Shown piece by piece: positions 1 through 47,345 of a stretch of DNA of 47,345 nt. Numbering within the stretch: position 1 is the first letter of the stretch; each line of letters begins with the position of its first letter. The notes beneath the pieces were generated by a model. The model searched no databases and was not told the DNA's origin. It was given only the letters and a program-made list of their open reading frames with translations. The position numbers and the translations under genes are program-made. This DNA comes from an uncultured Gammaproteobacteria bacterium. GTDB lineage: Bacteria > Patescibacteriota > Microgenomatia > CAYQLK01. The DNA is taken from contig CAYROP010000002.1 in NCBI GenBank assembly GCA_964426075.1, positions 1 to 47,345 on the forward strand. The letters are read 5' to 3'.

Positions 1-335
1 AATCCAAAATCTATTGGCATGCCACAGGATACGGCGAGAACGAACTAAAAAATCCTATGAAATTTGAACATTTTGGTATAGCTCCAATCGAAGCAATATC
101 AGCTGGCTGTAAACCTGTACTATATAAAGGAGGTGGACTTCCTGATATTATTAGTACTCTTAATTTCGACCAAGACTGCTTATTTTCATCAGTTGACGAA
201 CTTACAACAAATACCTTAAAGGTAATAAACAACAAGACAGACTTTGTGCTTGACGAAAAAACAAAAAAAATCTTAATAAACACATACTCTGACAATGCTT
301 TCAAAAAAAATCTTTTTAAAATAATCAATGATTAA
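1..335 (+). CDS. Glycosyltransferase family 4 (GT-B), C-terminal fragment; 5' end lies outside the window
   Basis: Frame is open from nt 3 (SKIYWHATGYGENELKNPMKFEHFGIAPIEAISAGCKPV). The EHFGI-x-P-x-E region is typical of GT4/Glycos_transf_1 C-termini. Confidence 0.7.
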   Translation, partial: SKIYWHATGYGENELKNPMKFEHFGIAPIEAISAGCKPVLYKGGGLPDIISTLNFDQDCLFSSVDELTTNTLKVINNKTDFVLDEKTKKILINTYSDNAFKKNLFKIIND

Positions 336-2007
336 AACGATAAAAAACAATTTTCTTATACTTTCAGGATTTTTAGTTGCATTTTTTATCCCGACAATAC
401 TATTTCTAAACAGGTTTTTAATACCTGATAGATCATACGATGCCCTTGTTTATCACTTATTTAATGCTCAAAGAGCATTCCATAACTGGTTTTGGCAATT
501 TTCTCCAGATGAATTCTTTCCTCTTGCCTTAGGTAACTTATCAGCATTTTATGACATGTTACTTTATCCATTTATCTTTGTATTCGGTTATCGACTGGGA
601 ACATTACCTAATTTATTCGCATTTTTCTTTATCACTTTCATTGCGTACAAAATAGTAAATACAATTTATCCAAACGTTTTCAAAATACACAAAATATTAT
701 CAATCGGATTACTAATCAACCTGACAGTCATTAATCAAATACTTCTAGAAGTCGGAACTTACAAAATAGATATTCTCAATACACTATTACCGCTTACTGG
801 GACATATTTTCTTTTAAAGTTTATTTCTGACAAGGGAACAAGTTATAAATATTTCGCAATCTATAACCTAATATTTATGTTTGTTTTTTATGGCAAAATA
901 ACCAATTCAATCATTATTCTGCCAATAATTACTGTAAATTTTTATTTAATTTTTTTCACTTCAAAATTTTCAAAACTTAATTTACTAAAAAAAATAGCGG
1001 TTTTTATTTCATCAGGAATCGTAATCTCATCACTTCTTGCAATACACTCATTACAAAACTACTTACTTAGTCAAGGCAACCCGTTTTTCCCATTATATAG
1101 CGGCTTATTCAAATCACCTTATTTAGAATACGAAAATTTTGCTGATGTTAGGTGGGGAGGAAAAACATTATTTGACAAAATAATTTGGCCGATTTTGTCA
1201 ATATTTCAAAACAACAGACTAGGGGAAATGAATACAATTTTTTATGATTTTAAACTTCAGTTTTTTTGGGTACTAGGAATAATTAGCTTGTTTTTTTCAA
1301 GAAAAAATAAAATTAAAGATTCAGAGAAAGCATTATATTTTCTGTTTTTCTCTTCAATGTTGCTTTGGTCAATTGTGTTTGGCTACAGTAGATATGCAAC
1401 ATATTCAGAAGTTTTAGGCGGAATACTGCTGTTTAAGTTTTTAGATCTAAAATACTCAAAACAAAAAATTTATTTATTTACATTCTCATGTGTAATTTTA
1501 ATTTTAATGATTCAAAACTTAAGAATAGTAAAGTTTAACTTTGGATACGATTGGGCATTTAGACCACCTCTTAAACGCAATCTAGAACTTCACAAAACAC
1601 AAATTCCTTACTTATTTGAAAAACAAATTAAATTACCAATAGATAGTTCTCAAATCGATATTACCCTAAATTGTTTTCTACCAAACAGCGGATTCTACAT
1701 TCTTTCTAATCTAAAAAATAAACCATTAATAAACATCGAAGAATCCTCAAATAATATTTACAAATTCATGGCGAATAATGAAAAATACCGTTCAAAAGTT
1801 CGGGAAAGACTAAACAGTTCAATTAATAAAGAGGAATACAATTTTGCAATCCTACTACCCGACGACCAAGTAGGTAAGATATTAAACACATGTTTCAACA
1901 CACTAAATAAATATCCAAACACAATTGAAAATATTGAATACACCGACTCGATGATGGGATTTACTCATCAAAAAATTATTATCGTAACTGGCAAAATTAA
2001 AATCTAA
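328..2007 (+). CDS. Large polytopic membrane protein, possible GT-C-type (lipid-linked sugar dependent) glycosyltransferase
   Basis: 559-aa ORF with many hydrophobic helices in the N-terminal two thirds and a soluble C-terminal third. ATGA overlap with the upstream GT4. Context of GT2/GtrA genes. The function is inferred. Confidence 0.55.
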   Translation: MIKTIKNNFLILSGFLVAFFIPTILFLNRFLIPDRSYDALVYHLFNAQRAFHNWFWQFSPDEFFPLALGNLSAFYDMLLYPFIFVFGYRLGTLPNLFAFFFITFIAYKIVNTIYPNVFKIHKILSIGLLINLTVINQILLEVGTYKIDILNTLLPLTGTYFLLKFISDKGTSYKYFAIYNLIFMFVFYGKITNSIIILPIITVNFYLIFFTSKFSKLNLLKKIAVFISSGIVISSLLAIHSLQNYLLSQGNPFFPLYSGLFKSPYLEYENFADVRWGGKTLFDKIIWPILSIFQNNRLGEMNTIFYDFKLQFFWVLGIISLFFSRKNKIKDSEKALYFLFFSSMLLWSIVFGYSRYATYSEVLGGILLFKFLDLKYSKQKIYLFTFSCVILILMIQNLRIVKFNFGYDWAFRPPLKRNLELHKTQIPYLFEKQIKLPIDSSQIDITLNCFLPNSGFYILSNLKNKPLINIEESSNNIYKFMANNEKYRSKVRERLNSSINKEEYNFAILLPDDQVGKILNTCFNTLNKYPNTIENIEYTDSMMGFTHQKIIIVTGKIKI

Positions 2008-2699
2008 CTTTTTAGATACCAAAGCGGAAGATGCAAAAATATTTTTAATGCATGCTTCATTGTTACACCTTTTTTAACATCAAAATAAATTGTTGATACA
2101 AGTAATTCTGTAAATGGAATTTTTTTTCTTCCAACTACTGCTGACATTTCTGCCTCTACACCATACCCTTTAGATGTCCAATTTATCTTATTAAACACAT
2201 CAGTCCTGAGTGCAATAAATCCGCACAAAATATCTCGTCTTTTTATATTAAACAAATACCTAATAATTAAACCTGCGACCATATTGCCAGCTTTTCTTAC
2301 TTTTGGAGCATCTGATAATAACATTCGATATCCAAACACAATTGGTGAGACCTCTAAAGCTAGTAAAAAATCCTTAATGTGTTCTGGACTATGTTGTCTA
2401 TCACCATCCATAAAAATAATTGCTCCAGCGTTATTTTTTTTCGCGTATTTAAGTCCTTGTTTCATTGCAACACCCTTGCCAGAATTTTTTGATAAATCAA
2501 TAAGTCTAATTTTTTTGTGTTTTTCTTTTTGACTCAAGATAATATCGCGAGTACGATCCTTCGATCCATCATTTACAAAAACTACTTGCGATACGTTTTT
2601 TATTGTATTTACTTCCTTAAATAAGTCTTTAATAAATCTTCCGACATATTTTTCCTCGTTATACACAGGCACAACAATAAAAACCTTTTTTACAACCAT
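2004..2699 (-). CDS. GT2 family glycosyltransferase, GtrB/DPM1-like polyprenyl-phosphate sugar synthase
   Basis: N-terminal VVPVYNEE, VNDGSKD and DGD motifs typical of GT2 (GT-A fold). Divergent from a GtrA gene. Confidence 0.8.
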   Translation of the reverse strand: MVVKKVFIVVPVYNEEKYVGRFIKDLFKEVNTIKNVSQVVFVNDGSKDRTRDIILSQKEKHKKIRLIDLSKNSGKGVAMKQGLKYAKKNNAGAIIFMDGDRQHSPEHIKDFLLALEVSPIVFGYRMLLSDAPKVRKAGNMVAGLIIRYLFNIKRRDILCGFIALRTDVFNKINWTSKGYGVEAEMSAVVGRKKIPFTELLVSTIYFDVKKGVTMKHALKIFLHLPLWYLKS

Positions 2700-2733
2700 A
2701 AAATTTTATCTTGATATTGTATACTCAAACCCG

Positions 2734-3150
2734 ATGCAAAAAAAAGCGATTAAATTATTCCACTTACACAAATCGAAGTTTTTAAAATATATTTTTATTG
2801 GTCTTGCCAGTGTTGGAGTAAATAATATATTTCTTTTTATCCTTGTTAAGATCTATAAATTACCTAGTCTTAACTCAGTAATTATTGCTTGGTTATTAAG
2901 CGTGATATTCAACTATATTGCAACCAATCTTTTTACTTTTCAGACCAAAATGTCAAAAATTCAATTGATTAAGTATTTATTACTACTGTCATTCAATTTG
3001 TTCGTGGTCAAAACAATAACCACTATTTTATTAAACACAAACTTGGACATCTTTTTTATTAATTTACTAGTTACTGGGGTAATAGTCCCTTATACTTACC
3101 TAATTTACAATTACTATATCTTTAAACCCAAGCCAGAGATTATCGATTAA
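2734..3150 (+). CDS. GtrA-family small membrane protein (putative lipid-linked sugar translocation)
   Basis: 138 aa with four predicted TM helices. The FLKYIFIGLASVGVNNIFLFIL N-terminus is typical of the GtrA family. Confidence 0.7.
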   Translation: MQKKAIKLFHLHKSKFLKYIFIGLASVGVNNIFLFILVKIYKLPSLNSVIIAWLLSVIFNYIATNLFTFQTKMSKIQLIKYLLLLSFNLFVVKTITTILLNTNLDIFFINLLVTGVIVPYTYLIYNYYIFKPKPEIID

Positions 3151-4146
3151 CTACTTATATCCATCGGGATTTTTTTTAGTCCAATTCCACTGATCAACAA
3201 TCGAATCTCTAACAGTTTTTTTAGGAACCCAGCCAAGCAATGTCTCAGCCTTCTTATTTGAAGCGTACAATACTTCTGGATCCCCAGGTCGAGGTTCAAC
3301 AACACTGTAGTTTAATTTTTTCTCTGCAACATCTTCAGCTAGCTTGAATATCTCCAAGCAACTAGTTGCCTTACCAGTTGATAAATTAATTGGAGTAAAA
3401 CCTTTAATATTTTTTTCCAAAGCTTTTATGTGTCCAAGTGCTAAATCATATATATCAATATAATCTCTTTCCTGTGAACCATCCTCAGTCTTAAAGTTAT
3501 CTCCAAACAACAACACTTTTTCTCTTCTACCAACCAATGTTTGCATAACCAAAGGAAGCAAATTAGTTGATCTTGATGGATCCTCACCTAACTCTCCTGT
3601 AGGATAAGCACCAACCGCATTAAAATATCTCAGAGCCACAGTCGAAACACCTTTACTAACATACTCACTTGCCAATTCTTCCATTTGAAGTTTTGATTGT
3701 CCGTAAGCATTCATAGGATTTTTTGGAGACTCTTCAGTTATTGGCACCTCTCCATTTCCATATACCGCTGCAGTAGATGAAAAAATCAATTGTCTAACAC
3801 CAAACTCTGCCATTAATTCCAAAATGGTTTTTAAGCCTCCAACATTATTATCAAAGTATTTATCAGGCTCTCGATCAGCCTCACCTACAGATTTATAAGA
3901 AGCAAAATGAATAACCCCATCAGGTTTAAATTTTTCAAAAACTGATCTCATACCTTCCTTATCACGAACATCAAGTTTTTCAAAACCAAAATCTTTGCCA
4001 GTTACTTTCTTAACCCTATCCAATGCCTGCATATAACCTCGCTCCAAGGTATCAACCACACAAACTTCATAACCATGATTCAACAACTCCACCAATGTAA
4101 TTGATCCAATATAACCAGCTCCACCAGTTACTAGTATTTTCTTCAT
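3151..4146 (-). CDS. galE: UDP-glucose 4-epimerase
   Basis: GGAGYIGS Rossmann motif and YGQSK catalytic YxxxK motif. 331 aa with SDR-extended architecture. Confidence 0.9.
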   Translation of the reverse strand: MKKILVTGGAGYIGSITLVELLNHGYEVCVVDTLERGYMQALDRVKKVTGKDFGFEKLDVRDKEGMRSVFEKFKPDGVIHFASYKSVGEADREPDKYFDNNVGGLKTILELMAEFGVRQLIFSSTAAVYGNGEVPITEESPKNPMNAYGQSKLQMEELASEYVSKGVSTVALRYFNAVGAYPTGELGEDPSRSTNLLPLVMQTLVGRREKVLLFGDNFKTEDGSQERDYIDIYDLALGHIKALEKNIKGFTPINLSTGKATSCLEIFKLAEDVAEKKLNYSVVEPRPGDPEVLYASNKKAETLLGWVPKKTVRDSIVDQWNWTKKNPDGYK

Positions 4147-4838
4147 AAATAACTCCTTAGTTTTATTATCTCTTTAAATGATCTTAAAATCACTTTTATA
4201 TTCGCACCAGTCTGAGATCCTTTTTTCCTTGGCAAATGCCTAACAGGTAACTCAAGAATATTATATTTCTTTCTTTTTGCTTTAATAATTATTTCTGCTG
4301 AAACCAATGCACCCTTACTACCAATCGGTTTAATGTTTTGATAAACCTCTCTTTTCATTAACTTAAAAGCACAATTAACATCCCTGACCCAGAACCGATA
4401 AATTATTTTTACACAAAGATTATAGATACTAGAATTTAACTTTCTAACAAAAGGATCGGCTCTTTTTTCTCTATAACCAATTACCATCTGATATCCATTA
4501 GAAGCATTAATGAATTTTTTAATCTGCTTATAGTCGAATTGTCCGTCGCTATCAGCAAAAAAAATCCAGTCTTTTTTCGACGCCCTAAGACCAGTCGCAA
4601 TCGCAGCTCCATAACCCATATTTTTTCTATGTCTTACCAGTCTTATCCGATCGTTTGTTTTACCTAAAGCTCTCACAATTTCTGGGGTATCATCCGTTGA
4701 CCCATCATCCACAACGATCAATTCAAAACTAATATTTTCAGGAATGGCTTTAATTAGAGCATTAACCGACTTGCTGATATTTTCAGACTCGTTATAGGCA
4801 GGAAGAAATACAGACAAAGATCTTATGTTACTTTTCAC
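4143..4838 (-). CDS. GT2 family glycosyltransferase, second GtrB/DPM1-like paralog
   Basis: LPAYNE, VDDGSTD and DSDGQ motifs. ATGA-type overlap with galE. Divergent from a second GtrA gene. Confidence 0.8.
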   Translation of the reverse strand: MKSNIRSLSVFLPAYNESENISKSVNALIKAIPENISFELIVVDDGSTDDTPEIVRALGKTNDRIRLVRHRKNMGYGAAIATGLRASKKDWIFFADSDGQFDYKQIKKFINASNGYQMVIGYREKRADPFVRKLNSSIYNLCVKIIYRFWVRDVNCAFKLMKREVYQNIKPIGSKGALVSAEIIIKAKRKKYNILELPVRHLPRKKGSQTGANIKVILRSFKEIIKLRSYL

Positions 4839-4900
4839 AAAATAGGTTTTGCATTAAACTAAGTAATTGTATTTAGATTCGAATATTATTTCAATTACAT

Positions 4901-5296
4901 ATGAAGGGGAGAATTAAAAAAATATTCCACGACAACAAAAAAACATTCGGTAAATATTTAATAACAGGTAGCGCCACCTTAGCTGTCAACAATCTTGCCC
5001 TCGCACTTATCCTAGTAACGCTTGATATTGAAGAGCTTTATTCAGTAATTTTATCTGCTGTTATTACAGTTATCTTTGGTTTTATCGTCAACTCTCTTAT
5101 TACATTCAAATCAAAAATGAAGTTATGGAATTTTGTAAAATACACACTTCTTGCTGGGCTTAACATCGTAATTATCAAATTCACTACAGTATTTTTCCTG
5201 TCATTTGGAATTAATGTATTCGTAATCACTATTCTCAACACCACAATAATCGTCCCAATCAACTACCTAGCATTCAAATATATTGTATTCAAGTAA
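4901..5296 (+). CDS. GtrA-family small membrane protein (second copy)
   Basis: 131 aa with four TM helices. The N-terminus FGKYLITGSATLAVNNLALALIL resembles the 2734..3150 product. Confidence 0.7.
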   Translation: MKGRIKKIFHDNKKTFGKYLITGSATLAVNNLALALILVTLDIEELYSVILSAVITVIFGFIVNSLITFKSKMKLWNFVKYTLLAGLNIVIIKFTTVFFLSFGINVFVITILNTTIIVPINYLAFKYIVFK

Positions 5297-5301
5297 CACT
5301 A

Positions 5302-5376
5302 TGGAGCGGGGGACGGGATTCGAACCCGCGACCTCGTCCTTGGCAAGGACGCATACTACCACTGTACTACCCCCGC
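5302..5376 (-). tRNA. tRNA-Gly (anticodon GCC), CCA encoded
   Basis: Reverse complement folds as a cloverleaf: acceptor gcggggg/cccccgc, anticodon arm cgtcc-ttGCCaa-ggacg, T arm gcggg-ttcgaat-cccgt, then t-cca. Confidence 0.9.
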
Positions 5377-5455
5377 ATAATCAACTTTTGCGCCCGCCAA
5401 TTTTACCCCGCATCACTCATAAGGTGCAAGACTTATAAAAAATGTCCTGTAGTAG

Positions 5456-5484
5456 TTGACTAACCAAATATTTATAGCTAAAAT
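5456..5484 (+). promoter_or_regulatory. Sigma70-type promoter of the GAPDH cassette
   Basis: TTGACT (5456-5461), 17-nt spacer, TAAAAT (5479-5484). Confidence 0.5.
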
Positions 5485-5540
5485 CCCAAACTGCCAACTA
5501 AGGCAAGAACCTTAACCAAAAGAAAGAAGGTAAATCAAAA

Positions 5541-6608
5541 ATGTCAGAACCCGTAAGGGTAGGCATCAATGGCTTCGGACGCATCGGCAGACTCGCTCTA
5601 CGTATTTTCGAAGCAAAGTACAAAGGCGTTCTCGAGGTCGTTGCCATTAACGACCTTTGGCCACCTGAAGTCCTCGCACACTACTTCGAGTTCGACAGCA
5701 TCTACCGCGCCTATCCCGGCACGGTCAGTGCAAATATCGCAACCGAAGGCGTCCGCGGCACGATCTGTGTCGATGGACGCAACATCGTCGTGTTCAACGA
5801 ACGCAACCCATCGAACATTCCCTGGTCAGAACTAGGTGTGGAAATCGTCATCGAAGCCTCAGGCTTTTTCACTGACGCCAACCTGGCTCGTGGCCACATC
5901 GACGGTGGTGGCGCCAAGAAGGTGCTAATCTCAGCACCAGCCAAGAACGAAGACATCACCGTTGTCCTTGGTGTCAACGATCTTCTGCTCCGCCCAGAAC
6001 ACGCAGTCATCAGCAACGCCAGCTGCACCACCAACGGCCTCAGCCCTCTGGCTCTGGTCTTGGAACAAAGCTTCGGAATCGAAGCAGGGATCCTCACCAC
6101 GATCCACTCCAAGACCGGCACACAAAGCCTGACCGACAGCCCGAAACCGGACTTTGGGGACGGCAGGGACGGTTCGACCAACATGGTACCGGGTGATACC
6201 GGCGCAGCCAAAGCCGTCGAACTCGTCATTCCCAGCCTGAAAGGCAAGTTCAAGGGTATTGCTGTCAGGGTTCCGACCGCAACGGTTTCCCTGATCGACT
6301 TCTCGGTCCTCCTTAACCGGGAAACGACCAACGAAGAAATCCGTGAAGTCATGTTGGCCGCAGCCAATGGACCACTTCAGGGTATCCTCGACGTCACCGA
6401 CAAGAGGCTGGCATCATCGGACTTCATCGGCAACAGCTTCTCCTCGATCTTCAGCTCAGTCAACACTCAAGTCATCGGCCGGCTGGTGAAAATCCTTAGC
6501 TGGTACGACAACGAGTGGGGATATGCCACCAGACTCTGCGATCTTGCCGCTCTGGTAGCTTCCATGCTGGTTGCTTCCATGCTGGAATCAGCCAAGCCGA
6601 ACAACTAG
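5541..6608 (+). CDS. gap: Glyceraldehyde-3-phosphate dehydrogenase, divergent type I; GC-rich compositional outlier
   Basis: NGFGRIGR NAD-binding motif, SNASCTTN active-site Cys, TTIHS His, TGAAKAV, and WYDNEWGY near the C-terminus. SD agaagg lies upstream. Confidence 0.9.
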   Translation: MSEPVRVGINGFGRIGRLALRIFEAKYKGVLEVVAINDLWPPEVLAHYFEFDSIYRAYPGTVSANIATEGVRGTICVDGRNIVVFNERNPSNIPWSELGVEIVIEASGFFTDANLARGHIDGGGAKKVLISAPAKNEDITVVLGVNDLLLRPEHAVISNASCTTNGLSPLALVLEQSFGIEAGILTTIHSKTGTQSLTDSPKPDFGDGRDGSTNMVPGDTGAAKAVELVIPSLKGKFKGIAVRVPTATVSLIDFSVLLNRETTNEEIREVMLAAANGPLQGILDVTDKRLASSDFIGNSFSSIFSSVNTQVIGRLVKILSWYDNEWGYATRLCDLAALVASMLVASMLESAKPNN

Positions 6609-6628
6609 ATCGGCTCAACTCCTAAAAA

Positions 6629-6673
6629 GCAGGGGATACTCATCTAACCAATGAGTGTCCGCCTGCTTTTTTT
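6629..6673 (+). terminator. Intrinsic terminator of gap
   Basis: Long hairpin gcaggggatactcat / atgagtgtccgcctgc followed by T7. Confidence 0.7.
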
Positions 6674-6741
6674 ATTTTCAACCCATAGCAATATTGACAA
6701 AGACTGTGAATTGTTCGAATATAAAACTATATCTAAACTAA

Positions 6742-7344
6742 ATGGAAAAAGAGTCTACTAGAACAAATGATTTTTCAGCTGTAGGAATACTTATTTCCTT
6801 TTTACTCGCGATTTGTCTACTATATTTTGCTCAATTTTTTATTAAAGATTTAAATAGTCTTTACAATGGCACACAACCAATCAGACCAAATTTTGAGAAA
6901 ATAAAACCTCAAATCCTTGATCGTAGTGGCAATGTCAACTTACCCAACCAAATACCTCAATCAAACGACAAAAACTTCACATACAATGGTGTTAGCTACA
7001 CTACATATACCGAAGCAAACGATGCTTTTGAAAAACAAGAACTTCTGCCTTACCAAAGCCGTAAACTAGTTATTTCCGCTCTTGTTAATATTCCACTCTT
7101 TGTTATTGCAACCGGACTATTTGTCTCATTGGGGCGCAAAAGAAGTTCTTATAGAGTTGTAACAGGGTCGTTTTTTGGCTCAATGTTCTTATCAATTACA
7201 ATTCTTTTAGTCGAACTAGCCTCAATGGTTTATCGTTATAATCAAAAAATCGCAACCTACGGCATTCTTAGTGTTTTAATTTTAGTTTTTGTTGTTACCA
7301 TCGTATTTATTCAAGATAGACACCGCAGACCAAAAGCTAAGTAG
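6742..7344 (+). CDS. Hypothetical membrane protein
   Basis: 200-aa ORF with AT-rich host-like composition, one N-terminal and about three C-terminal hydrophobic helices. No recognisable motif. Confidence 0.55.
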   Translation: MEKESTRTNDFSAVGILISFLLAICLLYFAQFFIKDLNSLYNGTQPIRPNFEKIKPQILDRSGNVNLPNQIPQSNDKNFTYNGVSYTTYTEANDAFEKQELLPYQSRKLVISALVNIPLFVIATGLFVSLGRKRSSYRVVTGSFFGSMFLSITILLVELASMVYRYNQKIATYGILSVLILVFVVTIVFIQDRHRRPKAK

Positions 7345-7464
7345 TCAGCAATAATCACAAACCTTGAAGCTTAATCAGATAGTCTGTTAAAATCACCTTT
7401 GAATTTCAATGAAAAAAATCTCATTGAATTACAAAATCTGGTTTTGAACAAGCTATGCTTGTCA

Positions 7465-7520
7465 AAACTTTCCTTTTAGGAAAAGGGATACTAAGGAAAA
7501 ATCTTGGTGTCTCCTTTAAC
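7465..7520 (+). promoter_or_regulatory. Conserved two-hairpin tRNA 5' leader motif, copy 1
   Basis: The sequence aaaactttccttttaggaaaagggatactaaggaaaaatcttggtgtctcctttaac ends 3 nt before tRNA-Phe. It is related to copies at 14841 and 19903. Confidence 0.4.
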
Positions 7521-7523
7521 AAA

Positions 7524-7596
7524 GCCGAGGTAGCAAAGTTGGTCAATGCACGCGTCTGAAAAACGCGCCATGTCAGTTCGATTCTGACCCTCGGCA
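7524..7596 (+). tRNA. tRNA-Phe (anticodon GAA), no encoded CCA
   Basis: Acceptor gccgagg/cctcggc, anticodon arm cgcgt-ctGAAaa-acgcg, T arm gtcag-ttcgatt-ctgac, discriminator a. The D stem is weak (3 bp). Confidence 0.85.
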
Positions 7597-7612
7597 CTTT
7601 AAAAAAAATGGT

Positions 7613-7670
7613 GAGGGAAGAACGAAAATCGAGTTTACGAGATTTTCCTTCTGACCCTCGGAACTTTTTT
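7613..7670 (+). terminator. Interrupted hairpin plus T6 downstream of tRNA-Phe; its 3' arm repeats the tRNA 3' end
   Basis: Pairs gaggg/ccctc, aag/ctt and gaaaatc/gattttc, then T6 at 7665-7670. It contains ctgaccctcgg, identical to tRNA positions 7584-7594. Confidence 0.45.
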
Positions 7671-7794
7671 ACTTGCAAACAATCCCATAGTTTTGATATT
7701 AACTAGATTGTGATAGAATTCCTTTCGGTTTAACGACCATAATTCGCACCATAACAATAAAGGGGACCAACCCGAAAGGACGAGTGGCACACGC

Positions 7795-8583
7795 ATGCCT
7801 CATGGTTATGCCGCCAGAAACATGCCCGACTTCGATCGAAGCAGGGTAGTATTTTCAACCCACGGCATCAAACACCTGCATCATCTCGGCGACTTCTACA
7901 ACGCCCTTTTCACCCGAGATCCGAACGAAACATTCGCCATCAAGGTCGACGCTGAAATTTCGGCCTTCGTCGGGGTCGGCGCAGTCATGACCAATGCGAA
8001 TCAGATTCGCTACGGCAACACTCCGCCAATTATGCTCGACATCAAGCTCGGCGATATGCCCTCCGTGGTCGCAAATGCCGCCAAGGCACTCAGTGAAGTC
8101 CACGAGCCAGTAGCCTTCACCGTCAATCCAAGCTCCGGCATGGCAAGTCTTCACGCCGCAGTCGAAAACCGCGGCGTCTGCCAGATCATCGTCTCGACGG
8201 TCAACACCTCACTCAGTGACGACGACTGCCGACTGATCTACAACCGTGACCGAACAAGCCAAGTCATGACTTTTGCAGAAATGGCTGCCGAAGCGGGCGC
8301 ACAAGGCGTAATTGTCGGCGGATGGGAAATCGAGCTACTAAAAAAACTCGGCATCCCTTCGTCGCTCAAAATCTACGGCGCAGGAATCCGGCCCACCTGG
8401 TTCACCAACCGTGGTGACAACTACCGTACCGTTACGCCAACAGAAGCCATCCTTCAAGGCGCAGACAAGATCATCGTCGGCGGACCGGTTCTCAACCAGA
8501 ACGACCCAGAAAGCAAGCGTAGCGCAGCTCTAAAAATCCTGCGCGAAGTCAACAAAGCAATCGGGGTTCCGGCCCTAACCTAA
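7795..8583 (+). CDS. Orotidine-5'-phosphate decarboxylase superfamily protein (PyrF-like, atypical); GC-rich outlier
   Basis: LDIKLGDM matches the DxKxxD motif. AGIRP...RGDNYRTVTPTEAILQGADKIIVGGPV parallels the PyrF C-terminal PGIRP..DQxR..TP..A..G.D..V.GRP block, but with Gly in place of the Arg. Confidence 0.7.
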   Translation: MPHGYAARNMPDFDRSRVVFSTHGIKHLHHLGDFYNALFTRDPNETFAIKVDAEISAFVGVGAVMTNANQIRYGNTPPIMLDIKLGDMPSVVANAAKALSEVHEPVAFTVNPSSGMASLHAAVENRGVCQIIVSTVNTSLSDDDCRLIYNRDRTSQVMTFAEMAAEAGAQGVIVGGWEIELLKKLGIPSSLKIYGAGIRPTWFTNRGDNYRTVTPTEAILQGADKIIVGGPVLNQNDPESKRSAALKILREVNKAIGVPALT

Positions 8584-8597
8584 ACCAACAAACCCTT

Positions 8598-8633
8598 GGA
8601 GCTATGTGCAATTTGCACCTCTAGCTCCTTTTT
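8598..8633 (+). terminator. Intrinsic terminator of the PyrF-like gene
   Basis: Stem ggagcta...tagctcc with an inner gtgca/tgcac pair, followed by T5. Confidence 0.7.
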
Positions 8634-8636
8634 CTT

Positions 8637-8665
8637 TTGCAATGCAAGTTTTTTTTCGCTAAAAT
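8637..8665 (+). promoter_or_regulatory. Sigma70-type promoter for the tRNA-Val/tRNA-Leu pair
   Basis: TTGCAA (8637-8642), 17-nt spacer, TAAAAT (8660-8665), about 17 nt before the tRNA 5' end. Confidence 0.5.
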
Positions 8666-8681
8666 CGCCTTTAGTCACCAA

Positions 8682-8755
8682 GGGCACCTAGCTCAGTTGG
8701 TTAGAGCACCCCGTTTACACCGGGGGGGTCGGGGGTTCGAATCCCTCGGTGCCCA
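8682..8755 (+). tRNA. tRNA-Val (anticodon UAC)
   Basis: Acceptor gggcacc/ggtgccc, D arm gctc-agttggtta-gagc, anticodon arm ccccg-ttTACac-cgggg, T arm ggggg-ttcgaat-ccctc. Confidence 0.9.
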
Positions 8756-8811
8756 CACAATTTGTATGATGAGATGTTTGAGGCAAAACCTATATATCTC
8801 AATAAACGCCC

Positions 8812-8895
8812 GGGCGAGTGGCGAAATTGGTAGACGCGCACGCCTTAGGAGCGTGTGGAGTTAAATCCTTGGAGGTTCGAGTCCTCTCTCGCCCA
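8812..8895 (+). tRNA. tRNA-Leu (anticodon UAG), long variable arm
   Basis: Acceptor gggcgag/ctcgccc, anticodon arm cacgc-ctTAGga-gcgtg, long variable arm, T arm ggagg-ttcgagt-cctct. Confidence 0.9.
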
Positions 8896-8966
8896 CAAAA
8901 AACCTACGTTGATAGTGTAAAATCAATAAAGTTACACTAAAAATATTCTTTGCTGCCCAAAAGATA

Positions 8967-10208
8967 ATGATCGAGCCAAAACTGTCCCAGTATATCCAAA
9001 ACCAACACACCCTAGGCACTTCGAACGAAACAATCAAGTCAATTTTATTAAAAGCCGGCTGGCAAGCAAAAGAAGTTGAACTCGCAATTAACGAACTGAC
9101 TCTTCCAGTCGAAAACCAGACCCAACCACGGTCCAAATCTTGGTTATTCAAACATCGCTACTACTCACTAGTTACATTTTTAATACTCACTATTCTCACT
9201 CTGGGTGGTATTTACTTTTATTTACAAACTACCGCCGATATCCGCAAACTAACCGATATTGTCTATAAGTTTTCACTTGCCAAAGATTTTGAAATTAACG
9301 GCGACATAGACTTAACTATTAAAAATGTTAATACATTCAGAGAACTGTCATTTGCTCAACTACGTAATGAAATAATAGAGCCTGCTAACTTTAACTACGG
9401 AATCATAAAGGCCAAATTCAGATCGCGCGTCGACACAAATACCAAAACTGCTGGAGATGATCCTTCACCATTCAATAATAGAAATGAAAAACTAATTGCT
9501 GATGTAACCATTGAAACTCATCTTAGAAACAACCCTCAAGCATTTTCCAAACAAACCTACTCATTTGAACTACTAAATATTAACCAATCAACCTATTTCA
9601 AGCTGTCAGAATATAGTGGCTTTGACAATGAAAAGGTAGCTAGTATTCGTAATCAGTGGCTCAAAATCAACCCGAAAATAATCCGCAGTTCGCTTAATAT
9701 TGCTACCAAAAACGACCTGACTGGCAACGAACAACCTGTTGCAGGTGTCACTGATGAACAAATACAAAAAACCCGCTTGCTACTTGCCAAAAATCCACCC
9801 TTTGACTTCATCAGTACAGGCGAAATCCAACCGCTACTTGAAAACATCGAAATCCAAAGATACCGCTTAAAACTTAATCAACAAAAAATTCAAACTATCC
9901 TTTCACAATCTAGAACAAATTTTGCCGATAACGATCTGGCTATTTCTATAACCAAACTGATAGAGGACTATGCAATTGAATTTTCCAACGCTTCATTCGA
10001 GATTTTAGCCGATACTATTACCAATCTACCCTACCGTCTTGTTGTAACACTTACTCCAGGTAGTTTCCCTGGGCAGTCAAAAATAGAGAATGCATTAATG
10101 GAGATTTCTTTTCAAAATTATCGCCGATCTTTCCCAACTACACCACCAGAAAATTATCTTGACCTTACAATTCCTAAAGAATCAACTTCTTCACCACAAT
10201 TACCCTAA
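8967..10208 (+). CDS. Hypothetical membrane-anchored protein
   Basis: 413-aa ORF with a short cytoplasmic N-domain, one TM helix (YYSLVTFLILTILTLGGIYFYL) and a large extracytoplasmic part. No recognisable motif. Confidence 0.55.
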   Translation: MIEPKLSQYIQNQHTLGTSNETIKSILLKAGWQAKEVELAINELTLPVENQTQPRSKSWLFKHRYYSLVTFLILTILTLGGIYFYLQTTADIRKLTDIVYKFSLAKDFEINGDIDLTIKNVNTFRELSFAQLRNEIIEPANFNYGIIKAKFRSRVDTNTKTAGDDPSPFNNRNEKLIADVTIETHLRNNPQAFSKQTYSFELLNINQSTYFKLSEYSGFDNEKVASIRNQWLKINPKIIRSSLNIATKNDLTGNEQPVAGVTDEQIQKTRLLLAKNPPFDFISTGEIQPLLENIEIQRYRLKLNQQKIQTILSQSRTNFADNDLAISITKLIEDYAIEFSNASFEILADTITNLPYRLVVTLTPGSFPGQSKIENALMEISFQNYRRSFPTTPPENYLDLTIPKESTSSPQLP

Positions 10209-10211
10209 AAA

Positions 10212-10943
10212 CTAATCATTACGAGATTTGAGTTGATCCTCCCAAGCTTTCCACTCAATCTCATCATCCAAATCAATAAACTCTCCCTTGTACCCCTTAA
10301 CCATTAAGATATTTTTAATAATCAAATCAGCCAGATGCGGATTTTTGGCCAAAATCGGTCCATGCAAATAGGTGCCAATTGCGTTATTTACCAAACATCC
10401 CTCCACATCAGACTTAAAATAGTTACCGTTACCAAACTCAACGTCCCCAAACGGCTCTGAAATTTTTGTTAGGGTGGTATAACCAGAATGATTTTCAAAA
10501 CCAACGATCTTTTTGGTTAGTCCTAATTTTGGATTTGGCTTAACCACGACATTTCCAACCAGCCTCACATTGCCAGCTTTAGTGCTAACTGGAAAAACCT
10601 TTAACCCTTCAAGCTTTTCGTTTCCAAATTCATAGTTTTGACCTAACAACTGATAACCTCCACACACAGCCAAAACCGGAACATTGCGTGTAACTATCTC
10701 TTTAAAAAGTACCTTTTTGTTTTTTAACAAATCACTTGCTGCAATTTTCTGGTTACTATCCTGACCTCCACCAAAAAAATAAAAATCAAATTCTTTTTCT
10801 CTTAACTTATAACCGACATCCACGGTTTCGATCCCCACATCAAATCCACGCATTTTTAATCGTTTTGACAACACCAACAAATTACCATCATCACCGTAAG
10901 TGTTCATTATTCTGCCGTACAAATGTGCTAGTCGTATTTTCAT
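10212..10943 (-). CDS. gatD: Lipid II isoglutaminyl synthase, glutamine amidotransferase subunit (CobQ/CobB-type GATase)
   Basis: AVCGGYQLLG nucleophile Cys and YLHGP His motifs, about 240 aa, downstream of a MurT-like gene. Confidence 0.8.
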   Translation of the reverse strand: MKIRLAHLYGRIMNTYGDDGNLLVLSKRLKMRGFDVGIETVDVGYKLREKEFDFYFFGGGQDSNQKIAASDLLKNKKVLFKEIVTRNVPVLAVCGGYQLLGQNYEFGNEKLEGLKVFPVSTKAGNVRLVGNVVVKPNPKLGLTKKIVGFENHSGYTTLTKISEPFGDVEFGNGNYFKSDVEGCLVNNAIGTYLHGPILAKNPHLADLIIKNILMVKGYKGEFIDLDDEIEWKAWEDQLKSRND

Positions 10944-11062
10944 TTTAAAAACCTACGATTGAAGTTTATATATTTGGATTTTAAAACAGGACGTAGTGAA
11001 AATTTATAAAATAACAAGCTGGCCGAAGTTATAAATAAATTTGAATGAGTAACTATTTTCAT
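10940..11062 (-). CDS. Possible 40-aa small ORF translationally coupled to gatD
   Basis: My own translation: MKIVTHSNLFITSASLLFYKFSLRPVLKSKYINFNRRFLK. Its TGA overlaps the gatD ATG (ATGA). It lies inside a repeated initiation-region module. Confidence 0.25.
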   Translation of the reverse strand: MKIVTHSNLFITSASLLFYKFSLRPVLKSKYINFNRRFLK

Positions 11063-11193
11063 TTTTTTAAACCTACATTAAACTTCTTATAAATAATCAA
11101 GGTTTTAAAAAAAGAATGTGTAGATAAAACTGAGATAAAATTTGTTTGAGGCAGAATTTTAGCGAATTTTAGCGAGCAATTATTTTCTTTCAT
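11059..11193 (-). CDS. Possible 44-aa small ORF downstream of murT
   Basis: My own translation: MKENNCSLKFAKILPQTNFISVLSTHSFFKTLIIYKKFNVGLKK. AGGAG lies 3 nt (aat) before the ATG. Its TGA overlaps the ATG of the next small ORF. Confidence 0.3.
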   Translation of the reverse strand: MKENNCSLKFAKILPQTNFISVLSTHSFFKTLIIYKKFNVGLKK

Positions 11194-11226
11194 ATTCTCC
11201 TAAATTAAACTTCTTATAAATAATAA

Positions 11227-12570
11227 CTATTTGCTTCTTTTTTCAAAAATATCCATAGACTCCATTAGTGCTGTATAGGTCGGCAGGTAATAAATCGCAT
11301 CAGTATTTGTCTTAACTGCTTTTTCAAATGCACTCTTAAACCCATCAACTACCATAATTCGCTCTGGCAAGACACCGGCGGATTTAATCCTCAAAGCCAT
11401 ATCCCATTTTCTTTGTCCAGTAATTACAAAGGTAAAAGTCTTAGACCTTAACACAAAATCTTCAAAATCCACATCCCAAATCCATGAAGTATCCCTACCA
11501 TCAGCAATCTTAGAATTAAGACCCAAAATCAAAGTATTGTTTTTATTTTCTTCGACAATTGCCTGTAATGCCTGTGACATACCTGTAGGATTTTTTACCA
11601 AAACGGTTGTTATCTCCTTGCCACCAAAACTCATTTTTTCGTACCTACCAAAAGGCACCTTGAACTCCTTGGTTGCTAAAGCAAAATCATTAACCTTAAC
11701 ATTTAGTAATTCTGCAGCGGCAAATGCAGCTAGTTCATTATAAATATTATAAAAACCTCCACTGATTCGTGGGAGTTTAATAATATTTTTACCTCTCTTT
11801 ACATAAATATGTCCCTGATCAAAATCGATAATTTCATATTCAGCTTTTGGACTTCCAAACTTACATTTTTGACAACTAAACTCTCCTAGGTGTGAATACA
11901 GTGGGCTCTTAAACACTAACTCACCAAAACAGTATGGGCAAGAAATTGCATCTTTGGTCAATTTTTGAGTGCTTGCAGGCAACTTGGTCTTAACTGCAAA
12001 ATATGTAACATTTTCAAAATTTCTAGCAATTGCCACCATATACGGATCATCTGCATTAACAACCAATCTCAAATGTTTCTTTTTTTTAATTGCCTCATAT
12101 ATTTTTTTAGCCGTTGAGTCTATCTCACCATATCGATCAAGTTGATCCCTAAACAAATTAAGCAAAACCACAACATCTGCATTTAAATCCGGCATCATTT
12201 TGGCAAAAGCCGATTCATCAGTCTCCCAAACGGCCATTGTCGATCCAATTTTCCCAAATCCGGACAAATAATTAGCAATTGAGGCAGCCAAACCTCTTTC
12301 CAAATTTGAGCCTGTTTCGTTCGAGATTACTTTCTGTCCTGATTTTCTAATTGCTAAAGTCAAAAGTTTGGTCGTAGTTGTCTTGCCGTTTGTTCCGGTA
12401 ATAAACACACTTCTTTCAAAATATTTATGAGCACGTTTAATTAGCTCAGGGTCGAGTTTTAATGCCACCAATCCAGGTGCTGCTTGTCCCTTACCTTTTC
12501 TTGTCACACCAATAATTTTTGTTGTCAGTTTAGTTGCAGCCGAAACCGCTACAAACTTTACTCTATCCAT
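11227..12570 (-). CDS. murT: Lipid II isoglutaminyl synthase, Mur-ligase-like subunit
   Basis: GTNGKTTT P-loop, four-Cys ribbon (CPYC...CQKC), and a C-terminal domain of MurT type. Paired with gatD. Confidence 0.85.
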   Translation of the reverse strand: MDRVKFVAVSAATKLTTKIIGVTRKGKGQAAPGLVALKLDPELIKRAHKYFERSVFITGTNGKTTTTKLLTLAIRKSGQKVISNETGSNLERGLAASIANYLSGFGKIGSTMAVWETDESAFAKMMPDLNADVVVLLNLFRDQLDRYGEIDSTAKKIYEAIKKKKHLRLVVNADDPYMVAIARNFENVTYFAVKTKLPASTQKLTKDAISCPYCFGELVFKSPLYSHLGEFSCQKCKFGSPKAEYEIIDFDQGHIYVKRGKNIIKLPRISGGFYNIYNELAAFAAAELLNVKVNDFALATKEFKVPFGRYEKMSFGGKEITTVLVKNPTGMSQALQAIVEENKNNTLILGLNSKIADGRDTSWIWDVDFEDFVLRSKTFTFVITGQRKWDMALRIKSAGVLPERIMVVDGFKSAFEKAVKTNTDAIYYLPTYTALMESMDIFEKRSK

Positions 12571-12617
12571 ATCTAACTATTTTACATTTATTGGAATATT
12601 AACCTAAACTATTTTAC

Positions 12618-13229
12618 TCACTCGGTTTCTGACAACTCTGCAAAATATCTCTGTACTCCCTGCGCCCAAGGTCCACCAATCTCAAGCGATGGAGGAGTAT
12701 ATTTTGCCATTATCTGCTCAGGAGTTGTTAAACCTTGATCTAAATAACTTTTCTTTAGCCCTGCTGCCACACTATAAATACCATCTTCCCAGCTATCGAA
12801 CCTCAATACTTGATCTCCATAAATACCCCAACCCCATGCATTATAAGAGTCAACCGGGATTGCCCGTCCACCACCAGATTCCTTCATCGAAATAGCAGGC
12901 AATAATCGCCAGTCTAGTCCATACTTATCAGCAGCTTTAACAAAAACATCTCCGTAAGGGGCAAGGGGAGCCTTGTAGGCTGTTAACCAATTAGTGATAA
13001 TCAATGATCTTGCATCTTCCGACTCAATCGAGTTACTAATCAATTCAACCTGTTCAGGCAAGGCAGCAAACATTCGATAAGGAGACTCAGTTGCTACAAC
13101 TTTTACGGACGACTCGATTGCCCGACTGATATGTTTCGTATGAGAAACTTTGTTCGCGGTAATAATCAAATAAAACAAAAATATTGGCGTGACTGTAAGC
13201 CAACCAACAGCAAGGAGCAGTTTTTTCAT
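12618..13229 (-). CDS. Secreted or anchored lysozyme-like peptidoglycan hydrolase (glucosaminidase or transglycosylase-like)
   Basis: N-terminal TM/signal helix. The AISMKESGGG ... NAWGWG segment resembles the catalytic Glu region of lysozyme-like families. The exact family is uncertain. Confidence 0.5.
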   Translation of the reverse strand: MKKLLLAVGWLTVTPIFLFYLIITANKVSHTKHISRAIESSVKVVATESPYRMFAALPEQVELISNSIESEDARSLIITNWLTAYKAPLAPYGDVFVKAADKYGLDWRLLPAISMKESGGGRAIPVDSYNAWGWGIYGDQVLRFDSWEDGIYSVAAGLKKSYLDQGLTTPEQIMAKYTPPSLEIGGPWAQGVQRYFAELSETE

Positions 13230-13345
13230 CGTTTGTATAGGGGAAAATTAGGGAAATAAAGACTGCTGCCCAATTTTTTAACCCCACACAATTAGTTTCC
13301 CAAAAACTATACTCTTTGTCAATCAATCGAGGCTAAAAGTCCATA

Positions 13346-13374
13346 TTTACACGTGAAAAGACCCATAGTATAAT
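13346..13374 (+). promoter_or_regulatory. Sigma70-type promoter of the HD-domain cassette
   Basis: TTTACA (13346-13351), 17-nt spacer, TATAAT (13369-13374). Confidence 0.55.
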
Positions 13375-13408
13375 ATTGCAAAGTTCCTTCATAAGAATAG
13401 GAGTACGG

Positions 13409-14020
13409 ATGTCCCTCATCGACCGATGGACAGACCTTTGGGAAGCGATGAACTTTTCAAGTCCTCGGACTAACTTCATCGCACTCGTCAGCCGTTACGA
13501 AGATGGCAAACGCGCCTATCACAACATGAAACACATCCAGCACTGTCTCGATGAGCTAGACAAGGTCAGAGAACTGCTCGCCGACCCGCACGCAGCAGAA
13601 CTCGCGCTCTGGATGCATGATGTGATTTACGACCCCAAGCGAGCAGACAACGAAGAACGAAGCGCCGAGTTTGCTCTAAGGTGTCTGATCAGTTCCGGCG
13701 CAGCGCCTCAACTAGTGCTCAAAGTCGTCGCGCACATCCTGGCAACCAAACACCACCGTGTGATCACCAACGATCCCGACCAACCGTTCGTCCTCGACTG
13801 CGACATGGCCATCCTTGGCCAGCCCAATGAGGCCTTTGACCTCTACGACACCCAAATCGCTCAAGAATACGGTTTCGTTCCACAGGAGCGCTATCGCCAA
13901 GGTCGCAGCTCGGTTCTGCAAAACTTCGAGCGCCCGATCTTCAAAACTCCTTTCTTCCGCGACCTCTACGAAGAGGCGGCAGAACTAAACATCAAAAGAG
14001 CCATCCAAAGGCTCAGCTAA
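13409..14020 (+). CDS. HD-domain metal-dependent phosphohydrolase (COG4339-like); GC-rich outlier
   Basis: RAYHNMKH ... LALWMHDVIYDP gives an H...HD pattern. I chose the ATG at 13409 (SD aggag upstream) because the TTG at 13376 lies at or upstream of the predicted transcription start. Confidence 0.7.
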   Translation: MSLIDRWTDLWEAMNFSSPRTNFIALVSRYEDGKRAYHNMKHIQHCLDELDKVRELLADPHAAELALWMHDVIYDPKRADNEERSAEFALRCLISSGAAPQLVLKVVAHILATKHHRVITNDPDQPFVLDCDMAILGQPNEAFDLYDTQIAQEYGFVPQERYRQGRSSVLQNFERPIFKTPFFRDLYEEAAELNIKRAIQRLS

Positions 14021-14033
14021 CACCTCAGCAAAA

Positions 14034-14072
14034 AGCCGTAGCTGGACTAACCAGTCTACGGCTTCTTTTTTT
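14034..14072. terminator. Bidirectional intrinsic terminator between the HD gene and convergent tRNA-Leu(CAG)
   Basis: Stem agccgtagctgg / ccagtctacggct, flanked by an A-run on the left and a T-run on the right. Confidence 0.7.
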
Positions 14073-14073
14073 G

Positions 14074-14157
14074 TGGGCGAGAGAGGACTCGAACCTCCAA
14101 GAGCATAAGCCCACAGCGTTCTGAACACTGCGCGTCTACCAATTTCGCCACTCGCCC
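14074..14157 (-). tRNA. tRNA-Leu (anticodon CAG)
   Basis: The reverse complement gggcgagtggcgaaattggtagacgcg-cagtg-ttCAGaa-cgctg with a long variable arm. The T arm and acceptor are identical to those of the other two tRNA-Leu genes. Confidence 0.9.
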
Positions 14158-14218
14158 AAATATAAATAAATTTCAATAACCACAAAATTCTATCAAAATA
14201 AATTTTTTCTTCCCTAAC

Positions 14219-14248
14219 TTGAAATAAACATACGACCTATAGTATAAT
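14219..14248 (+). promoter_or_regulatory. Sigma70-type promoter of the 145-aa unknown gene
   Basis: TTGAAA (14219-14224), 18-nt spacer, TATAAT (14243-14248). Confidence 0.5.
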
Positions 14249-14304
14249 TACTTAAAGTCCTTTAGGACTAAAGCACATTCTAAATTAAGAGGAGCAGGCT
14301 AGAG

Positions 14305-14742
14305 ATGAATATCGCATCCTTCGCGACCAGGCCAATCGGCGTGACCGGCACCCAGTACGACTGGACGGAATCAACCGAAACCCAGTACTTGGTAAAGGAA
14401 CGCCTCAGGATCGCAGGCGACGTCGCCAGCAACAGGATCGGACTCAGGGTCACTCTCACAACCGGCGAGCAGTTCGCTGGGCAAGAAGCCGTCAACCAGA
14501 TCCCGTATCTGGCCATCTGCTACAAACTCAGCAAAAACCCCGCCAAGCTCGTCGTCCGCGCCGTGATGCTTGATCCCAAGGTCGGACCAAAAGCCAGCTG
14601 CATCGCTGCCATCAACAAATGGCGCGCAATCGAGCAGCGCGATACTGAAAACGGTGAAATGGTCGAAGCCTACTACTTCTACCACGACACCTCGGTCGAC
14701 TGGATCAACTACGAACTGCCCCAGGCAGTACCCGCAGCGTAA
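14305..14742 (+). CDS. Hypothetical protein (145 aa), GC-rich outlier, no recognisable family
   Basis: ATG preceded by aagaggag. C-ending codon bias like the other GC-rich genes. Has its own promoter and terminator. Confidence 0.65.
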   Translation: MNIASFATRPIGVTGTQYDWTESTETQYLVKERLRIAGDVASNRIGLRVTLTTGEQFAGQEAVNQIPYLAICYKLSKNPAKLVVRAVMLDPKVGPKASCIAAINKWRAIEQRDTENGEMVEAYYFYHDTSVDWINYELPQAVPAA

Positions 14743-14765
14743 ACCATTCGCCACACCTTCGCTTT

Positions 14766-14794
14766 GGAGAGCCAGTAAAACGGCTCTCCTTTTT
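14766..14794 (+). terminator. Intrinsic terminator
   Basis: Stem ggagagcc / ggctctcc (8 bp), followed by T5. Confidence 0.7.
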
Positions 14795-14840
14795 CATGGC
14801 AATTTCACCCTTAATTTGCTAAAATTTCACCGCTACTTAT

Positions 14841-14890
14841 AAGGATATGAAAAGAGGATTACTAAGGAGAAACCTTGGTGTTTCCTTAGA
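14841..14890 (+). promoter_or_regulatory. Conserved tRNA 5' leader motif, copy 2
   Basis: The sequence aaggatatgaaaagaggattactaaggagaaaccttggtgtttccttaga ends 5 nt before tRNA-Leu(GAG). Confidence 0.4.
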
Positions 14891-14895
14891 GTTAT

Positions 14896-14979
14896 GGGCG
14901 AGTGGCGAAATTGGTAGACGCGCAGGCTTGAGGGGCTTGTGGAGTCAAATCCTTGGAGGTTCGAGTCCTCTCTCGCCCA
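14896..14979 (+). tRNA. tRNA-Leu (anticodon GAG)
   Basis: Anticodon arm caggc-ttGAGgg-gcttg. The scaffold is identical to those of the other tRNA-Leu genes. Confidence 0.9.
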
Positions 14980-15058
14980 CAAAACATTACCAACACTAAT
15001 TTGAGCACAATTTCTAAAAAATTTAGGGTAAACTTAAAATATTAACGAAAAACTTTTA

Positions 15059-15847
15059 ATGAGTATCAAAACCTTACCACTGATTTTTATATTTACTTTG
15101 ATCGTTAGTATTTTCCCCTACAAAATAGTTTTTGCTCAAACTGAAAATACCCCTTACCAAGACTATCTTTTCAACTACAGTAGATATCAAGCTGAGCTTA
15201 ACAAACTAACCACAGCCAAAGCAGCCTACAAAAAAGATGCCTCACTACAAAATCTCACCAATCTTATTGAAACTACCAAAACAACCTATCTAACAATTGG
15301 CGATACTATGATCGCTTACAATAACTTTTTACAAACCGAAGTCGTTAACACAAATGTCGTTCCACAGGAAACGATGAGTTTTTTTAATACAACACTTAGT
15401 ACGGTTAACACTTGGTACATCGACCAGAAATCGACAATAAACAGTAATCAACCAGACCTTAAAACCATGCAAGCAACAATTAATACCTACCACAAAGCTC
15501 ACGAGCCGATTTTGCTTAAAGTTAATCAACTTAGATTAATTGCCAATTCAGCCAGAATTGCAAAATTTCAAGATGAAGCCAAAATCCTCCTCGCCAAACT
15601 ATTCACATATATAAACAGCAATGTTTCGACCCCTGACCCAAGGCAAGAAATCTGGCGAGCACAAATTATTGAAAAAGTCGACAATACTAACTTGCTAATC
15701 AAACAAAACTTCGAACTTATTCCACAAGTCAACAAATTAACAGGTGGCAACCAAGCCAACAGCCAAATCGTCAAAAATGCAAAGGCAGCGATTGAAAATA
15801 TTAATAAAACAGCTAGCTATCTAAACGAAATCAATAACACACTATGA
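15059..15847 (+). CDS. Hypothetical secreted protein
   Basis: 262 aa with an N-terminal signal-like helix (LPLIFIFTLIVSIFPYKIVFA). Probably helical. First gene of a + strand block with overlapping stops and starts. Confidence 0.55.
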   Translation: MSIKTLPLIFIFTLIVSIFPYKIVFAQTENTPYQDYLFNYSRYQAELNKLTTAKAAYKKDASLQNLTNLIETTKTTYLTIGDTMIAYNNFLQTEVVNTNVVPQETMSFFNTTLSTVNTWYIDQKSTINSNQPDLKTMQATINTYHKAHEPILLKVNQLRLIANSARIAKFQDEAKILLAKLFTYINSNVSTPDPRQEIWRAQIIEKVDNTNLLIKQNFELIPQVNKLTGGNQANSQIVKNAKAAIENINKTASYLNEINNTL

Positions 15848-16281
15848 ACCCAGATTTACTTCCACCAACCAATACAAAACCTACACCTAAAACCGACAAA
15901 CAACCTGTCCAGGCAAGTAATAATTCATCAGAAAACAAAACTTCCGACCCTAAAACAAACACGAGCCAAAACACAACTAAATTTTCGCTTCCCAAAAATC
16001 TTCCTAAGTCAGTTTATTTATTAGTCATACTTGTTACTACCACGATAGTTTTACTTACAATTGCGCTACTTCTACCCAAAAATAACTCTTCAGAAAAAAC
16101 AGCTATTCAAACCGATAATATTCCTGAACCTGAGATATCCGTTTCATTCAGTCAGGAGACCAAACAAACACCCTTCGCTAACGAGATAACCACATTCAAA
16201 CAAAATAGTAACGAATTAGACTATAATTACCCGACTTATAATCTGCCAATTATCGAAACAGAAATTAATTTAAGCAAATGA
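15844..16281 (+). CDS. Hypothetical single-pass membrane protein
   Basis: ATGA overlap with the upstream gene. Low-complexity N-terminus followed by the TM helix VYLLVILVTTTIVLLTIALLL. Confidence 0.5.
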   Translation: MNPDLLPPTNTKPTPKTDKQPVQASNNSSENKTSDPKTNTSQNTTKFSLPKNLPKSVYLLVILVTTTIVLLTIALLLPKNNSSEKTAIQTDNIPEPEISVSFSQETKQTPFANEITTFKQNSNELDYNYPTYNLPIIETEINLSK

Positions 16282-17321
16282 AAATATTTAGACTACTGAC
16301 TTTTAAAAAAATCTTAATCTTAATTGTCATTATCATTGTCGGATTTTTTGCATACAATTCACTGAAACCAAAAGTCACTGAAATCGACGCTGAAGTAGTT
16401 AAAATTTCTGATGTAACTCAGGAAATAACCGCCGACGGCAAGATCAGCTCAGGAACAAGCTTCACTGCGTCCTTTGAACTTACCGGTAAAATAACCTACC
16501 AACCATTCAAAGTTGGCGACAAAATTACCAAAGGTACTAGACTTGCTTCGATAGATAGTAGTAGCTACAGGCTTGCTTACGACAGAGCACTCAAAGATTT
16601 CACACTCTCTTACTCATTACTTAATGAGTACGAACTTTCACAAAAAGATAAACCACTATCTGACCAAAGCAAACTTGACCGCAAACAAGTTGACATTCCG
16701 CTTCAGCAAGCTGAAAGCCTCGTCCAAGATGCAAGGAATAACTTAGCCAAAACCAGTATTTACTCTCCAATTTCGGGAACAATTACTTCTGTCAGCAAAA
16801 AAGTAGGCGAAACAGCCACTGCCACACAAACTGTTCTTACAATCCAAACTAATGATAATCCAGAATTTACCGCCGAAATCGATGATGTAGATATTGTCAA
16901 AATAATAGCCAGCCAAAAAACTGAAATTATCCTTGACGCATATCCAGACGACAAGTTTCTAGGAACAGTCACCGAAATTGCCCCATCAAAAACCAAAAAC
17001 CCTAACGGCATTGACGTTTATCTGATAAAAATTGCTTTTGCCACATCAGGAAAAACAGTTTATCTAGACCAAAACGGACAAGCTTCAATTATTCAAAAAA
17101 GACAATCAAATGTACTCAATGTTTCAACTTCAGCAATTATTGAAGATGGTAATCAGAAATATGTCTACTTAATAAAAAATAACAGAGCAGTTAAAACTCC
17201 AGTCACCACAGGTCTTGAATCCGACTTCGAAACCGAAATAACCTCTGGACTATCAGAAAACGATATTGTCAGCGTTACCAATCAAAATCTTACCGACAAT
17301 GCCCGCGTCAAAATCAACTAA
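16278..17321 (+). CDS. HlyD/MacA-type periplasmic adaptor (membrane fusion protein)
   Basis: N-terminal TM helix, then lipoyl-like, coiled-coil and beta-barrel segments (IYSPISGTITSV, LDAYPDDKFLGTV). Located upstream of the ABC pair. Confidence 0.75.
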   Translation: MKIFRLLTFKKILILIVIIIVGFFAYNSLKPKVTEIDAEVVKISDVTQEITADGKISSGTSFTASFELTGKITYQPFKVGDKITKGTRLASIDSSSYRLAYDRALKDFTLSYSLLNEYELSQKDKPLSDQSKLDRKQVDIPLQQAESLVQDARNNLAKTSIYSPISGTITSVSKKVGETATATQTVLTIQTNDNPEFTAEIDDVDIVKIIASQKTEIILDAYPDDKFLGTVTEIAPSKTKNPNGIDVYLIKIAFATSGKTVYLDQNGQASIIQKRQSNVLNVSTSAIIEDGNQKYVYLIKNNRAVKTPVTTGLESDFETEITSGLSENDIVSVTNQNLTDNARVKIN

Positions 17322-18033
17322 CACAATTATTGAGCTCAAGAATGTTTCAAGGATTTACAAACCAGAAGCAAAAAAAGGCAAATCAGATTCCAAATCTAAC
17401 AACGAGGAAATTACAATCAAAGCTCTGGATAATGTCAGTCTAAAAATCCATCAAGGTGAACTTGTTGGGATAGTCGGCCCTTCAGGATCTGGCAAGTCAA
17501 CATTAATGCACATAATAGGCCTGCTCGACAAACCCTCCTCTGGACAAGTTATCGTCAGCGGCAAAAATATTGAAAACTACTCCGAAACCCAAACTGCCTA
17601 TATCCGCAACAAAACCATCGGTTTTGTATTTCAGCAATTCAACTTACTACCCAGAACAAGTGCTATTGATAACGTCAAACTACCTCTAACTTATTCTCGA
17701 ACTTTCACTGGTAACCAAACCGAAAAAGCAGTTCAGATTCTTACCGAGGTTGGTCTTGGTGAAAGACTCAAAAACACCCCAGGCCAGCTTTCTGGTGGCC
17801 AACAACAGCGCGTTGCCTTTGCCAGAGCTCTTGCTAATGATCCAGATATATTACTTGCCGACGAACCAACCGGAAATCTCGATTCCAAATCCGGTGCTAC
17901 TATTTTGGATCTAATCAAAAACCTGCACAATAAAGGTCGAACAATCATAGTCGTGACTCACGACCCCTCAATGTCTAAGTTTTTTGACAGAACTATTACT
18001 ATAAAGGACGGCAAAATAGTGAATAATAAATAA
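17299..18033 (+). CDS. ABC transporter ATP-binding protein, MacB/LolD-type
   Basis: Walker [10 protein letters not shown], signature LSGGQQQRV, Walker B LLADEPT. The ORF is also open from 17266; I prefer the ATG at 17299. Confidence 0.9.
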
Positions 18034-18034
18034 A

Positions 18035-19225
18035 ATGAATTTTGCTTCAACAATTCAAGTCTCCACCAAAGCAATAATTGTCAACAAAGCCAGATCATTT
18101 TTGACAATGTTAGGAATAATTATCGGAGTCTTTGCAATTATCCTGCTTGTTAGTATCGGTTCAGGTATCCAAAATTACATAAACAAACAGTTCGAAAATC
18201 TCGGAACGACTTCAATTTTTATTCTTCCTGGAACTGGCGGAGTTTCGAGCGGTCCGCCAATTGGCAATGTCAGCAAGTTCGATCGTGAAATAATAGATAG
18301 GCTCAAAAGGGAAGAGGGTCGGAGTTTTGATCAGGTTGTGGCCTCACAAGACACCTTTGCTATAGCTAGATTCGGCGACAAGTCAAAAAATATGACATTA
18401 TCAGCTATGTCCACGAATGGTTTTGATGTCGCTTCGCTCGAAATAGTCAAGGGACGCAAATTTACTGAGGCTGAAGATCGGGCAGCCAAAAAAATCACTG
18501 TCCTAGGACCTACACTAGCCAACGAATTTTTTCCCGACTCTAGTCCACTTGGAGAAAAAATAACCATTGGTAGTACTAGATACACGATTATTGGAGTAAC
18601 CGACAAGCTTGGATCGGTTGCCGGCCAAGATCCTGATAATGCTGCCTATATTCCAATTAATACTTATCTTACCCAAACAGGCAACGACACGGTCTCCTCA
18701 CTTCTTGTCAGCGCCAAAAGCCAAGAATCTGTCGAACAAACCAAACAAAAAATTAACGACATACTACTTACCAAACTAGACAAGGATGATTTTACAATTC
18801 AAAGCCAAGAACAGCTATTATCTAGTATCCTTTCAATAATTTCTTTTATTACTTATGCTTTAGGCGGGATTGCGGCAATCTCATTACTTGTTGGTGGTAT
18901 CGGAATTAGTAATATTATGCTCGTTTCAGTAACTGAAAGAACAAGAGAGATCGGACTCAGAAAAGCACTCGGCGCAACCCCTGGTGATATTTTGACTCAA
19001 TTTTTGCTTGAAGCAATGATTCTTTCGCTTATTGGCGGATCAGCCGGCGTAGCTTTAGGATTTTTAGGCTCGATCGGATTATCCCAATTCCTCTCAACTA
19101 GCGTCCCATTATGGTCGGTCGTTCTTGCGTTTGGATTTTCAGCTGGTGTCGGAATTATCTTTGGATCTGTCCCTGCTTGGCGAGCAGCGAAGCTCAACCC
19201 GATTGACGCACTAAGGTACGAATAA
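18035..19225 (+). CDS. ABC transporter permease, MacB/FtsX-type
   Basis: 396 aa with TM1, a large extracytoplasmic domain, then a C-terminal FtsX-like three-TM bundle (REIGLRKALGA motif). Confidence 0.85.
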   Translation: MNFASTIQVSTKAIIVNKARSFLTMLGIIIGVFAIILLVSIGSGIQNYINKQFENLGTTSIFILPGTGGVSSGPPIGNVSKFDREIIDRLKREEGRSFDQVVASQDTFAIARFGDKSKNMTLSAMSTNGFDVASLEIVKGRKFTEAEDRAAKKITVLGPTLANEFFPDSSPLGEKITIGSTRYTIIGVTDKLGSVAGQDPDNAAYIPINTYLTQTGNDTVSSLLVSAKSQESVEQTKQKINDILLTKLDKDDFTIQSQEQLLSSILSIISFITYALGGIAAISLLVGGIGISNIMLVSVTERTREIGLRKALGATPGDILTQFLLEAMILSLIGGSAGVALGFLGSIGLSQFLSTSVPLWSVVLAFGFSAGVGIIFGSVPAWRAAKLNPIDALRYE

Positions 19226-19276
19226 AAATTGAAAATTCAACTAATACTGCTATAATTCATCGGTAAGTTAGTCAAA

Positions 19277-19795
19277 ATGACTACAAATAACGCTACTTTT
19301 TCCAGACTGCCCGTCAATCAAGAACGCGACCGTCAGCCTGAGTCGCTTGCTTCCGCTCGTCCAAATCCAGAAATCCTTCCAAATATTTCTGCAAACAGCG
19401 ATTTGTCAGGTGATATTGAACTAGACTCACTTTTCAATACTGTTCAAGCTGAAATCCGAGAATCAAGTAGGCTTGATGAAATAAGATCCTCACTTTCAAA
19501 TAACGATCCTGCAATCCAAACAGAAATTGAAGATCTAACCGCCAGGCTTGCCAGTGCCAAAATAAATGCAGGAATTATAGAAACAGAATCTGTAAGCAAC
19601 ACACAAGCCACAATCCACGCCCAAGAAAGATCCAGACTTAGAAAAATGCTTGCTAAATTATTTAAGAAAAATCCAGCCCTTTCTGAACACGCACTTGTAA
19701 ATAAACGCAAAAAACAACTTGGCGGCATTACCGGAGCAATGACTGGCGATCAGAACAAACTAATGGAACTAAACGGTTCTTCAGCAGTTTTTTAA
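19277..19795 (+). CDS. Hypothetical protein
   Basis: 172-aa ORF, polar and probably coiled. No motif recognised. Confidence 0.45.
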   Translation: MTTNNATFSRLPVNQERDRQPESLASARPNPEILPNISANSDLSGDIELDSLFNTVQAEIRESSRLDEIRSSLSNNDPAIQTEIEDLTARLASAKINAGIIETESVSNTQATIHAQERSRLRKMLAKLFKKNPALSEHALVNKRKKQLGGITGAMTGDQNKLMELNGSSAVF

Positions 19796-19902
19796 TCGTT
19801 TCTTATTTTCACCTCTATTGCCATCGACTCGCTATTTCAATAAAATACCCAAGCTAAAAAAAATATTTTCTTATTATGGTTTTTGGACAGGCTCTGCCTG
19901 AC

Positions 19903-19960
19903 AAAAACTTTCCTATTCTAGGAAAGGGAATATTAAGGGGAAACCTTGGTTGCCCCTTAA
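19903..19960 (+). promoter_or_regulatory. Conserved two-hairpin tRNA 5' leader motif, copy 3
   Basis: The sequence aaaaactttcctattctaggaaagggaatattaaggggaaaccttggttgccccttaa ends 8 nt before tRNA-Val(GAC). Confidence 0.4.
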
Positions 19961-19968
19961 CGTATTAA

Positions 19969-20045
19969 GGGCTTGTAGCTCAGTTGGTTAGAGCGTTACA
20001 TTGACATTGTAAAGGTCAGAGGTTCGAGTCCTCTCAGGCCCACCA
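19969..20045 (+). tRNA. tRNA-Val (anticodon GAC), CCA encoded
   Basis: Acceptor gggcttg/caggccc, anticodon arm ttaca-ttGACat-tgtaa, T arm agagg-ttcgagt-cctct, then a-cca. Confidence 0.9.
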
Positions 20046-20048
20046 AAA

Positions 20049-20453
20049 CTAAATCTGCACTCCGTTTTTTTCGAGTTTTCTGGCTTTTCTTTTGGAATGA
20101 ATTTCGCACCTAAACTCCGGATATCTGTCTTTTGATCTATCATAATTAACTGTTTTGACTATCCGATAACCACGGCAAAGCTTGCCACAATCCACACATC
20201 TAACATTATCTCTTATCTCCCATTGAGTGCTTAGAGTACTTGAGGTAAAAATAAAACTATCAACCCAGAAAAAAATAAGTCCACCAATAAAGTTAGCAAT
20301 CGTTGCCGCAATCCAATCCTCACTAGTACCAAACATTGACGCTGACCCCTTAAAATACGCCACAATCGGAGCAAGTAGAGGTGTAGATAGCTGCCAACGA
20401 ATTAAATACAGTCCGTATCTTTTAAAATTAATTTTTCTTTTTACTTTTGCCAT
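20049..20453 (-). CDS. Hypothetical membrane protein with a C-terminal Cys-rich (zinc-ribbon-like) tail
   Basis: 134 aa with two or three hydrophobic helices, followed by CVDCGKLC ... CEIH. Confidence 0.45.
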   Translation of the reverse strand: MAKVKRKINFKRYGLYLIRWQLSTPLLAPIVAYFKGSASMFGTSEDWIAATIANFIGGLIFFWVDSFIFTSSTLSTQWEIRDNVRCVDCGKLCRGYRIVKTVNYDRSKDRYPEFRCEIHSKRKARKLEKNGVQI

Positions 20454-21561
20454 TTATATGTCTTTGATATTCAGTTTCGTATTGATCGACAATTTTTTCA
20501 ACCCCAAAATTAGAAATATATTTTTGTGACCAACTCATCCAAGACTGCCTAAGTTTTTTATCAAAGATCATTGATTCTAGTTTTTTGCTAAAAACCACAG
20601 TGTCTTTTGGTTCAATTACTGATTTTTGACCAAATCCCTTCATTACCGATCGGTACCCAGAATTATTACCACAAACCACCACTACGCCACGAGCCATTGC
20701 TTCAAGTAATACAATGCCAAAACTTTCTCCATAAAGTGCAGGAGAACAAAATACATCCGCTCTGTCATACATACGCACCTTCTCTTCTTCCGAAACAAAA
20801 CCCAAAAACTTCACATTCGTTATCTTCTTTTTAACAACATACTTTTCCAACTTCTCTCTTTCAGGACCATCGCCAGCTATTTCTAAAAACACATTTTTTT
20901 GCTTATTAGACAAAACTTCAAAAGCTTTAAGTAGATATTTCACACCCTTTCGTTTCTCTAATCTTCCGATGTAAATAATAAGTTTTTTCTTCTTATTTGG
21001 AGTATTTTTACGCAAATGATATTTTTCAAAATCAACACAATTTGGAATAATCTCAACTTTTCTATTGGTAATTCCTCTGACATAAATTGCTGCTTCATCA
21101 GATACCGCCGTTAGTCCATCGATTTTTTTCATTACCAGCCTCGCATATGGCTCAATAACCTGCTCAAGAACTTTTGTCACTTTTGTCTCGGGTAATTTCG
21201 CATGAAAGGTCGCAATATTGACCGCATTAGAAGCAGATATTATTTGTGGTGACATCATTGGTACCCAAGGCTCATGGAAATGCAAAATATCAAATTTTTC
21301 TTCGACCATTAATCGTCGAATTCTCTTACTTTCAATACTTAAAGAAATCTGAGCCGTAGTCTGAAAAGGGTATTTCATGTCAATTAAACCACCGATAAAA
21401 ATAACCCCCTTATGTCCACGAACATCAGTTTTCCTTGGAGCTGGAGTAATAATTACTGCAGTATGCCCACGCCTATTAAGCTCTTTTTGCAAATTAAGTA
21501 CACACTCCTGTACCCCACCATTTTTAAAAATATTGTATGGGCATATAAGGCCAATTTTCAT
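20428..21561 (-). CDS. Glycosyltransferase family 4 (GT-B)
   Basis: N-terminal MKIGLICPY...GGVQ and C-terminal ESFGIVLLEAMA, the EX7E-type motif region. Confidence 0.8.
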   Translation of the reverse strand: MKIGLICPYNIFKNGGVQECVLNLQKELNRRGHTAVIITPAPRKTDVRGHKGVIFIGGLIDMKYPFQTTAQISLSIESKRIRRLMVEEKFDILHFHEPWVPMMSPQIISASNAVNIATFHAKLPETKVTKVLEQVIEPYARLVMKKIDGLTAVSDEAAIYVRGITNRKVEIIPNCVDFEKYHLRKNTPNKKKKLIIYIGRLEKRKGVKYLLKAFEVLSNKQKNVFLEIAGDGPEREKLEKYVVKKKITNVKFLGFVSEEEKVRMYDRADVFCSPALYGESFGIVLLEAMARGVVVVCGNNSGYRSVMKGFGQKSVIEPKDTVVFSKKLESMIFDKKLRQSWMSWSQKYISNFGVEKIVDQYETEYQRHINGKSKKKN

Positions 21562-21603
21562 TAAAGCGAAGTATAACAGTATCCAACTTTAGCCTCAACA
21601 ACC

Positions 21604-21631
21604 TTGACTTTTCCTTACTTTTCCATAAACT
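21604..21631 (+). promoter_or_regulatory. Candidate promoter of the bicistronic GC-rich cassette
   Basis: TTGACT (21604-21609), 16-nt spacer, TAAACT (21626-21631). A 5' hairpin tagacc-tcaa-ggtcta follows. Confidence 0.35.
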
Positions 21632-21701
21632 ATAGGGCAACTTAGACCTCAAGGTCTATTTTGAACCTTAACTCAACCTAAGCAGACTGGAGTTTCCAAA
21701 A

Positions 21702-22343
21702 GTGTTTACCCTTCCTCTGGTGACTATCTCAGATAGCGACTGGCCAAACGACAACTCCGAACTTGGAGTCAACAACTACCGCCCGCACCCAGGCGACCTC
21801 AGCAGGTTTTTGGCTTTCCAAAGCCAAACCTACCTTGGAGCTGGGTATCACGAGCGGTACAACAATCCGATGCTCGCTGCACCAAGTAGCGAAGCAGCAG
21901 GTGGCACCATCTACTTCCACAACGACATTCGTCGTGAAGACCTTGCCGGAGTACTCCGCGCACTCGATATCAAAGACCCCCCTGGGGCTCCGAAAAAGTT
22001 CATCGTCTATTCGGCCACCAGCCACAAGCCTGGCGAAGACCAATACCTCAAACAACTCAGGTTCGTCAGCCACTTCGCAATGATTTATGGCTTCCACGCC
22101 GTCAAAGAACGCGAAGAAGCCGGACTTCCAACTCAAGAGCTCACGCTGGAGGAAATCATCTGGCTTTTCATCCAGAATCAACGCGAAGAGTGGGGAACCA
22201 GCTTTACCTCGCCCAAACTCGATCGCCTCTTCGGTGGTGACGGCTGGAATGCCAGAGAAGAACTCTCATTCGGCCTTCAGGTCGAATCCGACTACAACCG
22301 CGTCTATCGTCTCTGGAGTAGGGCATGGCTCGTCCACAAGTAA
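21702..22343 (+). CDS. Hypothetical protein (213 aa), GC-rich outlier, no recognisable family
   Basis: GTG start preceded by ctggag. Codon bias matches the other GC-rich genes. Overlaps the downstream HD gene by 19 nt. Confidence 0.6.
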   Translation: MFTLPLVTISDSDWPNDNSELGVNNYRPHPGDLSRFLAFQSQTYLGAGYHERYNNPMLAAPSSEAAGGTIYFHNDIRREDLAGVLRALDIKDPPGAPKKFIVYSATSHKPGEDQYLKQLRFVSHFAMIYGFHAVKEREEAGLPTQELTLEEIIWLFIQNQREEWGTSFTSPKLDRLFGGDGWNAREELSFGLQVESDYNRVYRLWSRAWLVHK

Positions 22344-22894
22344 AAGGTGTCGACACAACCAACTACCCAAGCTTTGATGAGCTGTTTAGTCTCATCGAAG
22401 AACCTCTTCAGGCTAGCCTAAGGGAACAACACTCCGTATGGCTACCACTGTTCAATGCTTCTCAAGGAGCAAGACACAACCACCACAGCTGGCATCCATT
22501 CGGCTACCTCGACCACGTTCAAGAATGCATGGTTTTGGCCGTCTCGCTCTACCAGCACCTTAGCCTCACCAGACCCCTGGATTTCACTCTCAGTTCAGCG
22601 CTAGCTGTTCTGTACCTCCACGACATCGAAAAACCTTTCCGCTACGTCAGAGCCGAACCCAACCTCGAAACCAAAGATCAGAGAAAAAAGTTTCGGCGCG
22701 AGTTCGTCCACAAGTGGGGAATTCCACTAAGCCCAGCCGAAATCCGCGCACTCGACCTCGTTGAAGGAGAAAACGACGAGTACTCGCCCAACGAAAGAAT
22801 CATGAAGCCCCTTGTCGCATTCTGCCACGCTTGCGACACCATGTCCGCACGCATTTGGTTCGACTTTGGCATTAGCCGAGTTAAAACCAAATAA
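22325..22894 (+). CDS. HD-domain phosphohydrolase-like protein (189 aa), GC-rich outlier
   Basis: LDHVQEC ... LAVLYLHDIEKPF ... CHACDTMSAR gives an H...HD...D pattern. SD ggag lies upstream of the ATG. Confidence 0.6.
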   Translation: MARPQVKGVDTTNYPSFDELFSLIEEPLQASLREQHSVWLPLFNASQGARHNHHSWHPFGYLDHVQECMVLAVSLYQHLSLTRPLDFTLSSALAVLYLHDIEKPFRYVRAEPNLETKDQRKKFRREFVHKWGIPLSPAEIRALDLVEGENDEYSPNERIMKPLVAFCHACDTMSARIWFDFGISRVKTK

Positions 22895-22906
22895 CTAACT
22901 TCAACC

Positions 22907-22940
22907 AGACCCGCTTTTTACTAGAAAAGCGGGTCTTTTT
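22907..22940 (+). terminator. Intrinsic terminator
   Basis: Stem agacccgctttt / aaaagcgggtct (12 bp), followed by a T-run. Confidence 0.75.
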
Positions 22941-22977
22941 CATATCTCTCCACGCTTTAGGCTTTTGTTCTGCTAAA

Positions 22978-23268
22978 ATGACAAATATGACAGACAAAAC
23001 AGTTGATACAGCCGAAAAATATCTTCGGGTAATTGACAGCAAAAAACATATCCTAGTTAATAATTTCCTTGGTGGAATTTCTTGGGCCTTAGGTACAATC
23101 GTCGGATTTTTGATAATTAGTATTATTTCTGTCATGATTATCGGCCAAACCGGCGTGTTGTCCAAACTAAGCACTTGGTTTTCGGGAGTCATAGAAAACT
23201 CACAAAAAAGTGTCATTCCAGAAGAATTAGAAAACCTTCCAACTAATGTCCGACCAACACAAAAATAA
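22978..23268 (+). CDS. Small membrane protein, hypothetical
   Basis: 96 aa with two adjacent hydrophobic helices (FLGGISWALGTIVGFLIISIISVMIIG). Overlaps the thrS start. Confidence 0.5.
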   Translation: MTNMTDKTVDTAEKYLRVIDSKKHILVNNFLGGISWALGTIVGFLIISIISVMIIGQTGVLSKLSTWFSGVIENSQKSVIPEELENLPTNVRPTQK

Positions 23269-24982
23269 AATAAATATTCATCAAATCCGCCACTCGGCCG
23301 CACACCTAACCGCCGCTGCGGTTCTCAAACTGTATCCAGAAACCAAACTAGCCATCGGACCTACAATCGATGAAGGGTTCTACTACGACTTGCTCACCCC
23401 TGAACCAATAAAAGAAGCAGACTTAGAAATCATTCAAAAAGAAGCAGAAAAACTAATTAGCCAAAATATTGACTTTATTCGGAGCGAAGTAAGTGTTAGC
23501 GAGGCCAAAATTATGCTTTCCAACCAACCATTCAAGCTAGAAATAGTTAACGAGCTCGAAACAAAAGGTGAAACAAAAGTATCTTTTTATACATCAGGAG
23601 ATTTTGTTGACCTCTGCGAAGGACCTCATGTTGATAACTCAAACCAAATTAAAGGATTCAAACTACTATCTCTGGCTGGAGCCTACTGGCGTGGTGACGA
23701 GAAAAATCCTATGCTTACTCGTATCTATGGAACCGCTTTTCATACCGACAAAGAATTGACAGAACACCTTGAACTCAAAGAACAAGCTAAACTCCGTGAT
23801 CACAGAGTAATCAGTCAAAAGCTTGAACTATTTGATCTTACAACAGAGATTGGGCTGGGTCTACCAATTTGGCTACCAAATGGCGCCACCATCAGAAGAA
23901 TATTAGATGATCTTGTTTTTGATCTTGAAATAAAAAACGGCTATCAGCATGTTTATACTCCAGCTCTAGGCAACCTCAATCTATACAAAACTTCTGGTCA
24001 TTACCCACATTATTCAGACACAATGTTCCCAGAGATCAAAGTTGAAAAAGAAACATATCTACTAAGACCAATGAACTGTCCAAGCCATATTGCTGTCTAT
24101 AACTACAAACCTCGCTCTTACAAAGATCTACCGCTTAAGCTTTCCGAAGCTGGCCAAGTTCACAGATATGAAAAATCGGGCGAATTAACCGGACTTTCTA
24201 GAGTTAGAGAATTTACAATTAACGATAGTCATATTTTTACCACTGAAGAAACCCTCAAACTCGAAATTCAAAAAACTCTCGATCAAATTATTCAGTTTCT
24301 AGAAATAGTCGGACTTACCCCTGACATATTTGAGCTCGCCTTGCACGACAAAGACGACAAAAAATATATAAAGGACGAAGAAATGTGGAAAAAAGCTGAA
24401 AATGTCCTAAGAGAAGTACTTAAAGAACGAAATGTTCAATTTAGGGAAGAAGTTGGTGGCGCAGCTTTTTATGGTCCAAAGATTGATGTTTTTGCTAAAG
24501 ACGCTCTTGGTCGTGAATTTGCGATCTCTACTTCGCAAGTCGACTTCCATATGCCTAAAGCTTTTGATCTTAATTTCATTAATTCTCAAGGAAAAAAAGA
24601 ACGCCCAGTTATTATCCACCGAGCAATCATTGGCAGTTTTGAAAGATTTTTCGCATTCTTAGTCGAACATTACGCCGGCGCTTTTCCATTCTTCTTAAGT
24701 CCAGTTCAATTTCAAATTATTCCCATATCTGAAAAATTCAGTAGTTATGCAGACGAAGTCGCAAGAACACTAAGCGAACAGCATTACCGTGTCAACATCG
24801 CCTCAAGCGACCAAACCATGGGAGAATCAATAAGAAGTGCCACCGAATCAAAAATTCCATACATGATCATCCTCGGCCAAAAAGAGGAAGAATCTCAACT
24901 TGTTTCAGTTAGATCAAGAGAAGGTGCCCAATCCAATCTGATCAAGCTTGATGTGTTCCTAAAAACACTATTAGATAAATGA
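23246..24982 (+). CDS. thrS: Threonyl-tRNA synthetase (short form lacking the N-terminal TGS domain)
   Basis: Begins in the editing/second additional domain (HSAAHLTAAAV); class II core (FRMPMNCP-like LLRPMNCPSH, HRYE, GAAFYGPKID); C-terminal anticodon-binding domain. Confidence 0.9.
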   Translation: MSDQHKNKINIHQIRHSAAHLTAAAVLKLYPETKLAIGPTIDEGFYYDLLTPEPIKEADLEIIQKEAEKLISQNIDFIRSEVSVSEAKIMLSNQPFKLEIVNELETKGETKVSFYTSGDFVDLCEGPHVDNSNQIKGFKLLSLAGAYWRGDEKNPMLTRIYGTAFHTDKELTEHLELKEQAKLRDHRVISQKLELFDLTTEIGLGLPIWLPNGATIRRILDDLVFDLEIKNGYQHVYTPALGNLNLYKTSGHYPHYSDTMFPEIKVEKETYLLRPMNCPSHIAVYNYKPRSYKDLPLKLSEAGQVHRYEKSGELTGLSRVREFTINDSHIFTTEETLKLEIQKTLDQIIQFLEIVGLTPDIFELALHDKDDKKYIKDEEMWKKAENVLREVLKERNVQFREEVGGAAFYGPKIDVFAKDALGREFAISTSQVDFHMPKAFDLNFINSQGKKERPVIIHRAIIGSFERFFAFLVEHYAGAFPFFLSPVQFQIIPISEKFSSYADEVARTLSEQHYRVNIASSDQTMGESIRSATESKIPYMIILGQKEEESQLVSVRSREGAQSNLIKLDVFLKTLLDK

Positions 24983-25069
24983 TATTGCTCGTCCAACAAA
25001 ATACTGCTAGAATAGCTCCGAAAATGTTCACATCTCACTCACAAGTCAAAACACAAATTCTCTAAAACC

Positions 25070-25588
25070 TTGCGTTACTTTAAGCTCAATCACCAAATCA
25101 CCGCTCCCGAAGTCAGACTTATTGACGAAGAAGGCAAACTAATTGGTGTCTTACCAATTGCCGAAGCTCAAGCCAAAAGCGCTGAAGCCGAACTCGATCT
25201 TGTCGAAATTGCCCCAAATGCACTTCCACCCGTTGTCAAAATGATCGATTTTGCCAAATTCAAATACATGGAAGCCAAAAAGGAGGCTTTAGCTAAGAAA
25301 AAAACTCGTGAAACAGAGCTTAAAGAAATAAGATTTAGTCCGTTTATTGGAGAAGGGGACTTTGATACGAGAATTAGGCGAGCTAAAGAGTTCCTCAAGC
25401 GTGGAGACTTAGTAAAAGTAACCGTCAAATTCAAAGGCCGCCAAATGGCTCATCAGGAATTTGGACCAAAACTTATGGAAAAAATCCTGATAGCTCTTGA
25501 AGGTATTGGCGAAAAAGAACGGGATTTTAAACAAATGGGACTTCAATTTACAGGTGTTATTAAACCCGCAAAAAGTACCAAAAAATAA
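25070..25588 (+). CDS. infC: Translation initiation factor IF-3 (non-ATG start)
   Basis: INHQITAPEVRLIDEEGKLIGV is a typical IF-3 N-terminus. There is no in-frame ATG. A TTG at 25070 is the first plausible start after the stop at 25013. Confidence 0.85.
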   Translation: MRYFKLNHQITAPEVRLIDEEGKLIGVLPIAEAQAKSAEAELDLVEIAPNALPPVVKMIDFAKFKYMEAKKEALAKKKTRETELKEIRFSPFIGEGDFDTRIRRAKEFLKRGDLVKVTVKFKGRQMAHQEFGPKLMEKILIALEGIGEKERDFKQMGLQFTGVIKPAKSTKK

Positions 25589-25663
25589 TTTTAGATTCAC
25601 TTATTGCAGTAAATAGTATTTTCTACTATCATATTGCGGCTAGTTCGCTAGTATTTTTTATAT

Positions 25664-25858
25664 ATGTCAAAAGTAAAAACAAAAAAATCAGCTATTAAAA
25701 GATTCAAGGTTACCAAAAGCGGTAAAGTTCTACGTGGCCGCCAAATGGGATCCCATCTTAAGCTGGCAAAAAGTAAAAGCCAAAAAAGAAGACAGGCTAG
25801 TGTCGGCAAAATCGAAAACGAAGATGCACGCCGAATCCGCCGCCTAACACTAAACTAA
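25664..25858 (+). CDS. rpmI: 50S ribosomal protein L35
   Basis: MSKVKTKKSAIKRFKVTKSGKV is a typical L35 N-terminus. infC-rpmI-rplT synteny. Confidence 0.9.
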   Translation: MSKVKTKKSAIKRFKVTKSGKVLRGRQMGSHLKLAKSKSQKRRQASVGKIENEDARRIRRLTLN

Positions 25859-25864
25859 ACCAAT

Positions 25865-26212
25865 ATGCCAAGAGTCAAAAGGGGAGTCATCTCCCGCGCC
25901 AAACACAAAAAAGTCCTAAAAGCCGCTGAAGGTTTTCGTGGACCTAGGAGAAAACTAACCCGACAAGCTATTCAATCCACCCTAAAAGCTGGACAGCATG
26001 CATATGCCGGCAGACGTTTACGCAGAAGAGATGCTCGCCGTGAGTGGATTACCACGATTAATGCAGCACTTTCTGGAACTGAATTAAGTTACAGCAAATT
26101 TATCGCACTTTTGGTCAAAAAAGAGATCAAACTTGACCGCAAAGTTCTTTCTGATATGATTCTGACTGATCGACCTTTTTTTGACGAATTAGTCAAAACT
26201 GTTCAAAAATAA
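25865..26212 (+). CDS. rplT: 50S ribosomal protein L20
   Basis: MPRVKRGVISRAKHKKVLK is a typical L20 N-terminus. Confidence 0.9.
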   Translation: MPRVKRGVISRAKHKKVLKAAEGFRGPRRKLTRQAIQSTLKAGQHAYAGRRLRRRDARREWITTINAALSGTELSYSKFIALLVKKEIKLDRKVLSDMILTDRPFFDELVKTVQK

Positions 26213-26271
26213 ACTATCTACGATATCTTGTTTCTCAAAAAAATATCGAAAATAAGTTATCCTTGTAATTA

Positions 26272-27297
26272 ATGATTGAAGAGATTGATCGCCTCTATGA
26301 CGATCTAGCTAACCGAATTAATTCTGCCAAAACCGAAACCGAGCTTCTTGCTGTTGAAAAAGCCGTCAAACTGGAATTAAGTAACGCAATTTCATCGATT
26401 AAAAACTTTCCACCCGAAAATCGCAGCGAAGCAGGTAAAAAATTTAACGAGCTCAAAAACCTTTGTAACGATCTAATCGAAAAACAAAAAACCACTCTTA
26501 CAGCTAAAAACAACAAAAAAATTGATTTTACAATTCCCTCAGTAATTCCAACCACCGGTTCACTTCACCTAATTACTCAAGCCATTGATGAAATAACTGA
26601 AATTTTTGAAATGCTTGGTTTTACCAGAGTTAGGTACCCTGAAGTAGAAACGGACTGGTACGCCTTTGAGGCTCTCAATATGAACGCCGATCATCCAGCT
26701 CGTGACGAGTGGGAAACATTTTTTATAAACAACCCAGAAAACAACAAGCTCAAAAAACCTCAAACCATAGTCCTCACCCCACACACATCAAACGGTCAGG
26801 TCAGAGAAATGCAAAGAGTTAAAAATCCGCCAATTAGAATGCTCAATATCGCCAAATGCTACCGCAGACAATCCGACGTATCTCACAACCCTTTCTTTTA
26901 TCAATTTGAAGGACTACTTGTTGGTAAAGATATTTCAATCTCTCATCTTAAAGGAACCCTAGACTACTTCGTCAAAAACTTCTTTGGGGCAGAAAGACAA
27001 ACCAGACTCCGACCATATCATTTTCAATTCACCGAACCCTCATTCGAAATAGACATTACTTGCGGAGTTTGCAACGGTCGTGGCTGCAAAGTCTGCAAAG
27101 AAGGCTGGCTAGAACTTGGGGGAGCAGGAATGGTCCATCCTAATGTCTTAAAAGCCGGCAATATCGATCACAAAAAATACTCTGGTTTTGCTTTTGGGTG
27201 GGGAGTAGAGCGCACAATGATGATGAAAGACAATCTCAATATCGACGATGTCCGCAAACTATACGAACCAGATTTAAGATTTTTAAGACAATTTTAA
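26272..27297 (+). CDS. pheS: Phenylalanyl-tRNA synthetase alpha subunit
   Basis: Class II motifs (HPARDEWETFF, CYRRQ, GFAFGWGVERTMM) and an N-terminal coiled coil. Confidence 0.9.
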   Translation: MIEEIDRLYDDLANRINSAKTETELLAVEKAVKLELSNAISSIKNFPPENRSEAGKKFNELKNLCNDLIEKQKTTLTAKNNKKIDFTIPSVIPTTGSLHLITQAIDEITEIFEMLGFTRVRYPEVETDWYAFEALNMNADHPARDEWETFFINNPENNKLKKPQTIVLTPHTSNGQVREMQRVKNPPIRMLNIAKCYRRQSDVSHNPFFYQFEGLLVGKDISISHLKGTLDYFVKNFFGAERQTRLRPYHFQFTEPSFEIDITCGVCNGRGCKVCKEGWLELGGAGMVHPNVLKAGNIDHKKYSGFAFGWGVERTMMMKDNLNIDDVRKLYEPDLRFLRQF

Positions 27298-27298
27298 A

Positions 27299-29278
27299 AT
27301 GAATATTTTAGTACCACATTCTTGGCTTTTGGACTTTCTTAAAACTAGTGTGTCACCAGACAAACTCGCCCAAACTGTTTCACTCTGTGGACCGTCGTTT
27401 GAAAGATCGCGCAAATTAGGTAAAGAAACTATTTATGATATTGAAATAACCACCAACCGACCAGATACCGCCTCAATTATTGGAATTGCAAGAGAAGCCG
27501 CCACAATCTTGCCAGAATTTGGAATCAAAGCTAAATTTGTCGATCCATATCTAAACAAAACCTCATTTTCTGTACAAAAATCGCAAACTCTACCAATCAA
27601 AATAAAAACCGCCAAAGATACTGTATTAAGATTCTCTGCAATTGTTATCGACAATGTCGAGGTCAAAAAATCTCCACTTAAAATAGCTAAAAGACTTGAA
27701 AGTGTAGGCATAAGACCAATTAACAATCTTGTTGATCTTACAAACTACATCATGATCGAAACAGGTCAACCGATGCACGCTTTTGATTATGATTCTATTC
27801 TTGGCCAAACAGCTAGTGTCGAACTCAGTAAAAATGAGGAGATAATGACTACTCTTGACGGCAAAGAACACACACTACCTCAAGGGTCGATAATTATTCG
27901 CGACAGTAAACGAATAATTGACTTAGCCGGCATCATGGGCGGAGAGAATTCTCAAATTACCAACCAAACAACACGAGTTTTATTAACATCCGCCGTTTAT
28001 AATCCTAAAAGAATTAGAGCTACATCACTCAAACTTGCTCACCGCACCCAGGCTGCTACTTTGTTTGAAAAGGGAATCGATCCTGAACAGTCAATTAAAG
28101 TTCTCGATCGATCCATAAAACTTTTATCAAAACTTTCACCCAATAGCAAAATAGCCAGTGATTTGATTGATATATATCCAATAACCAACAAAACTAAAAC
28201 AGTTAGCCTTAATCATGAACTTTTAGAAAAATACCTAGGTATCGAAATCAGCCCAAAAACTGTAGTGAGAATTTTAAACGGCTTACAAATTAACACAAGC
28301 TTCCAAACCACACCCAAAAAATACCTAAGTACTATCCCATCTCACAGGTCAGCCGATATGGAAATAGAGCAGGACCTAATAGAAGAAGTCGCTCGTATCT
28401 ACGGTTATCACAAACTACCTTCAACTCTGCCTCCGCAATTAGAAAAAATTGCCCCAAAACAAACACAATTTGTACTTGAAGAAATTATCAAAAAAATACT
28501 CATAAAACATAATTTTAACGAAGTTTATAATAGTCCTATTATTTCCAAAGACCTTCTCGAACAGAGTCTATTCCCAGAAAACAAAATAGTAAAAATAACC
28601 AATCCAATTAGTGAAAATATGTTTATGCGACCAAGCCTAATACCATCAATGGCACAAACTGCTGAGCTTAACCTTAAATACACACCTAAATTCAACCTAT
28701 TTGAACTAGCAAATATTTATATTCCACAAAAACTGTCACCACTTCCGCAAGAAAAAATGCAATTTTGTTTGTATACAAATACTTTTTCTGTTTCAGAATT
28801 TAAAGGTATTATCGAACAAATTCTAAGTAGGTTAGGTATTAAATTCGATATTTCATTCGATGCGCAAAATACTGAATTTGATCCCGATCAATCCATAAAA
28901 TACTTATCCGGTAAATTAGAACTTATAACTCTTGGTGTAGTTAAAAAATTCCACAACCTTGGTTTTTTTGCCATAATCGACACCTCAAACATCATAAAAA
29001 CAGCAAAACCCAAAGTATCATTTAAACCCATTCCAACCTACCCGCCAACATTCGAAGATATAACGATTGAAACAGCAAGTGATACAAAAATCGGACAAAT
29101 CGTTTCAAAAATACTAAAGATTAGTCCAAAAATCATAAACATTAGTTATGTCGAAGGTTTTGCCAAAAAAACCAAAATCGCTCACACGTTTAAAATCGAA
29201 TTAAGAGATAGTAAAAAAACCATCACCAAAGAAGAAGCTACAGAAATTAAGGCAAAAATTATCAATAAATTCAAATAA
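27299..29278 (+). CDS. pheT: Phenylalanyl-tRNA synthetase beta subunit (short, 659 aa)
   Basis: Immediately follows pheS. Has B3/4 and B5-like segments (TNRPDTASIIGIAREA, MHAFDYD) and a C-terminal ferredoxin-fold anticodon-binding region. Confidence 0.85.
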   Translation: MNILVPHSWLLDFLKTSVSPDKLAQTVSLCGPSFERSRKLGKETIYDIEITTNRPDTASIIGIAREAATILPEFGIKAKFVDPYLNKTSFSVQKSQTLPIKIKTAKDTVLRFSAIVIDNVEVKKSPLKIAKRLESVGIRPINNLVDLTNYIMIETGQPMHAFDYDSILGQTASVELSKNEEIMTTLDGKEHTLPQGSIIIRDSKRIIDLAGIMGGENSQITNQTTRVLLTSAVYNPKRIRATSLKLAHRTQAATLFEKGIDPEQSIKVLDRSIKLLSKLSPNSKIASDLIDIYPITNKTKTVSLNHELLEKYLGIEISPKTVVRILNGLQINTSFQTTPKKYLSTIPSHRSADMEIEQDLIEEVARIYGYHKLPSTLPPQLEKIAPKQTQFVLEEIIKKILIKHNFNEVYNSPIISKDLLEQSLFPENKIVKITNPISENMFMRPSLIPSMAQTAELNLKYTPKFNLFELANIYIPQKLSPLPQEKMQFCLYTNTFSVSEFKGIIEQILSRLGIKFDISFDAQNTEFDPDQSIKYLSGKLELITLGVVKKFHNLGFFAIIDTSNIIKTAKPKVSFKPIPTYPPTFEDITIETASDTKIGQIVSKILKISPKIINISYVEGFAKKTKIAHTFKIELRDSKKTITKEEATEIKAKIINKFK

Positions 29279-29320
29279 CTCTAGGATTTTTTTATCTCAA
29301 CAACCTTCGACTAAATACTC

Positions 29321-29349
29321 TTGACAAACTAATAACTATAGGGTATAAT
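29321..29349 (+). promoter_or_regulatory. Consensus sigma70 promoter of the ORF-free GC-rich unit
   Basis: TTGACA (29321-29326), exactly 17-nt spacer, TATAAT (29344-29349). Confidence 0.6.
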
Positions 29350-29355
29350 CATCAC

Positions 29356-30098
29356 AATAAGCAGTGTAACATCTGCTTGTCCGCTCTTTCATTTTATTGG
29401 AGGTAGAGACATGAGGCCGCCAAATCCTTCTGGTCTGTAAAAAGCCAATAGAAGGTGGCCGAGGACTCCATTTTCGTTTCGTGGCCCACTCAGGGAAATC
29501 CGCAAGGCGAGATACCTACCCGGGGAGAATAAACCCTCTGCGCGTAGTACCGCCCTGCCAAGCCAGAATTCGCCTATGGTTACTCCGCAAGAAAACACGC
29601 GGTAAATACCTAAGGCAGATAAAGGAGCACGACTACATATGGATGTCTGATTCTGTCGGCTGTTTAGCTTTGTCCTAAGATAATGCCAAGAATAGGCTAG
29701 TCGAAGGAAAAGTGGATCAGCCCCTCAAAAGAGCCCGCGAACGAACGGGCGCAGGTGGCCCCCAAAATCGCCACGAGTTCGATCTCGTGGAACGAATAGG
29801 GCGCCAACCTCGAGATCTCGGCTTCCACCTTCCGTGTAGCCCAGAATGTTGTTTTCTCTCTTACTTTAAGGGAAACGACACAAAGGCAATCCCATACACA
29901 CGGTAAAGGTCAAAGAAAGGAGATTGGCCATGCAGCGCCGGTCCTGCCAGGACCAGTAAGTCGCGACACGGTATAACGCCCCATCGCTGCCCAGCGTTAC
30001 AGGGACTAAAGAAAAGTCGTAACTTCTGGCGAAGCGACAAAAAATAATTTCGCCACCACATCCTCAAGGCCGGAGCCCACAAAGCTCCGGCCTTTTTT
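29356..30098 (+). ncRNA. Candidate large structured non-coding RNA (about 740 nt), class unknown
   Basis: Bounded by a consensus promoter and a strong terminator. GC-rich. No ORF longer than 73 aa in any frame. Dense local and nested helices. No RNase P or tmRNA signature recognised by eye. Confidence 0.45.
30068..30098 (+). terminator. Intrinsic terminator of the ORF-free unit
   Basis: Stem ggccggagc / gctccggcc (9 bp), followed by T6. Confidence 0.75.
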
Positions 30099-30144
30099 CT
30101 TATCTAAATATTTTGTTTAACTAGAAAAAAGGGGAAGACAGACA

Positions 30145-32778
30145 CTAATCAACCCAAGGCTGCCCAACTGAAACATTGATCTCTTTACTTCCCACACCAC
30201 CATTTTTAAGGTTACAAGCGACTCTAATCTTGTGTTTACCTTTTTGTCCATCGGTAAACAAATATTCAAACTCTGGACTCAACCCTTGATTAGTTTTGAC
30301 CTTATTATCGTCAATATATAATTCACATTTTTCAACATTACTATCATCTTTGACTGTAACCTTCGCCTTAATCGTAACCTTTAGATCAACCTGATCTTTA
30401 TCTCTCGGCCTATCCATATCCAAGATTACATCCGTATCTGATACAGACGATTTACCATCAGAGTTCTCTGTAGGTGGCCTATACCTTTCATCGGTTTGAG
30501 TCGCTGCCCAAGCGTTAATTCCTTCTTGCCAGCGATTCTTACCATCAGTCGAAATCGGATCCTCTTCATTGAATACAAAATATTCTTTCTCGTCATACTC
30601 ACCCTTAGCAACTTCCAAGTCGTTTGCCAGTTTACCTGTAGACTTACTTACTTTTACCTTTTTAAACTTCAGACAGTCTTCTGTAGGTTCTGTTCCTTTA
30701 ACAAAATATTCAGCTCTTGTTGCAAAATCGCGACAGACCTTACCACCACCAATTGCATCAATTACCTCAGATGTAACATTCGACGGAACTTTAAAATCTT
30801 CACTCTTTTTATCTTTTAAGGCATAACTCATAATCTTATTCCAAATTGGTGATGCTCCAGTTAAACCAGAAGAAATCTTAGGATTCATGGGACTATTGTC
30901 GTTGTTACCAACCCAAACACCCACAACAACCGATGGAGTGTAACCGACAGTCCAGTTATCACGCTTATCATCTGTCGTACCTGTTTTGACTGAAACAGTC
31001 TTTCCCGGCACAACCAAGCTTGATCCAGTACCAAAAGCCGACGAGCGAGCAGCATTATCCAACAAGAAATGAGAAATAATAAATGAGGTCTCTTCGCTCA
31101 AAACCTTTGGACCTTCTTTCGGTTTATTTTCCTTAAGTGTTTTACCTTTACGATCCTCGATCTTTAATATCGAAATAGGCTCTTGTCTACGTCCACCGTT
31201 TGCAAACACGCCAAAAGCCGTTGTCATATCAATTAATTTAACCTCACCTCCACCCAAAGTAACCGACAAACCAAATCGTTTCATATTGTCGTTCGTTGGT
31301 TCAAGAGTCGAAAGTCCCATATCATATGCAGTCTGTAACATGCTTTTTACTCCAACCATCGCAAGCAACTTAACCGCAGGAATATTGTATGAATTAGCCA
31401 GAGCATATCTTAGCTGAGTCGGACCATGAAACTTACTATCATAGTTAACCGGCTTGTAAGGTGGCTGACCAGCTCCACCGGGGAATTCTGTCGGTGTATC
31501 CATTATTACTGTACTCGAAGGCAAACCTTCTTCAATTGCGGTTGCATATGTCACAGGTTTAATCGACGATCCAGGTTGTCTTAGTGCTGTTGCCACATTG
31601 TATTTACCATCATATTCCTCATCAAAATAATCTTTTGAGCCAACCATTGCCAAAATCTCACCATTTTTAGGGTCAGTAACCATAGCTGCACCGTTGGTTG
31701 CATTAAGATCCGCAAGCTTGGTCACTTCGTCATAAACAATCTTCTGTGCCTCTTCCTGCAAATCAAGATCCAAACTTGTCGTAACCTTAAGTCCTCCAGA
31801 CTGCACGACTGATTCACCATACTCATTTTCTAACTGCTCACGAATATAAAAAACAAAGTGTGGAGCCTTGAAAGTTTCATTTGATTTCGCAAAAACCACA
31901 CTTGGTAGTTCAGACACAATTTGCTCTTCCTGCTCTTTGGTAATGTAATTATCTTCACGCATTCTTCTAGCAACATCTTTTGATCTATCTATATAAGCTG
32001 TTGGGTTCTGACCAAAAGGGGATAGATAGGTAGGTCTTTGTGGAAGTCCAGCTAAAATAACTGCTTCAGTCAAAGTCAGATCTTTTGAGGTTTTGCCAAA
32101 ATATAACTGCGAAGCTGCCTCAATCCCCGAAGCTGTACCACCATAAGGAATTTCATTTAAATAAATCTGTAATATTTCGTCTTTAGAGTATTTTCCCTCT
32201 ATCTGAACAGCCAAAATAAACTCCTTAAACTTACGGGTTAAAGTCTGTTCATCGGTCAATAAGGCCTTTTTAACCAACTGCTGAGTAATCGTCGATCCAC
32301 CCTGCGTATCTCCAAAAAACACTGTTTTAATAAATCCGCGAATAAAACCAACCGGACTAAAACCACCGTGTTTATAAAAATTCTGGTCCTCAATCGCAAT
32401 TGACGCTTGAGGAACATAAGGCGGCAAACTCTTTAATTCGACAAGGGATCTATTTTCATTACCGTAAACATCATAAAGAAGCTTGCCATTTCGATCCAAA
32501 ATCTTCGTCGACAACTCCTGATCTCTTTCAGTAAGTTTTGTAGGCGATGGTAAACTGCGAGACACTATGGCAAAAAGAATTCCAATAAAAACAATCATTA
32601 CTACAAGACCCGCAATTAAAGCCGTTGTTGCAAACGCCACAAGTTTTGCTTTTTTGCTTTTACGCGAAAAAAGTAATCTTTTGGTTGTGCCGGAAAAATA
32701 AACTGGTCTCCTACGACCAGATGACTGTGGAACCTTTAACATTCCTACTATTCTAACAAGCCTACTTATAGTAAACAA
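30145..32778 (-). CDS. Bifunctional class A penicillin-binding protein (glycosyltransferase GT51 + transpeptidase) with a C-terminal extension
   Basis: N-terminal TM helix; GT51 motifs (EDQNFYKHGG, GGSTITQQLVK, RKFKE); transpeptidase SSIKP, SYN and KTGT motifs; about 220 extra C-terminal residues. Confidence 0.85.
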   Translation of the reverse strand: MFTISRLVRIVGMLKVPQSSGRRRPVYFSGTTKRLLFSRKSKKAKLVAFATTALIAGLVVMIVFIGILFAIVSRSLPSPTKLTERDQELSTKILDRNGKLLYDVYGNENRSLVELKSLPPYVPQASIAIEDQNFYKHGGFSPVGFIRGFIKTVFFGDTQGGSTITQQLVKKALLTDEQTLTRKFKEFILAVQIEGKYSKDEILQIYLNEIPYGGTASGIEAASQLYFGKTSKDLTLTEAVILAGLPQRPTYLSPFGQNPTAYIDRSKDVARRMREDNYITKEQEEQIVSELPSVVFAKSNETFKAPHFVFYIREQLENEYGESVVQSGGLKVTTSLDLDLQEEAQKIVYDEVTKLADLNATNGAAMVTDPKNGEILAMVGSKDYFDEEYDGKYNVATALRQPGSSIKPVTYATAIEEGLPSSTVIMDTPTEFPGGAGQPPYKPVNYDSKFHGPTQLRYALANSYNIPAVKLLAMVGVKSMLQTAYDMGLSTLEPTNDNMKRFGLSVTLGGGEVKLIDMTTAFGVFANGGRRQEPISILKIEDRKGKTLKENKPKEGPKVLSEETSFIISHFLLDNAARSSAFGTGSSLVVPGKTVSVKTGTTDDKRDNWTVGYTPSVVVGVWVGNNDNSPMNPKISSGLTGASPIWNKIMSYALKDKKSEDFKVPSNVTSEVIDAIGGGKVCRDFATRAEYFVKGTEPTEDCLKFKKVKVSKSTGKLANDLEVAKGEYDEKEYFVFNEEDPISTDGKNRWQEGINAWAATQTDERYRPPTENSDGKSSVSDTDVILDMDRPRDKDQVDLKVTIKAKVTVKDDSNVEKCELYIDDNKVKTNQGLSPEFEYLFTDGQKGKHKIRVACNLKNGGVGSKEINVSVGQPWVD

Positions 32779-32834
32779 ATCAATAAGTACTAATATATTT
32801 GGAATTAGCCTGAATTTATGTCAAAATAAAATCC

Positions 32835-33962
32835 ATGCAAAGCCTAGACGAAGTCTTAACTCGCGGTGTCGACAAAATCTATCCAGACACCTCATCACTC
32901 AAAACCGCACTTGAAACAAAAAAACTTCGCATCTACTGCGGATTCGACCCAACAGGCAACACTCTCCATTTAGGCCATGTCGTCAACCTCCTCAAACTTC
33001 GCGCATTCCACCTGCTTGGCCATGATGTTTTTGTAGTAATTGGTACTTTTACGGCTCGCATTGGCGATCCAGACAAGGCAGAGACAAGAGCAAAACTAAC
33101 AATTGAACAGGTCAAAGAGAACGCTTCCGACTATATCAGACAAATAAGACTCTTCTTCCCGGAAGTTGACGATAATCACATCAAATACAACTCCGAATGG
33201 CTCGACAAAATGGACCTGTCCGAAATGCTCGAATACCTTAGTTTTTTCACACATGCCCAAATCATCGAACGAGATCTTTTTCAAGAAAGACTAAAAAAAG
33301 GCTCTTCACTGGCAATGTCCGAATTGATGTATCCAATTATGCAGGCGATAGACAGTGACAAACTTAACATCGATCTTGAACTTGGCGGAGCTGATCAAAC
33401 CTTCAATATGTTAATCGGCAAGGAACTGATGCGTAAAAAAAATAATAAAGAAAAATTCGTACTTACCAATCGATTATTAGTTGACGAAAAAGGCGAAAAG
33501 GCAGGCAAAACCACAGGCAATATGATTGCCATCTCTGATTCTCCAAAAGCAATTTGGGACAAAATATTACAACTTCCTAGAGACTTAATTAAACCTTACA
33601 TGGAAGGTGCGACTGATTTAGACAAAGAAAGAATCGATCAACTAACTTCAGATCTTACAAACAGCGCCAACATTAACAAAACCTTAACAGAGCTTGCCAA
33701 CTACTTTAACGAAAAAATTCACAACCAAAAACCGACCAACTTAACAACTGAATCTGTTGCCAAAGTTAAAAATACCCCAAATCAAACTTTGCTTGATATA
33801 GCCATCGAATCAAACCTTTTTTCAAGTAACTCAGAAGCTAAAAACAGAATTTCCGAAGGGGTATTGGTTGGCGATAAAAAAATTACAGACTTCAACTATC
33901 AACCAGAAAACAATGAGAATGAAATTTATTTTGGAAAAAAGAATAAAGTTATAAGAGAATGA
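32835..33962 (+). CDS. tyrS: Tyrosyl-tRNA synthetase
   Basis: Class I HIGH-type motif (TLHLGH), a KMSKS-equivalent KAGKTTGN, and a C-terminal S4-like segment (SNSEAKNRISEGVLVGDKKI). Confidence 0.8.
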   Translation: MQSLDEVLTRGVDKIYPDTSSLKTALETKKLRIYCGFDPTGNTLHLGHVVNLLKLRAFHLLGHDVFVVIGTFTARIGDPDKAETRAKLTIEQVKENASDYIRQIRLFFPEVDDNHIKYNSEWLDKMDLSEMLEYLSFFTHAQIIERDLFQERLKKGSSLAMSELMYPIMQAIDSDKLNIDLELGGADQTFNMLIGKELMRKKNNKEKFVLTNRLLVDEKGEKAGKTTGNMIAISDSPKAIWDKILQLPRDLIKPYMEGATDLDKERIDQLTSDLTNSANINKTLTELANYFNEKIHNQKPTNLTTESVAKVKNTPNQTLLDIAIESNLFSSNSEAKNRISEGVLVGDKKITDFNYQPENNENEIYFGKKNKVIRE

Positions 33963-34096
33963 GAAAAATAACCGTCAAACCCCGCAAACTACTTCCACGC
34001 AAAAAACACCTTAAACTAGCTGCAAAAATTTTAGCTCTAATCGCCGGAATAATTATTATTTTGTCCTCGATTCTCTTACCGCTAGCATACTCTTAG
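33959..34096 (+). CDS. Possible 45-aa tail-anchored small membrane protein, coupled to tyrS
   Basis: My own translation: MRKITVKPRKLLPRKKHLKLAAKILALIAGIIIILSSILLPLAYS. ATGA overlap with the tyrS stop. Confidence 0.3.
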   Translation: MRKITVKPRKLLPRKKHLKLAAKILALIAGIIIILSSILLPLAYS

Positions 34097-34131
34097 CTTT
34101 TGCCTTTAGCCCTTATAATTCTTAAGTAATT

Positions 34132-36138
34132 ATGCAACTCTCTGATTCTGTCGCGACAGTCTCTGGTATTGGTAATAAAAGTGCTGACAAACTAAGTAGA
34201 CTTAAAATCTTTACTGTTCGAGATCTATTATTCCATTTACCAAAAAAATACAACGACTTTTCCAAAACAATCGCTCTTTACGAGTTCGACACCCATCTAA
34301 ATGAAGAAATAACCACTCGTGCAACCGTTATCAATAAGGTTTTCCTAAGAGCTAGAACTGGTCGTAATCTAACTGCCGTGACTGTCTATGACGGCAAGGT
34401 TCGTAAGACTTTTATGTTTTTTGGTCCTCCATATATAACTAGCGACCTCAAAAAAAATCAGTCTTATTATTTCTTTGGCAAGCTAACCGCTTACCGCAAT
34501 CAGGTTTCAATTACTAACCCTGGCTTTACCCCAATTGAAGAGCAGGCTTCAAAATTTTCAACTATTTATCCCTTAACTGCAGGTCTAACGAACAAATTTT
34601 TTACCAAAAATATTAACAAAATCCTTAACTCAGACATTAATTTTTCCAAACTCGATTTTATCAAGAACTACTTAGACGCTAAAACTTTAGACCTTTATCA
34701 ATCTTTAGAAACTATTCACAACCCTAACGACTTAAGCTTAATCGAAAATGCCAAAAAGAGACTGGCAATCGACGAAGTTGTCTTAGTCCGCCTTGCTAAC
34801 AGCTTACGACGCAAAAAATGGCAGAAAAAACTACAAACTAATAAGTACAAAAACTTTCCGGTTGAAAATATTCTCAAAAACCTACACCTCACCTTGACCA
34901 ATGACCAACTACAAGCTTTAGACGACATCGTTTGTGATTTCAAAAAATCAGAACCTGCCAATCGCGTAATTCAAGGTGATGTAGGCTCAGGCAAAACTAT
35001 TGTCGCCGGTATCGCCGGAGCAGTAACTGCAAGCAACAATTTACAAACGATCTTACTTGCCCCAACCGAAATCCTCGCCAATCAGCATCTAATCTCACTA
35101 CAAAAATTCTTTCCAAGCCTTGATATTGGCATATTTACTGGTTATAAAAAAATCTGGGGCAAAGATATTACAGTTGGCACCCATGCTTTACTTGAAAAAA
35201 AGGCATTGGAACACTTTAAGAAAAACAAGGTGGGACTTGTCGTAGTTGACGAACAACACCGCTTTGGCGTCAATCAAAGATCCAAGATATTTGGCCTTGG
35301 CGCGCGTAAAAATATTTATCCTCATTTTTTATCACTTACTGCCACACCAATTCCCAGAACAATTGCACTAACTATTTATGGCGATGTTGACCTTAGCCAA
35401 ATCAAATCATTCCCCAAAGGCCACAGACAGGTTACCAGCCATATTTTAACTTCCAATCAAAAACCCAAAGCCTACAATTTCATTGAAAGCGAACTACAAA
35501 AAGGCAATAGCGCATTATTTATTGCGCCAATAATTGAAGAGTCAGAGACCCTACAGGGAGAAATCGAATCAGTTAAAAAATTATTCTTAGAGGTTAATAA
35601 ATATTTCAAAAATAAAAAAGTATTTTTACTTCACGGCAAACTCAAATCAACTGAGAAAGAGCAAATTTTAGCCGATTTTGCCAATAACCCTGGCACAATT
35701 CTTGTCTCAACTCCAGTTGTTGAGGTTGGAATCGATATTCCTGATCTTTCGATTCTGGTTATTAGTTCCTCAGAAAGATTTGGTCTATCTCAACTTCACC
35801 AGCTAAGAGGTCGTATCGGCAGAAAAGGGCAGAAAGCATATTGTTTCCTGTTTCACTCACAAGACAAAACAAACTCTACTCGCCTTAAACATTTTATCGC
35901 CGAACACGATGGCGGCAAACTTGCCTTATTAGATCTCAAAGTTAGAGGAGCAGGGGAAACATACGGTTATCTACAACACGGCAAAGGTAATTTTAAAATC
36001 GCCGATCTTTCTTCGATCGATGAAATAAAAAAAGCCTCTAATATAGCTGACCAAATACTTTTAGCTGATCCAGATTTGACTAATCCATACATCAAAGAAT
36101 ACTTACAATCGTTTGCTACTCCAGATCCAATCGACTAG
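34132..36138 (+). CDS. recG: ATP-dependent DNA helicase RecG
   Basis: N-terminal wedge/OB region; helicase motifs GDVGSGKT, DEQHRFG, SLTATPIPRT and QLHQLRGRIGR. Confidence 0.85.
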   Translation: MQLSDSVATVSGIGNKSADKLSRLKIFTVRDLLFHLPKKYNDFSKTIALYEFDTHLNEEITTRATVINKVFLRARTGRNLTAVTVYDGKVRKTFMFFGPPYITSDLKKNQSYYFFGKLTAYRNQVSITNPGFTPIEEQASKFSTIYPLTAGLTNKFFTKNINKILNSDINFSKLDFIKNYLDAKTLDLYQSLETIHNPNDLSLIENAKKRLAIDEVVLVRLANSLRRKKWQKKLQTNKYKNFPVENILKNLHLTLTNDQLQALDDIVCDFKKSEPANRVIQGDVGSGKTIVAGIAGAVTASNNLQTILLAPTEILANQHLISLQKFFPSLDIGIFTGYKKIWGKDITVGTHALLEKKALEHFKKNKVGLVVVDEQHRFGVNQRSKIFGLGARKNIYPHFLSLTATPIPRTIALTIYGDVDLSQIKSFPKGHRQVTSHILTSNQKPKAYNFIESELQKGNSALFIAPIIEESETLQGEIESVKKLFLEVNKYFKNKKVFLLHGKLKSTEKEQILADFANNPGTILVSTPVVEVGIDIPDLSILVISSSERFGLSQLHQLRGRIGRKGQKAYCFLFHSQDKTNSTRLKHFIAEHDGGKLALLDLKVRGAGETYGYLQHGKGNFKIADLSSIDEIKKASNIADQILLADPDLTNPYIKEYLQSFATPDPID

Positions 36139-36157
36139 TTATTTATAACCTCTAGTA

Positions 36158-36186
36158 TTGATTATTTTATATTGTTGAATTAAAAT
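36158..36186 (+). promoter_or_regulatory. Sigma70-type promoter of the 116-aa unknown gene
   Basis: TTGATT (36158-36163), 17-nt spacer, TAAAAT (36181-36186). A 5' hairpin atttcc-aac-ggaaat follows. Confidence 0.5.
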
Positions 36187-36222
36187 TTCCAACGGAAATC
36201 GCACTCGCAAAGGAACTTTAAA

Positions 36223-36573
36223 TTGTCCAAGACCAAAAAAAGTAAAAAGGGTGGAAAAAAGGTTAAGGAGCAAAGGGTAGAGACTCCCACTATCGCAGAA
36301 GAGCCCACTGCCCTCCGCCCAACCCCACCTCGAGGTCCAGGCCTTGATCTCTCAAAGGTCACCAATTCCACACCTGATGTTCGGGATCTAGACAGAGAAC
36401 TGCGATTCTGTCTGGAACAGCCGAACCCCAGAGACGCCGAATGCGTTCGACTGCTTGTCGGGCACGTAGTAAGCAACAATCTGCAAGTTCTCGAACAAAA
36501 AAGTCATCTAGGCGAAGCCAACAAAGCCCTTCTTGGCGATGCCATTGCAACCCTCCGCAGACTCATCGCTTGA
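36223..36573 (+). CDS. Hypothetical protein (116 aa), Lys-rich N-terminus then GC-rich body, no recognisable family
   Basis: TTG start 9 nt after aaagga. There is no in-frame ATG near the 5' end. Has its own promoter and terminator. Confidence 0.5.
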   Translation: MSKTKKSKKGGKKVKEQRVETPTIAEEPTALRPTPPRGPGLDLSKVTNSTPDVRDLDRELRFCLEQPNPRDAECVRLLVGHVVSNNLQVLEQKSHLGEANKALLGDAIATLRRLIA

Positions 36574-36582
36574 TACAAACCC

Positions 36583-36619
36583 TCCCCCGTAAATCATAAA
36601 AGTTTGCGGGGGATTTTTT
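36583..36619 (+). terminator. Intrinsic terminator
   Basis: Stem tcccccgtaaa / tttgcggggga, followed by T6. Confidence 0.7.
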
Positions 36620-36622
36620 ATG

Positions 36623-36651
36623 TTGACTTAAAAATTACCGCTGTATATAAT
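36623..36651 (+). promoter_or_regulatory. Sigma70-type promoter of rpmF
   Basis: TTGACT (36623-36628), 17-nt spacer, TATAAT (36646-36651). Confidence 0.55.
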
Positions 36652-36679
36652 TCGCAGGCTTAAATAACTAACAAAATAA

Positions 36680-36847
36680 ATGGCACCCGTACCAAAAAAA
36701 CATTTATCAAAAGTCAGGCAAGGTAAAAGACGCGCAACCTTAAGTGTTGCAAGCGTTCGAACTGTCTTGTGCAAAAACTGCAACTCTCCCAAACTTCCGC
36801 ACCGAGTTTGCCCTAACTGTAATACTTACAAAACTCGTAGCTACTGA
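36680..36847 (+). CDS. rpmF: 50S ribosomal protein L32
   Basis: My own translation: MAPVPKKHLSKVRQGKRRATLSVASVRTVLCKNCNSPKLPHRVCPNCNTYKTRSY. It has the L32 N-terminal motif and a CxxC...CxxC ribbon. It is below the ORF-track size cutoff. Confidence 0.85.
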   Translation: MAPVPKKHLSKVRQGKRRATLSVASVRTVLCKNCNSPKLPHRVCPNCNTYKTRSY

Positions 36848-36905
36848 ACTAACTAACTAGTTGCTACATTATTTTTAGGTATAATCTTAAATAATGTAAG
36901 TATTT

Positions 36906-37307
36906 ATGAAATCCAAAACTGACCCGCGTCACAAACATCGCATTAAACTCGTCAGAATGCTATTTGCTTACGAATTTGACCACGACCAAGCAGACTTTTC
37001 CGAAATCCTTCCAATTACCAAATCAATTACAGATATTGACCTAGAAATTGCCAAAAACGCTCCTGCTTGGCCAATCGAACAAATTTCCAAAATAGACTTA
37101 GCAGTTTTAAGACTTGCTGTTTATGAATTACTTATTGATAAAAGCCAACCGCAAAAAGTTGTTATCGACGAAGCAATTGAACTTGGAAAAGAATTCGGCA
37201 ATGAACACACCAGCTCATTTATTAACGGTGTTTTAGGATCGGTCGTCAAAGAAATTCCACCTACTGAACCAAAGCAAGAATCAGAAAAAACTAAAGAAGC
37301 AGAATAA
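36906..37307 (+). CDS. nusB: Transcription antitermination factor NusB
   Basis: 133 aa. RHKHRIKLVRMLFAYEF and VVIDEAIELGKEFG...SFINGVLG are typical of NusB. Confidence 0.8.
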   Translation: MKSKTDPRHKHRIKLVRMLFAYEFDHDQADFSEILPITKSITDIDLEIAKNAPAWPIEQISKIDLAVLRLAVYELLIDKSQPQKVVIDEAIELGKEFGNEHTSSFINGVLGSVVKEIPPTEPKQESEKTKEAE

Positions 37308-37352
37308 AGGGTTGTTTTTTGTTATTTTTTTCTTGTAAGATACCAAATAGAT

Positions 37353-37583
37353 ATGGAAACTATTACACAAGTCATCAAAACAGTTGCAGAAACGACGGGT
37401 AATTTGGTCGAAGATGTTACTGAATCTTCTGATCTAAGAATTGACCTCAACCTCTCTGAATTAGAAATAAGAGATACAATAACTGCACTCGAGGAAGAAT
37501 TTGATATTGATTTATCACACACTGACATCGAACAGGTTAACACTGTTCACGACTTAGCAACCGAAGTCGAAGACAAATTATAA
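37353..37583 (+). CDS. Acyl carrier protein-like small acidic protein
   Basis: 76 aa, acidic four-helix pattern. DLNLSELE occupies the position of the DSL phosphopantetheine site. Located immediately upstream of rnc. Confidence 0.55.
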   Translation: METITQVIKTVAETTGNLVEDVTESSDLRIDLNLSELEIRDTITALEEEFDIDLSHTDIEQVNTVHDLATEVEDKL

Positions 37584-37596
37584 AATATTTTTAATT

Positions 37597-38331
37597 GTGG
37601 CCAAAAAATCCAATACAGAGTTGCTTTTTGATAACTTCCCAATATCCGAAGCCGAAAAAGCTTTAAGTGTAAAATTCAAAAATCCAAAACTCTTAGCCAA
37701 CGCCTTCGTACACAGATCATACTTAAACGAAGTCTCAGCTCCAGATACAGTTTTTACACACGACAACGAAAGGCTAGAATTTCTTGGCGATAGTGTTTTA
37801 TCGTTGATTGTCTCCGAGCATTTATATTTAACCTATCCTGACCAAAAAGAGGGAATACTCACTCACTACCGTTCAGTTCTAGTCAGAACTGAAAGTTTAG
37901 CTGAAATGACAACACAACTTGACCTTGCCAAGTTTTTATTCCTATCCAAAGGTGAACACGAAAGAGGGGGCACTAAAACTAAATCTATCCTCGCCAATAC
38001 CTATGAAGCGGTTCTCGGAGCAATTTTTCTTGACCTAGGCATTCTTACTGCTAAAAAATTCGTCTTCCGCACACTACTTAAAGGCCCATCAAGCCATCTT
38101 GAAAGTTCGCTCCTGGATCCTAAAAGCAGACTGCAAGAAATTGTTCAAAAACGCTTTAAAAGTTCTCCTTTTTATAAAACAGTTTCTGAAAGTGGCCCTG
38201 ATCATGCAAAAACATTTACCGTTGAGGTTCTAATTAATCGCGTCGTCTCTGGCACCGGCAAGGGCAACAGCAAACAAGAAGCTCAACAGGACGCCGCCAA
38301 GGTAGCACTTAATAATTTAATTGAAAAATAA
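37597..38331 (+). CDS. rnc: Ribonuclease III
   Basis: ERLEFLGDSVL signature and a C-terminal dsRBD (GPDHAKTFTVEV...GKGNSKQEAQQDAA). GTG start. Confidence 0.9.
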   Translation: MAKKSNTELLFDNFPISEAEKALSVKFKNPKLLANAFVHRSYLNEVSAPDTVFTHDNERLEFLGDSVLSLIVSEHLYLTYPDQKEGILTHYRSVLVRTESLAEMTTQLDLAKFLFLSKGEHERGGTKTKSILANTYEAVLGAIFLDLGILTAKKFVFRTLLKGPSSHLESSLLDPKSRLQEIVQKRFKSSPFYKTVSESGPDHAKTFTVEVLINRVVSGTGKGNSKQEAQQDAAKVALNNLIEK

Positions 38332-38350
38332 CACTAAAAAAGCATCAAGC

Positions 38351-38378
38351 TTGACACAGCTTCATTAGCCAGTATAAT
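38351..38378 (+). promoter_or_regulatory. Sigma70-type promoter of rpsP operon
   Basis: TTGACA (38351-38356), 16-nt spacer, TATAAT (38373-38378). Confidence 0.55.
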
Positions 38379-38412
38379 CTGCTTGAACACAAATCAATTT
38401 CAAATATCTTTT

Positions 38413-38640
38413 ATGGTAAAAATCAGACTAACTAGAACAGGCAAAAAGGGAAGCCCTAGCTATCGCATCGTCGCGGTTGACTCTCGTGGCCCAAGAGATG
38501 GCAAATATATTGAAAACCTTGGAACCTACGACCCTAAGACCAAACCAGCTTCAGTTGAGCTTAAAAAAGATCTCATTGAAGCCTGGATCAAAAAAGGTGC
38601 ACAACTTTCTCCAACCGTTAGATCATTAATGGCTAAATAA
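38413..38640 (+). CDS. rpsP: 30S ribosomal protein S16
   Basis: MVKIRLTRTGKKGSPSYRIV is a typical S16 N-terminus. The ORF-track start at 38383 lies at the predicted transcription start, so the ATG at 38413 is preferred. Confidence 0.9.
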   Translation: MVKIRLTRTGKKGSPSYRIVAVDSRGPRDGKYIENLGTYDPKTKPASVELKKDLIEAWIKKGAQLSPTVRSLMAK

Positions 38641-38870
38641 TGAAAGATTTTGTTCTCTTTATCCTCGAATCAATCGTCGATCACCCAGAATCAGTCGAAG
38701 TTTTAGAAGAAACCACCGACAACGAAACAAAACTTACAATTACTGTCCACCAAGAAGATATCGGGCAAGTAATCGGCAAAAATGGTCGCATTATCCGCTC
38801 TATCCGCTCATTGGTAGGCATTTTAGCTACTCAGCAGGGTACATACTGCAGAGTAGAAGTTTCTGCCTGA
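38640..38870 (+). CDS. KH-domain RNA-binding protein (YlqC/UPF0109-like)
   Basis: 76 aa with the GQVIGKNGRIIRSIR GxxG KH motif. Conserved position between rpsP and trmD. Confidence 0.75.
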   Translation: MKDFVLFILESIVDHPESVEVLEETTDNETKLTITVHQEDIGQVIGKNGRIIRSIRSLVGILATQQGTYCRVEVSA

Positions 38871-38907
38871 TTTTCCCCCTCAAATTAGCTTACAATCAAT
38901 AATAAAT

Positions 38908-39555
38908 ATGATTATCAATGTTTTAACCTTGTTTCCTGAAATATTTAAAACGTATATTCAAACCTCGATTATCGGCAAAGCTATCAAAAACCGTCTCGTC
39001 GAAATAAATCTTTATGATCTTAGAGATTTTGGTATTGGGGAAAGAAAAAGTGTTGACGGCAAACCTTATGGCGGTGGGGGTGGTATGGTCTTAAGGGTTG
39101 ATGTTATTGACTCAGCTATCCAAAAAATACGTCTTAATAACCCAGAAACCAAAATAATATTACTTTGCCCAACTGGGACTACTTACAACCAACAAACTGC
39201 AATTAATTTATCTAAAAAAACTTCAATTACTCTAATCTGTGGACACTACCAGGGGTTTGATCAAAGAATCTATCCACTTGTTGATCAGGTAATATCAATA
39301 GGTGACTATATAACCACAGGTGGCGAAACCGCAGCTCTATCAATATTAGACTCGGTTACCAGACTGCAACCCAATGTACTTAACCCCGACTCACTAACCA
39401 ACGAAACCTTTCAGGATAATCTAACCGAAGCCCCACTTTACACCGAACCCCCCGATTATCAAGGTCAGAAAGTTCCTGAAATTCTTCTCAGTGGAAACCA
39501 TAAAGCAATAGAGGAGTATCGCCAAAAAAACCGCAAAAAAATCCCCGCCAGATAA
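38908..39555 (+). CDS. trmD: tRNA (guanine37-N1)-methyltransferase
   Basis: LTLFPEIF, DGKPYGGGGGMVL and GHYQGFDQR motifs. Confidence 0.9.
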   Translation: MIINVLTLFPEIFKTYIQTSIIGKAIKNRLVEINLYDLRDFGIGERKSVDGKPYGGGGGMVLRVDVIDSAIQKIRLNNPETKIILLCPTGTTYNQQTAINLSKKTSITLICGHYQGFDQRIYPLVDQVISIGDYITTGGETAALSILDSVTRLQPNVLNPDSLTNETFQDNLTEAPLYTEPPDYQGQKVPEILLSGNHKAIEEYRQKNRKKIPAR

Positions 39556-39615
39556 AAACCTGAAGATTAAACGTAAATACAAAGTTATAGGATTAGTTTT
39601 GTTGAAAAAAATCAA

Positions 39616-40440
39616 CTAAAAAGGATTCTCAACCGAGCCAGTTGATTTAAGATCCGGCAAGGTAGAAACTACTCGATATCCCTTTATTTTGGCAATTGCA
39701 TCTGTTTCTTCCTTAGTTAGTTTCGTAATCGCCAACTTAGGATCAGGCAAAGTTGCTGGCAAAGTTTTATAGTAAGCAACCCCAGAAACTAACACCCTTA
39801 CAAGACCCAAAGTAGCATCGCCTTCGGTTGAAATGTTTATCTGATTAAGATCAATTAGCCTAAGAGTCAAAGGAAAGGCTGCTAAAAACTGCTCAACTTG
39901 AGCGTACGGCCCAGTCATCGTCGACTGAAAATCAAAGGTCTCGACCCCTTCAACAACTTTTGAACCGGTCGGCGCAATGATTTCATCAGCTGAAACTTCA
40001 GCTGCAGTCTGCTCAGATACTGGCACAATGACAGCCGAACCAGATGACTCTTTTTGAACATATCTAAGCTTACCTGGAGCAACTTGGATAGTCTGCATAA
40101 TTAATCCATTTTCTGCAGCCAATCTCTGCATACCAGATACCAAACCAATTGCATCTTTTGATGAGGGAACTGCTGAGTTGAGTAAAGTAATATCACTTTG
40201 TAACTGTGAAGCATTTTCAGAAGCCAATACCTTATTTTTATCTTCCAAATTTTTCAAATCCGTATTCACCTGAGAAATACTCTTAAACAAATCAATCGTC
40301 TCAGTAAGCTTTGGAATACCAATCGTAAACACCACAACTAACATAACTAAAAGAGCCAAAGCCGGAACCAGCAAACCTTTAGCTTTTTTTGCCTCGGTTT
40401 TGATGATTGGACTGTTATTTATACTACTACCAAGTTCCAT
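39616..40440 (-). CDS. Type IV pilus assembly protein, PilO-like (single TM + coiled coil)
   Basis: Located downstream of pilM and pilN. N-terminal TM helix, then a coiled-coil segment. The assignment comes from context and topology only. Confidence 0.45.
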   Translation of the reverse strand: MELGSSINNSPIIKTEAKKAKGLLVPALALLVMLVVVFTIGIPKLTETIDLFKSISQVNTDLKNLEDKNKVLASENASQLQSDITLLNSAVPSSKDAIGLVSGMQRLAAENGLIMQTIQVAPGKLRYVQKESSGSAVIVPVSEQTAAEVSADEIIAPTGSKVVEGVETFDFQSTMTGPYAQVEQFLAAFPLTLRLIDLNQINISTEGDATLGLVRVLVSGVAYYKTLPATLPDPKLAITKLTKEETDAIAKIKGYRVVSTLPDLKSTGSVENPF

Positions 40441-40441
40441 A

Positions 40442-40987
40442 TTATTTATCTGCGACTTTTACAATTGCGCTTACGGTAAAATCAAAACTGCCATCTTCTC
40501 GCCCTTGAATTGAACTAAGGTTCACATCGCTAAACATTTTCCCGCCTTTAGTTGGATCAAGAAGCAGTGTGGTGAATGTCGACAAATCTTGAGCCGACAG
40601 TGCTTTACCATTTATTGTAATAGAGTTACCTTCTTTAAAACTAAAATCAGTAAACCTAACACCGTCTGGCAAAATACTCTTTAAGGTTCTGAATATTCCA
40701 ACATAATCAATTCTTTGCGCCAAAACATTTTTTACTCCGATAGCTTTTTCATTCCGGACCAATAATTTTGATTCTGTGGCTTGCTTAGAAACAATTTGAT
40801 CTTCCAAAGTCTTTGATTTCGATGCCAAAGTACCCAACTGACCATTAACGTAAAAACTTGCACCAAAAATAAGAGCAATAAATATTGCCAAGACAACCAA
40901 TAATCCTATGACTATTTTCTGTAACGGAGAAGCCTTTTTTGATTGTGCCGCCTGAATATCTTGGGGCAGCAAGTTAATATCGGACAT
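40442..40987 (-). CDS. pilN: Type IV pilus assembly protein PilN
   Basis: N-terminal INLLP motif (MSDINLLPQDI), followed by a TM helix. Follows pilM. Confidence 0.65.
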   Translation of the reverse strand: MSDINLLPQDIQAAQSKKASPLQKIVIGLLVVLAIFIALIFGASFYVNGQLGTLASKSKTLEDQIVSKQATESKLLVRNEKAIGVKNVLAQRIDYVGIFRTLKSILPDGVRFTDFSFKEGNSITINGKALSAQDLSTFTTLLLDPTKGGKMFSDVNLSSIQGREDGSFDFTVSAIVKVADK

Positions 40988-41024
40988 TGTTAATTAATTA
41001 TTAATATCTCTATCATATACAACT

Positions 41025-42044
41025 TCAGCTTCGTAGAGCAAGGCCTGCCGGAGTAACAAATATACTTCTTATCTTTGCCAAGTCGGCCGGAATATTTGCT
41101 GCATCCACTTGAACAAACGGGTCGGTAATTTCTGCCTCTAAACTAAGTCTTTCTGTTAAATATTGTGTCAATCCCGGTAATGACGCTCCTGGTCCAAACA
41201 AACTAATTCTTCTAACAGGAAACATTGGTTCAGTTGCGGTAGCTAACGCTACTGTGCGTCCAATTTCTGAAACGATTAACTCAAAAACAGGCGCAATTGT
41301 TGCTGCAATCTTTCCCTCCATTTGATCCTTTAGTAACCCGTAAGCATCTCGATACTCAACAGCTTGAGCCTCATTCAAACCAAGCTCAGCAACCAAAGCC
41401 CTAGTTAACGCCCTAGCACCGGTGGTAATAGATCTTGAGTATGTAGTTTTTCCTTCACGAAAAACAAAAAAATCAGCCCCATCTTCTTTTAATGAAACAC
41501 CTAAAGTCACAGGAGACCCTGGTGGGGCTGCAATTCTAGCTGAAGCTGTCCCTTCACTCTCCATTGAAGCGATTTTTAACCCAGCATGCGTACAGACACT
41601 AAAAAAATGATTCACAATCTTAAGTGGTGCGGCCACCAAAAAAACCTTCATTTTTTCCGCCGGATTTTCCGGACGATAAACTACTTCCCAAGTAATCGAG
41701 ACATCCTTTATTGGAAAGGGTAGATACTGCTCAGCTTCCCATTTAATTGCCGACGACAATTCTCTCTCAGTCAAATTGGGCATTTCAATAATCCGACTAA
41801 AAACCTGTGATTCAGGGAGTGACAAATAAACATTTTCCTTTTGTACCTTCGAGGCAGAAAATAGTTTTTTAATACTTTCAACTAAAGGCGCAGTATGTTC
41901 AGGGGCTTCAGACAGTGGATTGATCCCAAGCGGCAAATCTACCTTTCCCCAACCCACTAGTTTTTGAGGCTTGTCCAGCGTCAAAGCAATTACCTTAACA
42001 GCAGTATTAGAGATATCAAGACCAACGCAAATATTATTAGCCAT
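41025..42044 (-). CDS. pilM: Type IV pilus assembly protein PilM (actin-like ATPase fold)
   Basis: 339 aa with GLDISNTAVKV N-terminal phosphate-1-like motif. Synteny with pilN. Confidence 0.8.
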   Translation of the reverse strand: MANNICVGLDISNTAVKVIALTLDKPQKLVGWGKVDLPLGINPLSEAPEHTAPLVESIKKLFSASKVQKENVYLSLPESQVFSRIIEMPNLTERELSSAIKWEAEQYLPFPIKDVSITWEVVYRPENPAEKMKVFLVAAPLKIVNHFFSVCTHAGLKIASMESEGTASARIAAPPGSPVTLGVSLKEDGADFFVFREGKTTYSRSITTGARALTRALVAELGLNEAQAVEYRDAYGLLKDQMEGKIAATIAPVFELIVSEIGRTVALATATEPMFPVRRISLFGPGASLPGLTQYLTERLSLEAEITDPFVQVDAANIPADLAKIRSIFVTPAGLALRS

Positions 42045-42091
42045 TAACTTAACTATACTTGTTATGAAAAAATCTTTCCCGCCACCAAAAC

Positions 42092-43009
42092 CTACTGTTT
42101 GATAATGCCGTTTGCACCAAAGAGCACATAATCAAATATTGCTGGTAATGCTGGCTTACTTTTCACCACCTGAACAGCGCGAGTCAAATTACTTTGACCG
42201 CCTTCTTCGCCGATTGGTACTCTAGCTTTGGAAACAGTAATATCTACTTGCTGGGGAATAATTGCCGGACTAGCATTGATTGAAGATGTTCCGCTCTCAA
42301 CATAAATTGTTGCAGTATTATAAATTGCTCTAATTCTTACAATTTTTGTGTTTGGATTAAGAAATATCTCAGTTCTAGCCTGAAACGACTTACCGCCAGG
42401 TGAAGTAAATCCTGATGCTGGTAATGTTGCCACCAAAAACCCGTTCGCCCTAGTCGAACCAGGCGGATTCATTGCTGCCTTACCACGCACAGATCCAACG
42501 TTAGGCGGAATAGTTACATTTCCCGATCCATCTACATCTACAAGCGTATATTCAATCGACGGCACATTTGTCCTCTCATCTGATCCTGCGGCATTATTAC
42601 CCCAATACAAAACAATACTTGTTGCCGTCCTATTCTGAGGAGCTTGAGTATCAACCTTAATTTCCTGAACCCCACCACTAGCCAAAACGCTTTCCACATA
42701 AGCCAAACTCTGACTTGTCACATCAACCGCAACAGAACTACCACCAACATCGACAGTGAAATTATCTGCAAAATTTGCATTACCACTACCCAAAGCCTTT
42801 TCAATACCAGCCTCAGCTGCACTAAAAGCGCGCTGTGAAAATTCTGATTGAGTTGAAACCCTTAAATTGGTCAAAGATCTAGTCGCTACAGACAAACCAA
42901 TTGCCAAAGCTACAACCATTATCAAAAGTACCACGATTAAAATTTGTCCTTGGGGATTAAGTTTTTTGGGCATGTTTCTTAGGTATATTTTCAGCATAGT
43001 AGTTAACAC
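42092..43009 (-). CDS. Pilus-associated protein with a PilX-like N-terminal hydrophobic segment
   Basis: QGQILIVVLLIMVVALAIGLSVATRS N-terminal helix without the canonical G-F-T-L-x-E site. The start may be the ATG at 42973. Located in the pilin cluster. Confidence 0.45.
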   Translation of the reverse strand: MLTTMLKIYLRNMPKKLNPQGQILIVVLLIMVVALAIGLSVATRSLTNLRVSTQSEFSQRAFSAAEAGIEKALGSGNANFADNFTVDVGGSSVAVDVTSQSLAYVESVLASGGVQEIKVDTQAPQNRTATSIVLYWGNNAAGSDERTNVPSIEYTLVDVDGSGNVTIPPNVGSVRGKAAMNPPGSTRANGFLVATLPASGFTSPGGKSFQARTEIFLNPNTKIVRIRAIYNTATIYVESGTSSINASPAIIPQQVDITVSKARVPIGEEGGQSNLTRAVQVVKSKPALPAIFDYVLFGANGIIKQ

Positions 43010-43024
43010 TATTTAATGTCAAAT

Positions 43025-43570
43025 CTAAAACTCATATGTTCTCGAAACCACCGATGATTCGATTTTTATACTTGCCTGATATTCCGGCCTTGAGGGAGCA
43101 CCAACCGGCTGGCTAACATTAAATGTATATTGAAGTGCCGGAGGCTCCTTACCACTTGTTCCATTAATAACCTGAAAATCACACCCTGTAATATTTACCC
43201 CTTTTGTATTATCCGCTGGATCATAAAAGGTCAAACCAGTCGTAATTCCAGCATTTGTTATCTCCAACCTGCCATTTGTAACAGCCGTGCCATTTATACA
43301 AGTAAGCAAAGAACTTACACCATCACCATCAATTACCGTTACCTGTGTTGATGAAACCTGCACCAACCCCCGAGCGGCCTGAATTTTTCTCGTAATCTGC
43401 TCAGAGGCATTTCTACCTGCTTCTTTAACATTAATTTGAGCTTGTGTTTTATTACTGGTAGAAATAGTCGAAATAAAAACTGCAGTTCCCGCTGTTAGAA
43501 CTACACCAAGAATTGCCATCACCACTAAAACTTCAACAATTGTAAATCCTTTTTTGTTTGGTCTTTTCAT
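43025..43570 (-). CDS. Prepilin-type minor pilin
   Basis: MKRPNKKGFTIVEVLVVMAILGVV is a class III signal peptide with G/FTxxE. The start is set at 43570 rather than the ORF-track 43624. Confidence 0.65.
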   Translation of the reverse strand: MKRPNKKGFTIVEVLVVMAILGVVLTAGTAVFISTISTSNKTQAQINVKEAGRNASEQITRKIQAARGLVQVSSTQVTVIDGDGVSSLLTCINGTAVTNGRLEITNAGITTGLTFYDPADNTKGVNITGCDFQVINGTSGKEPPALQYTFNVSQPVGAPSRPEYQASIKIESSVVSRTYEF

Positions 43571-43574
43571 AACA

Positions 43575-44138
43575 CTAAAAACTAAGATCTCCAGTCTCAC
43601 AACTTGTCTCATCTGCTGCCACATAAGTCAGCCCTCCTTGAGTCCAATCCGTTAAAATTGTCTTCTTCTTCGAATATCTTGCTCCCGTACTGTCATTAAA
43701 TCTTACAGTCGAAAATATACAAAGTGCATATGGGCCTTGGTTAGTATCAAGCTCTTGAATCCTAGTTAAAGGATAAAATTCTACATTTTCAATCACCACA
43801 GGTACCGAGGCTGATGCACAAGAAACAGCAACAGTTAAATTAAAATCAGCCGGTGACCCAGAATAACCGTAACAACTAGAGGATCCGCCAGCCAAAGCAA
43901 AAAATCCAGCCCAGTCATCTGCAGTGATTCTTCTGTCTCGTTCGGCTCTTACTTCTTCAATCATTTTTTGACTTAGTTCAGCTGCTATCGATTGATTCTG
44001 CGAAAATTTTGAATCCTTAACAGAAATAAGTGAGGCAGAAATAAGTGAAACAGAAATAAGCACAACAATCGTTGAGGCAATCAAAACCTCAATCAGTGTC
44101 TGTCCGCTATTTCTTTTATTCAATTTACTTCGTAACAT
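43575..44138 (-). CDS. Prepilin-type minor pilin
   Basis: The SGQTLIEVLIASTIVVL N-terminal methylation-type motif. Confidence 0.6.
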   Translation of the reverse strand: MLRSKLNKRNSGQTLIEVLIASTIVVLISVSLISASLISVKDSKFSQNQSIAAELSQKMIEEVRAERDRRITADDWAGFFALAGGSSSCYGYSGSPADFNLTVAVSCASASVPVVIENVEFYPLTRIQELDTNQGPYALCIFSTVRFNDSTGARYSKKKTILTDWTQGGLTYVAADETSCETGDLSF

Positions 44139-44718
44139 AAACTTCTCCCGATCTAGTTATTATGACCCTTTGCGTATTATCGGTTGGGTCAGAAATGCTG
44201 TTATTAGTTAATGTTATCTCAACTTGCTGTGTTGCAATTACCGGAATAGAAGCAAAGTTAATCGGATAATAACTAATTTTTCCATTAACCGGTGTAAAAA
44301 GCCCAAAGATCTGACTCGGCTGAGCAACACCATCGATTCTGACACTACTGATCACAACTCTGGAATTTTTAGTTGATTTAAGCTCAGTATTAAATGGTGT
44401 CACTGTATTTGTGGTACTCCTGCATGCCCCCGCAATACTGTATGTATTTTGTGCTGCACCTGACTGTACCGCAAAATACCAACCCAAAAGAGTATCAGTC
44501 GCATTACAAGTTGTGCCTTTTGACCCTGACAAAGACCGGCTCTGCGCTAGACGAATATTAGCCTTCATCTCCTCAGCTGATAGTTTAAGATCTTGGTCTT
44601 GTTGAAAATTACTAAACGAAGGAATAACCAGTGCAGCCAAAAATCCCATAATCACCACAACCACCAAAAGCTCAATTATGGAATATCCTTTTTTATATTT
44701 AGGCAGGTATCGTTGCAT
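44125..44718 (-). CDS. Prepilin-type minor pilin, GspH/FimT-like
   Basis: KKGYSIIELLVVVVIMGFLAALVIPSF, followed by a segment resembling GspH/FimT (ANIRLAQSRSL). Confidence 0.6.
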   Translation of the reverse strand: MQRYLPKYKKGYSIIELLVVVVIMGFLAALVIPSFSNFQQDQDLKLSAEEMKANIRLAQSRSLSGSKGTTCNATDTLLGWYFAVQSGAAQNTYSIAGACRSTTNTVTPFNTELKSTKNSRVVISSVRIDGVAQPSQIFGLFTPVNGKISYYPINFASIPVIATQQVEITLTNNSISDPTDNTQRVIITRSGEVYVTK

Positions 44719-44771
44719 TACTTACTTAATATTAAGTTTATGCCTAGTATTTGTGCAAATCATTCTCCAAA

Positions 44772-45542
44772 TTAAAGCCTAGCCATATACCACTTCAAAA
44801 TAACATCTCCCCAAAACCAAGCTGTCACAAATCCAAAAACCAAAAACGGACCAAAAGGTACGGCTTGTTTTAATCCCTTTTTGTTTTTTATCATTAAAAC
44901 CACCCCAAATATTGCTCCGTAAATAAAAGAAAGCATTAGTCCCAAAATTACAATCGGCAATCCTAACCCATACCCCATCCAAACCGCCAAACCCACATCC
45001 CCAAGACCAATACCCTTAAATTTTGTAATTATCCATAGTAGTAAAAAAAATCCTACTGCCACCAATACTCCTAACAATCGAGTGGGGGAGAAATCAAAGT
45101 TATTAATTAGTATCAAAACCACCAAAGCTACAGCATTCAGCTCGTGAGGCAAAATATAATAAAAAATATCGATTACGGTCAAAAAGCTTAAAACCAAAAG
45201 CAATAACACATTTAAAATAATCAATTGGTTACTCCAAAGTGTTGGGTGAGACCAAAGCCCGTAAGCAAAAATCACCCATAATACTCCTACCGTTATTTCA
45301 GAAATTGGATACGACAATGCAATCTTTTTTTTACAATAGCGACACTTACCACCCACCAATAAATAGCTAAATAACGGAACCAAATCTTTATAGCTCAAAA
45401 CATGTTTGCAGCTTGGGCAAAATGATCTTTTTTTCAGTAAGTATTTTTTATCCGTCTCTAAGCGAAAAGATAATGAGCCAAAAAAACTTGCCATCACCAA
45501 ACCAAAAATAAAAGCAAAAAGGAAAAAAATTACTAATTCCAT
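44772..45542 (-). CDS. pilD: Prepilin peptidase / N-methyltransferase (A24 family)
   Basis: Polytopic membrane protein. An N-terminal CPSC...CRYC zinc-binding motif. The GLGDV segment contains the conserved catalytic Asp. Confidence 0.85.
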   Translation of the reverse strand: MELVIFFLFAFIFGLVMASFFGSLSFRLETDKKYLLKKRSFCPSCKHVLSYKDLVPLFSYLLVGGKCRYCKKKIALSYPISEITVGVLWVIFAYGLWSHPTLWSNQLIILNVLLLLVLSFLTVIDIFYYILPHELNAVALVVLILINNFDFSPTRLLGVLVAVGFFLLLWIITKFKGIGLGDVGLAVWMGYGLGLPIVILGLMLSFIYGAIFGVVLMIKNKKGLKQAVPFGPFLVFGFVTAWFWGDVILKWYMARL

Positions 45543-45598
45543 ATGTATCTAAAAATTATAGCCATAATCAGTAAGTCGTGAAGGGGAGTAAATAATAT

Positions 45599-46195
45599 CT
45601 ATAAACTTGGACGTGGCCAGACTGGCCCAGCTGAAGTGCACCACCAATACGTAAGTTGTAACAAAGAATCATAAACATAATAAACTTCTGCATTATTTCC
45701 ATAAACATAAGTTCCTGGATCACAAGTCGGTGAATTCATCGTATCCAACTGCCCTTTGGCTCCCTCAATTTTTGTTGCATTCATAAGAGCATACAACCTA
45801 AATCTCGATCCATTACCGTTTGAATCGTAAACAATATTTTGGTTTTTAACATTTTTTACGATTTTTGAAGCAACTAACAACTCATCCCAACCTGCATTCT
45901 CAATAATTCCACCAGGACACACCCCAGCAGTGCCTGCACAACCCTCATTAGGTGCCGTTAAAGTTCCTGGATTAGCCGGAGCAGTCGTTACACCAATCAC
46001 ATACCGACCGTTATTCTCGGCACCATAGGCTTCCATAGCACCAGCAATCTGGTTAATTTCAGCCTTGATACTATTATCTTTTGCCCTAGCAATCTGAGCA
46101 GCCGGATCAATTAAAGTGATTGCAACACCTGAAAGCACACCAAGCAAAGAAATTGTCACCAACAATTCAATTAAGGTAAATCCTTTATTTCTCAT
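45599..46195 (-). CDS. Type IV pilin (prepilin-type N-terminus)
   Basis: MRNKGFTLIELLVTISLLGVL. The C-terminal VYYVYD...YWWC block is shared with the adjacent pilin. Confidence 0.75.
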   Translation of the reverse strand: MRNKGFTLIELLVTISLLGVLSGVAITLIDPAAQIARAKDNSIKAEINQIAGAMEAYGAENNGRYVIGVTTAPANPGTLTAPNEGCAGTAGVCPGGIIENAGWDELLVASKIVKNVKNQNIVYDSNGNGSRFRLYALMNATKIEGAKGQLDTMNSPTCDPGTYVYGNNAEVYYVYDSLLQLTYWWCTSAGPVWPRPSL

Positions 46196-46298
46196 ATTTT
46201 CACTCTCCCGATCCTTAGTGGCTTATAAGCCAAACCGTTTGCAACCGATTTACACCTAAAAAGCCAATAAGATATTCGGGCAGTTTTTCTACACATGC

Positions 46299-46850
46299 TT
46301 ATAAAGCAGTAGGGGCTGTTCCTGACGCGTGACAGTGCCAATACGGCTTCCCTGCGGTCGTGTCATAGACGTAGTACACAGCAGCAGATCCGCCAGGATA
46401 TGCAGCGTTACAAGTCGTAGTTGCTCCTCCAGCAGTCTGATCGTTAGAACCCTCCTCCCAGGCCAACTGAGTGGCGGCTAACTGACGATAAACCCTAAAT
46501 GTTAACCCAGTAGCAGTTGAGTCATACACAACAGCCTGATCTCTAACATTTTTAATCTCACCTGAGGTCACCAATGTAGAGTCCCAAGATCCAGCACTTG
46601 CCGCACCTTCAACACCACCAGACAATGATCCAGTTACACCTTGGATGTATACAGCATTGTGTGAAACACCATATGCTTCCAAAGCTCCTGCAATCTGTGA
46701 AATATCAGATTTCTTTCCAGCGTCACCTGCACGCTGAATTTGTTTAGCTGGGTCGATTGCAATCAAAACGACACCGGCTAGTACTCCAATAATCGCAATT
46801 GTGACCAAAAGCTCGATAAGAGTAAAACCCCTTTGAATTTGTTTTTTCAT
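46299..46850 (-). CDS. Type IV pilin, paralog with higher GC and Ala/Gly-rich globular domain (likely major pilin)
   Basis: MKKQIQRGFTLIELLVTIAIIGVLAG. C-terminal VYYVYD...YWHC block. First pilin gene after pilC. Confidence 0.75.
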   Translation of the reverse strand: MKKQIQRGFTLIELLVTIAIIGVLAGVVLIAIDPAKQIQRAGDAGKKSDISQIAGALEAYGVSHNAVYIQGVTGSLSGGVEGAASAGSWDSTLVTSGEIKNVRDQAVVYDSTATGLTFRVYRQLAATQLAWEEGSNDQTAGGATTTCNAAYPGGSAAVYYVYDTTAGKPYWHCHASGTAPTAL

Positions 46851-46890
46851 TAGTTTGTTAATAATATTTCACCCCCCTTCAAGAATATTT

Positions 46891-47345
46891 TTAAAATTTG
46901 CTTGTAAGATTGTAGATAGGCAGAATGATCGAAATAACAAGTAAGCCAACTCCAAGACCTAGGATTACCAAAATAAAAGGCTCCAAAGCTGTTGTAACAT
47001 TCTTAACCAGCTGATCAGCTTCGTTTTCAAAATAATTAGCAAGTCTATTCAAAACATCATCCAACTTACCTGTCTCTTCACCAACTTTGACCATCTGTGA
47101 CACGATTGGAGGGAAAATTTCTGACTGTTCGATCTGATCATAAAGCTGAGCACCTTTTTCAATTTTATCGATTGAAAGAAGTAACGATTTCTCGTAATTA
47201 ACATTATTAACGATCCCAGTACTAACTCTAAGTGATTCAATAATTGGTACACCAGCCTCCAATAATAATCCTAAAGTTCTCGTAAACTCAACCAAAATAA
47301 TACCTCTATTAATACGGCCAAAAACCGGAATTTTTAACTTCAGAT
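46891..47345 (-). CDS. pilC: Type IV pilus platform protein PilC (GspF family), C-terminal part; 5' end lies outside the window
   Basis: The frame stays open upstream of the ORF-track start to the window edge (LKLKIPVFGRINRGIILVEFTRTLGLLLEAGVPII). Typical GspF repeat and terminal TM helix. Confidence 0.8.
   Translation of the reverse strand, partial: LKLKIPVFGRINRGIILVEFTRTLGLLLEAGVPIIESLRVSTGIVNNVNYEKSLLLSIDKIEKGAQLYDQIEQSEIFPPIVSQMVKVGEETGKLDDVLNRLANYFENEADQLVKNVTTALEPFILVILGLGVGLLVISIILPIYNLTSKF

Follow-up and report, generated by a model that had tools for sequence, protein, structure and literature searches.

Seven GC-rich, self-contained transcription units in a Patescibacterium appear to be old genes with a maintained composition

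Seven GC-rich transcription units, six protein-coding and one encoding a structured RNA, lie amid AT-rich housekeeping genes (thrS, infC, rplT, pheST, murT and tRNA genes) in a Microgenomates-group Patescibacterium, a candidate-phyla-radiation (CPR) bacterium. Because these units occupy the same sites in relatives and hold a GC equilibrium of their own, they are an old class of genes with an actively maintained composition and not recent imports. They may best be read as moron-like chromosomal cassettes whose GC content is upheld by a recombination-linked GC bias, by selection on transcripts or by both, a reading to which we give even chances of being right. The window is the whole stretch of DNA analysed (47,345 nt), and relatives were compared with it over about 20 kb each. 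The units measure 0.5-1.3 kb. Their junctions are identical in at least eight independent assemblies, which rules out an assembly artefact.

An earlier note on this DNA had described a sharp GC contrast, and a GC scan agrees, with peaks of 0.50-0.58 over a window value of 0.39 exactly at the units. GC content is 0.51-0.57 in the units vs about 0.35-0.40 in their neighbours. By gene, GC and GC3 are 0.56 and 0.67 in gap, 0.55 and 0.63 in the PyrF-like gene, 0.53 and 0.63 in hd1, 0.57 and 0.75 in u145, 0.54 and 0.62 in u213, 0.51 and 0.57 in hd2, and 0.52 and 0.47 in u116; neighbouring genes, rplT (0.32) and infC among them, have a GC3 of 0.22-0.38. For six of seven cassette proteins, GC3 is the highest of the three codon-position values, and GC1, GC2 and amino-acid usage are also shifted in these islands, towards GC-rich codons. 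The lysine and arginine counts given previously are correct (14 K and 17 R in gap; 30 K and 12 R in the GT2 gene). The GC-rich zone matches the extent of the transcription unit, RNA gene included. The 5'UTRs of the cassettes have a GC of only 0.33-0.43, and rpmF, which adjoins u116, has background composition.

Translational selection could produce such a pattern if the units were the most highly expressed genes, rich in optimal C-ending codons. C does occupy about 46-50% of island fourfold-degenerate sites, promoters and ribosome-binding sites are strong, and GAPDH, the predicted gap product, is usually abundant. However, the shift is not confined to C-ending codons. The C fraction of NNY codons is 0.77 in islands vs 0.42 in rplT, rpmF and infC, and the G fraction of NNR codons 0.34 vs 0.16, the latter values in both cases equalling the plus-strand background. 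GC odds are up about 3.5-4-fold, alike for Y-ending and R-ending codons, so that G-ending codons have gained by the same odds as C-ending ones. The excess of C is what plus-strand genes of the region ordinarily show, third positions of island genes carrying the resident C>G strand skew; the shifts in GC1, GC2 and amino-acid usage, and the fast evolution of the cassette proteins, also count against this explanation. The earlier note had raised the prospect that ribosomal protein genes share the island composition, yet rplT, rpmF and infC look like background. As the ribosomal protein and IF3 genes do not stand out, translational selection fails, and we consider it very unlikely. This result and the equal shift at Y- and R-ending codons bear out the earlier view that codon selection is insufficient.

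The plus strand encodes all seven units and all features given below, and each unit has its own promoter and strong terminator, in keeping with their earlier description as autonomous expression cassettes. The co-orientation itself, although real, is weak evidence because about 74% of neighbouring genes are also plus-strand (p about 0.12). Most promoters are near-consensus, as claimed, with 12/12 consensus positions matched at 29321 (RNA unit), 11/12 each at 13346 (hd1) and 14219 (u145), 10/12 at 5456 (gap) and 9/12 each at 21604 (u213+hd2) and 36158 (u116). The PyrF-like promoter (7693-7719) is the exception; it was missed by the scan and was read directly as an extended -10 type. The claimed strength of the terminators holds for all seven, which fold at -17 to -28 kcal/mol (terminator scans and folding), and the RNA unit terminator ranked top in the scan. 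Five units have a clear hairpin where the transcript is predicted to begin, as previously stated, and the median folding energy there is -5.4 kcal/mol in the units vs -0.15 kcal/mol in housekeeping transcripts. Across lineages, the 5' hairpins have kept their structure with diverged sequence. Promoters are under strong constraint and are conserved together with their cassettes, to which they belong, against the idea of host-type refits.

Signs of mobility were also sought. ORF and Pfam scans of the window found no integrase or transposase, in line with the earlier note, and neither flanking repeats at the unit borders nor attC-like repeats were found within the window. A viral contig collection held no relatives of the three cassette proteins searched against it. 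A tRNA gene is found no more than 300 nt away from four units (gap, PyrF-like, hd1 and u145), one unit fewer than had been claimed.

The gap cassette (5456-6668) consists of a promoter (5456-5484; TTGACT-17-TAAAAT, with TTATAG just upstream), a 5' hairpin placed by folding at about 5492-5505, a 355-aa coding sequence (5541-6608) and a terminator (about 6624-6668). Its product is predicted to be a type I glyceraldehyde-3-phosphate dehydrogenase (GAPDH), with Pfam matches to Gp_dh_N (104 bits) and Gp_dh_C (168 bits) and a TIGR01534 score of 365.0 bits, marginally under the 367.2 cut-off. The PyrF-like cassette (7693-8638) has a structured 5'UTR, a 262-aa coding sequence (7795-8583) and a terminator (8598-8638), and it probably encodes a divergent member of the OMP decarboxylase family. 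It matches Pfam OMPdecase (64 bits, cut-off 27; E 1.9e-17) and OMP decarboxylases in the PDB (7e-14), and the motif LDIKLGD, with the catalytic DxKxxD, is present by direct reading; its score against NCBIfam equivalogs is far below the cut-off (92 against 193).

The hd1 cassette (13346-14072) carries the gene of a putative HD-superfamily phosphohydrolase of 203 aa (13409-14020). Its promoter (13346-13374; TTTACA-17-TATAAT, with CCCATAG just upstream) is identical across about 29 nt in five lineages, and its terminator (14035-14072; -21.6 kcal/mol) abuts tRNA-Leu(CAG). The HD identity claimed for two of the genes is probable for hd1, which has no Pfam match but is similar to a phosphohydrolase family of PHROG (E 1.9e-22) and has homologues that bear the name HD superfamily phosphohydrolase. 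For hd2 it is tentative and comes from an aligned H...HD motif: searches of Pfam and the PDB gave no match, the hhalign probability was 1.5%, and the structure model (pLDDT 41) is unusable.

hd2 (22325-22894) is the second gene of a bicistronic cassette (21604-22941) and overlaps u213 (21702-22343) by 19 nt. The cassette begins with a promoter at 21604-21631 (TTGACT-16-TAAACT, then ATAGGGCA) and a 5' hairpin (TAGACC...GGTCTA), and ends in a terminator at 22907-22941. The u213 family comprises 192 representative clusters, and an AlphaFold2 model of the protein (pLDDT 87.6) found no neighbour in the PDB. One relative, L179, has a second, diverged u213 cassette that is only 49-56% identical, with the same type of promoter (a promoter copy) and an identical 31-nt terminator.

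u145 (cassette 14219-14794) is a lineage-restricted orphan of 145 aa (14305-14742), with only three clusters among 5.8 billion proteins and no homologue outside this lineage found among them; orthologues occur in clades A and B. Its promoter (14219-14248) reads TTGAAA-18-TATAAT with CCTATAG just upstream, and its terminator lies at 14766-14794. A 5' hairpin (AGTCC...GGACT here) is present in every lineage with u145, each time with another sequence. The u116 cassette (36158-36619) has a promoter at 36158-36186 (TTGATT-17-TAAAAT), a TTG-initiated coding sequence of 116 aa (36223-36573) and a terminator at 36583-36619. In its protein, a Lys-rich N-terminal tail precedes a conserved domain (about 65 aa) at the C-terminus; the gene is conserved in L177, L178 and L180, and its substitutions follow a coding-sequence pattern.

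The seven units are heterogeneous, one of them being an RNA gene (29321-30098). This unit has a consensus promoter (29321-29349), a predicted transcript at about 29356-30098, a 5' hairpin at about 29357-29380 and a conserved 3' module at about 29925-30098 that contains the terminator (30066-30098). It has no plus-strand ORF longer than 65 aa, and the interval is without a called gene in four relatives. Structure is indicated by an MFE z-score of -4.9, by compensatory changes in 12 of 38 pairs, and by a covariation of 0.326 vs 0.163 in shuffles (0/500 shuffles as high). Conservation across all clades is limited to the 3' part, which is about 175-230 nt long and in the window measures about 175 nt. 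In Rfam 15, only tRNAs reach the gathering score in the window and seven relatives, and at E up to 10 nothing relevant appeared in the window, L179 or L180; OLE, GOLLD, ROOL, HEARO, raiA, RNase P, tmRNA, SRP and 6S RNA were rejected as identities, with no match even at permissive thresholds. The unit noted earlier as ORF-free and RNA-like thus proves to be structured and covarying, without an Rfam family. It is a conserved structured RNA and a separate case from the coding cassettes, with an ordinary structural explanation for its GC richness, namely base pairing.

The units are old. Orthologous GC-rich units were found in L169, L171/172/178, L173, L175/176/177, L179 and L180, and orthologous sites carry all seven in relatives from four clades, down to 57% PheT identity. 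Those other than gap, u213+hd2 and u116 are present in every relative where the site is visible, and divergence between clades A and B is comparable for island genes and neighbours. The units were in place before at least four clades diverged, and clean deletions can remove them. L173 and L175 have gap, and a deletion in clade B has taken its coding sequence and terminator; u213+hd2 occurs, with high GC, in clades A, C and D and is absent from clade B. The genes flanking either cassette are adjacent in clade B, and in L171 the gap promoter and hairpin remain at the "empty" site, fused to the next promoter. Given this promoter relic and the presence of both cassettes in outgroup clades, their absences are losses. 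Loss is also suggested for u116, which is absent from L179 alone and present in clades A, B and D.

These observations contradict the reading that the earlier note favoured, a foreign origin, here taken as recent, followed by refitting with host-type promoters. It could draw on the sharp compositional contrast, on the two units missing in some relatives and on the four units close to tRNA genes. However, units that keep their position and their high GC in up to four clades, whose absences are losses and whose promoters are conserved with their cassettes, even in the second u213 cassette, do not behave as recent arrivals. Truly lineage-specific genes beside tRNAs in a relative are AT-rich, mobility genes are absent, and the viral contig search was negative. 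Together with the GC equilibrium and the resident strand skew, this leaves recent import with hardly any credibility. The synteny comparison that the note had suggested found conserved synteny inside the host lineage, largely the outcome it had named as speaking against foreign origin. A single recent sweep of the whole 47-kb region is excluded by the 57-92% protein identities of neighbouring genes.

An older event, in which genes entered the family ancestor from GC-rich donors (e.g. Chloroflexota, Actinomycetota) and have since drifted slowly and incompletely towards host composition, has to be weighed separately. Among the matches listed, the nearest outside homologues of gap share 47-56% identity and belong mostly to these two phyla, with one Saccharibacterium at 50%; those of hd1 share 35-49% and come from diverse phyla, including Caldilineaceae (Chloroflexota). 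The amino-acid shift towards GC-rich codons would also fit. Nevertheless, these identities are low and identify no donor, u145 has no outside homologue, and most outside gap homologues have more third-position G (NNR G 0.33-0.93, with 0.33 in L009, the closest listed) than the islands (0.34). GC4, moreover, is unchanged in all lineages although synonymous sites have largely turned over: between clades, 73-86% of fourfold sites are randomised in islands and 88% in background, and island GC4 is 0.56-0.70 in every lineage. Changes polarised by parsimony, which is noisy at the synonymous identity of about 50% involved, are nearly balanced in islands (75 GC-to-AT vs 62 AT-to-GC; equilibrium GC4 0.56, current 0.60), and number 126 vs 144 in plus-strand neighbours (equilibrium GC4 0.39). 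The GC-rich state of the cassettes is a maintained equilibrium, with a GC4 near 0.56-0.6 whatever the host genome GC, and not the fading mark of an import. Ancient transfer with unfinished amelioration seems improbable, although gap or hd1 may have entered the family ancestor by an old transfer.

What maintains this equilibrium may be connected with recombination, as cassettes are exchanged between lineages, or overwritten, by homologous recombination. Compared with a strain otherwise 99.8-100% identical, a tract at 13378-13514, covering the hd1 5'UTR and codons 1-36, has 12 differences in 137 bp (seven synonymous, three nonsynonymous, two UTR). Of the 19 SNPs across 9.27 kb, 12 lie in the 791-bp hd1 cassette (binomial p = 4e-9); u145 has none. 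For the PyrF-like gene, the tree disagrees with that of the host, with 83% identity to clade B and 67% to L173/L175, and this incongruence is seen at amino-acid and fourfold sites alike. Recombination signals are limited to these two cases and the second u213 cassette, and at synonymous sites hd1, u213 and hd2 agree for the most part with the host tree.

Under the favoured reading, the units would be old, vertically inherited, self-contained accessory transcription units behaving as chromosomal "morons". Each seems built for stand-alone expression: its promoter is a strong sigma-70 type bearing a YATAG element, its transcript has a 5' stem-loop and a good ribosome-binding site, and its intrinsic terminator is strong. 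Both RNA ends are probably protected, one by the stem-loop and the other by the terminator. The maintaining force would most likely be GC-biased gene conversion in units with unusually frequent recombination; the type IV pilus and competence machinery would bring in the DNA, and conserved flanks (promoters, terminators, tRNA genes) would anchor the exchange. A further contribution may come from selection for transcripts that are GC-rich and long-lived. Certain observations sit uneasily with the reading: pure recombination would not predict a GC zone that equals the transcription unit, unless tracts are bounded by the conserved flanks, and the restriction of recombination signals to hd1, PyrF-like and u213, the absence of SNPs in u145 and the mostly host-like synonymous sites of hd1, u213 and hd2 also count against it.

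Selection on transcripts could work together with recombination or, as a more tentative and on its own rather unlikely explanation, act in its place. In this case, the RNAs would be long-lived because their GC-rich body is free of many AU-rich sites at which endonucleases cut, and because exonucleases are stopped by the stem-loop at the 5' end and by the terminator hairpin. The coincidence of GC-rich zone and transcription unit, RNA gene included, is what it would lead one to expect, as are stem-loops that keep their structure despite divergent sequence, strong terminators throughout, highly constrained promoters and a composition at its own equilibrium. AT-rich trimers at codon junctions are mildly depleted in islands beyond codon-usage expectation, although the motif and trimer check found no motif categorically avoided. 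Transcript selection would not explain why rplT, rpmF and infC, expected to be highly expressed, lack the island composition, why island proteins evolve faster and not slower than their neighbours, or why the 5'UTRs stay AT-rich, and it leaves the hd1 tract and the PyrF-like tree conflict unaccounted for.

Several known systems resemble the units in part. Gene cassettes of integrons depend on an integrase, have an attC site at their end and are usually without a promoter; the units are likewise small, mostly single-gene modules for which gain, loss and duplication at a locus are possible, but each has its own promoter and terminator, and they are dispersed, with neither integrase nor attC-like repeats found. 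In the model of Lawrence and Ochman, atypical islets from horizontal transfer reportedly ameliorate towards host composition. The units share with such islets a sharp contrast in GC and amino-acid usage, patchy distribution and tRNA proximity, and differ in showing no decay despite near-saturated synonymous turnover, in their resident strand skew and in lacking integrases.

The 5' ends recall the aprE and ermC leaders of Gram-positive bacteria, in which a 5' stem-loop protects mRNA from 5'-end-dependent decay. The cassettes similarly combine a stem-loop within a few nt of the predicted 5' end with a strong ribosome-binding site and a strong terminator, with a function here suggested by conserved structure and predicted transcript starts. 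OLE, GOLLD, ROOL, HEARO and raiA are large GC-rich structured non-coding RNAs known in AT-rich genomes, and the RNA unit resembles them in being intergenic, GC-rich and 0.4-0.75 kb long, in having a promoter and a terminator to itself, and in its conserved, covarying structure.

A GC3 gap of about 0.3 appears far larger than the effects usually ascribed to GC-biased conversion in bacteria, and the island gap of this size also stops at the limits of discrete transcription units and comes with a shift in amino-acid usage. On the other hand, recombining bacterial genes have a higher GC3 independent of optimal codons, with the GC effect strongest at third positions (Lassalle et al. 2015, PMC4450053), and the islands likewise pair recombination signals with a uniform GC shift that is independent of optimal codons and strongest at third positions in six of seven proteins. 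Patescibacteria commonly have pili and competence genes, and most of the transfers detected in them have other Patescibacteria as partners (PMC12455944).

Another comparison is with phage morons ("more DNA") of lambdoid and Mu-like phages, which are genes or small operons with their own promoter and terminator and atypical composition, lying between genes that are adjacent in relatives, without recombinase or att sites and with an unknown mechanism of gain (PMC4378225). Unlike morons, the units lie in a bacterial housekeeping stretch and not in a phage or prophage, with viral contig scans negative for three proteins, and they are ancient and syntenic across clades, with deletions or replacements as differences and a composition at equilibrium. 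Like morons, they have their own promoters, conserved across lineages, and factor-independent terminators, differ in composition from adjoining genes and lack recombinase or att sites; in clade B the two neighbours of gap adjoin each other, as do those of u213+hd2, which is the situation around a moron, with the polarity here being loss.

Seven transcription units on the plus strand of the window stand apart in composition: gap (5541-6608), a PyrF-like gene (7795-8583), an HD gene (hd1, 13409-14020), u145 (14305-14742), u213 (21702-22343) with the overlapping hd2 (22325-22894), an ORF-free RNA unit (about 29356-30098) and u116 (36223-36573). In a sliding profile they form seven GC peaks of 0.50-0.58 against a window mean of 0.39. 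Third-position GC (GC3) is 0.47-0.75 in the coding units versus 0.22-0.38 in all neighbours, rplT and infC included, which bears out the earlier note's claim of seven compositionally distinct units. GC at first and second codon positions is also raised, with Lys down and Arg up; the Lys and Arg counts in that note are correct. Long minus-strand ORFs within the GC-rich genes (5711-6367, 14371-14754, 21729-22181 and 36180-36479) are by-products of GC richness, and in the relatives L175 and L176 the gene caller picked the antisense ORF in place of u145. Across the whole window, plus-strand genes have C-rich, G-poor third positions (C fraction 0.35-0.61 in Y-ending codons, G fraction 0.03-0.24 in R-ending codons), minus-strand genes show the reverse asymmetry (0.12-0.21 and 0.34-0.46, respectively), and GC skew is negative throughout the plus strand.

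Each unit has its own start and stop signals. The region's best promoter matches in a consensus scan are unit starts: those of the RNA unit (29321, 12/12 consensus positions), hd1 (13346, 11/12), u145 (14219, 11/12), gap (5456, 10/12), u213+hd2 (21604, 9/12) and u116 (36158, 9/12). The proposal of near-consensus promoters for most units agrees with these matches; the promoter of the PyrF-like gene is of the extended -10 type and was missed by the scan. Unit ends coincide with top-ranked terminators, with folding energies of -17 to -28 kcal/mol in all seven, as expected from the strong intrinsic terminator attributed to each. Over their first 30 nt, the predicted transcripts have a median folding energy of -5.4 kcal/mol, compared with -0.15 for ten housekeeping transcripts. 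The shared plus-strand orientation is correct for 7/7 units but is weak evidence, as about three quarters of neighbouring genes are also on this strand. An assembly chimera is ruled out, since the gap and PyrF-like junctions are 100% identical in eight independent assemblies and synteny is kept in relatives. Directly downstream of u116 lies rpmF (ribosomal protein L32, 36623-36851), which falls below the 90-aa threshold of the ORF list; its composition is that of the background, and a strong promoter at 36623-36651 (TTGACT-17-TATAAT with TG) serves it alone.

Proximity to a tRNA gene (within 300 nt) was found for four units, not the five claimed. Four tRNA genes (Phe-GAA, Leu-TAG, Leu-GAG and Val-GAC) are each preceded, at a distance of 7-10 nt, by a conserved hairpin some 33 nt long with the approximate sequence GGAWTACTAAGGRGAAACCTTGGTGYYYCCTTA (7485-7517, 8781-8811, 14856-14888 and 19927-19959; repeat families D1 and D4). 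The hairpin may serve as a processing signal or as a pre-tRNA leader common to these genes. With their leaders, the tRNA-Leu genes at 8812-8896 and 14896-14980 are 83% identical across 120 nt. Several public assemblies of the window strain break exactly at 8892, within the first of these genes.

Named homologues of PheT (about 40% identity) all belong to Microgenomates-group Patescibacteria, namely Woesebacteria, Gottesmanbacteria and Shapirobacteria. The window spans an entire contig of 47,345 bp. Syntenic contigs were recovered using u145, hd1 and PheT homologues, and about 20 kb was read per relative. Neighbouring genes sort these contigs into four clades: A (the window, L173 and L175/176/177), B (L169 and L171/172/178), C (L179) and D (L180, with a PheT only 57% identical). 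The RNA unit is present in all four, u213+hd2 in A, C and D, u116 in A, B and D, the PyrF-like gene, hd1 and u145 in A and B, and gap in A, its site having been compared in clades A and B. In each listed clade the units occupy orthologous sites and are GC-rich there too. Given the presence of u213+hd2 in clades A, C and D, its absence from clade B is a loss. For gap, L171 retains the promoter and 5' hairpin, almost identical to those of clade A and running straight into the next gene's promoter, and L169 keeps a decayed relic of the promoter. These remnants point to deletion of the gap coding sequence and terminator in clade B. Lineage-specific genes in L175 (464 aa at 643-2037; 106 and 184 aa at 16610-17489) adjoin tRNA-Gly and tRNA-Val with a GC of 0.27-0.37; tRNA-adjacent sites therefore do acquire or retain variable genes, but AT-rich rather than GC-rich ones.

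Cassette promoters are conserved together with their cassettes. For instance, the hd1 promoter is identical across about 29 nt in five lineages, and in clades A, C and D the u213 promoter retains TAAACTATAGGGCA. Similarly, of five lineages compared, four (from clades A, C and D) retain TATAGGGTATAAT in the RNA-unit promoter, while L178, representing clade B, carries TATAGGTTACAAT instead. Most housekeeping promoters in the window are of the TGn extended -10 type or are without such an element. The motif CTATAGGG resembles a T7-like (single-subunit-polymerase) promoter. This was rejected as the primary reading because canonical, correctly spaced -35 and -10 hexamers are present, the motif does not sit at a constant offset and no polymerase of that kind is in view.

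The GC-rich state of the cassettes is maintained and does not represent a relic. When clades A and B are compared, 4-fold sites are 88% randomised in neighbouring genes and 73-86% in island genes, and the GC of these sites (GC4) is 0.56-0.70 in the islands of every lineage, compared with 0.31 to 0.58 in the background. In L180 the background has climbed to the island value, hence this lineage has no contrast between the two. Parsimony polarisation within clade A, noisy at such divergence, counted 75 GC-to-AT changes against 62 AT-to-GC ones for islands (implied equilibrium GC4 0.56, present 0.60) versus 126 and 144 in plus-strand neighbours (equilibrium 0.39, present 0.36). The earlier note had read the units as foreign genes refitted with host-type promoters. 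Units that are syntenic and GC-rich at orthologous sites across clades, with a GC equilibrium of their own, do not bear out a recent foreign origin.

Translational selection is ruled out as the cause of island GC, and codon selection for high expression is, as had been argued, insufficient. In both codon types the odds of GC are about 3.5-4 times higher (C fraction in Y-ending codons 0.77 in islands versus about 0.45; G fraction in R-ending codons 0.34 versus about 0.13), and the codon composition of rplT, rpmF and infC is background-like. Together with a third-position C-over-G skew that is the same as in other plus-strand genes, this also indicates that island genes have long resided on the plus strand. 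Inheritance from typical GC-rich donors fits poorly with island third-position G because the gap genes of most such donors carry more of it, although the closest of them, L009, resembles the islands. The idea that the cassettes avoid a particular nuclease site was likewise rejected, as no k-mer is categorically depleted and AT-rich trimers are only mildly so.

The proteins encoded by these units are diverse. Profile matches identify gap as a type I GAPDH, 7795-8583 appears to encode a divergent OMP decarboxylase family member with a DxKxxD motif, and hd1 a probable member of an HD-superfamily phosphohydrolase family. The u145 protein is a near-orphan, with three clusters among 5.8 billion proteins, and u116 encodes a genuine small protein whose tail is Lys-rich and whose C-terminal domain is conserved. 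The u213 family is widespread (about 190 representative clusters; homologues P0240-P0389), with some members fused to HEAT repeats. Its AlphaFold2 model is confident (pLDDT 87.6), but searches found no PDB fold match (best E 0.44), no relative among solved structures or Pfam families, no other fusion partners and no sequence match pointing to function. For hd2, the H...HD motif is the one feature behind the putative HD label, and its single-sequence structure model has a pLDDT of 41. Comparison of the island proteins among themselves found none related to one another, and the PADLOC defence library gave zero matches. A viral or phage source of the cassettes was rejected after a viral contig collection, scanned with u213, hd2 and the PyrF-like protein, yielded no relatives. 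A genome scan with gap had no close relatives among the matches listed (best listed 56%), and the best match listed in a metagenome scan with MurT was only 37% identical and of no use for synteny.

The ORF-free unit is, on present evidence from folding and comparison, a conserved structured RNA gene of 0.4-0.75 kb without a known family. It has the region's only perfect promoter and a strong terminator, contains no plus-strand ORF above 65 aa, and has no called gene in the same interval of four relatives. It folds more stably than shuffled sequences (z = -4.9), and its 3' module, conserved in all clades, keeps 12/38 pairs through changes on both sides. Covariation of 0.326 (versus 0.163 for shuffles, 0/500 of which reach it, and 0.04-0.18 for slid partners) is supportive, not final, as it comes from five sequences and a structure derived from those same five. 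The promoter is shifted about 300 nt downstream in L179 and L180, hence a shorter RNA. The short L180 version looks like RNase P RNA by eye, but none of RNase P, tmRNA, SRP or 6S was matched when L180, L179 and the window were scanned against Rfam at permissive thresholds, and Rfam scans of the unit in the window and relatives matched no family.

Signs of recombination, read from alignments, are directly visible in three cassettes. Against L173 and L175, neighbouring proteins are 66-98% identical (most at least 82%) and island proteins only 63-84% at equal synonymous divergence. The PyrF-like gene of the window groups with clade B (83%) and not with L173/L175 (67%), and 4-fold sites concur. 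Same-strain contigs are identical to the window; polymorphism was read from a near-identical second strain, which matches the window at 99.8-100% identity across roughly 8.5 kb flanking hd1. There, 12 substitutions, seven of them synonymous, fall within 137 bp covering the 5'UTR and first 36 codons of hd1 (p = 4e-9), the mark of a short tract imported from a diverged allele. L179 carries a second, deeply diverged u213-family cassette (4479-5280, GC 0.55) with a plus-strand ORF at 4576-5214 (212 aa) whose product is 49-56% identical to all other u213 proteins; the public call of a 219-aa minus-strand gene is an antisense artefact. The promoter of this cassette is a copy of the u213 one, and its 31-nt terminator matches that of the resident hd2 exactly, so cassettes of this design are duplicated or imported as promoter-to-terminator units.

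In summary, the units are autonomous, ancient, syntenic, dispensable and recombining, at a separate compositional equilibrium. Among known systems they come closest in form to the phage moron (PMC4378225), but they are not located in a phage and so act like morons without being morons. Compositional islands are routinely taken as recent horizontal transfer. Here the island signature marks old, syntenic genes at their own equilibrium, and the default reading would therefore be wrong. Two gene classes on one strand of one genome, with equilibrium GC4 of about 0.56 and 0.39, also offer a direct test of whether mutation bias, biased conversion or selection maintains GC. The conserved design of promoter and 5' stem-loop may help to understand gene expression in uncultured Patescibacteria.

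We favour a recombination-linked GC bias as what holds the cassettes at their equilibrium, because recombination is seen directly in three of them, because their GC is shifted uniformly and without regard to optimal codons, and because their proteins change rapidly towards GC-rich amino acids, as biased fixation would cause. A GC shift independent of optimal codons has been described in recombining bacterial genes (PMC4450053). Selection on transcripts may also contribute, given the effect size and the coincidence of the GC-rich zone with transcription units; the conserved 5' stem-loops and terminators fit a design for transcripts predicted to be stable.

CPR bacteria are thought to depend on DNA uptake. 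Relevant to this idea, the window carries a type IV pilus/pseudopilin cluster on the minus strand (39616-47295) with PilM-like, PilN/O-like and several prepilin-type N-terminal proteins; a GC bump within it (46241-46620) reflects Ala/Gly-rich pilin codons (GC3 0.34) and is not a cassette. Patescibacteria are reported to carry pili and competence genes and to exchange genes chiefly among themselves (PMC12455944).

Beyond recombination-linked bias, a more speculative and rather unlikely extension is a CPR pool of integrase-free "chromosomal morons". Such promoter-to-terminator units, sharing a promoter design with a YATAG element and 5' stem-loop, would undergo exchange, duplication and deletion among related genomes. 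Natural transformation and homologous recombination would drive these events, with adjacent tRNA genes and the units' own conserved promoters and terminators serving as anchors. Conversion, being frequent, would then give each gene a GC set-point about 25-30 points above the AT-drifting genome. If true, such a pool would represent a novel type of gene-cassette system, and it would let the determinants of bacterial GC content be studied as a natural experiment inside a single genome.

Follow-up and report, generated by a model that had tools for sequence, protein, structure and literature searches.

A dispersed, modular RNA cassette in front of tRNA, tmRNA and ribosomal protein genes of Curtissbacteria and its putative role in gene expression

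Judged from the comparison of its copies, the conserved motif that precedes three tRNA genes in the stretch of DNA analysed here (the window, 47,345 nt in total) is part of a dispersed, modular cassette of approximately 100 nt in small-genome Curtissbacteria (Microgenomates, CPR), being read in the direction of the gene that follows it. The cassette represents a new family of structured RNAs or dispersed cassettes of this lineage with a putative role in expression. As far as can be told from the identity of the downstream genes, it mostly fronts highly expressed ones, namely those for tRNAs, tmRNA, ribosomal proteins and the alpha subunit of RNA polymerase.

The window is contig C2 of an 826-kb genome (37% GC, 93% complete) and contains seven tRNA genes (ARAGORN, Rfam). 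An earlier, sequence-only reading had placed the motif directly before tRNA-Phe, tRNA-Leu-GAG and tRNA-Val-GAC and before none of the other tRNA genes. Indeed, it is present at all three sites, ending 5, 6 and 8 nt before the tRNA starts at 7524, 14896 and 19969, respectively, while it is missing 5' of the window's other four tRNAs according to both an upstream scan and a profile search. The number of three copies thus holds for the window, whereas the genome as a whole contains five; the additional ones precede tRNA-Ser-UGA (contig C7) and tRNA-Pro-CGG (contig C19). This census covered 110 nt upstream of all 34 tRNAs and was complemented by nhmmer searches using a three-copy and later a 34-copy profile, which gave exactly five copies, every one directly 5' of a tRNA gene and 70-85% alike among each other. 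The 29 other tRNAs found in the genome carry plain TAAAAT or TATAAT boxes 20-35 nt upstream instead. Predicted folds of the four full genome copies are far more stable than those of shuffled sequences (z from -4.2 to -5.8), while the truncated copy at tRNA-Leu-GAG, in which hairpins H0 and HA are missing, does not stand out from its shuffles in this way (z of -1.4).

In 5' to 3' direction, the full cassette is composed of a -10-like box of the TAAAAT type, hairpin H0, hairpin HA, the purine-rich tract AAGGAAGAGGAAUA, hairpin HB and a tail which often reads AGUAA. H0 comprises 13-14 bp (e.g., AAAUUUGAA-U-CUGGC uuu GCCAG-UUCAAAUUU), HA is a weak hairpin (UUUCCU/AGGAAG), and the purine tract is conserved in sequence and resembles a Shine-Dalgarno (SD) site. 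The lower stem of HB, a hairpin of 12-13 bp, reads YYAAGGRG:CYCCUURR and hence resembles an SD/anti-SD duplex with an invariant AAGG:CCUU core; it continues into a middle part AAA/UKK and an apex ACC-loop-GGU. Approximately 45 nt are conserved in sequence as well as in structure across genomes of 31-47% GC. Truncated copies consisting of purine tract and HB occur within existing leaders and between cistrons. The two hairpins A and B described in the sequence-only reading do exist, with hairpin A being the weakest of the family (71% of cells paired), while a third and longer hairpin, H0, had been missed 5' of A in copies 1 and 3. Moreover, the element AAAYCUUGGU, previously regarded as the loop of hairpin B, in fact forms the upper portion of a single long hairpin, the apex of which varies among relatives (ACC-UU-GGU, ACC-GUA-GGU, ACC-GUUA-GGU or a 23-nt insert). 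Because of this variability, HB is to be seen as one long hairpin, and alternative pairing is not general. One such alternative, a 'switch' pairing between the 5' arm of HB and its mid segment (ATAYYAAGG:CCUUGGUKK), was 89% paired in the first set of copies and seemingly covaried in the variant of locus L174. It was rejected; the segment concerned had been fixed by the scan pattern, and copies obtained without this bias that carry ACC-GUA-GGU or longer apices are unable to pair in this way. H0, on the other hand, is not an intrinsic terminator: its inner stem is followed by AAAUUU, the U residues of which are paired with the 5' A-tract, and the full stem by UCC, GUCC or AUCC without a U-run.

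Several further candidate features were considered and dismissed. A mini-ORF encoding MVSP-stop (UUG-GUG-UCY-CCU-UAR) is found in many copies, and translation by termination-reinitiation was rejected because start, frame and stop are not conserved. Its stop codon becomes UGG in the CC/GG class, its frame enters S7 or S8 out of frame, and the GGUUUGCC class has no start. HB resembles 16S helix 45 together with the anti-SD tail, and the copy 1 tail resembles boxA, but only in part and at bases that vary among copies; both likenesses were taken as chance. A relation between the 3' arm of HB and the 5' strand of the tRNA acceptor stem occurs only in the tRNA-Val copies.

All features of the three copies in the window lie on the forward strand. 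Copy 1 is preceded by the ancestral -10 box of the tRNA-Phe promoter (TAAAAT, 7388..7393), which was retained when the cassette was inserted downstream of it; in relatives that share the gene order, gctaaaat and a leader of about 30 nt immediately precede tRNA-Phe, without any cassette. The copy's own -10-like box TACAAAAT (7430..7437) is located directly 5' of H0, followed by H0 itself (GTTTTGAACAAGC tat GCTTGTCAAAAC, 7441..7468), by the weak HA (CTTTCC/GGAAAG) together with the sequence-conserved purine tract AGGAAAAGGGATA (7468..7490), and by HB (CTAAGGA ... TCCTTTAA, 7491..7519), with both H0 and HB being based on folding and family covariation. The gene for tRNA-Phe(GAA), identified by ARAGORN and Rfam, extends from 7524 to 7597, 5 nt past HB. 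Copy 2 (14840..14892) is a truncated cassette consisting of the purine tract, HB (14862-14889) and an AGT tail, without H0. It scores 49.7 bits (model R2) and is inserted within the transcribed leader of tRNA-Leu(GAG) (14896..14980, 6 nt past HB; ARAGORN), downstream of a promoter -10 box TAAAAT (14820..14825) that is conserved in relatives reading gcTAAAATcgctcgggctactaacaaatac|GGGCGAG. Approximately 50 nt of copy 2 are absent at the orthologous site in four relatives (L169, L172, L174, L175). As copies 1 and 2 are thus located downstream of ancestral TAAAAT boxes, the cassette is predicted to be transcribed. Copy 3 displays a -10-like box TATTAT (19872..19877), with the G at 19885, 8 nt downstream, as likely start site, and folds into H0 (TTTTTGGACAGGC tct GCCTGACAAAAA, 19880..19907), HA (CTTTCCTA ttc TAGGAAAG, 19908..19926) and, after the purine tract GGAATA, HB (TTAAGGGGAAAC cttg GTTGCCCCTTAA; tract and HB together 19927..19960). 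The gene for tRNA-Val(GAC) (19969..20045; ARAGORN, Rfam) begins 8 nt past HB. The sequence-only reading had seen no good -35/-10 pair in copies 1 and 3; -10-like hexamers do exist upstream, at 7388-7393, 14820-14825 and 19872-19877.

Over the whole family, 24 of 43 copies have TA[ATC]AAT in the 17 nt preceding H0, at the position of the box in copy 1, while its frequency in random windows of 17 nt drawn from these loci is 1.9%; most of the remaining copies have near-matches. In most box-bearing copies, the eighth nucleotide after the box is, by eye, a G at the base of the inner H0 stem, which is where a start site would be expected. The 5' module, with TAnnnT at a fixed place and a purine about 7 nt further on, therefore has the make-up of a sigma-70-type promoter and would qualify as one, while no -35 hexamer is evident upstream of cassette copies. 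The distance at the other end is bounded as well. In 34 copies, 4-12 nt separate the end of HB from the start codon or the 5' end of the mature RNA; the only exceptions are three rpoA copies with 22-27 nt, which keep their own GGAGGTGA or AAGGAGGTGA. The five copies of this genome lie 5-10 nt from the RNase P site.

Conservation of the secondary structure was evaluated using two alignments: a MAFFT alignment of 34 copies that is independent of structure, and a model-fitted alignment of all 42 distinct copies, which leans to its own structure and for which the former serves as independent check. In the MAFFT alignment, 18 of 30 pairs display changes on both sides, distributed over H0 (12 of 13 pairs; 90% of cells paired, counting both sub-helices), HB (5 of 12; 90%) and HA (1 of 5; 71%). 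In the model-fitted alignment, the respective numbers are 13 of 13 pairs with 93.8% of cells paired for H0 and 8 of 12 pairs with 90.5% for HB, i.e. 21 of 25 pairs and 92% of cells for both hairpins together. As controls, sliding the partners by 1-3 columns reduced pairing to 30-60%, and none of 500 shuffles came as high. By this measure, the cassette is a structured RNA whose secondary structure is conserved. The compensatory changes in hairpin B that the sequence-only reading had pointed out are genuine as well, since in the 42 distinct copies outer pairs alternate between CG (21) and UA (20) or UA (34) and CG (7), and an inner pair between GC (24) and AU (15); its more general claim of a structured, conserved element on the transcribed strand was borne out. 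The excess of G:U over A:C combinations, however, is modest (16 vs 10 in H0, 11 vs 5 in HB), and these counts are too weak to fix the strand, so that strand-specific RNA pairing is not proven by them. Comparison with Rfam 15, a check proposed along with the statement that no such element had been described, agreed with that statement: in the window and 14 loci, no family other than tRNA and tmRNA reached its gathering threshold, and with permissive filters the best match of one copy was the ylbH leader, with 21 bits against a threshold of 50. Literature searches likewise yielded no paper on a CPR leader motif of such kind.

Further copies were obtained from related genomes by several routes. 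A loose pattern scan of a genome collection gave 119 matches, mostly by chance, with one true copy in a related MAG (L067). This copy scores 100 bits, is 92% identical to the tRNA-Pro copy of the present genome, and precedes tRNA-Thr(GGU), the ortholog of which in this genome is without motif. A metagenome scan afforded 43 loci, approximately 29 of them distinct, using a pattern that fixed part of HB and is biased to that extent; unbiased loci were therefore those reached via neighbouring proteins instead of the motif, with two of the anchor genes having been chosen by the analyst. In all, 42 distinct copies from Curtissbacteria-type CPR sequences are available, and the named homologs of GAPDH and S4 all belong to Candidatus Curtissbacteria. 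Downstream of these 42 copies are tRNAs (10), tmRNA (2), ribosomal protein genes (12; S4, S7, S8, S12, L2, L14, L16 and L36), rpoA (3) and ftsL (6), besides dnaG, nrdR and others. The metagenome scan contributed tRNA-Val(GAC), tmRNA and the starts of rpsD, rpsG, rpsL, rpsH, rplB and rplP, with the latter six named from their N-termini and operon order, as well as rpoA, dnaG, a DHH-like gene, ftsL and the region of nrdR, which has a separate promoter and NrdR boxes. In one orthologous pair (L135/L168), the element is immediately followed by a GC-rich hairpin and TTT, and the next gene is 130 nt away behind its own TATAAT. Viral contigs contained no copy.

Presence or absence of the cassette is labile at ten or more orthologous sites. 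Five syntenic relatives of the window share its gene order; in none of them is tRNA-Phe or tRNA-Leu(GAG) preceded by a copy, while four carry one before tRNA-Leu(UAG), where this genome has none. Likewise, a copy is inserted between rsmH and ftsL in two of four ftsL loci, and four operons anchored on S4 all differ: copies are found before rpoA and rpmJ, plus an orphan between convergent genes, in L182, before rplN in L183 and before rpsH in L184, while L185 is devoid of them. Within operons, copies occupy the S11/S4, S4/rpoA, S12/S7, S17/L14 and rsmH/ftsL junctions. Empty rplN, rpsH and rpmJ sites display GGAGG or AGGAG, or a stop-start overlap; in the filled sites, this old junction is pushed away by 100-150 nt and no SD is left. 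Since ribosomal protein genes are essential and their SD junction has been replaced, the cassette must be compatible with their translation; it probably supports translation of the essential genes downstream.

Selection on an individual copy can be assessed for tRNA-Val(GAC), by comparison with one ortholog (L159). While the neighbouring upstream ORF shows 164 differences in 526 positions and the spacer 19 in 84, no difference at all is found in the 28 positions of H0 and the 34 positions of purine tract plus HB. HA differs in its loop (4 of 19), and the 8-nt tail at 3 positions. The conserved parts of the orthologous copy are hence 100% identical between flanks that have diverged by 23-31%. 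At the rate of the spacer, approximately 14 changes would be expected in these 62 bases, and their complete absence means that the tRNA-Val(GAC) copy is under purifying selection and not decaying.

Tentatively, these observations are best explained by a portable, selected expression module that combines a promoter with protective hairpins and structured ribosome loading, an explanation to which we would give somewhat less than an even chance and the mechanism of which is inferred. According to this proposal, the cassette would bring or keep a promoter, and the inner 8-9 bp of H0 would lie flush with the 5' end of an RNA begun 7-8 nt after the box. This 5'-terminal hairpin, together with the SD-like sites, may shield the transcript from decay by RNase J/RNase Y-type enzymes, as do 5' stem-loops and STAB-SD in Firmicutes. 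In organisms with RNase J/Y, decay in 5'-3' direction is blocked by hairpins at the 5' terminus and by untranslated sequences that resemble an SD (STAB-SD; PMC4113751; PMC3997798). The prerequisites of STAB-SD are all present here, i.e. an SD-like tract, a 5' hairpin and genes for RNase J and RNase Y. In addition to these two, the genome encodes RNase III, Rho and NusB, while RNase E, Hfq, CsrA and RnpA were not detected in it (tblastn in both cases). HB and the purine tract, in turn, could stand in for the lost SD site or stop-start coupling, with HB either keeping the AU-rich start region open or bringing the SD-like tract near the AUG across the hairpin. At tRNA and tmRNA genes, the cassette would be a mere leader, removed by RNase P. 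A role at the RNA level in stability or processing, one of the options raised in the sequence-only reading, is plausible. Several points argue against the module. If transcription starts 7-8 nt after the box, the five outermost H0 pairs lack their 5' strand in the RNA; these pairs covary nonetheless, which implies a role of H0 in read-through RNA or single-stranded DNA that lies outside the model. The SD-like sequences of HB are paired, and the purine tract would act at an effective distance of 9-16 nt from the AUG, which is long for an SD. For tRNAs, and thus for all five copies of this genome, a stabilizing or ribosome-loading role would be pointless. Moreover, the model accounts neither for the equal spacing of 4-12 nt before tRNAs and ORFs nor for the invariant AAGG:CCUU core.

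Alternatively, the cassette might be a regulatory leader in which the purine tract and the AAGG:CCUU core bind a factor in trans, thereby co-ordinating the synthesis of tRNAs, tmRNA, ribosomal proteins and RNA polymerase alpha with growth. About 27 of the 42 copies precede genes of the translation or transcription machinery, which, along with the 45 nt conserved despite the wide range in GC content and the unchanged orthologous copy, favours this idea. Possible partners would be the anti-SD tail of the 30S subunit, an RNA-binding protein (ribosomal or other), a small molecule, or RNA polymerase, which is the partner of the put RNA of phage HK022. Nevertheless, we regard it as unlikely: the shifting presence among close relatives, with four S4-anchored operons that differ, one of them without any copy, fits a fixed regulon poorly, copies also stand before ftsL, dnaG and nrdR and one between convergent genes, most copies have no adjoining terminator or SD-sequestering expression platform, and no candidate partner was found, with CsrA and Hfq missing in the tblastn searches. 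A special form of this idea, to which we give little credence, is that the SD-like tracts and the SD:anti-SD-like helix form a binding site for free 30S subunits (or for a different core factor of translation), feeding ribosome availability back on the output of tRNAs, tmRNA, ribosomal proteins and RNA polymerase alpha. If true, CPR bacteria with their reduced genomes would use an RNA, spread as a portable module, in place of classical growth-rate or stringent control. A tRNA-specific 5' leader signal for RNase recognition or processing of pre-tRNAs, as envisaged in the sequence-only reading, is hardly tenable any more. All five genome copies do stand 5' of tRNAs, but the same element occurs before tmRNA, at least eight ribosomal protein genes, rpoA, ftsL and dnaG, once between convergent genes and once with its own terminator; 30 of the 42 distinct copies front other genes and only 10 front tRNAs, 29 of the 34 tRNAs here do without it, and orthologous genes for tRNA-Phe, tRNA-Leu-GAG, tRNA-Leu-UAG and tRNA-Thr lack or gain it among relatives. 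The copies before protein-coding genes already refute such a signal, and dispersal unrelated to tRNA genes is what that reading had itself named as speaking against it; on this, the tRNA-specific interpretation fails. Its other suggestion, a non-canonical promoter, would require the purine tract and HB to act in double-stranded DNA, giving leaderless mRNAs and near-mature tRNAs, and is very improbable. The short, bounded distance to gene starts, the lack of an SD in most of these genes and an internal GAATAYT, a weak -10 look-alike, would suit it. This distance, however, varies by 8 nt, whereas leaderless promoters are strict, and the register of 6-8 nt upstream of start codons or tRNA 5' ends is never occupied by a hexamer that has A as its second and T as its sixth base. 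Furthermore, an ordinary -10 box is situated upstream of the element, copy 2 lies downstream of a conserved ordinary promoter, and a normal SD leader follows the rpoA copies. Since the pairs of HB covary to the outermost base pair, both arms must act in one strand, and the DNA-promoter interpretation was rejected.

The lability at ten orthologous sites would fit selfish, non-autonomous mobile DNA of the MITE or PATE type, the hairpins of which would be needed in single-stranded DNA for transposition and which would be tolerated owing to its outward promoter and because it does not block the downstream gene. Copies from different loci in different genomes can be 92% identical (tRNA-Pro here and tRNA-Thr in L067), the element is modular with truncated copies, and the outer H0 pairs covary although they are probably outside the RNA made from the cassette's own promoter; a Y1 transposase gene (Y1_Tnp) is present in one related locus only (L179). 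Still, this origin seems improbable. Comparison of filled and empty sites and repeat searches revealed no terminal inverted repeats, consistent target-site duplication or conserved target, but only internal hairpin arms, so that the two hallmarks of a MITE or Correia-type derivative, terminal inverted repeats and target-site duplication, are absent. A PATE or REP derived from IS200/IS605 would carry similar hairpins near both of its ends, recognised by a single Y1 transposase, and a conserved target tetranucleotide; H0 and HB, by contrast, differ in sequence, length and loop, and no conserved flanking tetranucleotide was seen. Moreover, the orientation is always that of the downstream gene and the end lies 4-12 nt from the gene start (22-27 nt for rpoA), one orthologous copy is under strong purifying selection, just five copies that are 70-85% alike are found here, which implies no recent burst, and the viral contigs are without copy. 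Similarly doubtful is a gene for a trans-acting small RNA of about 100-125 nt, freed through RNase P where a tRNA or tmRNA follows, or else through a different nuclease or a terminator of its own. The L135/L168 pair, with its own -10 box, the GC-rich hairpin plus TTT and the next gene's TATAAT 130 nt further on, and the L182 copy between convergent genes would match this proposal, as would the conserved single-stranded tracts. Most copies, however, abut a start codon without terminator, so that the RNA would either not be released or its release would sever the mRNA at the ribosome-binding region; truncated copies within operons have no promoter, copy number and position vary among relatives, and no conserved target complementarity was found.

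Among known systems, the cassette behaves most like repeats of the Correia and BOX type, being dispersed, co-transcribed and promoter-bearing, and modular like BOX A/B/C. Correia elements (CREE/NEMIS) of Neisseria, the pneumococcal BOX and RUP elements, and ERIC are dispersed intergenic repeats of about 100-150 nt that are co-transcribed and form hairpins (PMC2649163, PMC2229807, PMC3184786). Correia-like repeats can supply promoter elements and alter the expression or stability of neighbouring genes, with their presence varying among genomes (PMC2649163, PMC2229807, PMC3184786). In contrast to these, the cassette shares no sequence similarity, terminal inverted repeats or TA duplication with them, strictly follows the orientation of the downstream gene, is tied to gene starts, those of tRNA and tmRNA among them, replaces SD junctions, and occurs in few copies (five here). 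STAB-SD, as in cry3A of Bacillus thuringiensis, and 5' stem-loops share with the cassette an SD-like leader sequence apart from the translation start, a predicted 5' hairpin and a host with RNase J/Y, but are features of single genes and not a dispersed family; the strongest SD-like sequence of the cassette is paired in HB, and stabilization is putative. Mycobacterial MIRUs, as reportedly described by Supply et al. in Molecular Microbiology in 1997, are oriented repeats in short operon spacers. The cassette is likewise oriented, located between operon genes and compatible with translation of the downstream cistron, whereas MIRUs are tandem repeats with small ORFs overlapping the flanking stop and start; the mini-ORF of the cassette is unconserved, and hairpins plus a -10 box are present. 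Split ribosome-binding sites are said to occur in genes 25 and 38 of phage T4 (Nivinskas et al., Journal of Molecular Biology, 1999). As in these, a stable hairpin between the SD-like tract and the start codon of the cassette could give a working distance; the T4 sites, however, are single phage cases, while the cassette, with its putative function, is also found before non-coding RNA genes. HK022 put and the boxB-boxA-boxC leaders of rrn operons are promoter-proximal antitermination RNAs. Two hairpins plus conserved single-stranded sequence after a promoter, a position in front of highly expressed stable-RNA and ribosomal operons, and the presence of NusB are common to these leaders and the cassette. 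Unlike them, the family has no boxA consensus, with only copy 1 reading CUCCUUUAACAAA by chance, and copies are repeated between adjacent cistrons.

CPR bacteria constitute a large share of bacterial diversity, while their transcription start, RNA stabilization and translation start are almost unstudied. The cassette with its defined sequence and covariance model can be used for the annotation of Curtissbacteria and in metatranscriptome 5'-end analysis, as well as for testing SD-independent initiation and RNA stabilizers, and may possibly serve as a compact, portable expression part. For one CPR lineage, it appears to mark where the most highly expressed genes have their promoters and 5' ends. 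Furthermore, it can replace the Shine-Dalgarno junction within operons of essential ribosomal proteins and shifts from one gene front to another over short evolutionary times.

In the window, the copy of the cassette preceding tRNA-Phe, which comprises the hairpins H0, HA and HB, the last of these nearest the downstream gene, is accompanied by an additional hairpin at 7398-7435 with 15-nt arms (TTTGAATTTCAATGA/TCATTGAATTACAAA), located 5' of H0 and 3' of the ancestral promoter of tRNA-Phe. This would bring the number of hairpins in the tRNA-Phe leader to four. On the other side of the gene, the final 19 nt of tRNA-Phe (TTCTGACCCTCGGCACTTT, 7582-7600) recur with 95% identity 67 nt downstream at 7649-7667, and this repeat of the tRNA 3' end may be a scar left by an insertion of the integrase type. 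In the copy preceding tRNA-Val(GAC), TATTAAGGG is present twice, where the 5' arm of HB begins (19931-19939) and at the junction between the leader and the first bases of the tRNA (19963-19971). Hence, the HB 3' arm of this copy could alternatively pair with the 5' end of the tRNA. A duplication of this type at HB and the tRNA start was not seen in the copies before other tRNAs.

Among the factors that act on RNA, genes for RNase J, RNase Y, RNase III, Rho and NusB were found by tblastn in the whole genome assembly, with those for RNase III (about 37642-38319) and NusB (about 37074-37268) lying in the window itself. The same search of the whole genome did not find RnpA, RNase E, Hfq or CsrA, and the assembly contains no 16S rRNA; the absence of RnpA may be due only to divergence or to the missing 7% of the genome.

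In two related loci, nrdR is preceded by a TTGACA-N17/18-TAACTT/TAAGCT promoter downstream of the cassette (L127 363-470 and L165 384-480), and in both, two NrdR-box-like palindromes (e.g. CCACAATATATTGTGT) overlap this promoter. At a filled rplN site (L183 2364-2492), the gene caller predicts a 42-aa ORF, probably spurious, which extends from the former start position of rplN across H0 and into the loop of HB in the inserted cassette. A Curtissbacteria dcw-region locus without the cassette before ftsL carries a Y1 transposase (PF01797) gene (L179 3392-4096).

In relatives, the same sites hold other structured leaders (L169 13164-13298; L133 2385-2465 and 7239-7377; L172 2295-2447). A long hairpin following GGAAGAGAAAATAACGAAG precedes tRNA-Leu(UAG), a different insert of ~75 nt precedes tRNA-Phe, and H0-like hairpins fused to different 3' modules are found before rplP and secY. 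The alternative leaders at these sites shared with relatives suggest a broader modular family. Additionally, CTCGAGAAAAAACCTTGGTTTTGTCTCGA, immediately 5' of the cassette copy before tRNA-Thr (L067 4720-4750), forms a hairpin that resembles HB and shares its apex but has an unrelated stem.

Follow-up and report, generated by a model that had tools for sequence, protein, structure and literature searches.

The genes A and B, which form an overlapping GC-rich pair in the 47,345-nt stretch of DNA analyzed here (hereafter the window), are accessory genes with independent distributions, found joined in just one small lineage of bacteria. On the account that we consider probable, one sigma-70-type transcription unit, extending from a promoter at approximately 21604–21641 to a terminator at 22907–22941, makes up the locus and encodes two otherwise independent accessory proteins. 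Each of these would stand on its own in most other genomes that carry either; the coupled operon would have arisen at the base of one small and isolated lineage of small-genome bacteria and would have been inherited vertically since then. B would be a divergent stand-alone metal-dependent phosphohydrolase of the HD superfamily, belonging to a family frequent in the contigs of giant phages, and A an acidic alpha/beta protein, which elsewhere stands alone or is fused C-terminally to HEAT, ankyrin or NADAR modules. The outcome is mostly corrective, in that an operon combining an HD protein with an unknown partner proves here not to be a conserved system.

The window is part of a bacterial chromosome, has a GC content of 39% and carries thrS, infC, rplT, pheST, a PBP gene, ABC transporters and seven tRNAs. 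Gene A (21702–22343, forward strand) starts with GTG and encodes a 213-aa acidic protein from an unannotated family with a C-terminal WSRAWLVxK signature. Gene B (22325–22894, forward strand) starts with ATG and encodes a 189-aa protein, a predicted stand-alone HD-domain phosphohydrolase with a YhaM-like catalytic domain and no OB fold. These reading frames and their 19-nt overlap (22325–22343) had been proposed in a first-pass annotation, and are borne out by the ORFs and by the alignment of orthologs from three related loci (L012, L013 and L014, of which L012 is the same contig as L005). The start codon of A is supported by the orthologs, with GTG in the window and ATG, TTG and ATG in the others at one aligned codon. 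A ribosome-binding GGAG read from the sequence at 21689–21692 (forward strand), 9 nt 5' of the GTG, has counterparts about 9 nt 5' of the A start in three of the four species (the window, L013 and L014). The ATG of B is the sole in-frame start among its first 27 codons, and is preceded at 6 nt by its own GGAG (22315–22318, forward strand), which lies inside the 3' end of A and is invariant in the four species. As this ATG falls within the last codons of A, the synthesis of B would be tied to the translation of A, and the near invariance across the four species of the overlap sequence, including the GGAG of B, agrees with the translational coupling that had been suggested for the pair.

The upstream promoter-like element (21604–21641, forward strand) is composed of TTGACT, a 16-nt spacer and TAAACT (21604–21631), followed by ATAGGGCA. 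In a consensus scan it matches at only 9 of 12 positions, yet it is invariant in the four species and recurs before a paralog of A, which upholds the earlier assignment of a single promoter region at 21604–31. Specifically, TTGAC-N16-TAAACTATAGGGCA is unchanged in the window, L012, L013 and L014, the remaining spacer sequence having diverged, and TTGAC(T/A)-N16-TAAACT-ATAGGGCA also precedes the paralog, A', in L013. The shared 9-mer ACTATAGGG occurs in two exact copies in the window without enrichment, and was accordingly ruled out as a statistically supported motif. The putatively functional 5'-leader hairpin noted in the first pass is present (21645–21658, forward strand; AGACCU-CAAG-AGGUCU) but is no better than that of shuffled sequence (z = -0.9 to -1.3); L013 has a hairpin of different sequence in the same position (z = -2.95). 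The intrinsic terminator (22907–22941, forward strand; hairpin 22907–22936) is likewise present, with a 4-nt loop and a T-run, but its stem has 13 rather than the 12 bp first given. Its hairpin has a free energy of -20.2 kcal/mol in the window (z = -6.8), and is retained in L013 and L014 via compensatory changes. These signals support the prediction that A and B constitute one translationally coupled transcription unit.

As first described, the pair is placed between a GT4 gene and the thrS block, with a 96-aa DUF5665-like ORF preceding thrS. The wider surroundings comprise a MacB-type ABC transporter together with the GT4 gene on one side and thrS-infC-rplT-pheST on the other. The locus lies in neither a defense island nor a mobile element, and the defense-island association that had been raised finds no backing, given these neighbors and the absence of PADLOC matches.

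The order GT4 (divergent)–A–B–DUF5665-like ORF–thrS is common to L012, L013 and L014. The A proteins of these relatives are 80, 77 and 62% identical to that of the window and their B proteins 85, 72 and 59%, a divergence comparable to that of ThrRS (90 and 80% identity to the window). Six ThrRS clusters besides the window's own are found at 77% identity or more, after which identity drops to 54% or less. In L013 a second copy of A (A', 51% identical) follows B, so that B there stands between two copies of A. Since the overlap, the promoter and the terminator have been kept down to about 60% identity, and the B of L013 has A on either side, a functional link between the two proteins within this clade is possible.

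With respect to composition, A has a GC fraction of 0.54 and B one of 0.51, as against 0.35–0.40 for the neighboring genes, and GC3 is 0.62 and 0.57 as against about 0.3. This is the only two-gene GC-rich unit of the window, as had been stated: apart from one non-coding unit, the remaining GC-rich islands each consist of one gene, namely that for GAPDH, an OMP-decarboxylase-like protein, a phosphohydrolase or a 145-aa unknown protein. The phosphohydrolase (13376–14020) has no similarity to B, which rules out B as its paralog. A GC3 twice that of the host genes could be the mark of a foreign cassette that was freshly acquired, for instance from a giant phage of about 52% GC, and that would be un-ameliorated and functionally incidental. 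The B family is indeed abundant in phage contigs, several of which have a GC of 0.52–0.55, and B homologs elsewhere have the GC content of the sequence around them. We nevertheless hold such a recent import to be highly improbable. In each of the four species the pair occupies the same site and is GC-rich to the same extent, and A and B of L012, L013 and L014 have diverged to 59–85% identity. In L013 and L014 the flanking genes are saturated, or almost so, at their 4-fold sites (identity 0.25–0.33), and A and B are close to saturation at theirs (0.39–0.52). That GC-richness is kept in the orthologs despite saturated flanking sites indicates a composition which is maintained, rather than the remnant of a recent import. 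For the other GC-rich genes of the window, the high GC recurs at the orthologous position.

The third codon positions argue against an import as well, as they carry the strand skew of the host. In the GC-rich genes the frequencies of C and G at these positions are 0.47 and 0.17, and in the other forward-strand genes 0.24 and 0.084; both are doubled and the host excess of C over G is retained. A bias toward C-ending codons driven by translational selection was rejected as an explanation, because G3 and C3 are doubled together, the host skew is kept, and rplT, infC and thrS are unbiased. A by itself forms a GC-rich island in many CPR lineages besides this one, though not in DPANN archaea or Proteobacteria; its raised GC in those CPR lineages affects C- and G-ending codons alike. 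The A/B locus belongs to a set of several single transcription units of this genome whose GC3 is held, from species to species, at double the genomic value; a literature search for GC islands in Patescibacteria returned nothing relevant.

To establish the distribution of A, we scanned one genome per GTDB species and found it in 66 species, which include CPR bacteria, DPANN archaea, Planctomycetota, Alphaproteobacteria, Acidobacteriota, Spirochaetia and others (taxon labels being the submitters' record titles); no A was found in viral contigs. The B family is present in 32 IMG/VR contigs, many of them 200–600 kb long, and at least 399 stretches from metagenomes contain it as well. A partner scan with HMMs across 8 kb on each side of the A loci placed B next to A in only 3 of the 66 A-bearing species (L012, L013 and L014), a count of adjacency. 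Conversely, A was absent from the vicinity of all 32 viral B loci, even at E <= 1. Among the best 80 of the at least 399 metagenomic B loci, 49 of which have upstream sequence long enough to reveal A, a single one (L110) has A nearby, and its B is 78% identical to that of the window, which places it in the same clade. Three NCBI-sourced B loci (one MAG contig and two short metagenome contigs) were also compared at the assembly level, and none of them comes from the listed A-bearing assemblies.

No other gene takes the place of the missing partner. BLAST clustering of the ORFs within 4–5 kb, and Pfam tallies of 116 A and 122 B neighbors, yielded no conserved neighbor of A or B at more than 3 loci, and the only recurrent "neighbors" were shadow ORFs overlapping A itself. 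The contexts differ from locus to locus: A lies between smc and rpsP in one genome (L001) and beside a NUDIX gene in another (L009), and B is found beside sodA (L003), after an APH kinase (L190), or within a phage-like block that includes thioredoxin, thymidylate synthase (thyA), a DHH-family protein and dCMP deaminase (L011). Co-occurrence of the two genes in other genomes had been set beforehand as the test of whether the pair is an undescribed two-gene system acting in nucleotide signaling, nucleotide depletion or a toxin-antitoxin-like role. About 63 of the species with A lack the partner, as do the 32 viral B loci and 79 of the 80 metagenomic ones, and adjacency is confined to the window and its closest relatives; as A and B do not travel together outside this narrow lineage, the two-gene-system reading is unsupported.

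The same pattern weighs on the possibility that the pair is a new toxin-antitoxin-like or defense module, with B as a harmful HD nuclease and the acidic A as its dedicated inhibitor, kept in fixed proportion by translational coupling. Such an arrangement would fit the small acidic protein encoded first, the nuclease-like enzyme encoded second and the 19-nt overlap. It would also fit the patchy presence of the two families across bacteria, archaea or phages, and the occurrence of the A domain behind HEAT, ankyrin and TPR-like repeats and NADAR, architectures that are common in the immunity proteins of polymorphic toxin systems. We regard it as very unlikely all the same. B is often solitary and thus cannot be a toxin that requires A as its antidote, and A is likewise solitary in most of the species that carry it; furthermore, no conserved partner of any family adjoins A or B, no PADLOC model matches, and the core-genome context has been conserved through vertical descent. 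Two-gene toxin-antitoxin or anti-phage modules with an HD or other nuclease resemble A/B in being bicistronic and overlapping, with the small acidic protein first; however, the conserved co-occurrence that defines such modules is absent for A/B, as is location in a defense island. The architecture alone is therefore insufficient for listing A/B as a candidate defense or signaling module.

B carries the HD signature that had been attributed to it: H99-D100, H168 and D171 are invariant, and H64 nearly invariant, in an alignment with 28 relatives. Its AF2 model (pLDDT 87, pTM 0.86) is all-helical with eight helices. Both predicted structures were compared with known folds using Foldseek, as had been recommended at the outset, and the B model retrieved YhaM (9h3f_A) as its top match in the PDB (TM 0.62, probability 1.0), with further matches to the small HD proteins 1xx7 and 3kh1 (TM 0.43–0.52), the RelSeq hydrolase and SAMHD1. 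A profile of the B family run against PDB sequences also recovered YhaM (E 0.004) along with Cbf1 (E 0.009), and its alignment to 9h3f and 9o7t spans a helix and an N-H-H...G...H motif situated ahead of the first metal-binding His. B itself has no match in Pfam even at E <= 1, nor among the NCBIfam and PADLOC models, and 8 of the 28 relatives match the Pfam HD domain (PF01966) at sub-threshold values (E >= 1.3e-4). Of the features by which the HD superfamily is recognized, B thus has the H...HD...D ligands and the all-alpha HD fold, but not a PF01966 match above the gathering score. We conclude that B is a member of the HD superfamily whose nearest characterized relative is the catalytic domain of YhaM, and that it is not a YhaM ortholog. 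B is a predicted metal-dependent phosphohydrolase, which would cleave phosphoesters at the 3' ends of nucleic acids or in nucleotides.

The second of these putative substrates leads to a different view of the pair, wherein B is no nuclease but a YfbR-type (deoxy)nucleotide phosphohydrolase and A a second enzyme or binding protein in ribosyl or nucleotide salvage or clean-up, the two serving a nucleotide-scavenging host. The spacing from H to HD in B is 35 residues, which we take to resemble that of the YfbR class, and in fold B is likewise akin to 1xx7 and 3kh1, both small HD phosphohydrolases. One B homolog lies in the above phage-like block with genes for thioredoxin, thymidylate synthase, a DHH protein and dCMP deaminase, and the A domain is fused to NADAR in one protein (P0200), with a weaker case of fusion to a BtpA-like barrel in another (P0189). 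In addition, B lacks the OB domain, which is the nucleic-acid binder of YhaM (PMC12107432). Against these points, YhaM is the best match of B by both sequence profile and structure; the nucleotide-metabolism context is confined to a single locus, there being no such enrichment among the 122 B neighbors tallied; and nucleotide binding by A is hypothetical. On balance we consider a nucleotide-pool role for the pair rather unlikely.

A has no recognizable motif, as had been remarked, with searches against Pfam, NCBIfam, PHROGs and PADLOC yielding nothing. None of its 74 relatives is named or has a Pfam domain, and the 72 that were aligned show no match to a curated library in any consistent fraction. 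An exhaustive HMM search of 1.84 billion representatives puts the family at 292 clusters at 50% identity. The AF2 model of A (pLDDT 86, pTM 0.86) is an alpha/beta domain with a long beta-hairpin at its end, for which Foldseek found no fold match in the PDB or BFVD (best TM < 0.25). The only match of A among PDB sequences, 9hnh_A, is spurious, as the alignment consists of a His-tag/thrombin site and a designed repeat. The invariant residues of the family include Q118, R120, E195, R203, W205, S206, R207, A208, W209 and L210; D180 and E186 are nearly invariant, and a Gly-rich FGGDG loop is present. Of these, Q118, R120, D180, E186, E195, R203, S206 and R207 make up a conserved polar surface. In longer members of the family the A domain is C-terminal to other modules, lying behind HEAT repeats in P0169, P0187, P0205, P0170 and P0174, behind ankyrin repeats in P0195 and behind NADAR in P0200. 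A is thus a representative of a small unannotated family with a confidently predicted fold that is without a match in the PDB or BFVD.

The absence of an OB domain from B raises the prospect of A standing in as an OB-type nucleic-acid binder. This is unlikely, as the pI of A is 5.65 and the family has a median pI of 5.3 with a net charge of -6; nor is A an OB fold, being an acidic protein with an alpha/beta model lacking a PDB match. A more general form of partnership, in which A within this lineage is the dedicated partner of an OB-less YhaM-type HD enzyme, acting as an acidic inhibitor or regulator or as a substrate-selecting subunit, and in which the A domain, which is retained in tiny CPR and DPANN genomes, at the same time defines a new functional family, strikes us as quite doubtful. 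If true, the pair would amount to a new module, a regulated nuclease or nucleotide hydrolase, that makes use of a protein fold not described before.

Whatever the relation of the two proteins within the clade, B brings to light a sizeable and unannotated family of OB-less, YhaM-like HD proteins, often found in giant phages and in organisms with small genomes. YhaM/Cbf1 is a Mn-dependent 3'-5' exonuclease of Bacillus subtilis and Staphylococcus aureus. The YhaM protein forms a metal-dependent hexamer that degrades single-stranded DNA and RNA from the 3' end; its OB domain spans residues 20–90, and its HD domain contains H163, H193, D194, H250, H251 and D274, giving the extended di-metal motif H...HD...HH...D (PMC12107432). 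B differs from it in lacking the N-terminal OB domain, as it begins about 15 residues ahead of the first helix of the HD domain, and apparently in the HH pair: of the extended motif it has H64, H99-D100 and D171, between which lie no conserved HH pair but the single H168 and the conserved G148-E149 of an EGE motif. It is also shorter (189 aa versus about 313 in YhaM), and the two are 16% identical in the structural alignment. The HD phosphohydrolases of the YfbR/1xx7/3kh1 type are like B in their similar size, single HD domain and H...HD...D ligands; however, they provide a weaker structural match than YhaM and no sequence match, and B has the NHH motif of the YhaM type. What B has in common with YhaM/Cbf1 is the motif P-x-a-x-k-N-H-H-x-f-x-x-G-x-x-x-H, followed by the HD and a distal D. 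Finally, B weakly matches PHROG 5889 (E 0.017, residues 45–179, below significance), a phage family without annotated function, which is consistent with the 32 viral B loci.

The window carries five GC-rich protein-coding islands, all on the + strand (5541-6608, 7795-8583, 13376-14020, 14305-14742 and 21702-22894), each forming a single transcription unit that has a promoter-like site and a terminator to itself; tRNA genes adjoin four of the five. The GC content at third codon positions is ~0.64 in these islands versus 0.31 elsewhere, with C and G at this position both doubled. Where an orthologous position was available for comparison, namely for the gene of a 145-aa protein (unk145; in L005) and for the overlapping genes A (213-aa acidic protein) and B (HD-domain protein; in the closest relatives L012-L014), the relatives' islands are equally GC-rich even though synonymous sites in the flanks are saturated. 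Base composition across the whole window is very strongly skewed between the strands: at third codon positions, + strand genes have C 0.24 and G 0.08 and - strand genes G 0.22 and C 0.09, and the cumulative GC skew declines monotonically along the full 47 kb.

Two of the islands match phage protein families. The GAPDH (5541-6608) recovers phrog_21942 very strongly (E 2e-99), and the 214-aa protein (13376-14020) matches phrog_19425, a “phosphohydrolase” (E 2e-22), and no Pfam family. The threonyl-tRNA synthetase (thrS, 23246-24982) has relatives of at least 77% identity (six clusters plus the window's own), followed by those of at most 54%, with none in between; this gap places the window in an isolated small-genome lineage that has been sparsely sampled. 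The records of its relatives carry conflicting labels, Gammaproteobacteria versus Saccharibacteria.

In one relative, L013, the order is A-B-A', with a second A-family gene, A' (7825-8463; 51% identity to A, GC 0.55), placed directly after the A-B terminator and provided with its own promoter copy, TTGACA-N16-TAAACT-ATAGGGCA. The GT4 glycosyltransferase gene neighboring A (20428-21561, - strand) scores above the Pfam “GT4-conflict” threshold (33.6 bits, cut-off 26), and its match to the generic Glycos_transf_1 is much stronger. Two Alphaproteobacteria (L059 and L065) also have GT4-family genes no more than 0.8 kb from A, probably by coincidence.

A further GC-rich unit (29310-30100, + strand; GC about 0.53, roughly 750 nt) contains no ORF. 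It starts with a promoter that is perfect, TTGACA-N17-TATAAT, is closed by a strong terminator (GGCCGGAGC...GCTCCGGCC followed by a T-run), and has a counterpart in L005 (about 14954-15702) with 75-79% identity. Rfam returned zero matches to it at the gathering score or at E <= 1, and it is probably an undescribed structured RNA. The window holds just two exact copies of the 9-mer ACTATAGGG (21629-21637 and 29335-29343), both inside promoter regions of GC-rich units, that of A and that of the non-coding unit. These counts alone give no statistical support for a motif. The 9-mer is invariant at this position in the relatives L012, L013 and L014, and likewise upstream of A'. On visual inspection it looks similar to the initiation region of T7/K11-type promoters.

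Follow-up and report, generated by a model that had tools for sequence, protein, structure and literature searches.

The 47,345-nt stretch of DNA analysed here (contig CAYROP010000002.1 of assembly GCA_964426075.1, hereafter the window) very probably carries a stand-alone gene for a structured non-coding RNA that is not translated into a conserved protein. The RNA is a new family of narrow distribution, found only in a small Curtissbacteria-like group within one lineage of Microgenomates, and its large size in the window is specific to the window's lineage. To our knowledge, the CPR make up a huge uncultured share of bacterial diversity and their regulatory RNAs are almost wholly uncharted; a well-delimited, clade-specific RNA gene with predicted high expression and no Rfam match, with a conserved core, a pseudoknot and lineage-specific expansions, offers a clean candidate for a new family of RNA. 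The RNA also bears conserved putative mimics of ribosome-binding sites, including an AUG followed directly by a stop codon, which are conspicuous in a genome mostly without SD sequences and lead to a concrete hypothesis open to testing in vitro, namely that a non-coding RNA acts by engaging the ribosome. If the mimics were only stabilisers, the RNA would still be a new orphan non-coding RNA, and the threefold size range among its orthologs provides a natural deletion series for structure-function work.

Locus and boundaries of the transcription unit

The locus is flanked by the open reading frame (ORF) of pheT, which ends at position 29278, and by a convergent 877-aa ORF for PBP1A, which ends at 30145, both identities being backed by Pfam. 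The gene content conserved in this neighbourhood comprises thrS-infC-rpmI-rplT-pheST, PBP1A and tyrS only. The GC fraction of the unit is 0.50-0.55 and that of the flanks 0.30-0.40 (about 35%). A previous reading of the window from its sequence only (hereafter the sequence-only reading) had described the neighbouring genes as GC-rich, which pheT and PBP1A are not; the GC-rich genes sit elsewhere in the window. These other GC-rich islands were considered as further RNAs and rejected, because they code for proteins, namely GAPDH, an OMP-decarboxylase-like protein and, judged by eye, apparent HD-domain proteins. The unit itself is delimited as follows:

29321 to 29349, plus strand: sigma-70-type promoter TTGACA-17-TATAAT, agreeing with the consensus at 12/12 positions, with a predicted transcription start near 29356.
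29356 to 30098, plus strand: predicted primary transcript, a non-coding RNA of 743 nt, based on the promoter and terminator bounds, the orthologous units and their non-coding evolution.
30066 to 30098, plus strand: intrinsic terminator, present in 8/8 orthologs; its stem has 11 bp and its loop 7 nt, a T6 run is included, and the prediction placed it at 30066-30094.

Only two perfect consensus promoters occur across the 47-kb window, one of which is that at 29321-29349. All eight orthologs keep the promoter (TTGACA, a spacer of 17-18 nt and TAtAAT) with a conserved TATAGG directly upstream of the -10 element, and an A-U to U-A swap in the terminator stem distinguishes the long from the short types of the RNA. 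A conserved promoter of its own and an intrinsic terminator, as expected of an independent sRNA or ncRNA gene, were thus found in every ortholog, and the proposal of an independently transcribed unit with a perfect promoter and a strong terminator stands. The longest ORFs in the unit encode 73 aa on the minus strand and 65 and 64 aa on the plus strand; the expectation that a protein product is unlikely, as no ORF exceeds 73 aa, was borne out by the orthologs, which carry no coding signal. The minimum free energy of the unit was -257 kcal/mol (z = -4.9 against shuffled sequences; z = -3.4 for the minus strand).

Distribution and size of the orthologous units

Orthologous units located between pheT and the convergent PBP1A were identified in seven further relatives, giving eight in all (pheT 57-87% identical). 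Their lengths range from 248 to 743 nt, the window copy being the longest. A conserved core of about 250 nt has been expanded to differing extents in different lineages, and the window copy owes its size to lineage-specific insertions and to a 5' extension of about 230 nt, which is found in only four of the eight. The host lineage is Curtissbacteria-like Microgenomates (CPR), and the earlier assignment to Patescibacteria was correct. A search with the C-terminal part of PBP1A added only one short contig, and in P0121, the nearest relative by pheT, the contig stops 22 nt past that gene.

More distant Microgenomates that keep the pheT/PBP1A order lack the RNA, the two genes being separated by 2 nt, by 95 nt or by an AT-rich gap of 398 nt without similarity. 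With a covariance model of the 3' domain (R1), neither a paralog within the window nor a copy in any of 16 further CPR or related loci was found. When metagenomes were scanned for the exact pattern GTGTCGCGNYTTAN{8,38}CCRRCGCTNCAT, four loci were returned. Two of these were not new, L090 being the contig of L087 and the RNA of L092 being identical to that of L081; the other two were discarded as chance matches in GC-rich coding DNA. Among the 15 loci returned by a viral-contig scan with a looser pattern none was a real match to model R1, and the best of them (L100, 22.7 bits) was rejected as the entire H0/H1 core is missing. A distant blastn search against phages and plasmids gave no match. 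We regard the RNA as a new and narrowly distributed family because Rfam, ARAGORN, phage and plasmid searches gave no match and because distant Microgenomates are without it.

Conserved structure and absence of coding constraint

The orthologous units evolve as a structured RNA and not as a protein gene. Substitutions sorted by position modulo three numbered 55/51/50, 50/54/52 and 39/37/38, which shows no three-base periodicity, and indels in multiples of three amounted to 3/15, 0/9 and 2/8, so that most of them shift the frame. With ORFs that are not conserved either, protein-coding constraint is absent. Homologs with an intact ORF and codon-periodic conservation, which would have pointed to a pseudogene, were looked for among these sequences and not found.

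A manual count over five helices gave compensatory changes in 18 of the 36 pairs. In the tool-based count for the 3' domain 88% of cells were paired, compared to 79% in shuffled alignments, and the covariation score was 0.271, compared to 0.113 in shuffles (0/500 reached 0.271) and 0.03-0.08 (maximum 0.082) in slid controls. Compensatory changes therefore exceed the controls in this sample of eight sequences and two subtypes from one narrow clade; the independent covariation events are few, because many of the compensatory changes divide just the two subtypes. Several helices contain G-U pairs that are compatible with the plus strand only. The following helices, domains and insertions were delineated:

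29359 to 29378, plus strand: P1 hairpin AAGCAG/CTGCTT, separated from the 5' end by three nucleotides; each of the eight orthologs has a 5' hairpin, with 5/6 pairs compensatory.
29415 to 29460, plus strand: E1/E2 helical domain of the 5' extension (GGCCG../..UGGCC and CCUUCU/AGAAGG), with E2 pairs 4 and 6 compensatory in L083 and L084.
29480 to 29560, plus strand: window-specific insertion of about 75 nt with approximate boundaries, absent from L081 in the pairwise alignment.
29585 to 29602, plus strand: hairpin CCGC..GCGG, located in the sequence at the start of the part common to the short-type RNAs.
29658 to 29722, plus strand: Hd, long-range helix of GGCUG (29658-29662) with CAGCC (29718-29722), in 8/8 orthologs, with 3/5 pairs compensatory.
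29710 to 29831, plus strand: He, tentative helix of AAGUGGA (29710-29716) with UCCACCUU (29824-29831), with one bulged C.
29733 to 29750, plus strand: Hf hairpin GCCCG/CGGGC; GCCCUC/GAGGGC in L081 gives one compensatory pair.
29771 to 29817, plus strand: window-specific hairpin CCACGAG-UUCGAU-CUCGUGG and palindrome CGAGATCTCG (inverted repeats I5 and I6), lacking or replaced in L081.
29930 to 29971, plus strand: most conserved block, consisting of AUGNAGCG, the H1 hairpin (29939-29956) and UAAGNCGCGACACRG, with flanks invariant in 8/8 orthologs.
29985 to 29996, plus strand: H2 hairpin CGCU-GCCC-AGCG, weak, with 71% of cells paired, and absent from L087.
30016 to 30055, plus strand: H-type pseudoknot with an A-rich loop 3; S1 pairs GUCG (30016-30019) with CGAC (30035-30038) and S2 pairs GGCGAA (30028-30033) with UUCGCC (30049-30054).

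From 5' to 3' the core thus consists of a terminal hairpin, GGAG..AUGGAUG, Hd, GGAG-N6-8-AUG fused to H1, UAAGNCGCGACACRG, the pseudoknot and the terminator. By our reading of the sequences the CCGC..GCGG hairpin is the counterpart of the hairpin at the 5' end of short-type RNAs. Hd encloses a variable insert of 10-65 nt among the eight orthologs, and H1 shows compensatory changes in four pairs. A closing helix H0 (UG..GCG with CGC..CA) is possible, both of its strands being invariant in sequence. In the pseudoknot the 5' strand of S2 lies within the S1 loop and both stems are kept across species, with compensatory changes in 4/5 pairs of S1 and 3/7 of S2 by manual count; with the tool 3/5 tested pairs of S2 were changed on both sides, and S1 was counted by hand only as it is misregistered in both the MAFFT and the covariance-model alignments.

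The sequence-only reading had described a structured RNA, and orthologs do covary in several helices, including the 5' hairpin, the long-range helix and the H-type pseudoknot. Among the helices that it named, aagcag/ctgctt, ccttct/agaagg, gcccg/cgggc, ggtcc/ggacc and ggcgaa/ttcgcc are present and covary. The 29771-29790 hairpin, the cgagatctcg palindrome and the aggtgg 5' arm (29753-58) lie in or near a segment that is lacking or replaced in the closest ortholog, L081, and are not conserved. As for the long-range pair of aggtgg with ccacct, the ccacct strand is conserved in L081, and according to the alignment it would pair instead with AAGUGGA at 29710-29716. The resulting helix He is tentative: L081 keeps both of its strands, the only difference being G-U in place of G-C, and the alignment reveals no compensatory change. 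Several of the helices that had seemed most suggestive at first are specific to the window copy.

Internal duplication was considered as the origin of the 5' extension or of the start-codon modules 2 and 3 described below, and was not supported: the unit has short direct repeats spaced by about 300 nt, but local alignments scored no better than those of shuffled sequences, and an nhmmer profile of module 3 matches an upstream GGAG..AUG piece only. An anti-terminator role of AGCGCCGG against the 5' strand of the terminator was rejected by eye, the match resting on a CCGG palindrome. A ribosome placed on the AUG would cover the AGCGCCGG segment anyway.

Ribosome-binding-site-like modules

The ORFs of the plus strand had been thought to lack SD motifs. 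Instead, the RNA has three GGAG-N7-11-AUG modules, which precede ORFs of 9, 3 and 9 codons:

29399 to 29440, plus strand: module 1, long type only, GGAGG (29399-29403), 7-nt spacer, AUG (29411) and the ORF MRPPNPSGL followed by a stop.
29624 to 29645, plus strand: module 2, GGAG (29624-29627), 11-nt spacer, conserved AUGGAUG (29639-29645) and the ORF MDV followed by a stop.
29919 to 29959, plus strand: module 3, GGAG (29919-29922), 7-nt spacer, AUG (29930) and the 9-codon ORF MQRRSCQDQ followed by a stop.

A GGAG-type motif located 5-9 nt before an AUG, GUG or UUG was found for modules 1 and 3 in every ortholog that carries them and was not found for module 2. In the orthologs of module 1 the spacer measures 6-9 nt from the GGAG core and is not conserved in sequence, the start is GUG in L081, and the ORF has 7-30 codons in L083 and L084. 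Module 2 keeps GGAG and AUGG(A/C)UG in 8/8 orthologs; its spacer measures 11 nt in long-type and 15-16 nt in short-type RNAs, more than a canonical SD would allow. Module 3 keeps GGAG, an unconserved spacer of 6-8 nt and the AUG in 8/8 orthologs, the AUG being followed by no codon at all (AUG-UAG; L086, L087 and L088), by 8 codons (window, L083 and L084), by 14 (L081) or by 22 (L001).

Among the ORFs of the window 8/49 have an upstream GGAG or GAGG, the background being 3.5%. The anti-SD sequence is retained in most CPR outside Parcubacteria (PMC9297842). For the GGAG and AUG sites the predicted probability of being unpaired lies between 0.01 and 0.88 and is not consistently high. Thermodynamic predictions pair the GGAG motifs with different partners in different orthologs, so that no conserved helix accounts for the conservation of GGAG; for the AUG of module 3, conservation of its U and G could instead reflect their place in the invariant helix H0.

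Proposed mode of action and alternative explanations

Taken as a whole, the observations are best explained by an abundant, stable, structured non-coding RNA with ribosome-binding-site mimics, whose gene would have arisen in one Curtissbacteria-like lineage, an explanation that we put somewhat short of an even chance. The modules of GGAG, spacer and AUG or GUG would be the mimics, on which 30S subunits or ribosomes would dock via the anti-SD and initiator tRNA and from which no meaningful product would arise; the ORFs behind the modules have 1-30 codons, with AUG-UAG in three orthologs. Docking might shield the RNA from 5'-to-3' decay, like STAB-SD elements, or might itself be the function, the RNA titrating or sensing initiation capacity where ordinary genes are mostly without SD. 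That ribosomes are engaged at the mimic sites, as the arrangement of the motifs would suggest, is doubtful, and the conserved 3' domain (H1, UAAGNCGCGACACRG and the pseudoknot) has no role in such a model. It is unlikely that the RNA is a dedicated decoy, stable and highly expressed, that captures 30S or 70S with initiator tRNA at SD-AUG (start-stop) sites and so sets or senses initiation capacity. We know of no established class of ribosome-engaging decoy RNA; a true decoy would stand in the same relation to the ribosome as 6S RNA to RNA polymerase.

The same conserved motifs could be read differently, with GGAG and AUG as protein-recognition or tertiary-contact motifs of an RNA that binds proteins or serves as a scaffold (in an RNP specific to the lineage, or as a protein sponge) and no ribosome involved. 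The invariant AUGNAGCG..UAAGNCGCGACACRG around the covarying H1, the pseudoknot and the core-plus-expansion layout all recall RNP RNAs, the predicted accessibility of GGAG is inconsistent, and the module 3 AUG is able to pair in H0. However, the conserved neighbourhood offers no candidate partner gene, a fixed spacing across an unconserved spacer together with an AUG-to-GUG change is what would be expected of a start site, and GGA is not enriched (14 vs 12.4 expected), which argues against a CsrB-type sponge; we consider this alternative possible, if on the doubtful side. The tiny ORFs themselves (MRPPNPSGL, MDV/MDAPT.. and MQRRSCQDQ) could be the product of a micropeptide or dual-function mRNA whose structure serves stability or regulation, since SD-like motifs are properly spaced before AUG or GUG and since, by our reading of the sequences, third-position differences in the short-type MDAPT ORF (GCG/GCA/GCU and ACC/ACU) are synonymous. 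Neither the lengths nor the sequences of these ORFs are conserved, though, with 0, 8, 14 or 22 codons after the module 3 AUG and with module 2 reading MDV and a stop in one case and MDAPTWGPI and a stop or a 24-aa ORF in others; codon periodicity is absent and nucleotide conservation runs in register beyond stops and across frame shifts, all of which makes a peptide product quite improbable.

The constant position between pheT and the convergent PBP1A would also fit a cis element of the neighbours, such as the 3' UTR of pheST or a unit acting on PBP1A as antisense or insulator, with control through read-through or transcriptional collision; in the sequence no pheT terminator was seen before the promoter and no good minus-strand terminator for PBP1A, and the terminator prediction listed none. 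A cis element is very unlikely given a consensus promoter of its own and a very strong conserved terminator facing PBP1A; relatives in which the gene order is the same manage without the RNA across intergenic gaps of 2 and 95 nt, and an insulator would have no need of 250 nt or more of conserved internal structure. A highly diverged housekeeping RNA (RNase P RNA, tmRNA, SRP RNA or 6S RNA) missed by standard models would share the size range and the strong promoter, and a check for normal copies could cover the window alone. We hold it to be highly improbable, as neither the window copy nor a compact 357-nt ortholog matches any such family even at E < 10, ARAGORN detects no tmRNA in the eight loci, a tRNA-like domain and paired 5'/3' ends were not seen in the sequences, sister Microgenomates are without the RNA at the same locus, and shrinkage to 248 nt with retention of ribosome-binding-site-like modules would not happen to a housekeeping RNA. 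Extremely improbable is a decayed protein gene or mobile-element remnant: the unit indeed stands out as GC-rich in an AT-rich genome, where GC-rich and possibly transferred protein genes occur too, but promoter, terminator and helices with compensatory changes are kept in eight lineages, and there is no phage or plasmid similarity and no real match in viral contigs.

Comparison with known RNA classes

Searches of Rfam at the gathering threshold gave no match for the window and the seven ortholog loci, and those at E ≤ 10 returned only terminator-like noise in regions of 911 nt and 461 nt (the window copy and the compact L001 ortholog), in agreement with the earlier description of an RNA of unknown class. 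RNase P RNA is marked by the conserved P4 strands GGAAAGUCC.. and ACAGAA..GGCUUA; the models RNaseP_bact_a and _b remained unmatched even at E ≤ 10, and ARAGORN found no tmRNA in the window or the seven loci, nor did Rfam, so that the RNA is neither of the two, as had been supposed from the sequence. A weak AAGUCCGG resemblance to RNase P in L088 was dismissed, as it is not in the window copy and appears to pair only with the terminator. The T-loop-like hairpin at 29771-29790 is missing in L081. SRP RNA is marked by a domain IV with a GNAR loop and 6S RNA by paired ends around a central bubble; neither applies here, as Rfam gave no match at E ≤ 10, the 5' end lies in a hairpin of its own and the 3' end is the terminator.

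Size and ornate appearance had suggested the giant class of GOLLD, ROOL and OLE. This does not hold for orthologs of 248-743 nt with a core of about 250 nt, and the GOLLD, ROOL, OLE and raiA models gave no gathering-score match in the window and the seven loci and none at E ≤ 10. Like these RNAs and the raiA motif, the window RNA is a GC-rich, helix-dense, stand-alone orphan with a pseudoknot and many hairpins, discovered as a GC-rich intergenic island of an AT-rich genome. It differs from them in its core of about 250 nt with threefold length variation between species, and in its confinement to a single narrow clade of CPR, where its chromosomal locus is fixed, rather than being widespread or prophage-associated.

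The SELEX consensus of CsrA is ACARGGAUGU, which AUGGAUGU resembles, and repeated GGA-containing motifs are shared with the CsrB/RsmZ sponges. There are, however, two or three sites only, none of them displayed in repeated hairpin loops, and in L088 GGA is replaced by GGC. A sponge of this type was rejected, GGA being near expectation in the window copy and four others (14 vs 12.4; 5 vs 4.4); counts are above expectation in L083 (17 vs 8.3), L086 (14 vs 8.6) and L084 (13 vs 9.7). With tmRNA the RNA shares the character of a stable RNA that joins an mRNA-like segment to H-type pseudoknots. The ORF of tmRNA is not preceded by SD motifs, whereas the ORFs here are, and the tRNA-like domain, CCA end and degradation tag are lacking.

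STAB-SD sequences bind 30S subunits and, with no translation taking place, block RNase J1 (PMC4113751; PMC5737220). As in B. thuringiensis cry3A and B. subtilis hbs, where SD-bound ribosomes block RNase J1, SD-like sequences occur near a 5' hairpin in an unproductive segment, and by analogy this is a plausible route to a long-lived RNA. Those sequences are leaders of protein-coding mRNAs, whereas here there are two or three modules with start codons, no downstream gene follows and binding to 16S rRNA is putative. Functional start-stop sites bind ribosomes in E. coli without giving a product (bioRxiv 10.1101/520783). The SD-like motif followed by AUG and a stop in L086, L087 and L088 resembles the start-stop ORFs of E. 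coli yecJ and hslR, the other orthologs having ORFs of 9-23 codons in place of AUG-stop. The E. coli sites are located in or upstream of protein genes, which they tune, whereas those described here are part of a non-coding RNA.

Predicted transcription unit in the window

The unit under study (29356-30098) lies between pheT and a convergent gene for a class A penicillin-binding protein (PBP), and its landmarks, together with two promoters elsewhere in the window, are the following:

27299-29278, + strand, pheT, Pfam-confirmed
29321-29349, + strand, promoter TTGACA-17-TATAAT, 12/12 consensus
30066-30094, + strand, intrinsic terminator with a T6 run
30145-32778, - strand, class A PBP gene, convergent with pheT, Pfam-confirmed
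36623-36651, promoter before rpmF, 11/12 consensus
38351-38378, perfect promoter TTGACA-16-TATAAT before rpsP, the only other perfect match in 47 kb

The GC content of the unit is 50-55%, against 30-40% in the flanks and a window mean of 39%, and its longest ORF is at most 73 aa. The + strand has a folding energy of -257 kcal/mol (z = -4.9; minus strand, z = -3.4). The sequence-only reading, which had described an ORF-free, GC-rich unit between this promoter and terminator, was correct, its coordinates included. A perfect 10-nt inverted repeat linking the pre-promoter region to the RNA interior (CCTTCGACTA / TAGTCGAAGG, 29304-29313 / 29698-29707) probably arose by chance, since the orthologous locus L081 lacks it.

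Several protein genes of 55-62% GC are located among tRNA genes in this genome of 39% GC (5541-6608, 7795-8583, 13376-14020, 14305-14742, 21702-22894, 36223-36573). Among them are GAPDH, a protein resembling OMP decarboxylase, and 4-5 ORFs without Pfam match, two of which look by eye like HD-domain proteins; the genes may stem from horizontal transfer.

Orthologs and taxonomic distribution

Orthologs were sought in DNA fetched around pheT relatives. The arrangement thrS-infC-rpmI-rplT-pheS-pheT, intergenic unit, convergent PBP1A gene, tyrS recurs in seven further lineages (loci L081/L082, L083, L084/L085, L086, L087, L088, L001), whose pheT is 57-87% identical. In every ortholog the promoter consists of TTGACA and TAtAAT separated by 17-18 nt and the terminator is GC-rich, and unit length was 743 nt (window), 645 (L081), 574 (L084), 534 (L083), 479 (L086), 398 (L088), 357 (L001) and 248 nt (L087). 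In more distant Microgenomates (pheT 41-43%) the gene order is unchanged, with a gap of 2 nt, 95 nt or an unrelated AT-rich 398 nt; the latter (L093, 7047-7444), without similarity to the RNA, may be a decayed minus-strand gene. A covariance model of the 3' domain recovered all eight units at 111-161 bits and nothing beyond them in the 24 sources searched, and an exact-pattern scan of a metagenome collection returned only two contigs, both with RNAs already in the set. The RNA family is real and restricted to one small clade, and its presence at the pheT/PBP1A locus looks like a lineage-specific gain.

The host is a CPR bacterium: the pheT cluster 87% identical to that of the window contains a protein named Candidatus Curtissbacteria and the next relatives, at ~40% identity, are other Microgenomates and WWE3. 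The public MAG titles of L001 (CAYGIG010000002.1) and L002 read 'uncultured Gammaproteobacteria'; in pheT and in gene order both match CPR/Microgenomates relatives, and the two records are probably mislabelled. In L001, ~340 nt (7990-8332), including a GC-rich stretch, separate pheT from the RNA promoter and contain GGAG-N11-ATGGATGG, resembling module 2 of the RNA; this segment may be what is left of a second copy, or of a 5' extension that has disappeared.

Conserved core and covariation

The core was defined by the 248-nt L087 RNA and consists of:

1, 5'-terminal hairpin
2, U/A-rich linker
3, GGAGG, spacer, AUGGAUG
4, helix Hd
5, GGAG, 6-8 nt spacer, AUGNAGCG
6, hairpin H1
7, UAAGNCGCGACACRG, invariant
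8, hairpin H2, optional
9, pseudoknot (classical H type, loop 3 A-rich)
10, terminator

The other orthologs carry extra hairpins at three places: inside Hd, inside H1, and in the interval from Hd to the second GGAG. A 5' extension of ~230 nt is confined to the four long-type RNAs (window, L081, L083, L084) and comprises a separate hairpin, a module of the form GGAGG-spacer-AUG/GUG and a helical domain that covaries. Relative to L081 the window copy has extra insertions of ~75 and ~27 nt. Two features stressed in the sequence-only reading, the 'T-loop-like' hairpin and the 5' arm of the aggtgg/ccacct pair, fall inside the ~27-nt insertion, and the cgagatctcg palindrome lies in an adjoining segment replaced in L081, so none of the three is conserved. 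The placement of the RNA among giant ornate RNAs in that reading was not borne out: the conserved core measures ~250 nt, and only in the window lineage does the RNA reach 740 nt. Short direct repeats ~300 nt apart (ACACGCGGTAAA / ACACACGGTAAA and CAGATAAAGGAG / CAAAGAAAGGAG; 29595-29627 / 29896-29922) stand immediately ahead of modules 2 and 3; the old internal duplication at which they hint was unsupported by alignment statistics.

Compensatory changes were found in 18 of 36 pairs of five hand-aligned helices (P1, H1, the pseudoknot stems S1 and S2, and the terminator). The 3' domain was realigned to the covariance model and its pairs were counted by tool, with shuffles and slid-partner controls: 88% of cells were paired (79% in shuffles), two-sided changes numbered 11 (7.0 +/- 1.5 in shuffles), and the covariation score was 0.271 against 0.113 in shuffles (0/500 reaching 0.271) and 0.03-0.08 with slid partners. 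The long-range helix Hd, enclosing 10-65 nt, occurs in 8/8 orthologs with compensatory changes in 3/5 pairs, and is shrunk to a plain hairpin in L087. Only the + strand fits the G-U pairs of P1, Hd, E2 and the terminator. All these counts come from eight sequences in two subtypes, and the number of independent events is therefore small. Helix H0 is invariant, so that its pairing carries no covariation information, and H2 and He are weak candidates.

Substitutions by position modulo 3, and indels of a multiple of 3, in ortholog pairs
Window / L081: 55/51/50; 3 of 15
L083 / L084: 50/54/52; 0 of 9
L001 / L088: 39/37/38; 2 of 8

Blocks of nucleotide conservation stay in register through stop codons and frame changes among the orthologs. 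By these measures the unit evolves as RNA, not protein.

RBS-like modules

Modules 1 (29399-29440, long type only) and 3 (29919-29959) retain a GGAG core, 6-9 nt of free sequence and AUG (GUG in module 1 of L081), which is the signature of a ribosome-binding site; the spacer of module 2 (29624-29645), at 11-16 nt, exceeds canonical SD spacing. No conserved helix explains the retention of GGAG, as its predicted partners differ in every ortholog, and its predicted accessibility is equally inconsistent. The genome is SD-poor: among window ORFs of at least 100 aa, 8/49 carry one of the motifs GGAG and GAGG between -16 and -5, the background being 3.5% (10/49 if any in-frame start within the first 40 codons is allowed), and rpsP and rpmF have near-consensus promoters yet start without an SD. 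Anti-SD loss is reported mainly from some Parcubacteria and not from other CPR (PMC9297842).

Putative function

The unit is very probably a true gene for a structured ncRNA, one that represents a new family. In Rfam 15 the whole window matched tRNAs only; at E <= 10 a 911-nt region gave weak matches, the best to the terminator hairpin, and none to RNase P, tmRNA, SRP, 6S, GOLLD, ROOL, OLE, raiA or introns, and ARAGORN found no tmRNA. Together with the covariation, these results support the earlier view of an unclassified structured RNA, and a diverged housekeeping RNA is less likely. No similar sequence was found in phage and plasmid collections and no real match in the viral contigs scanned; with helices maintained by compensatory change, a pseudogene or mobile remnant is also less likely. 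A cis-acting element for the neighbour genes would suit the constant locus; the same genes stand together without the RNA in distant Microgenomates, and we rate this reading lower too. The modules would also suit a micropeptide mRNA, here considered less likely: the ORFs downstream of modules 1 and 3 are unconserved, with 0 codons after the module 3 AUG (AUG-UAG) in L086, L087 and L088 and 8, 14 or 22 elsewhere.

The main rival to the preferred mechanism, about as probable, is an RNP or scaffold RNA whose GGAG/AUG motifs bind protein or make tertiary contacts. We prefer, at low confidence, that the modules are ribosome-binding-site mimics on which 30S subunits or ribosomes would dock, and that docking would stabilise the RNA or be the function itself. 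None of these models assigns a function to the block of highest conservation, made up of H1, UAAGNCGCGACACRG and the pseudoknot. The RNA is novel as a family and narrow in distribution, and ribosome engagement is the single directly testable hypothesis. Among known systems, 30S subunits that dock on SD-like sequences without translating protect RNAs from RNase J1 (PMC4113751, PMC5737220), and start-stop sites of E. coli bind ribosomes (bioRxiv 10.1101/520783).
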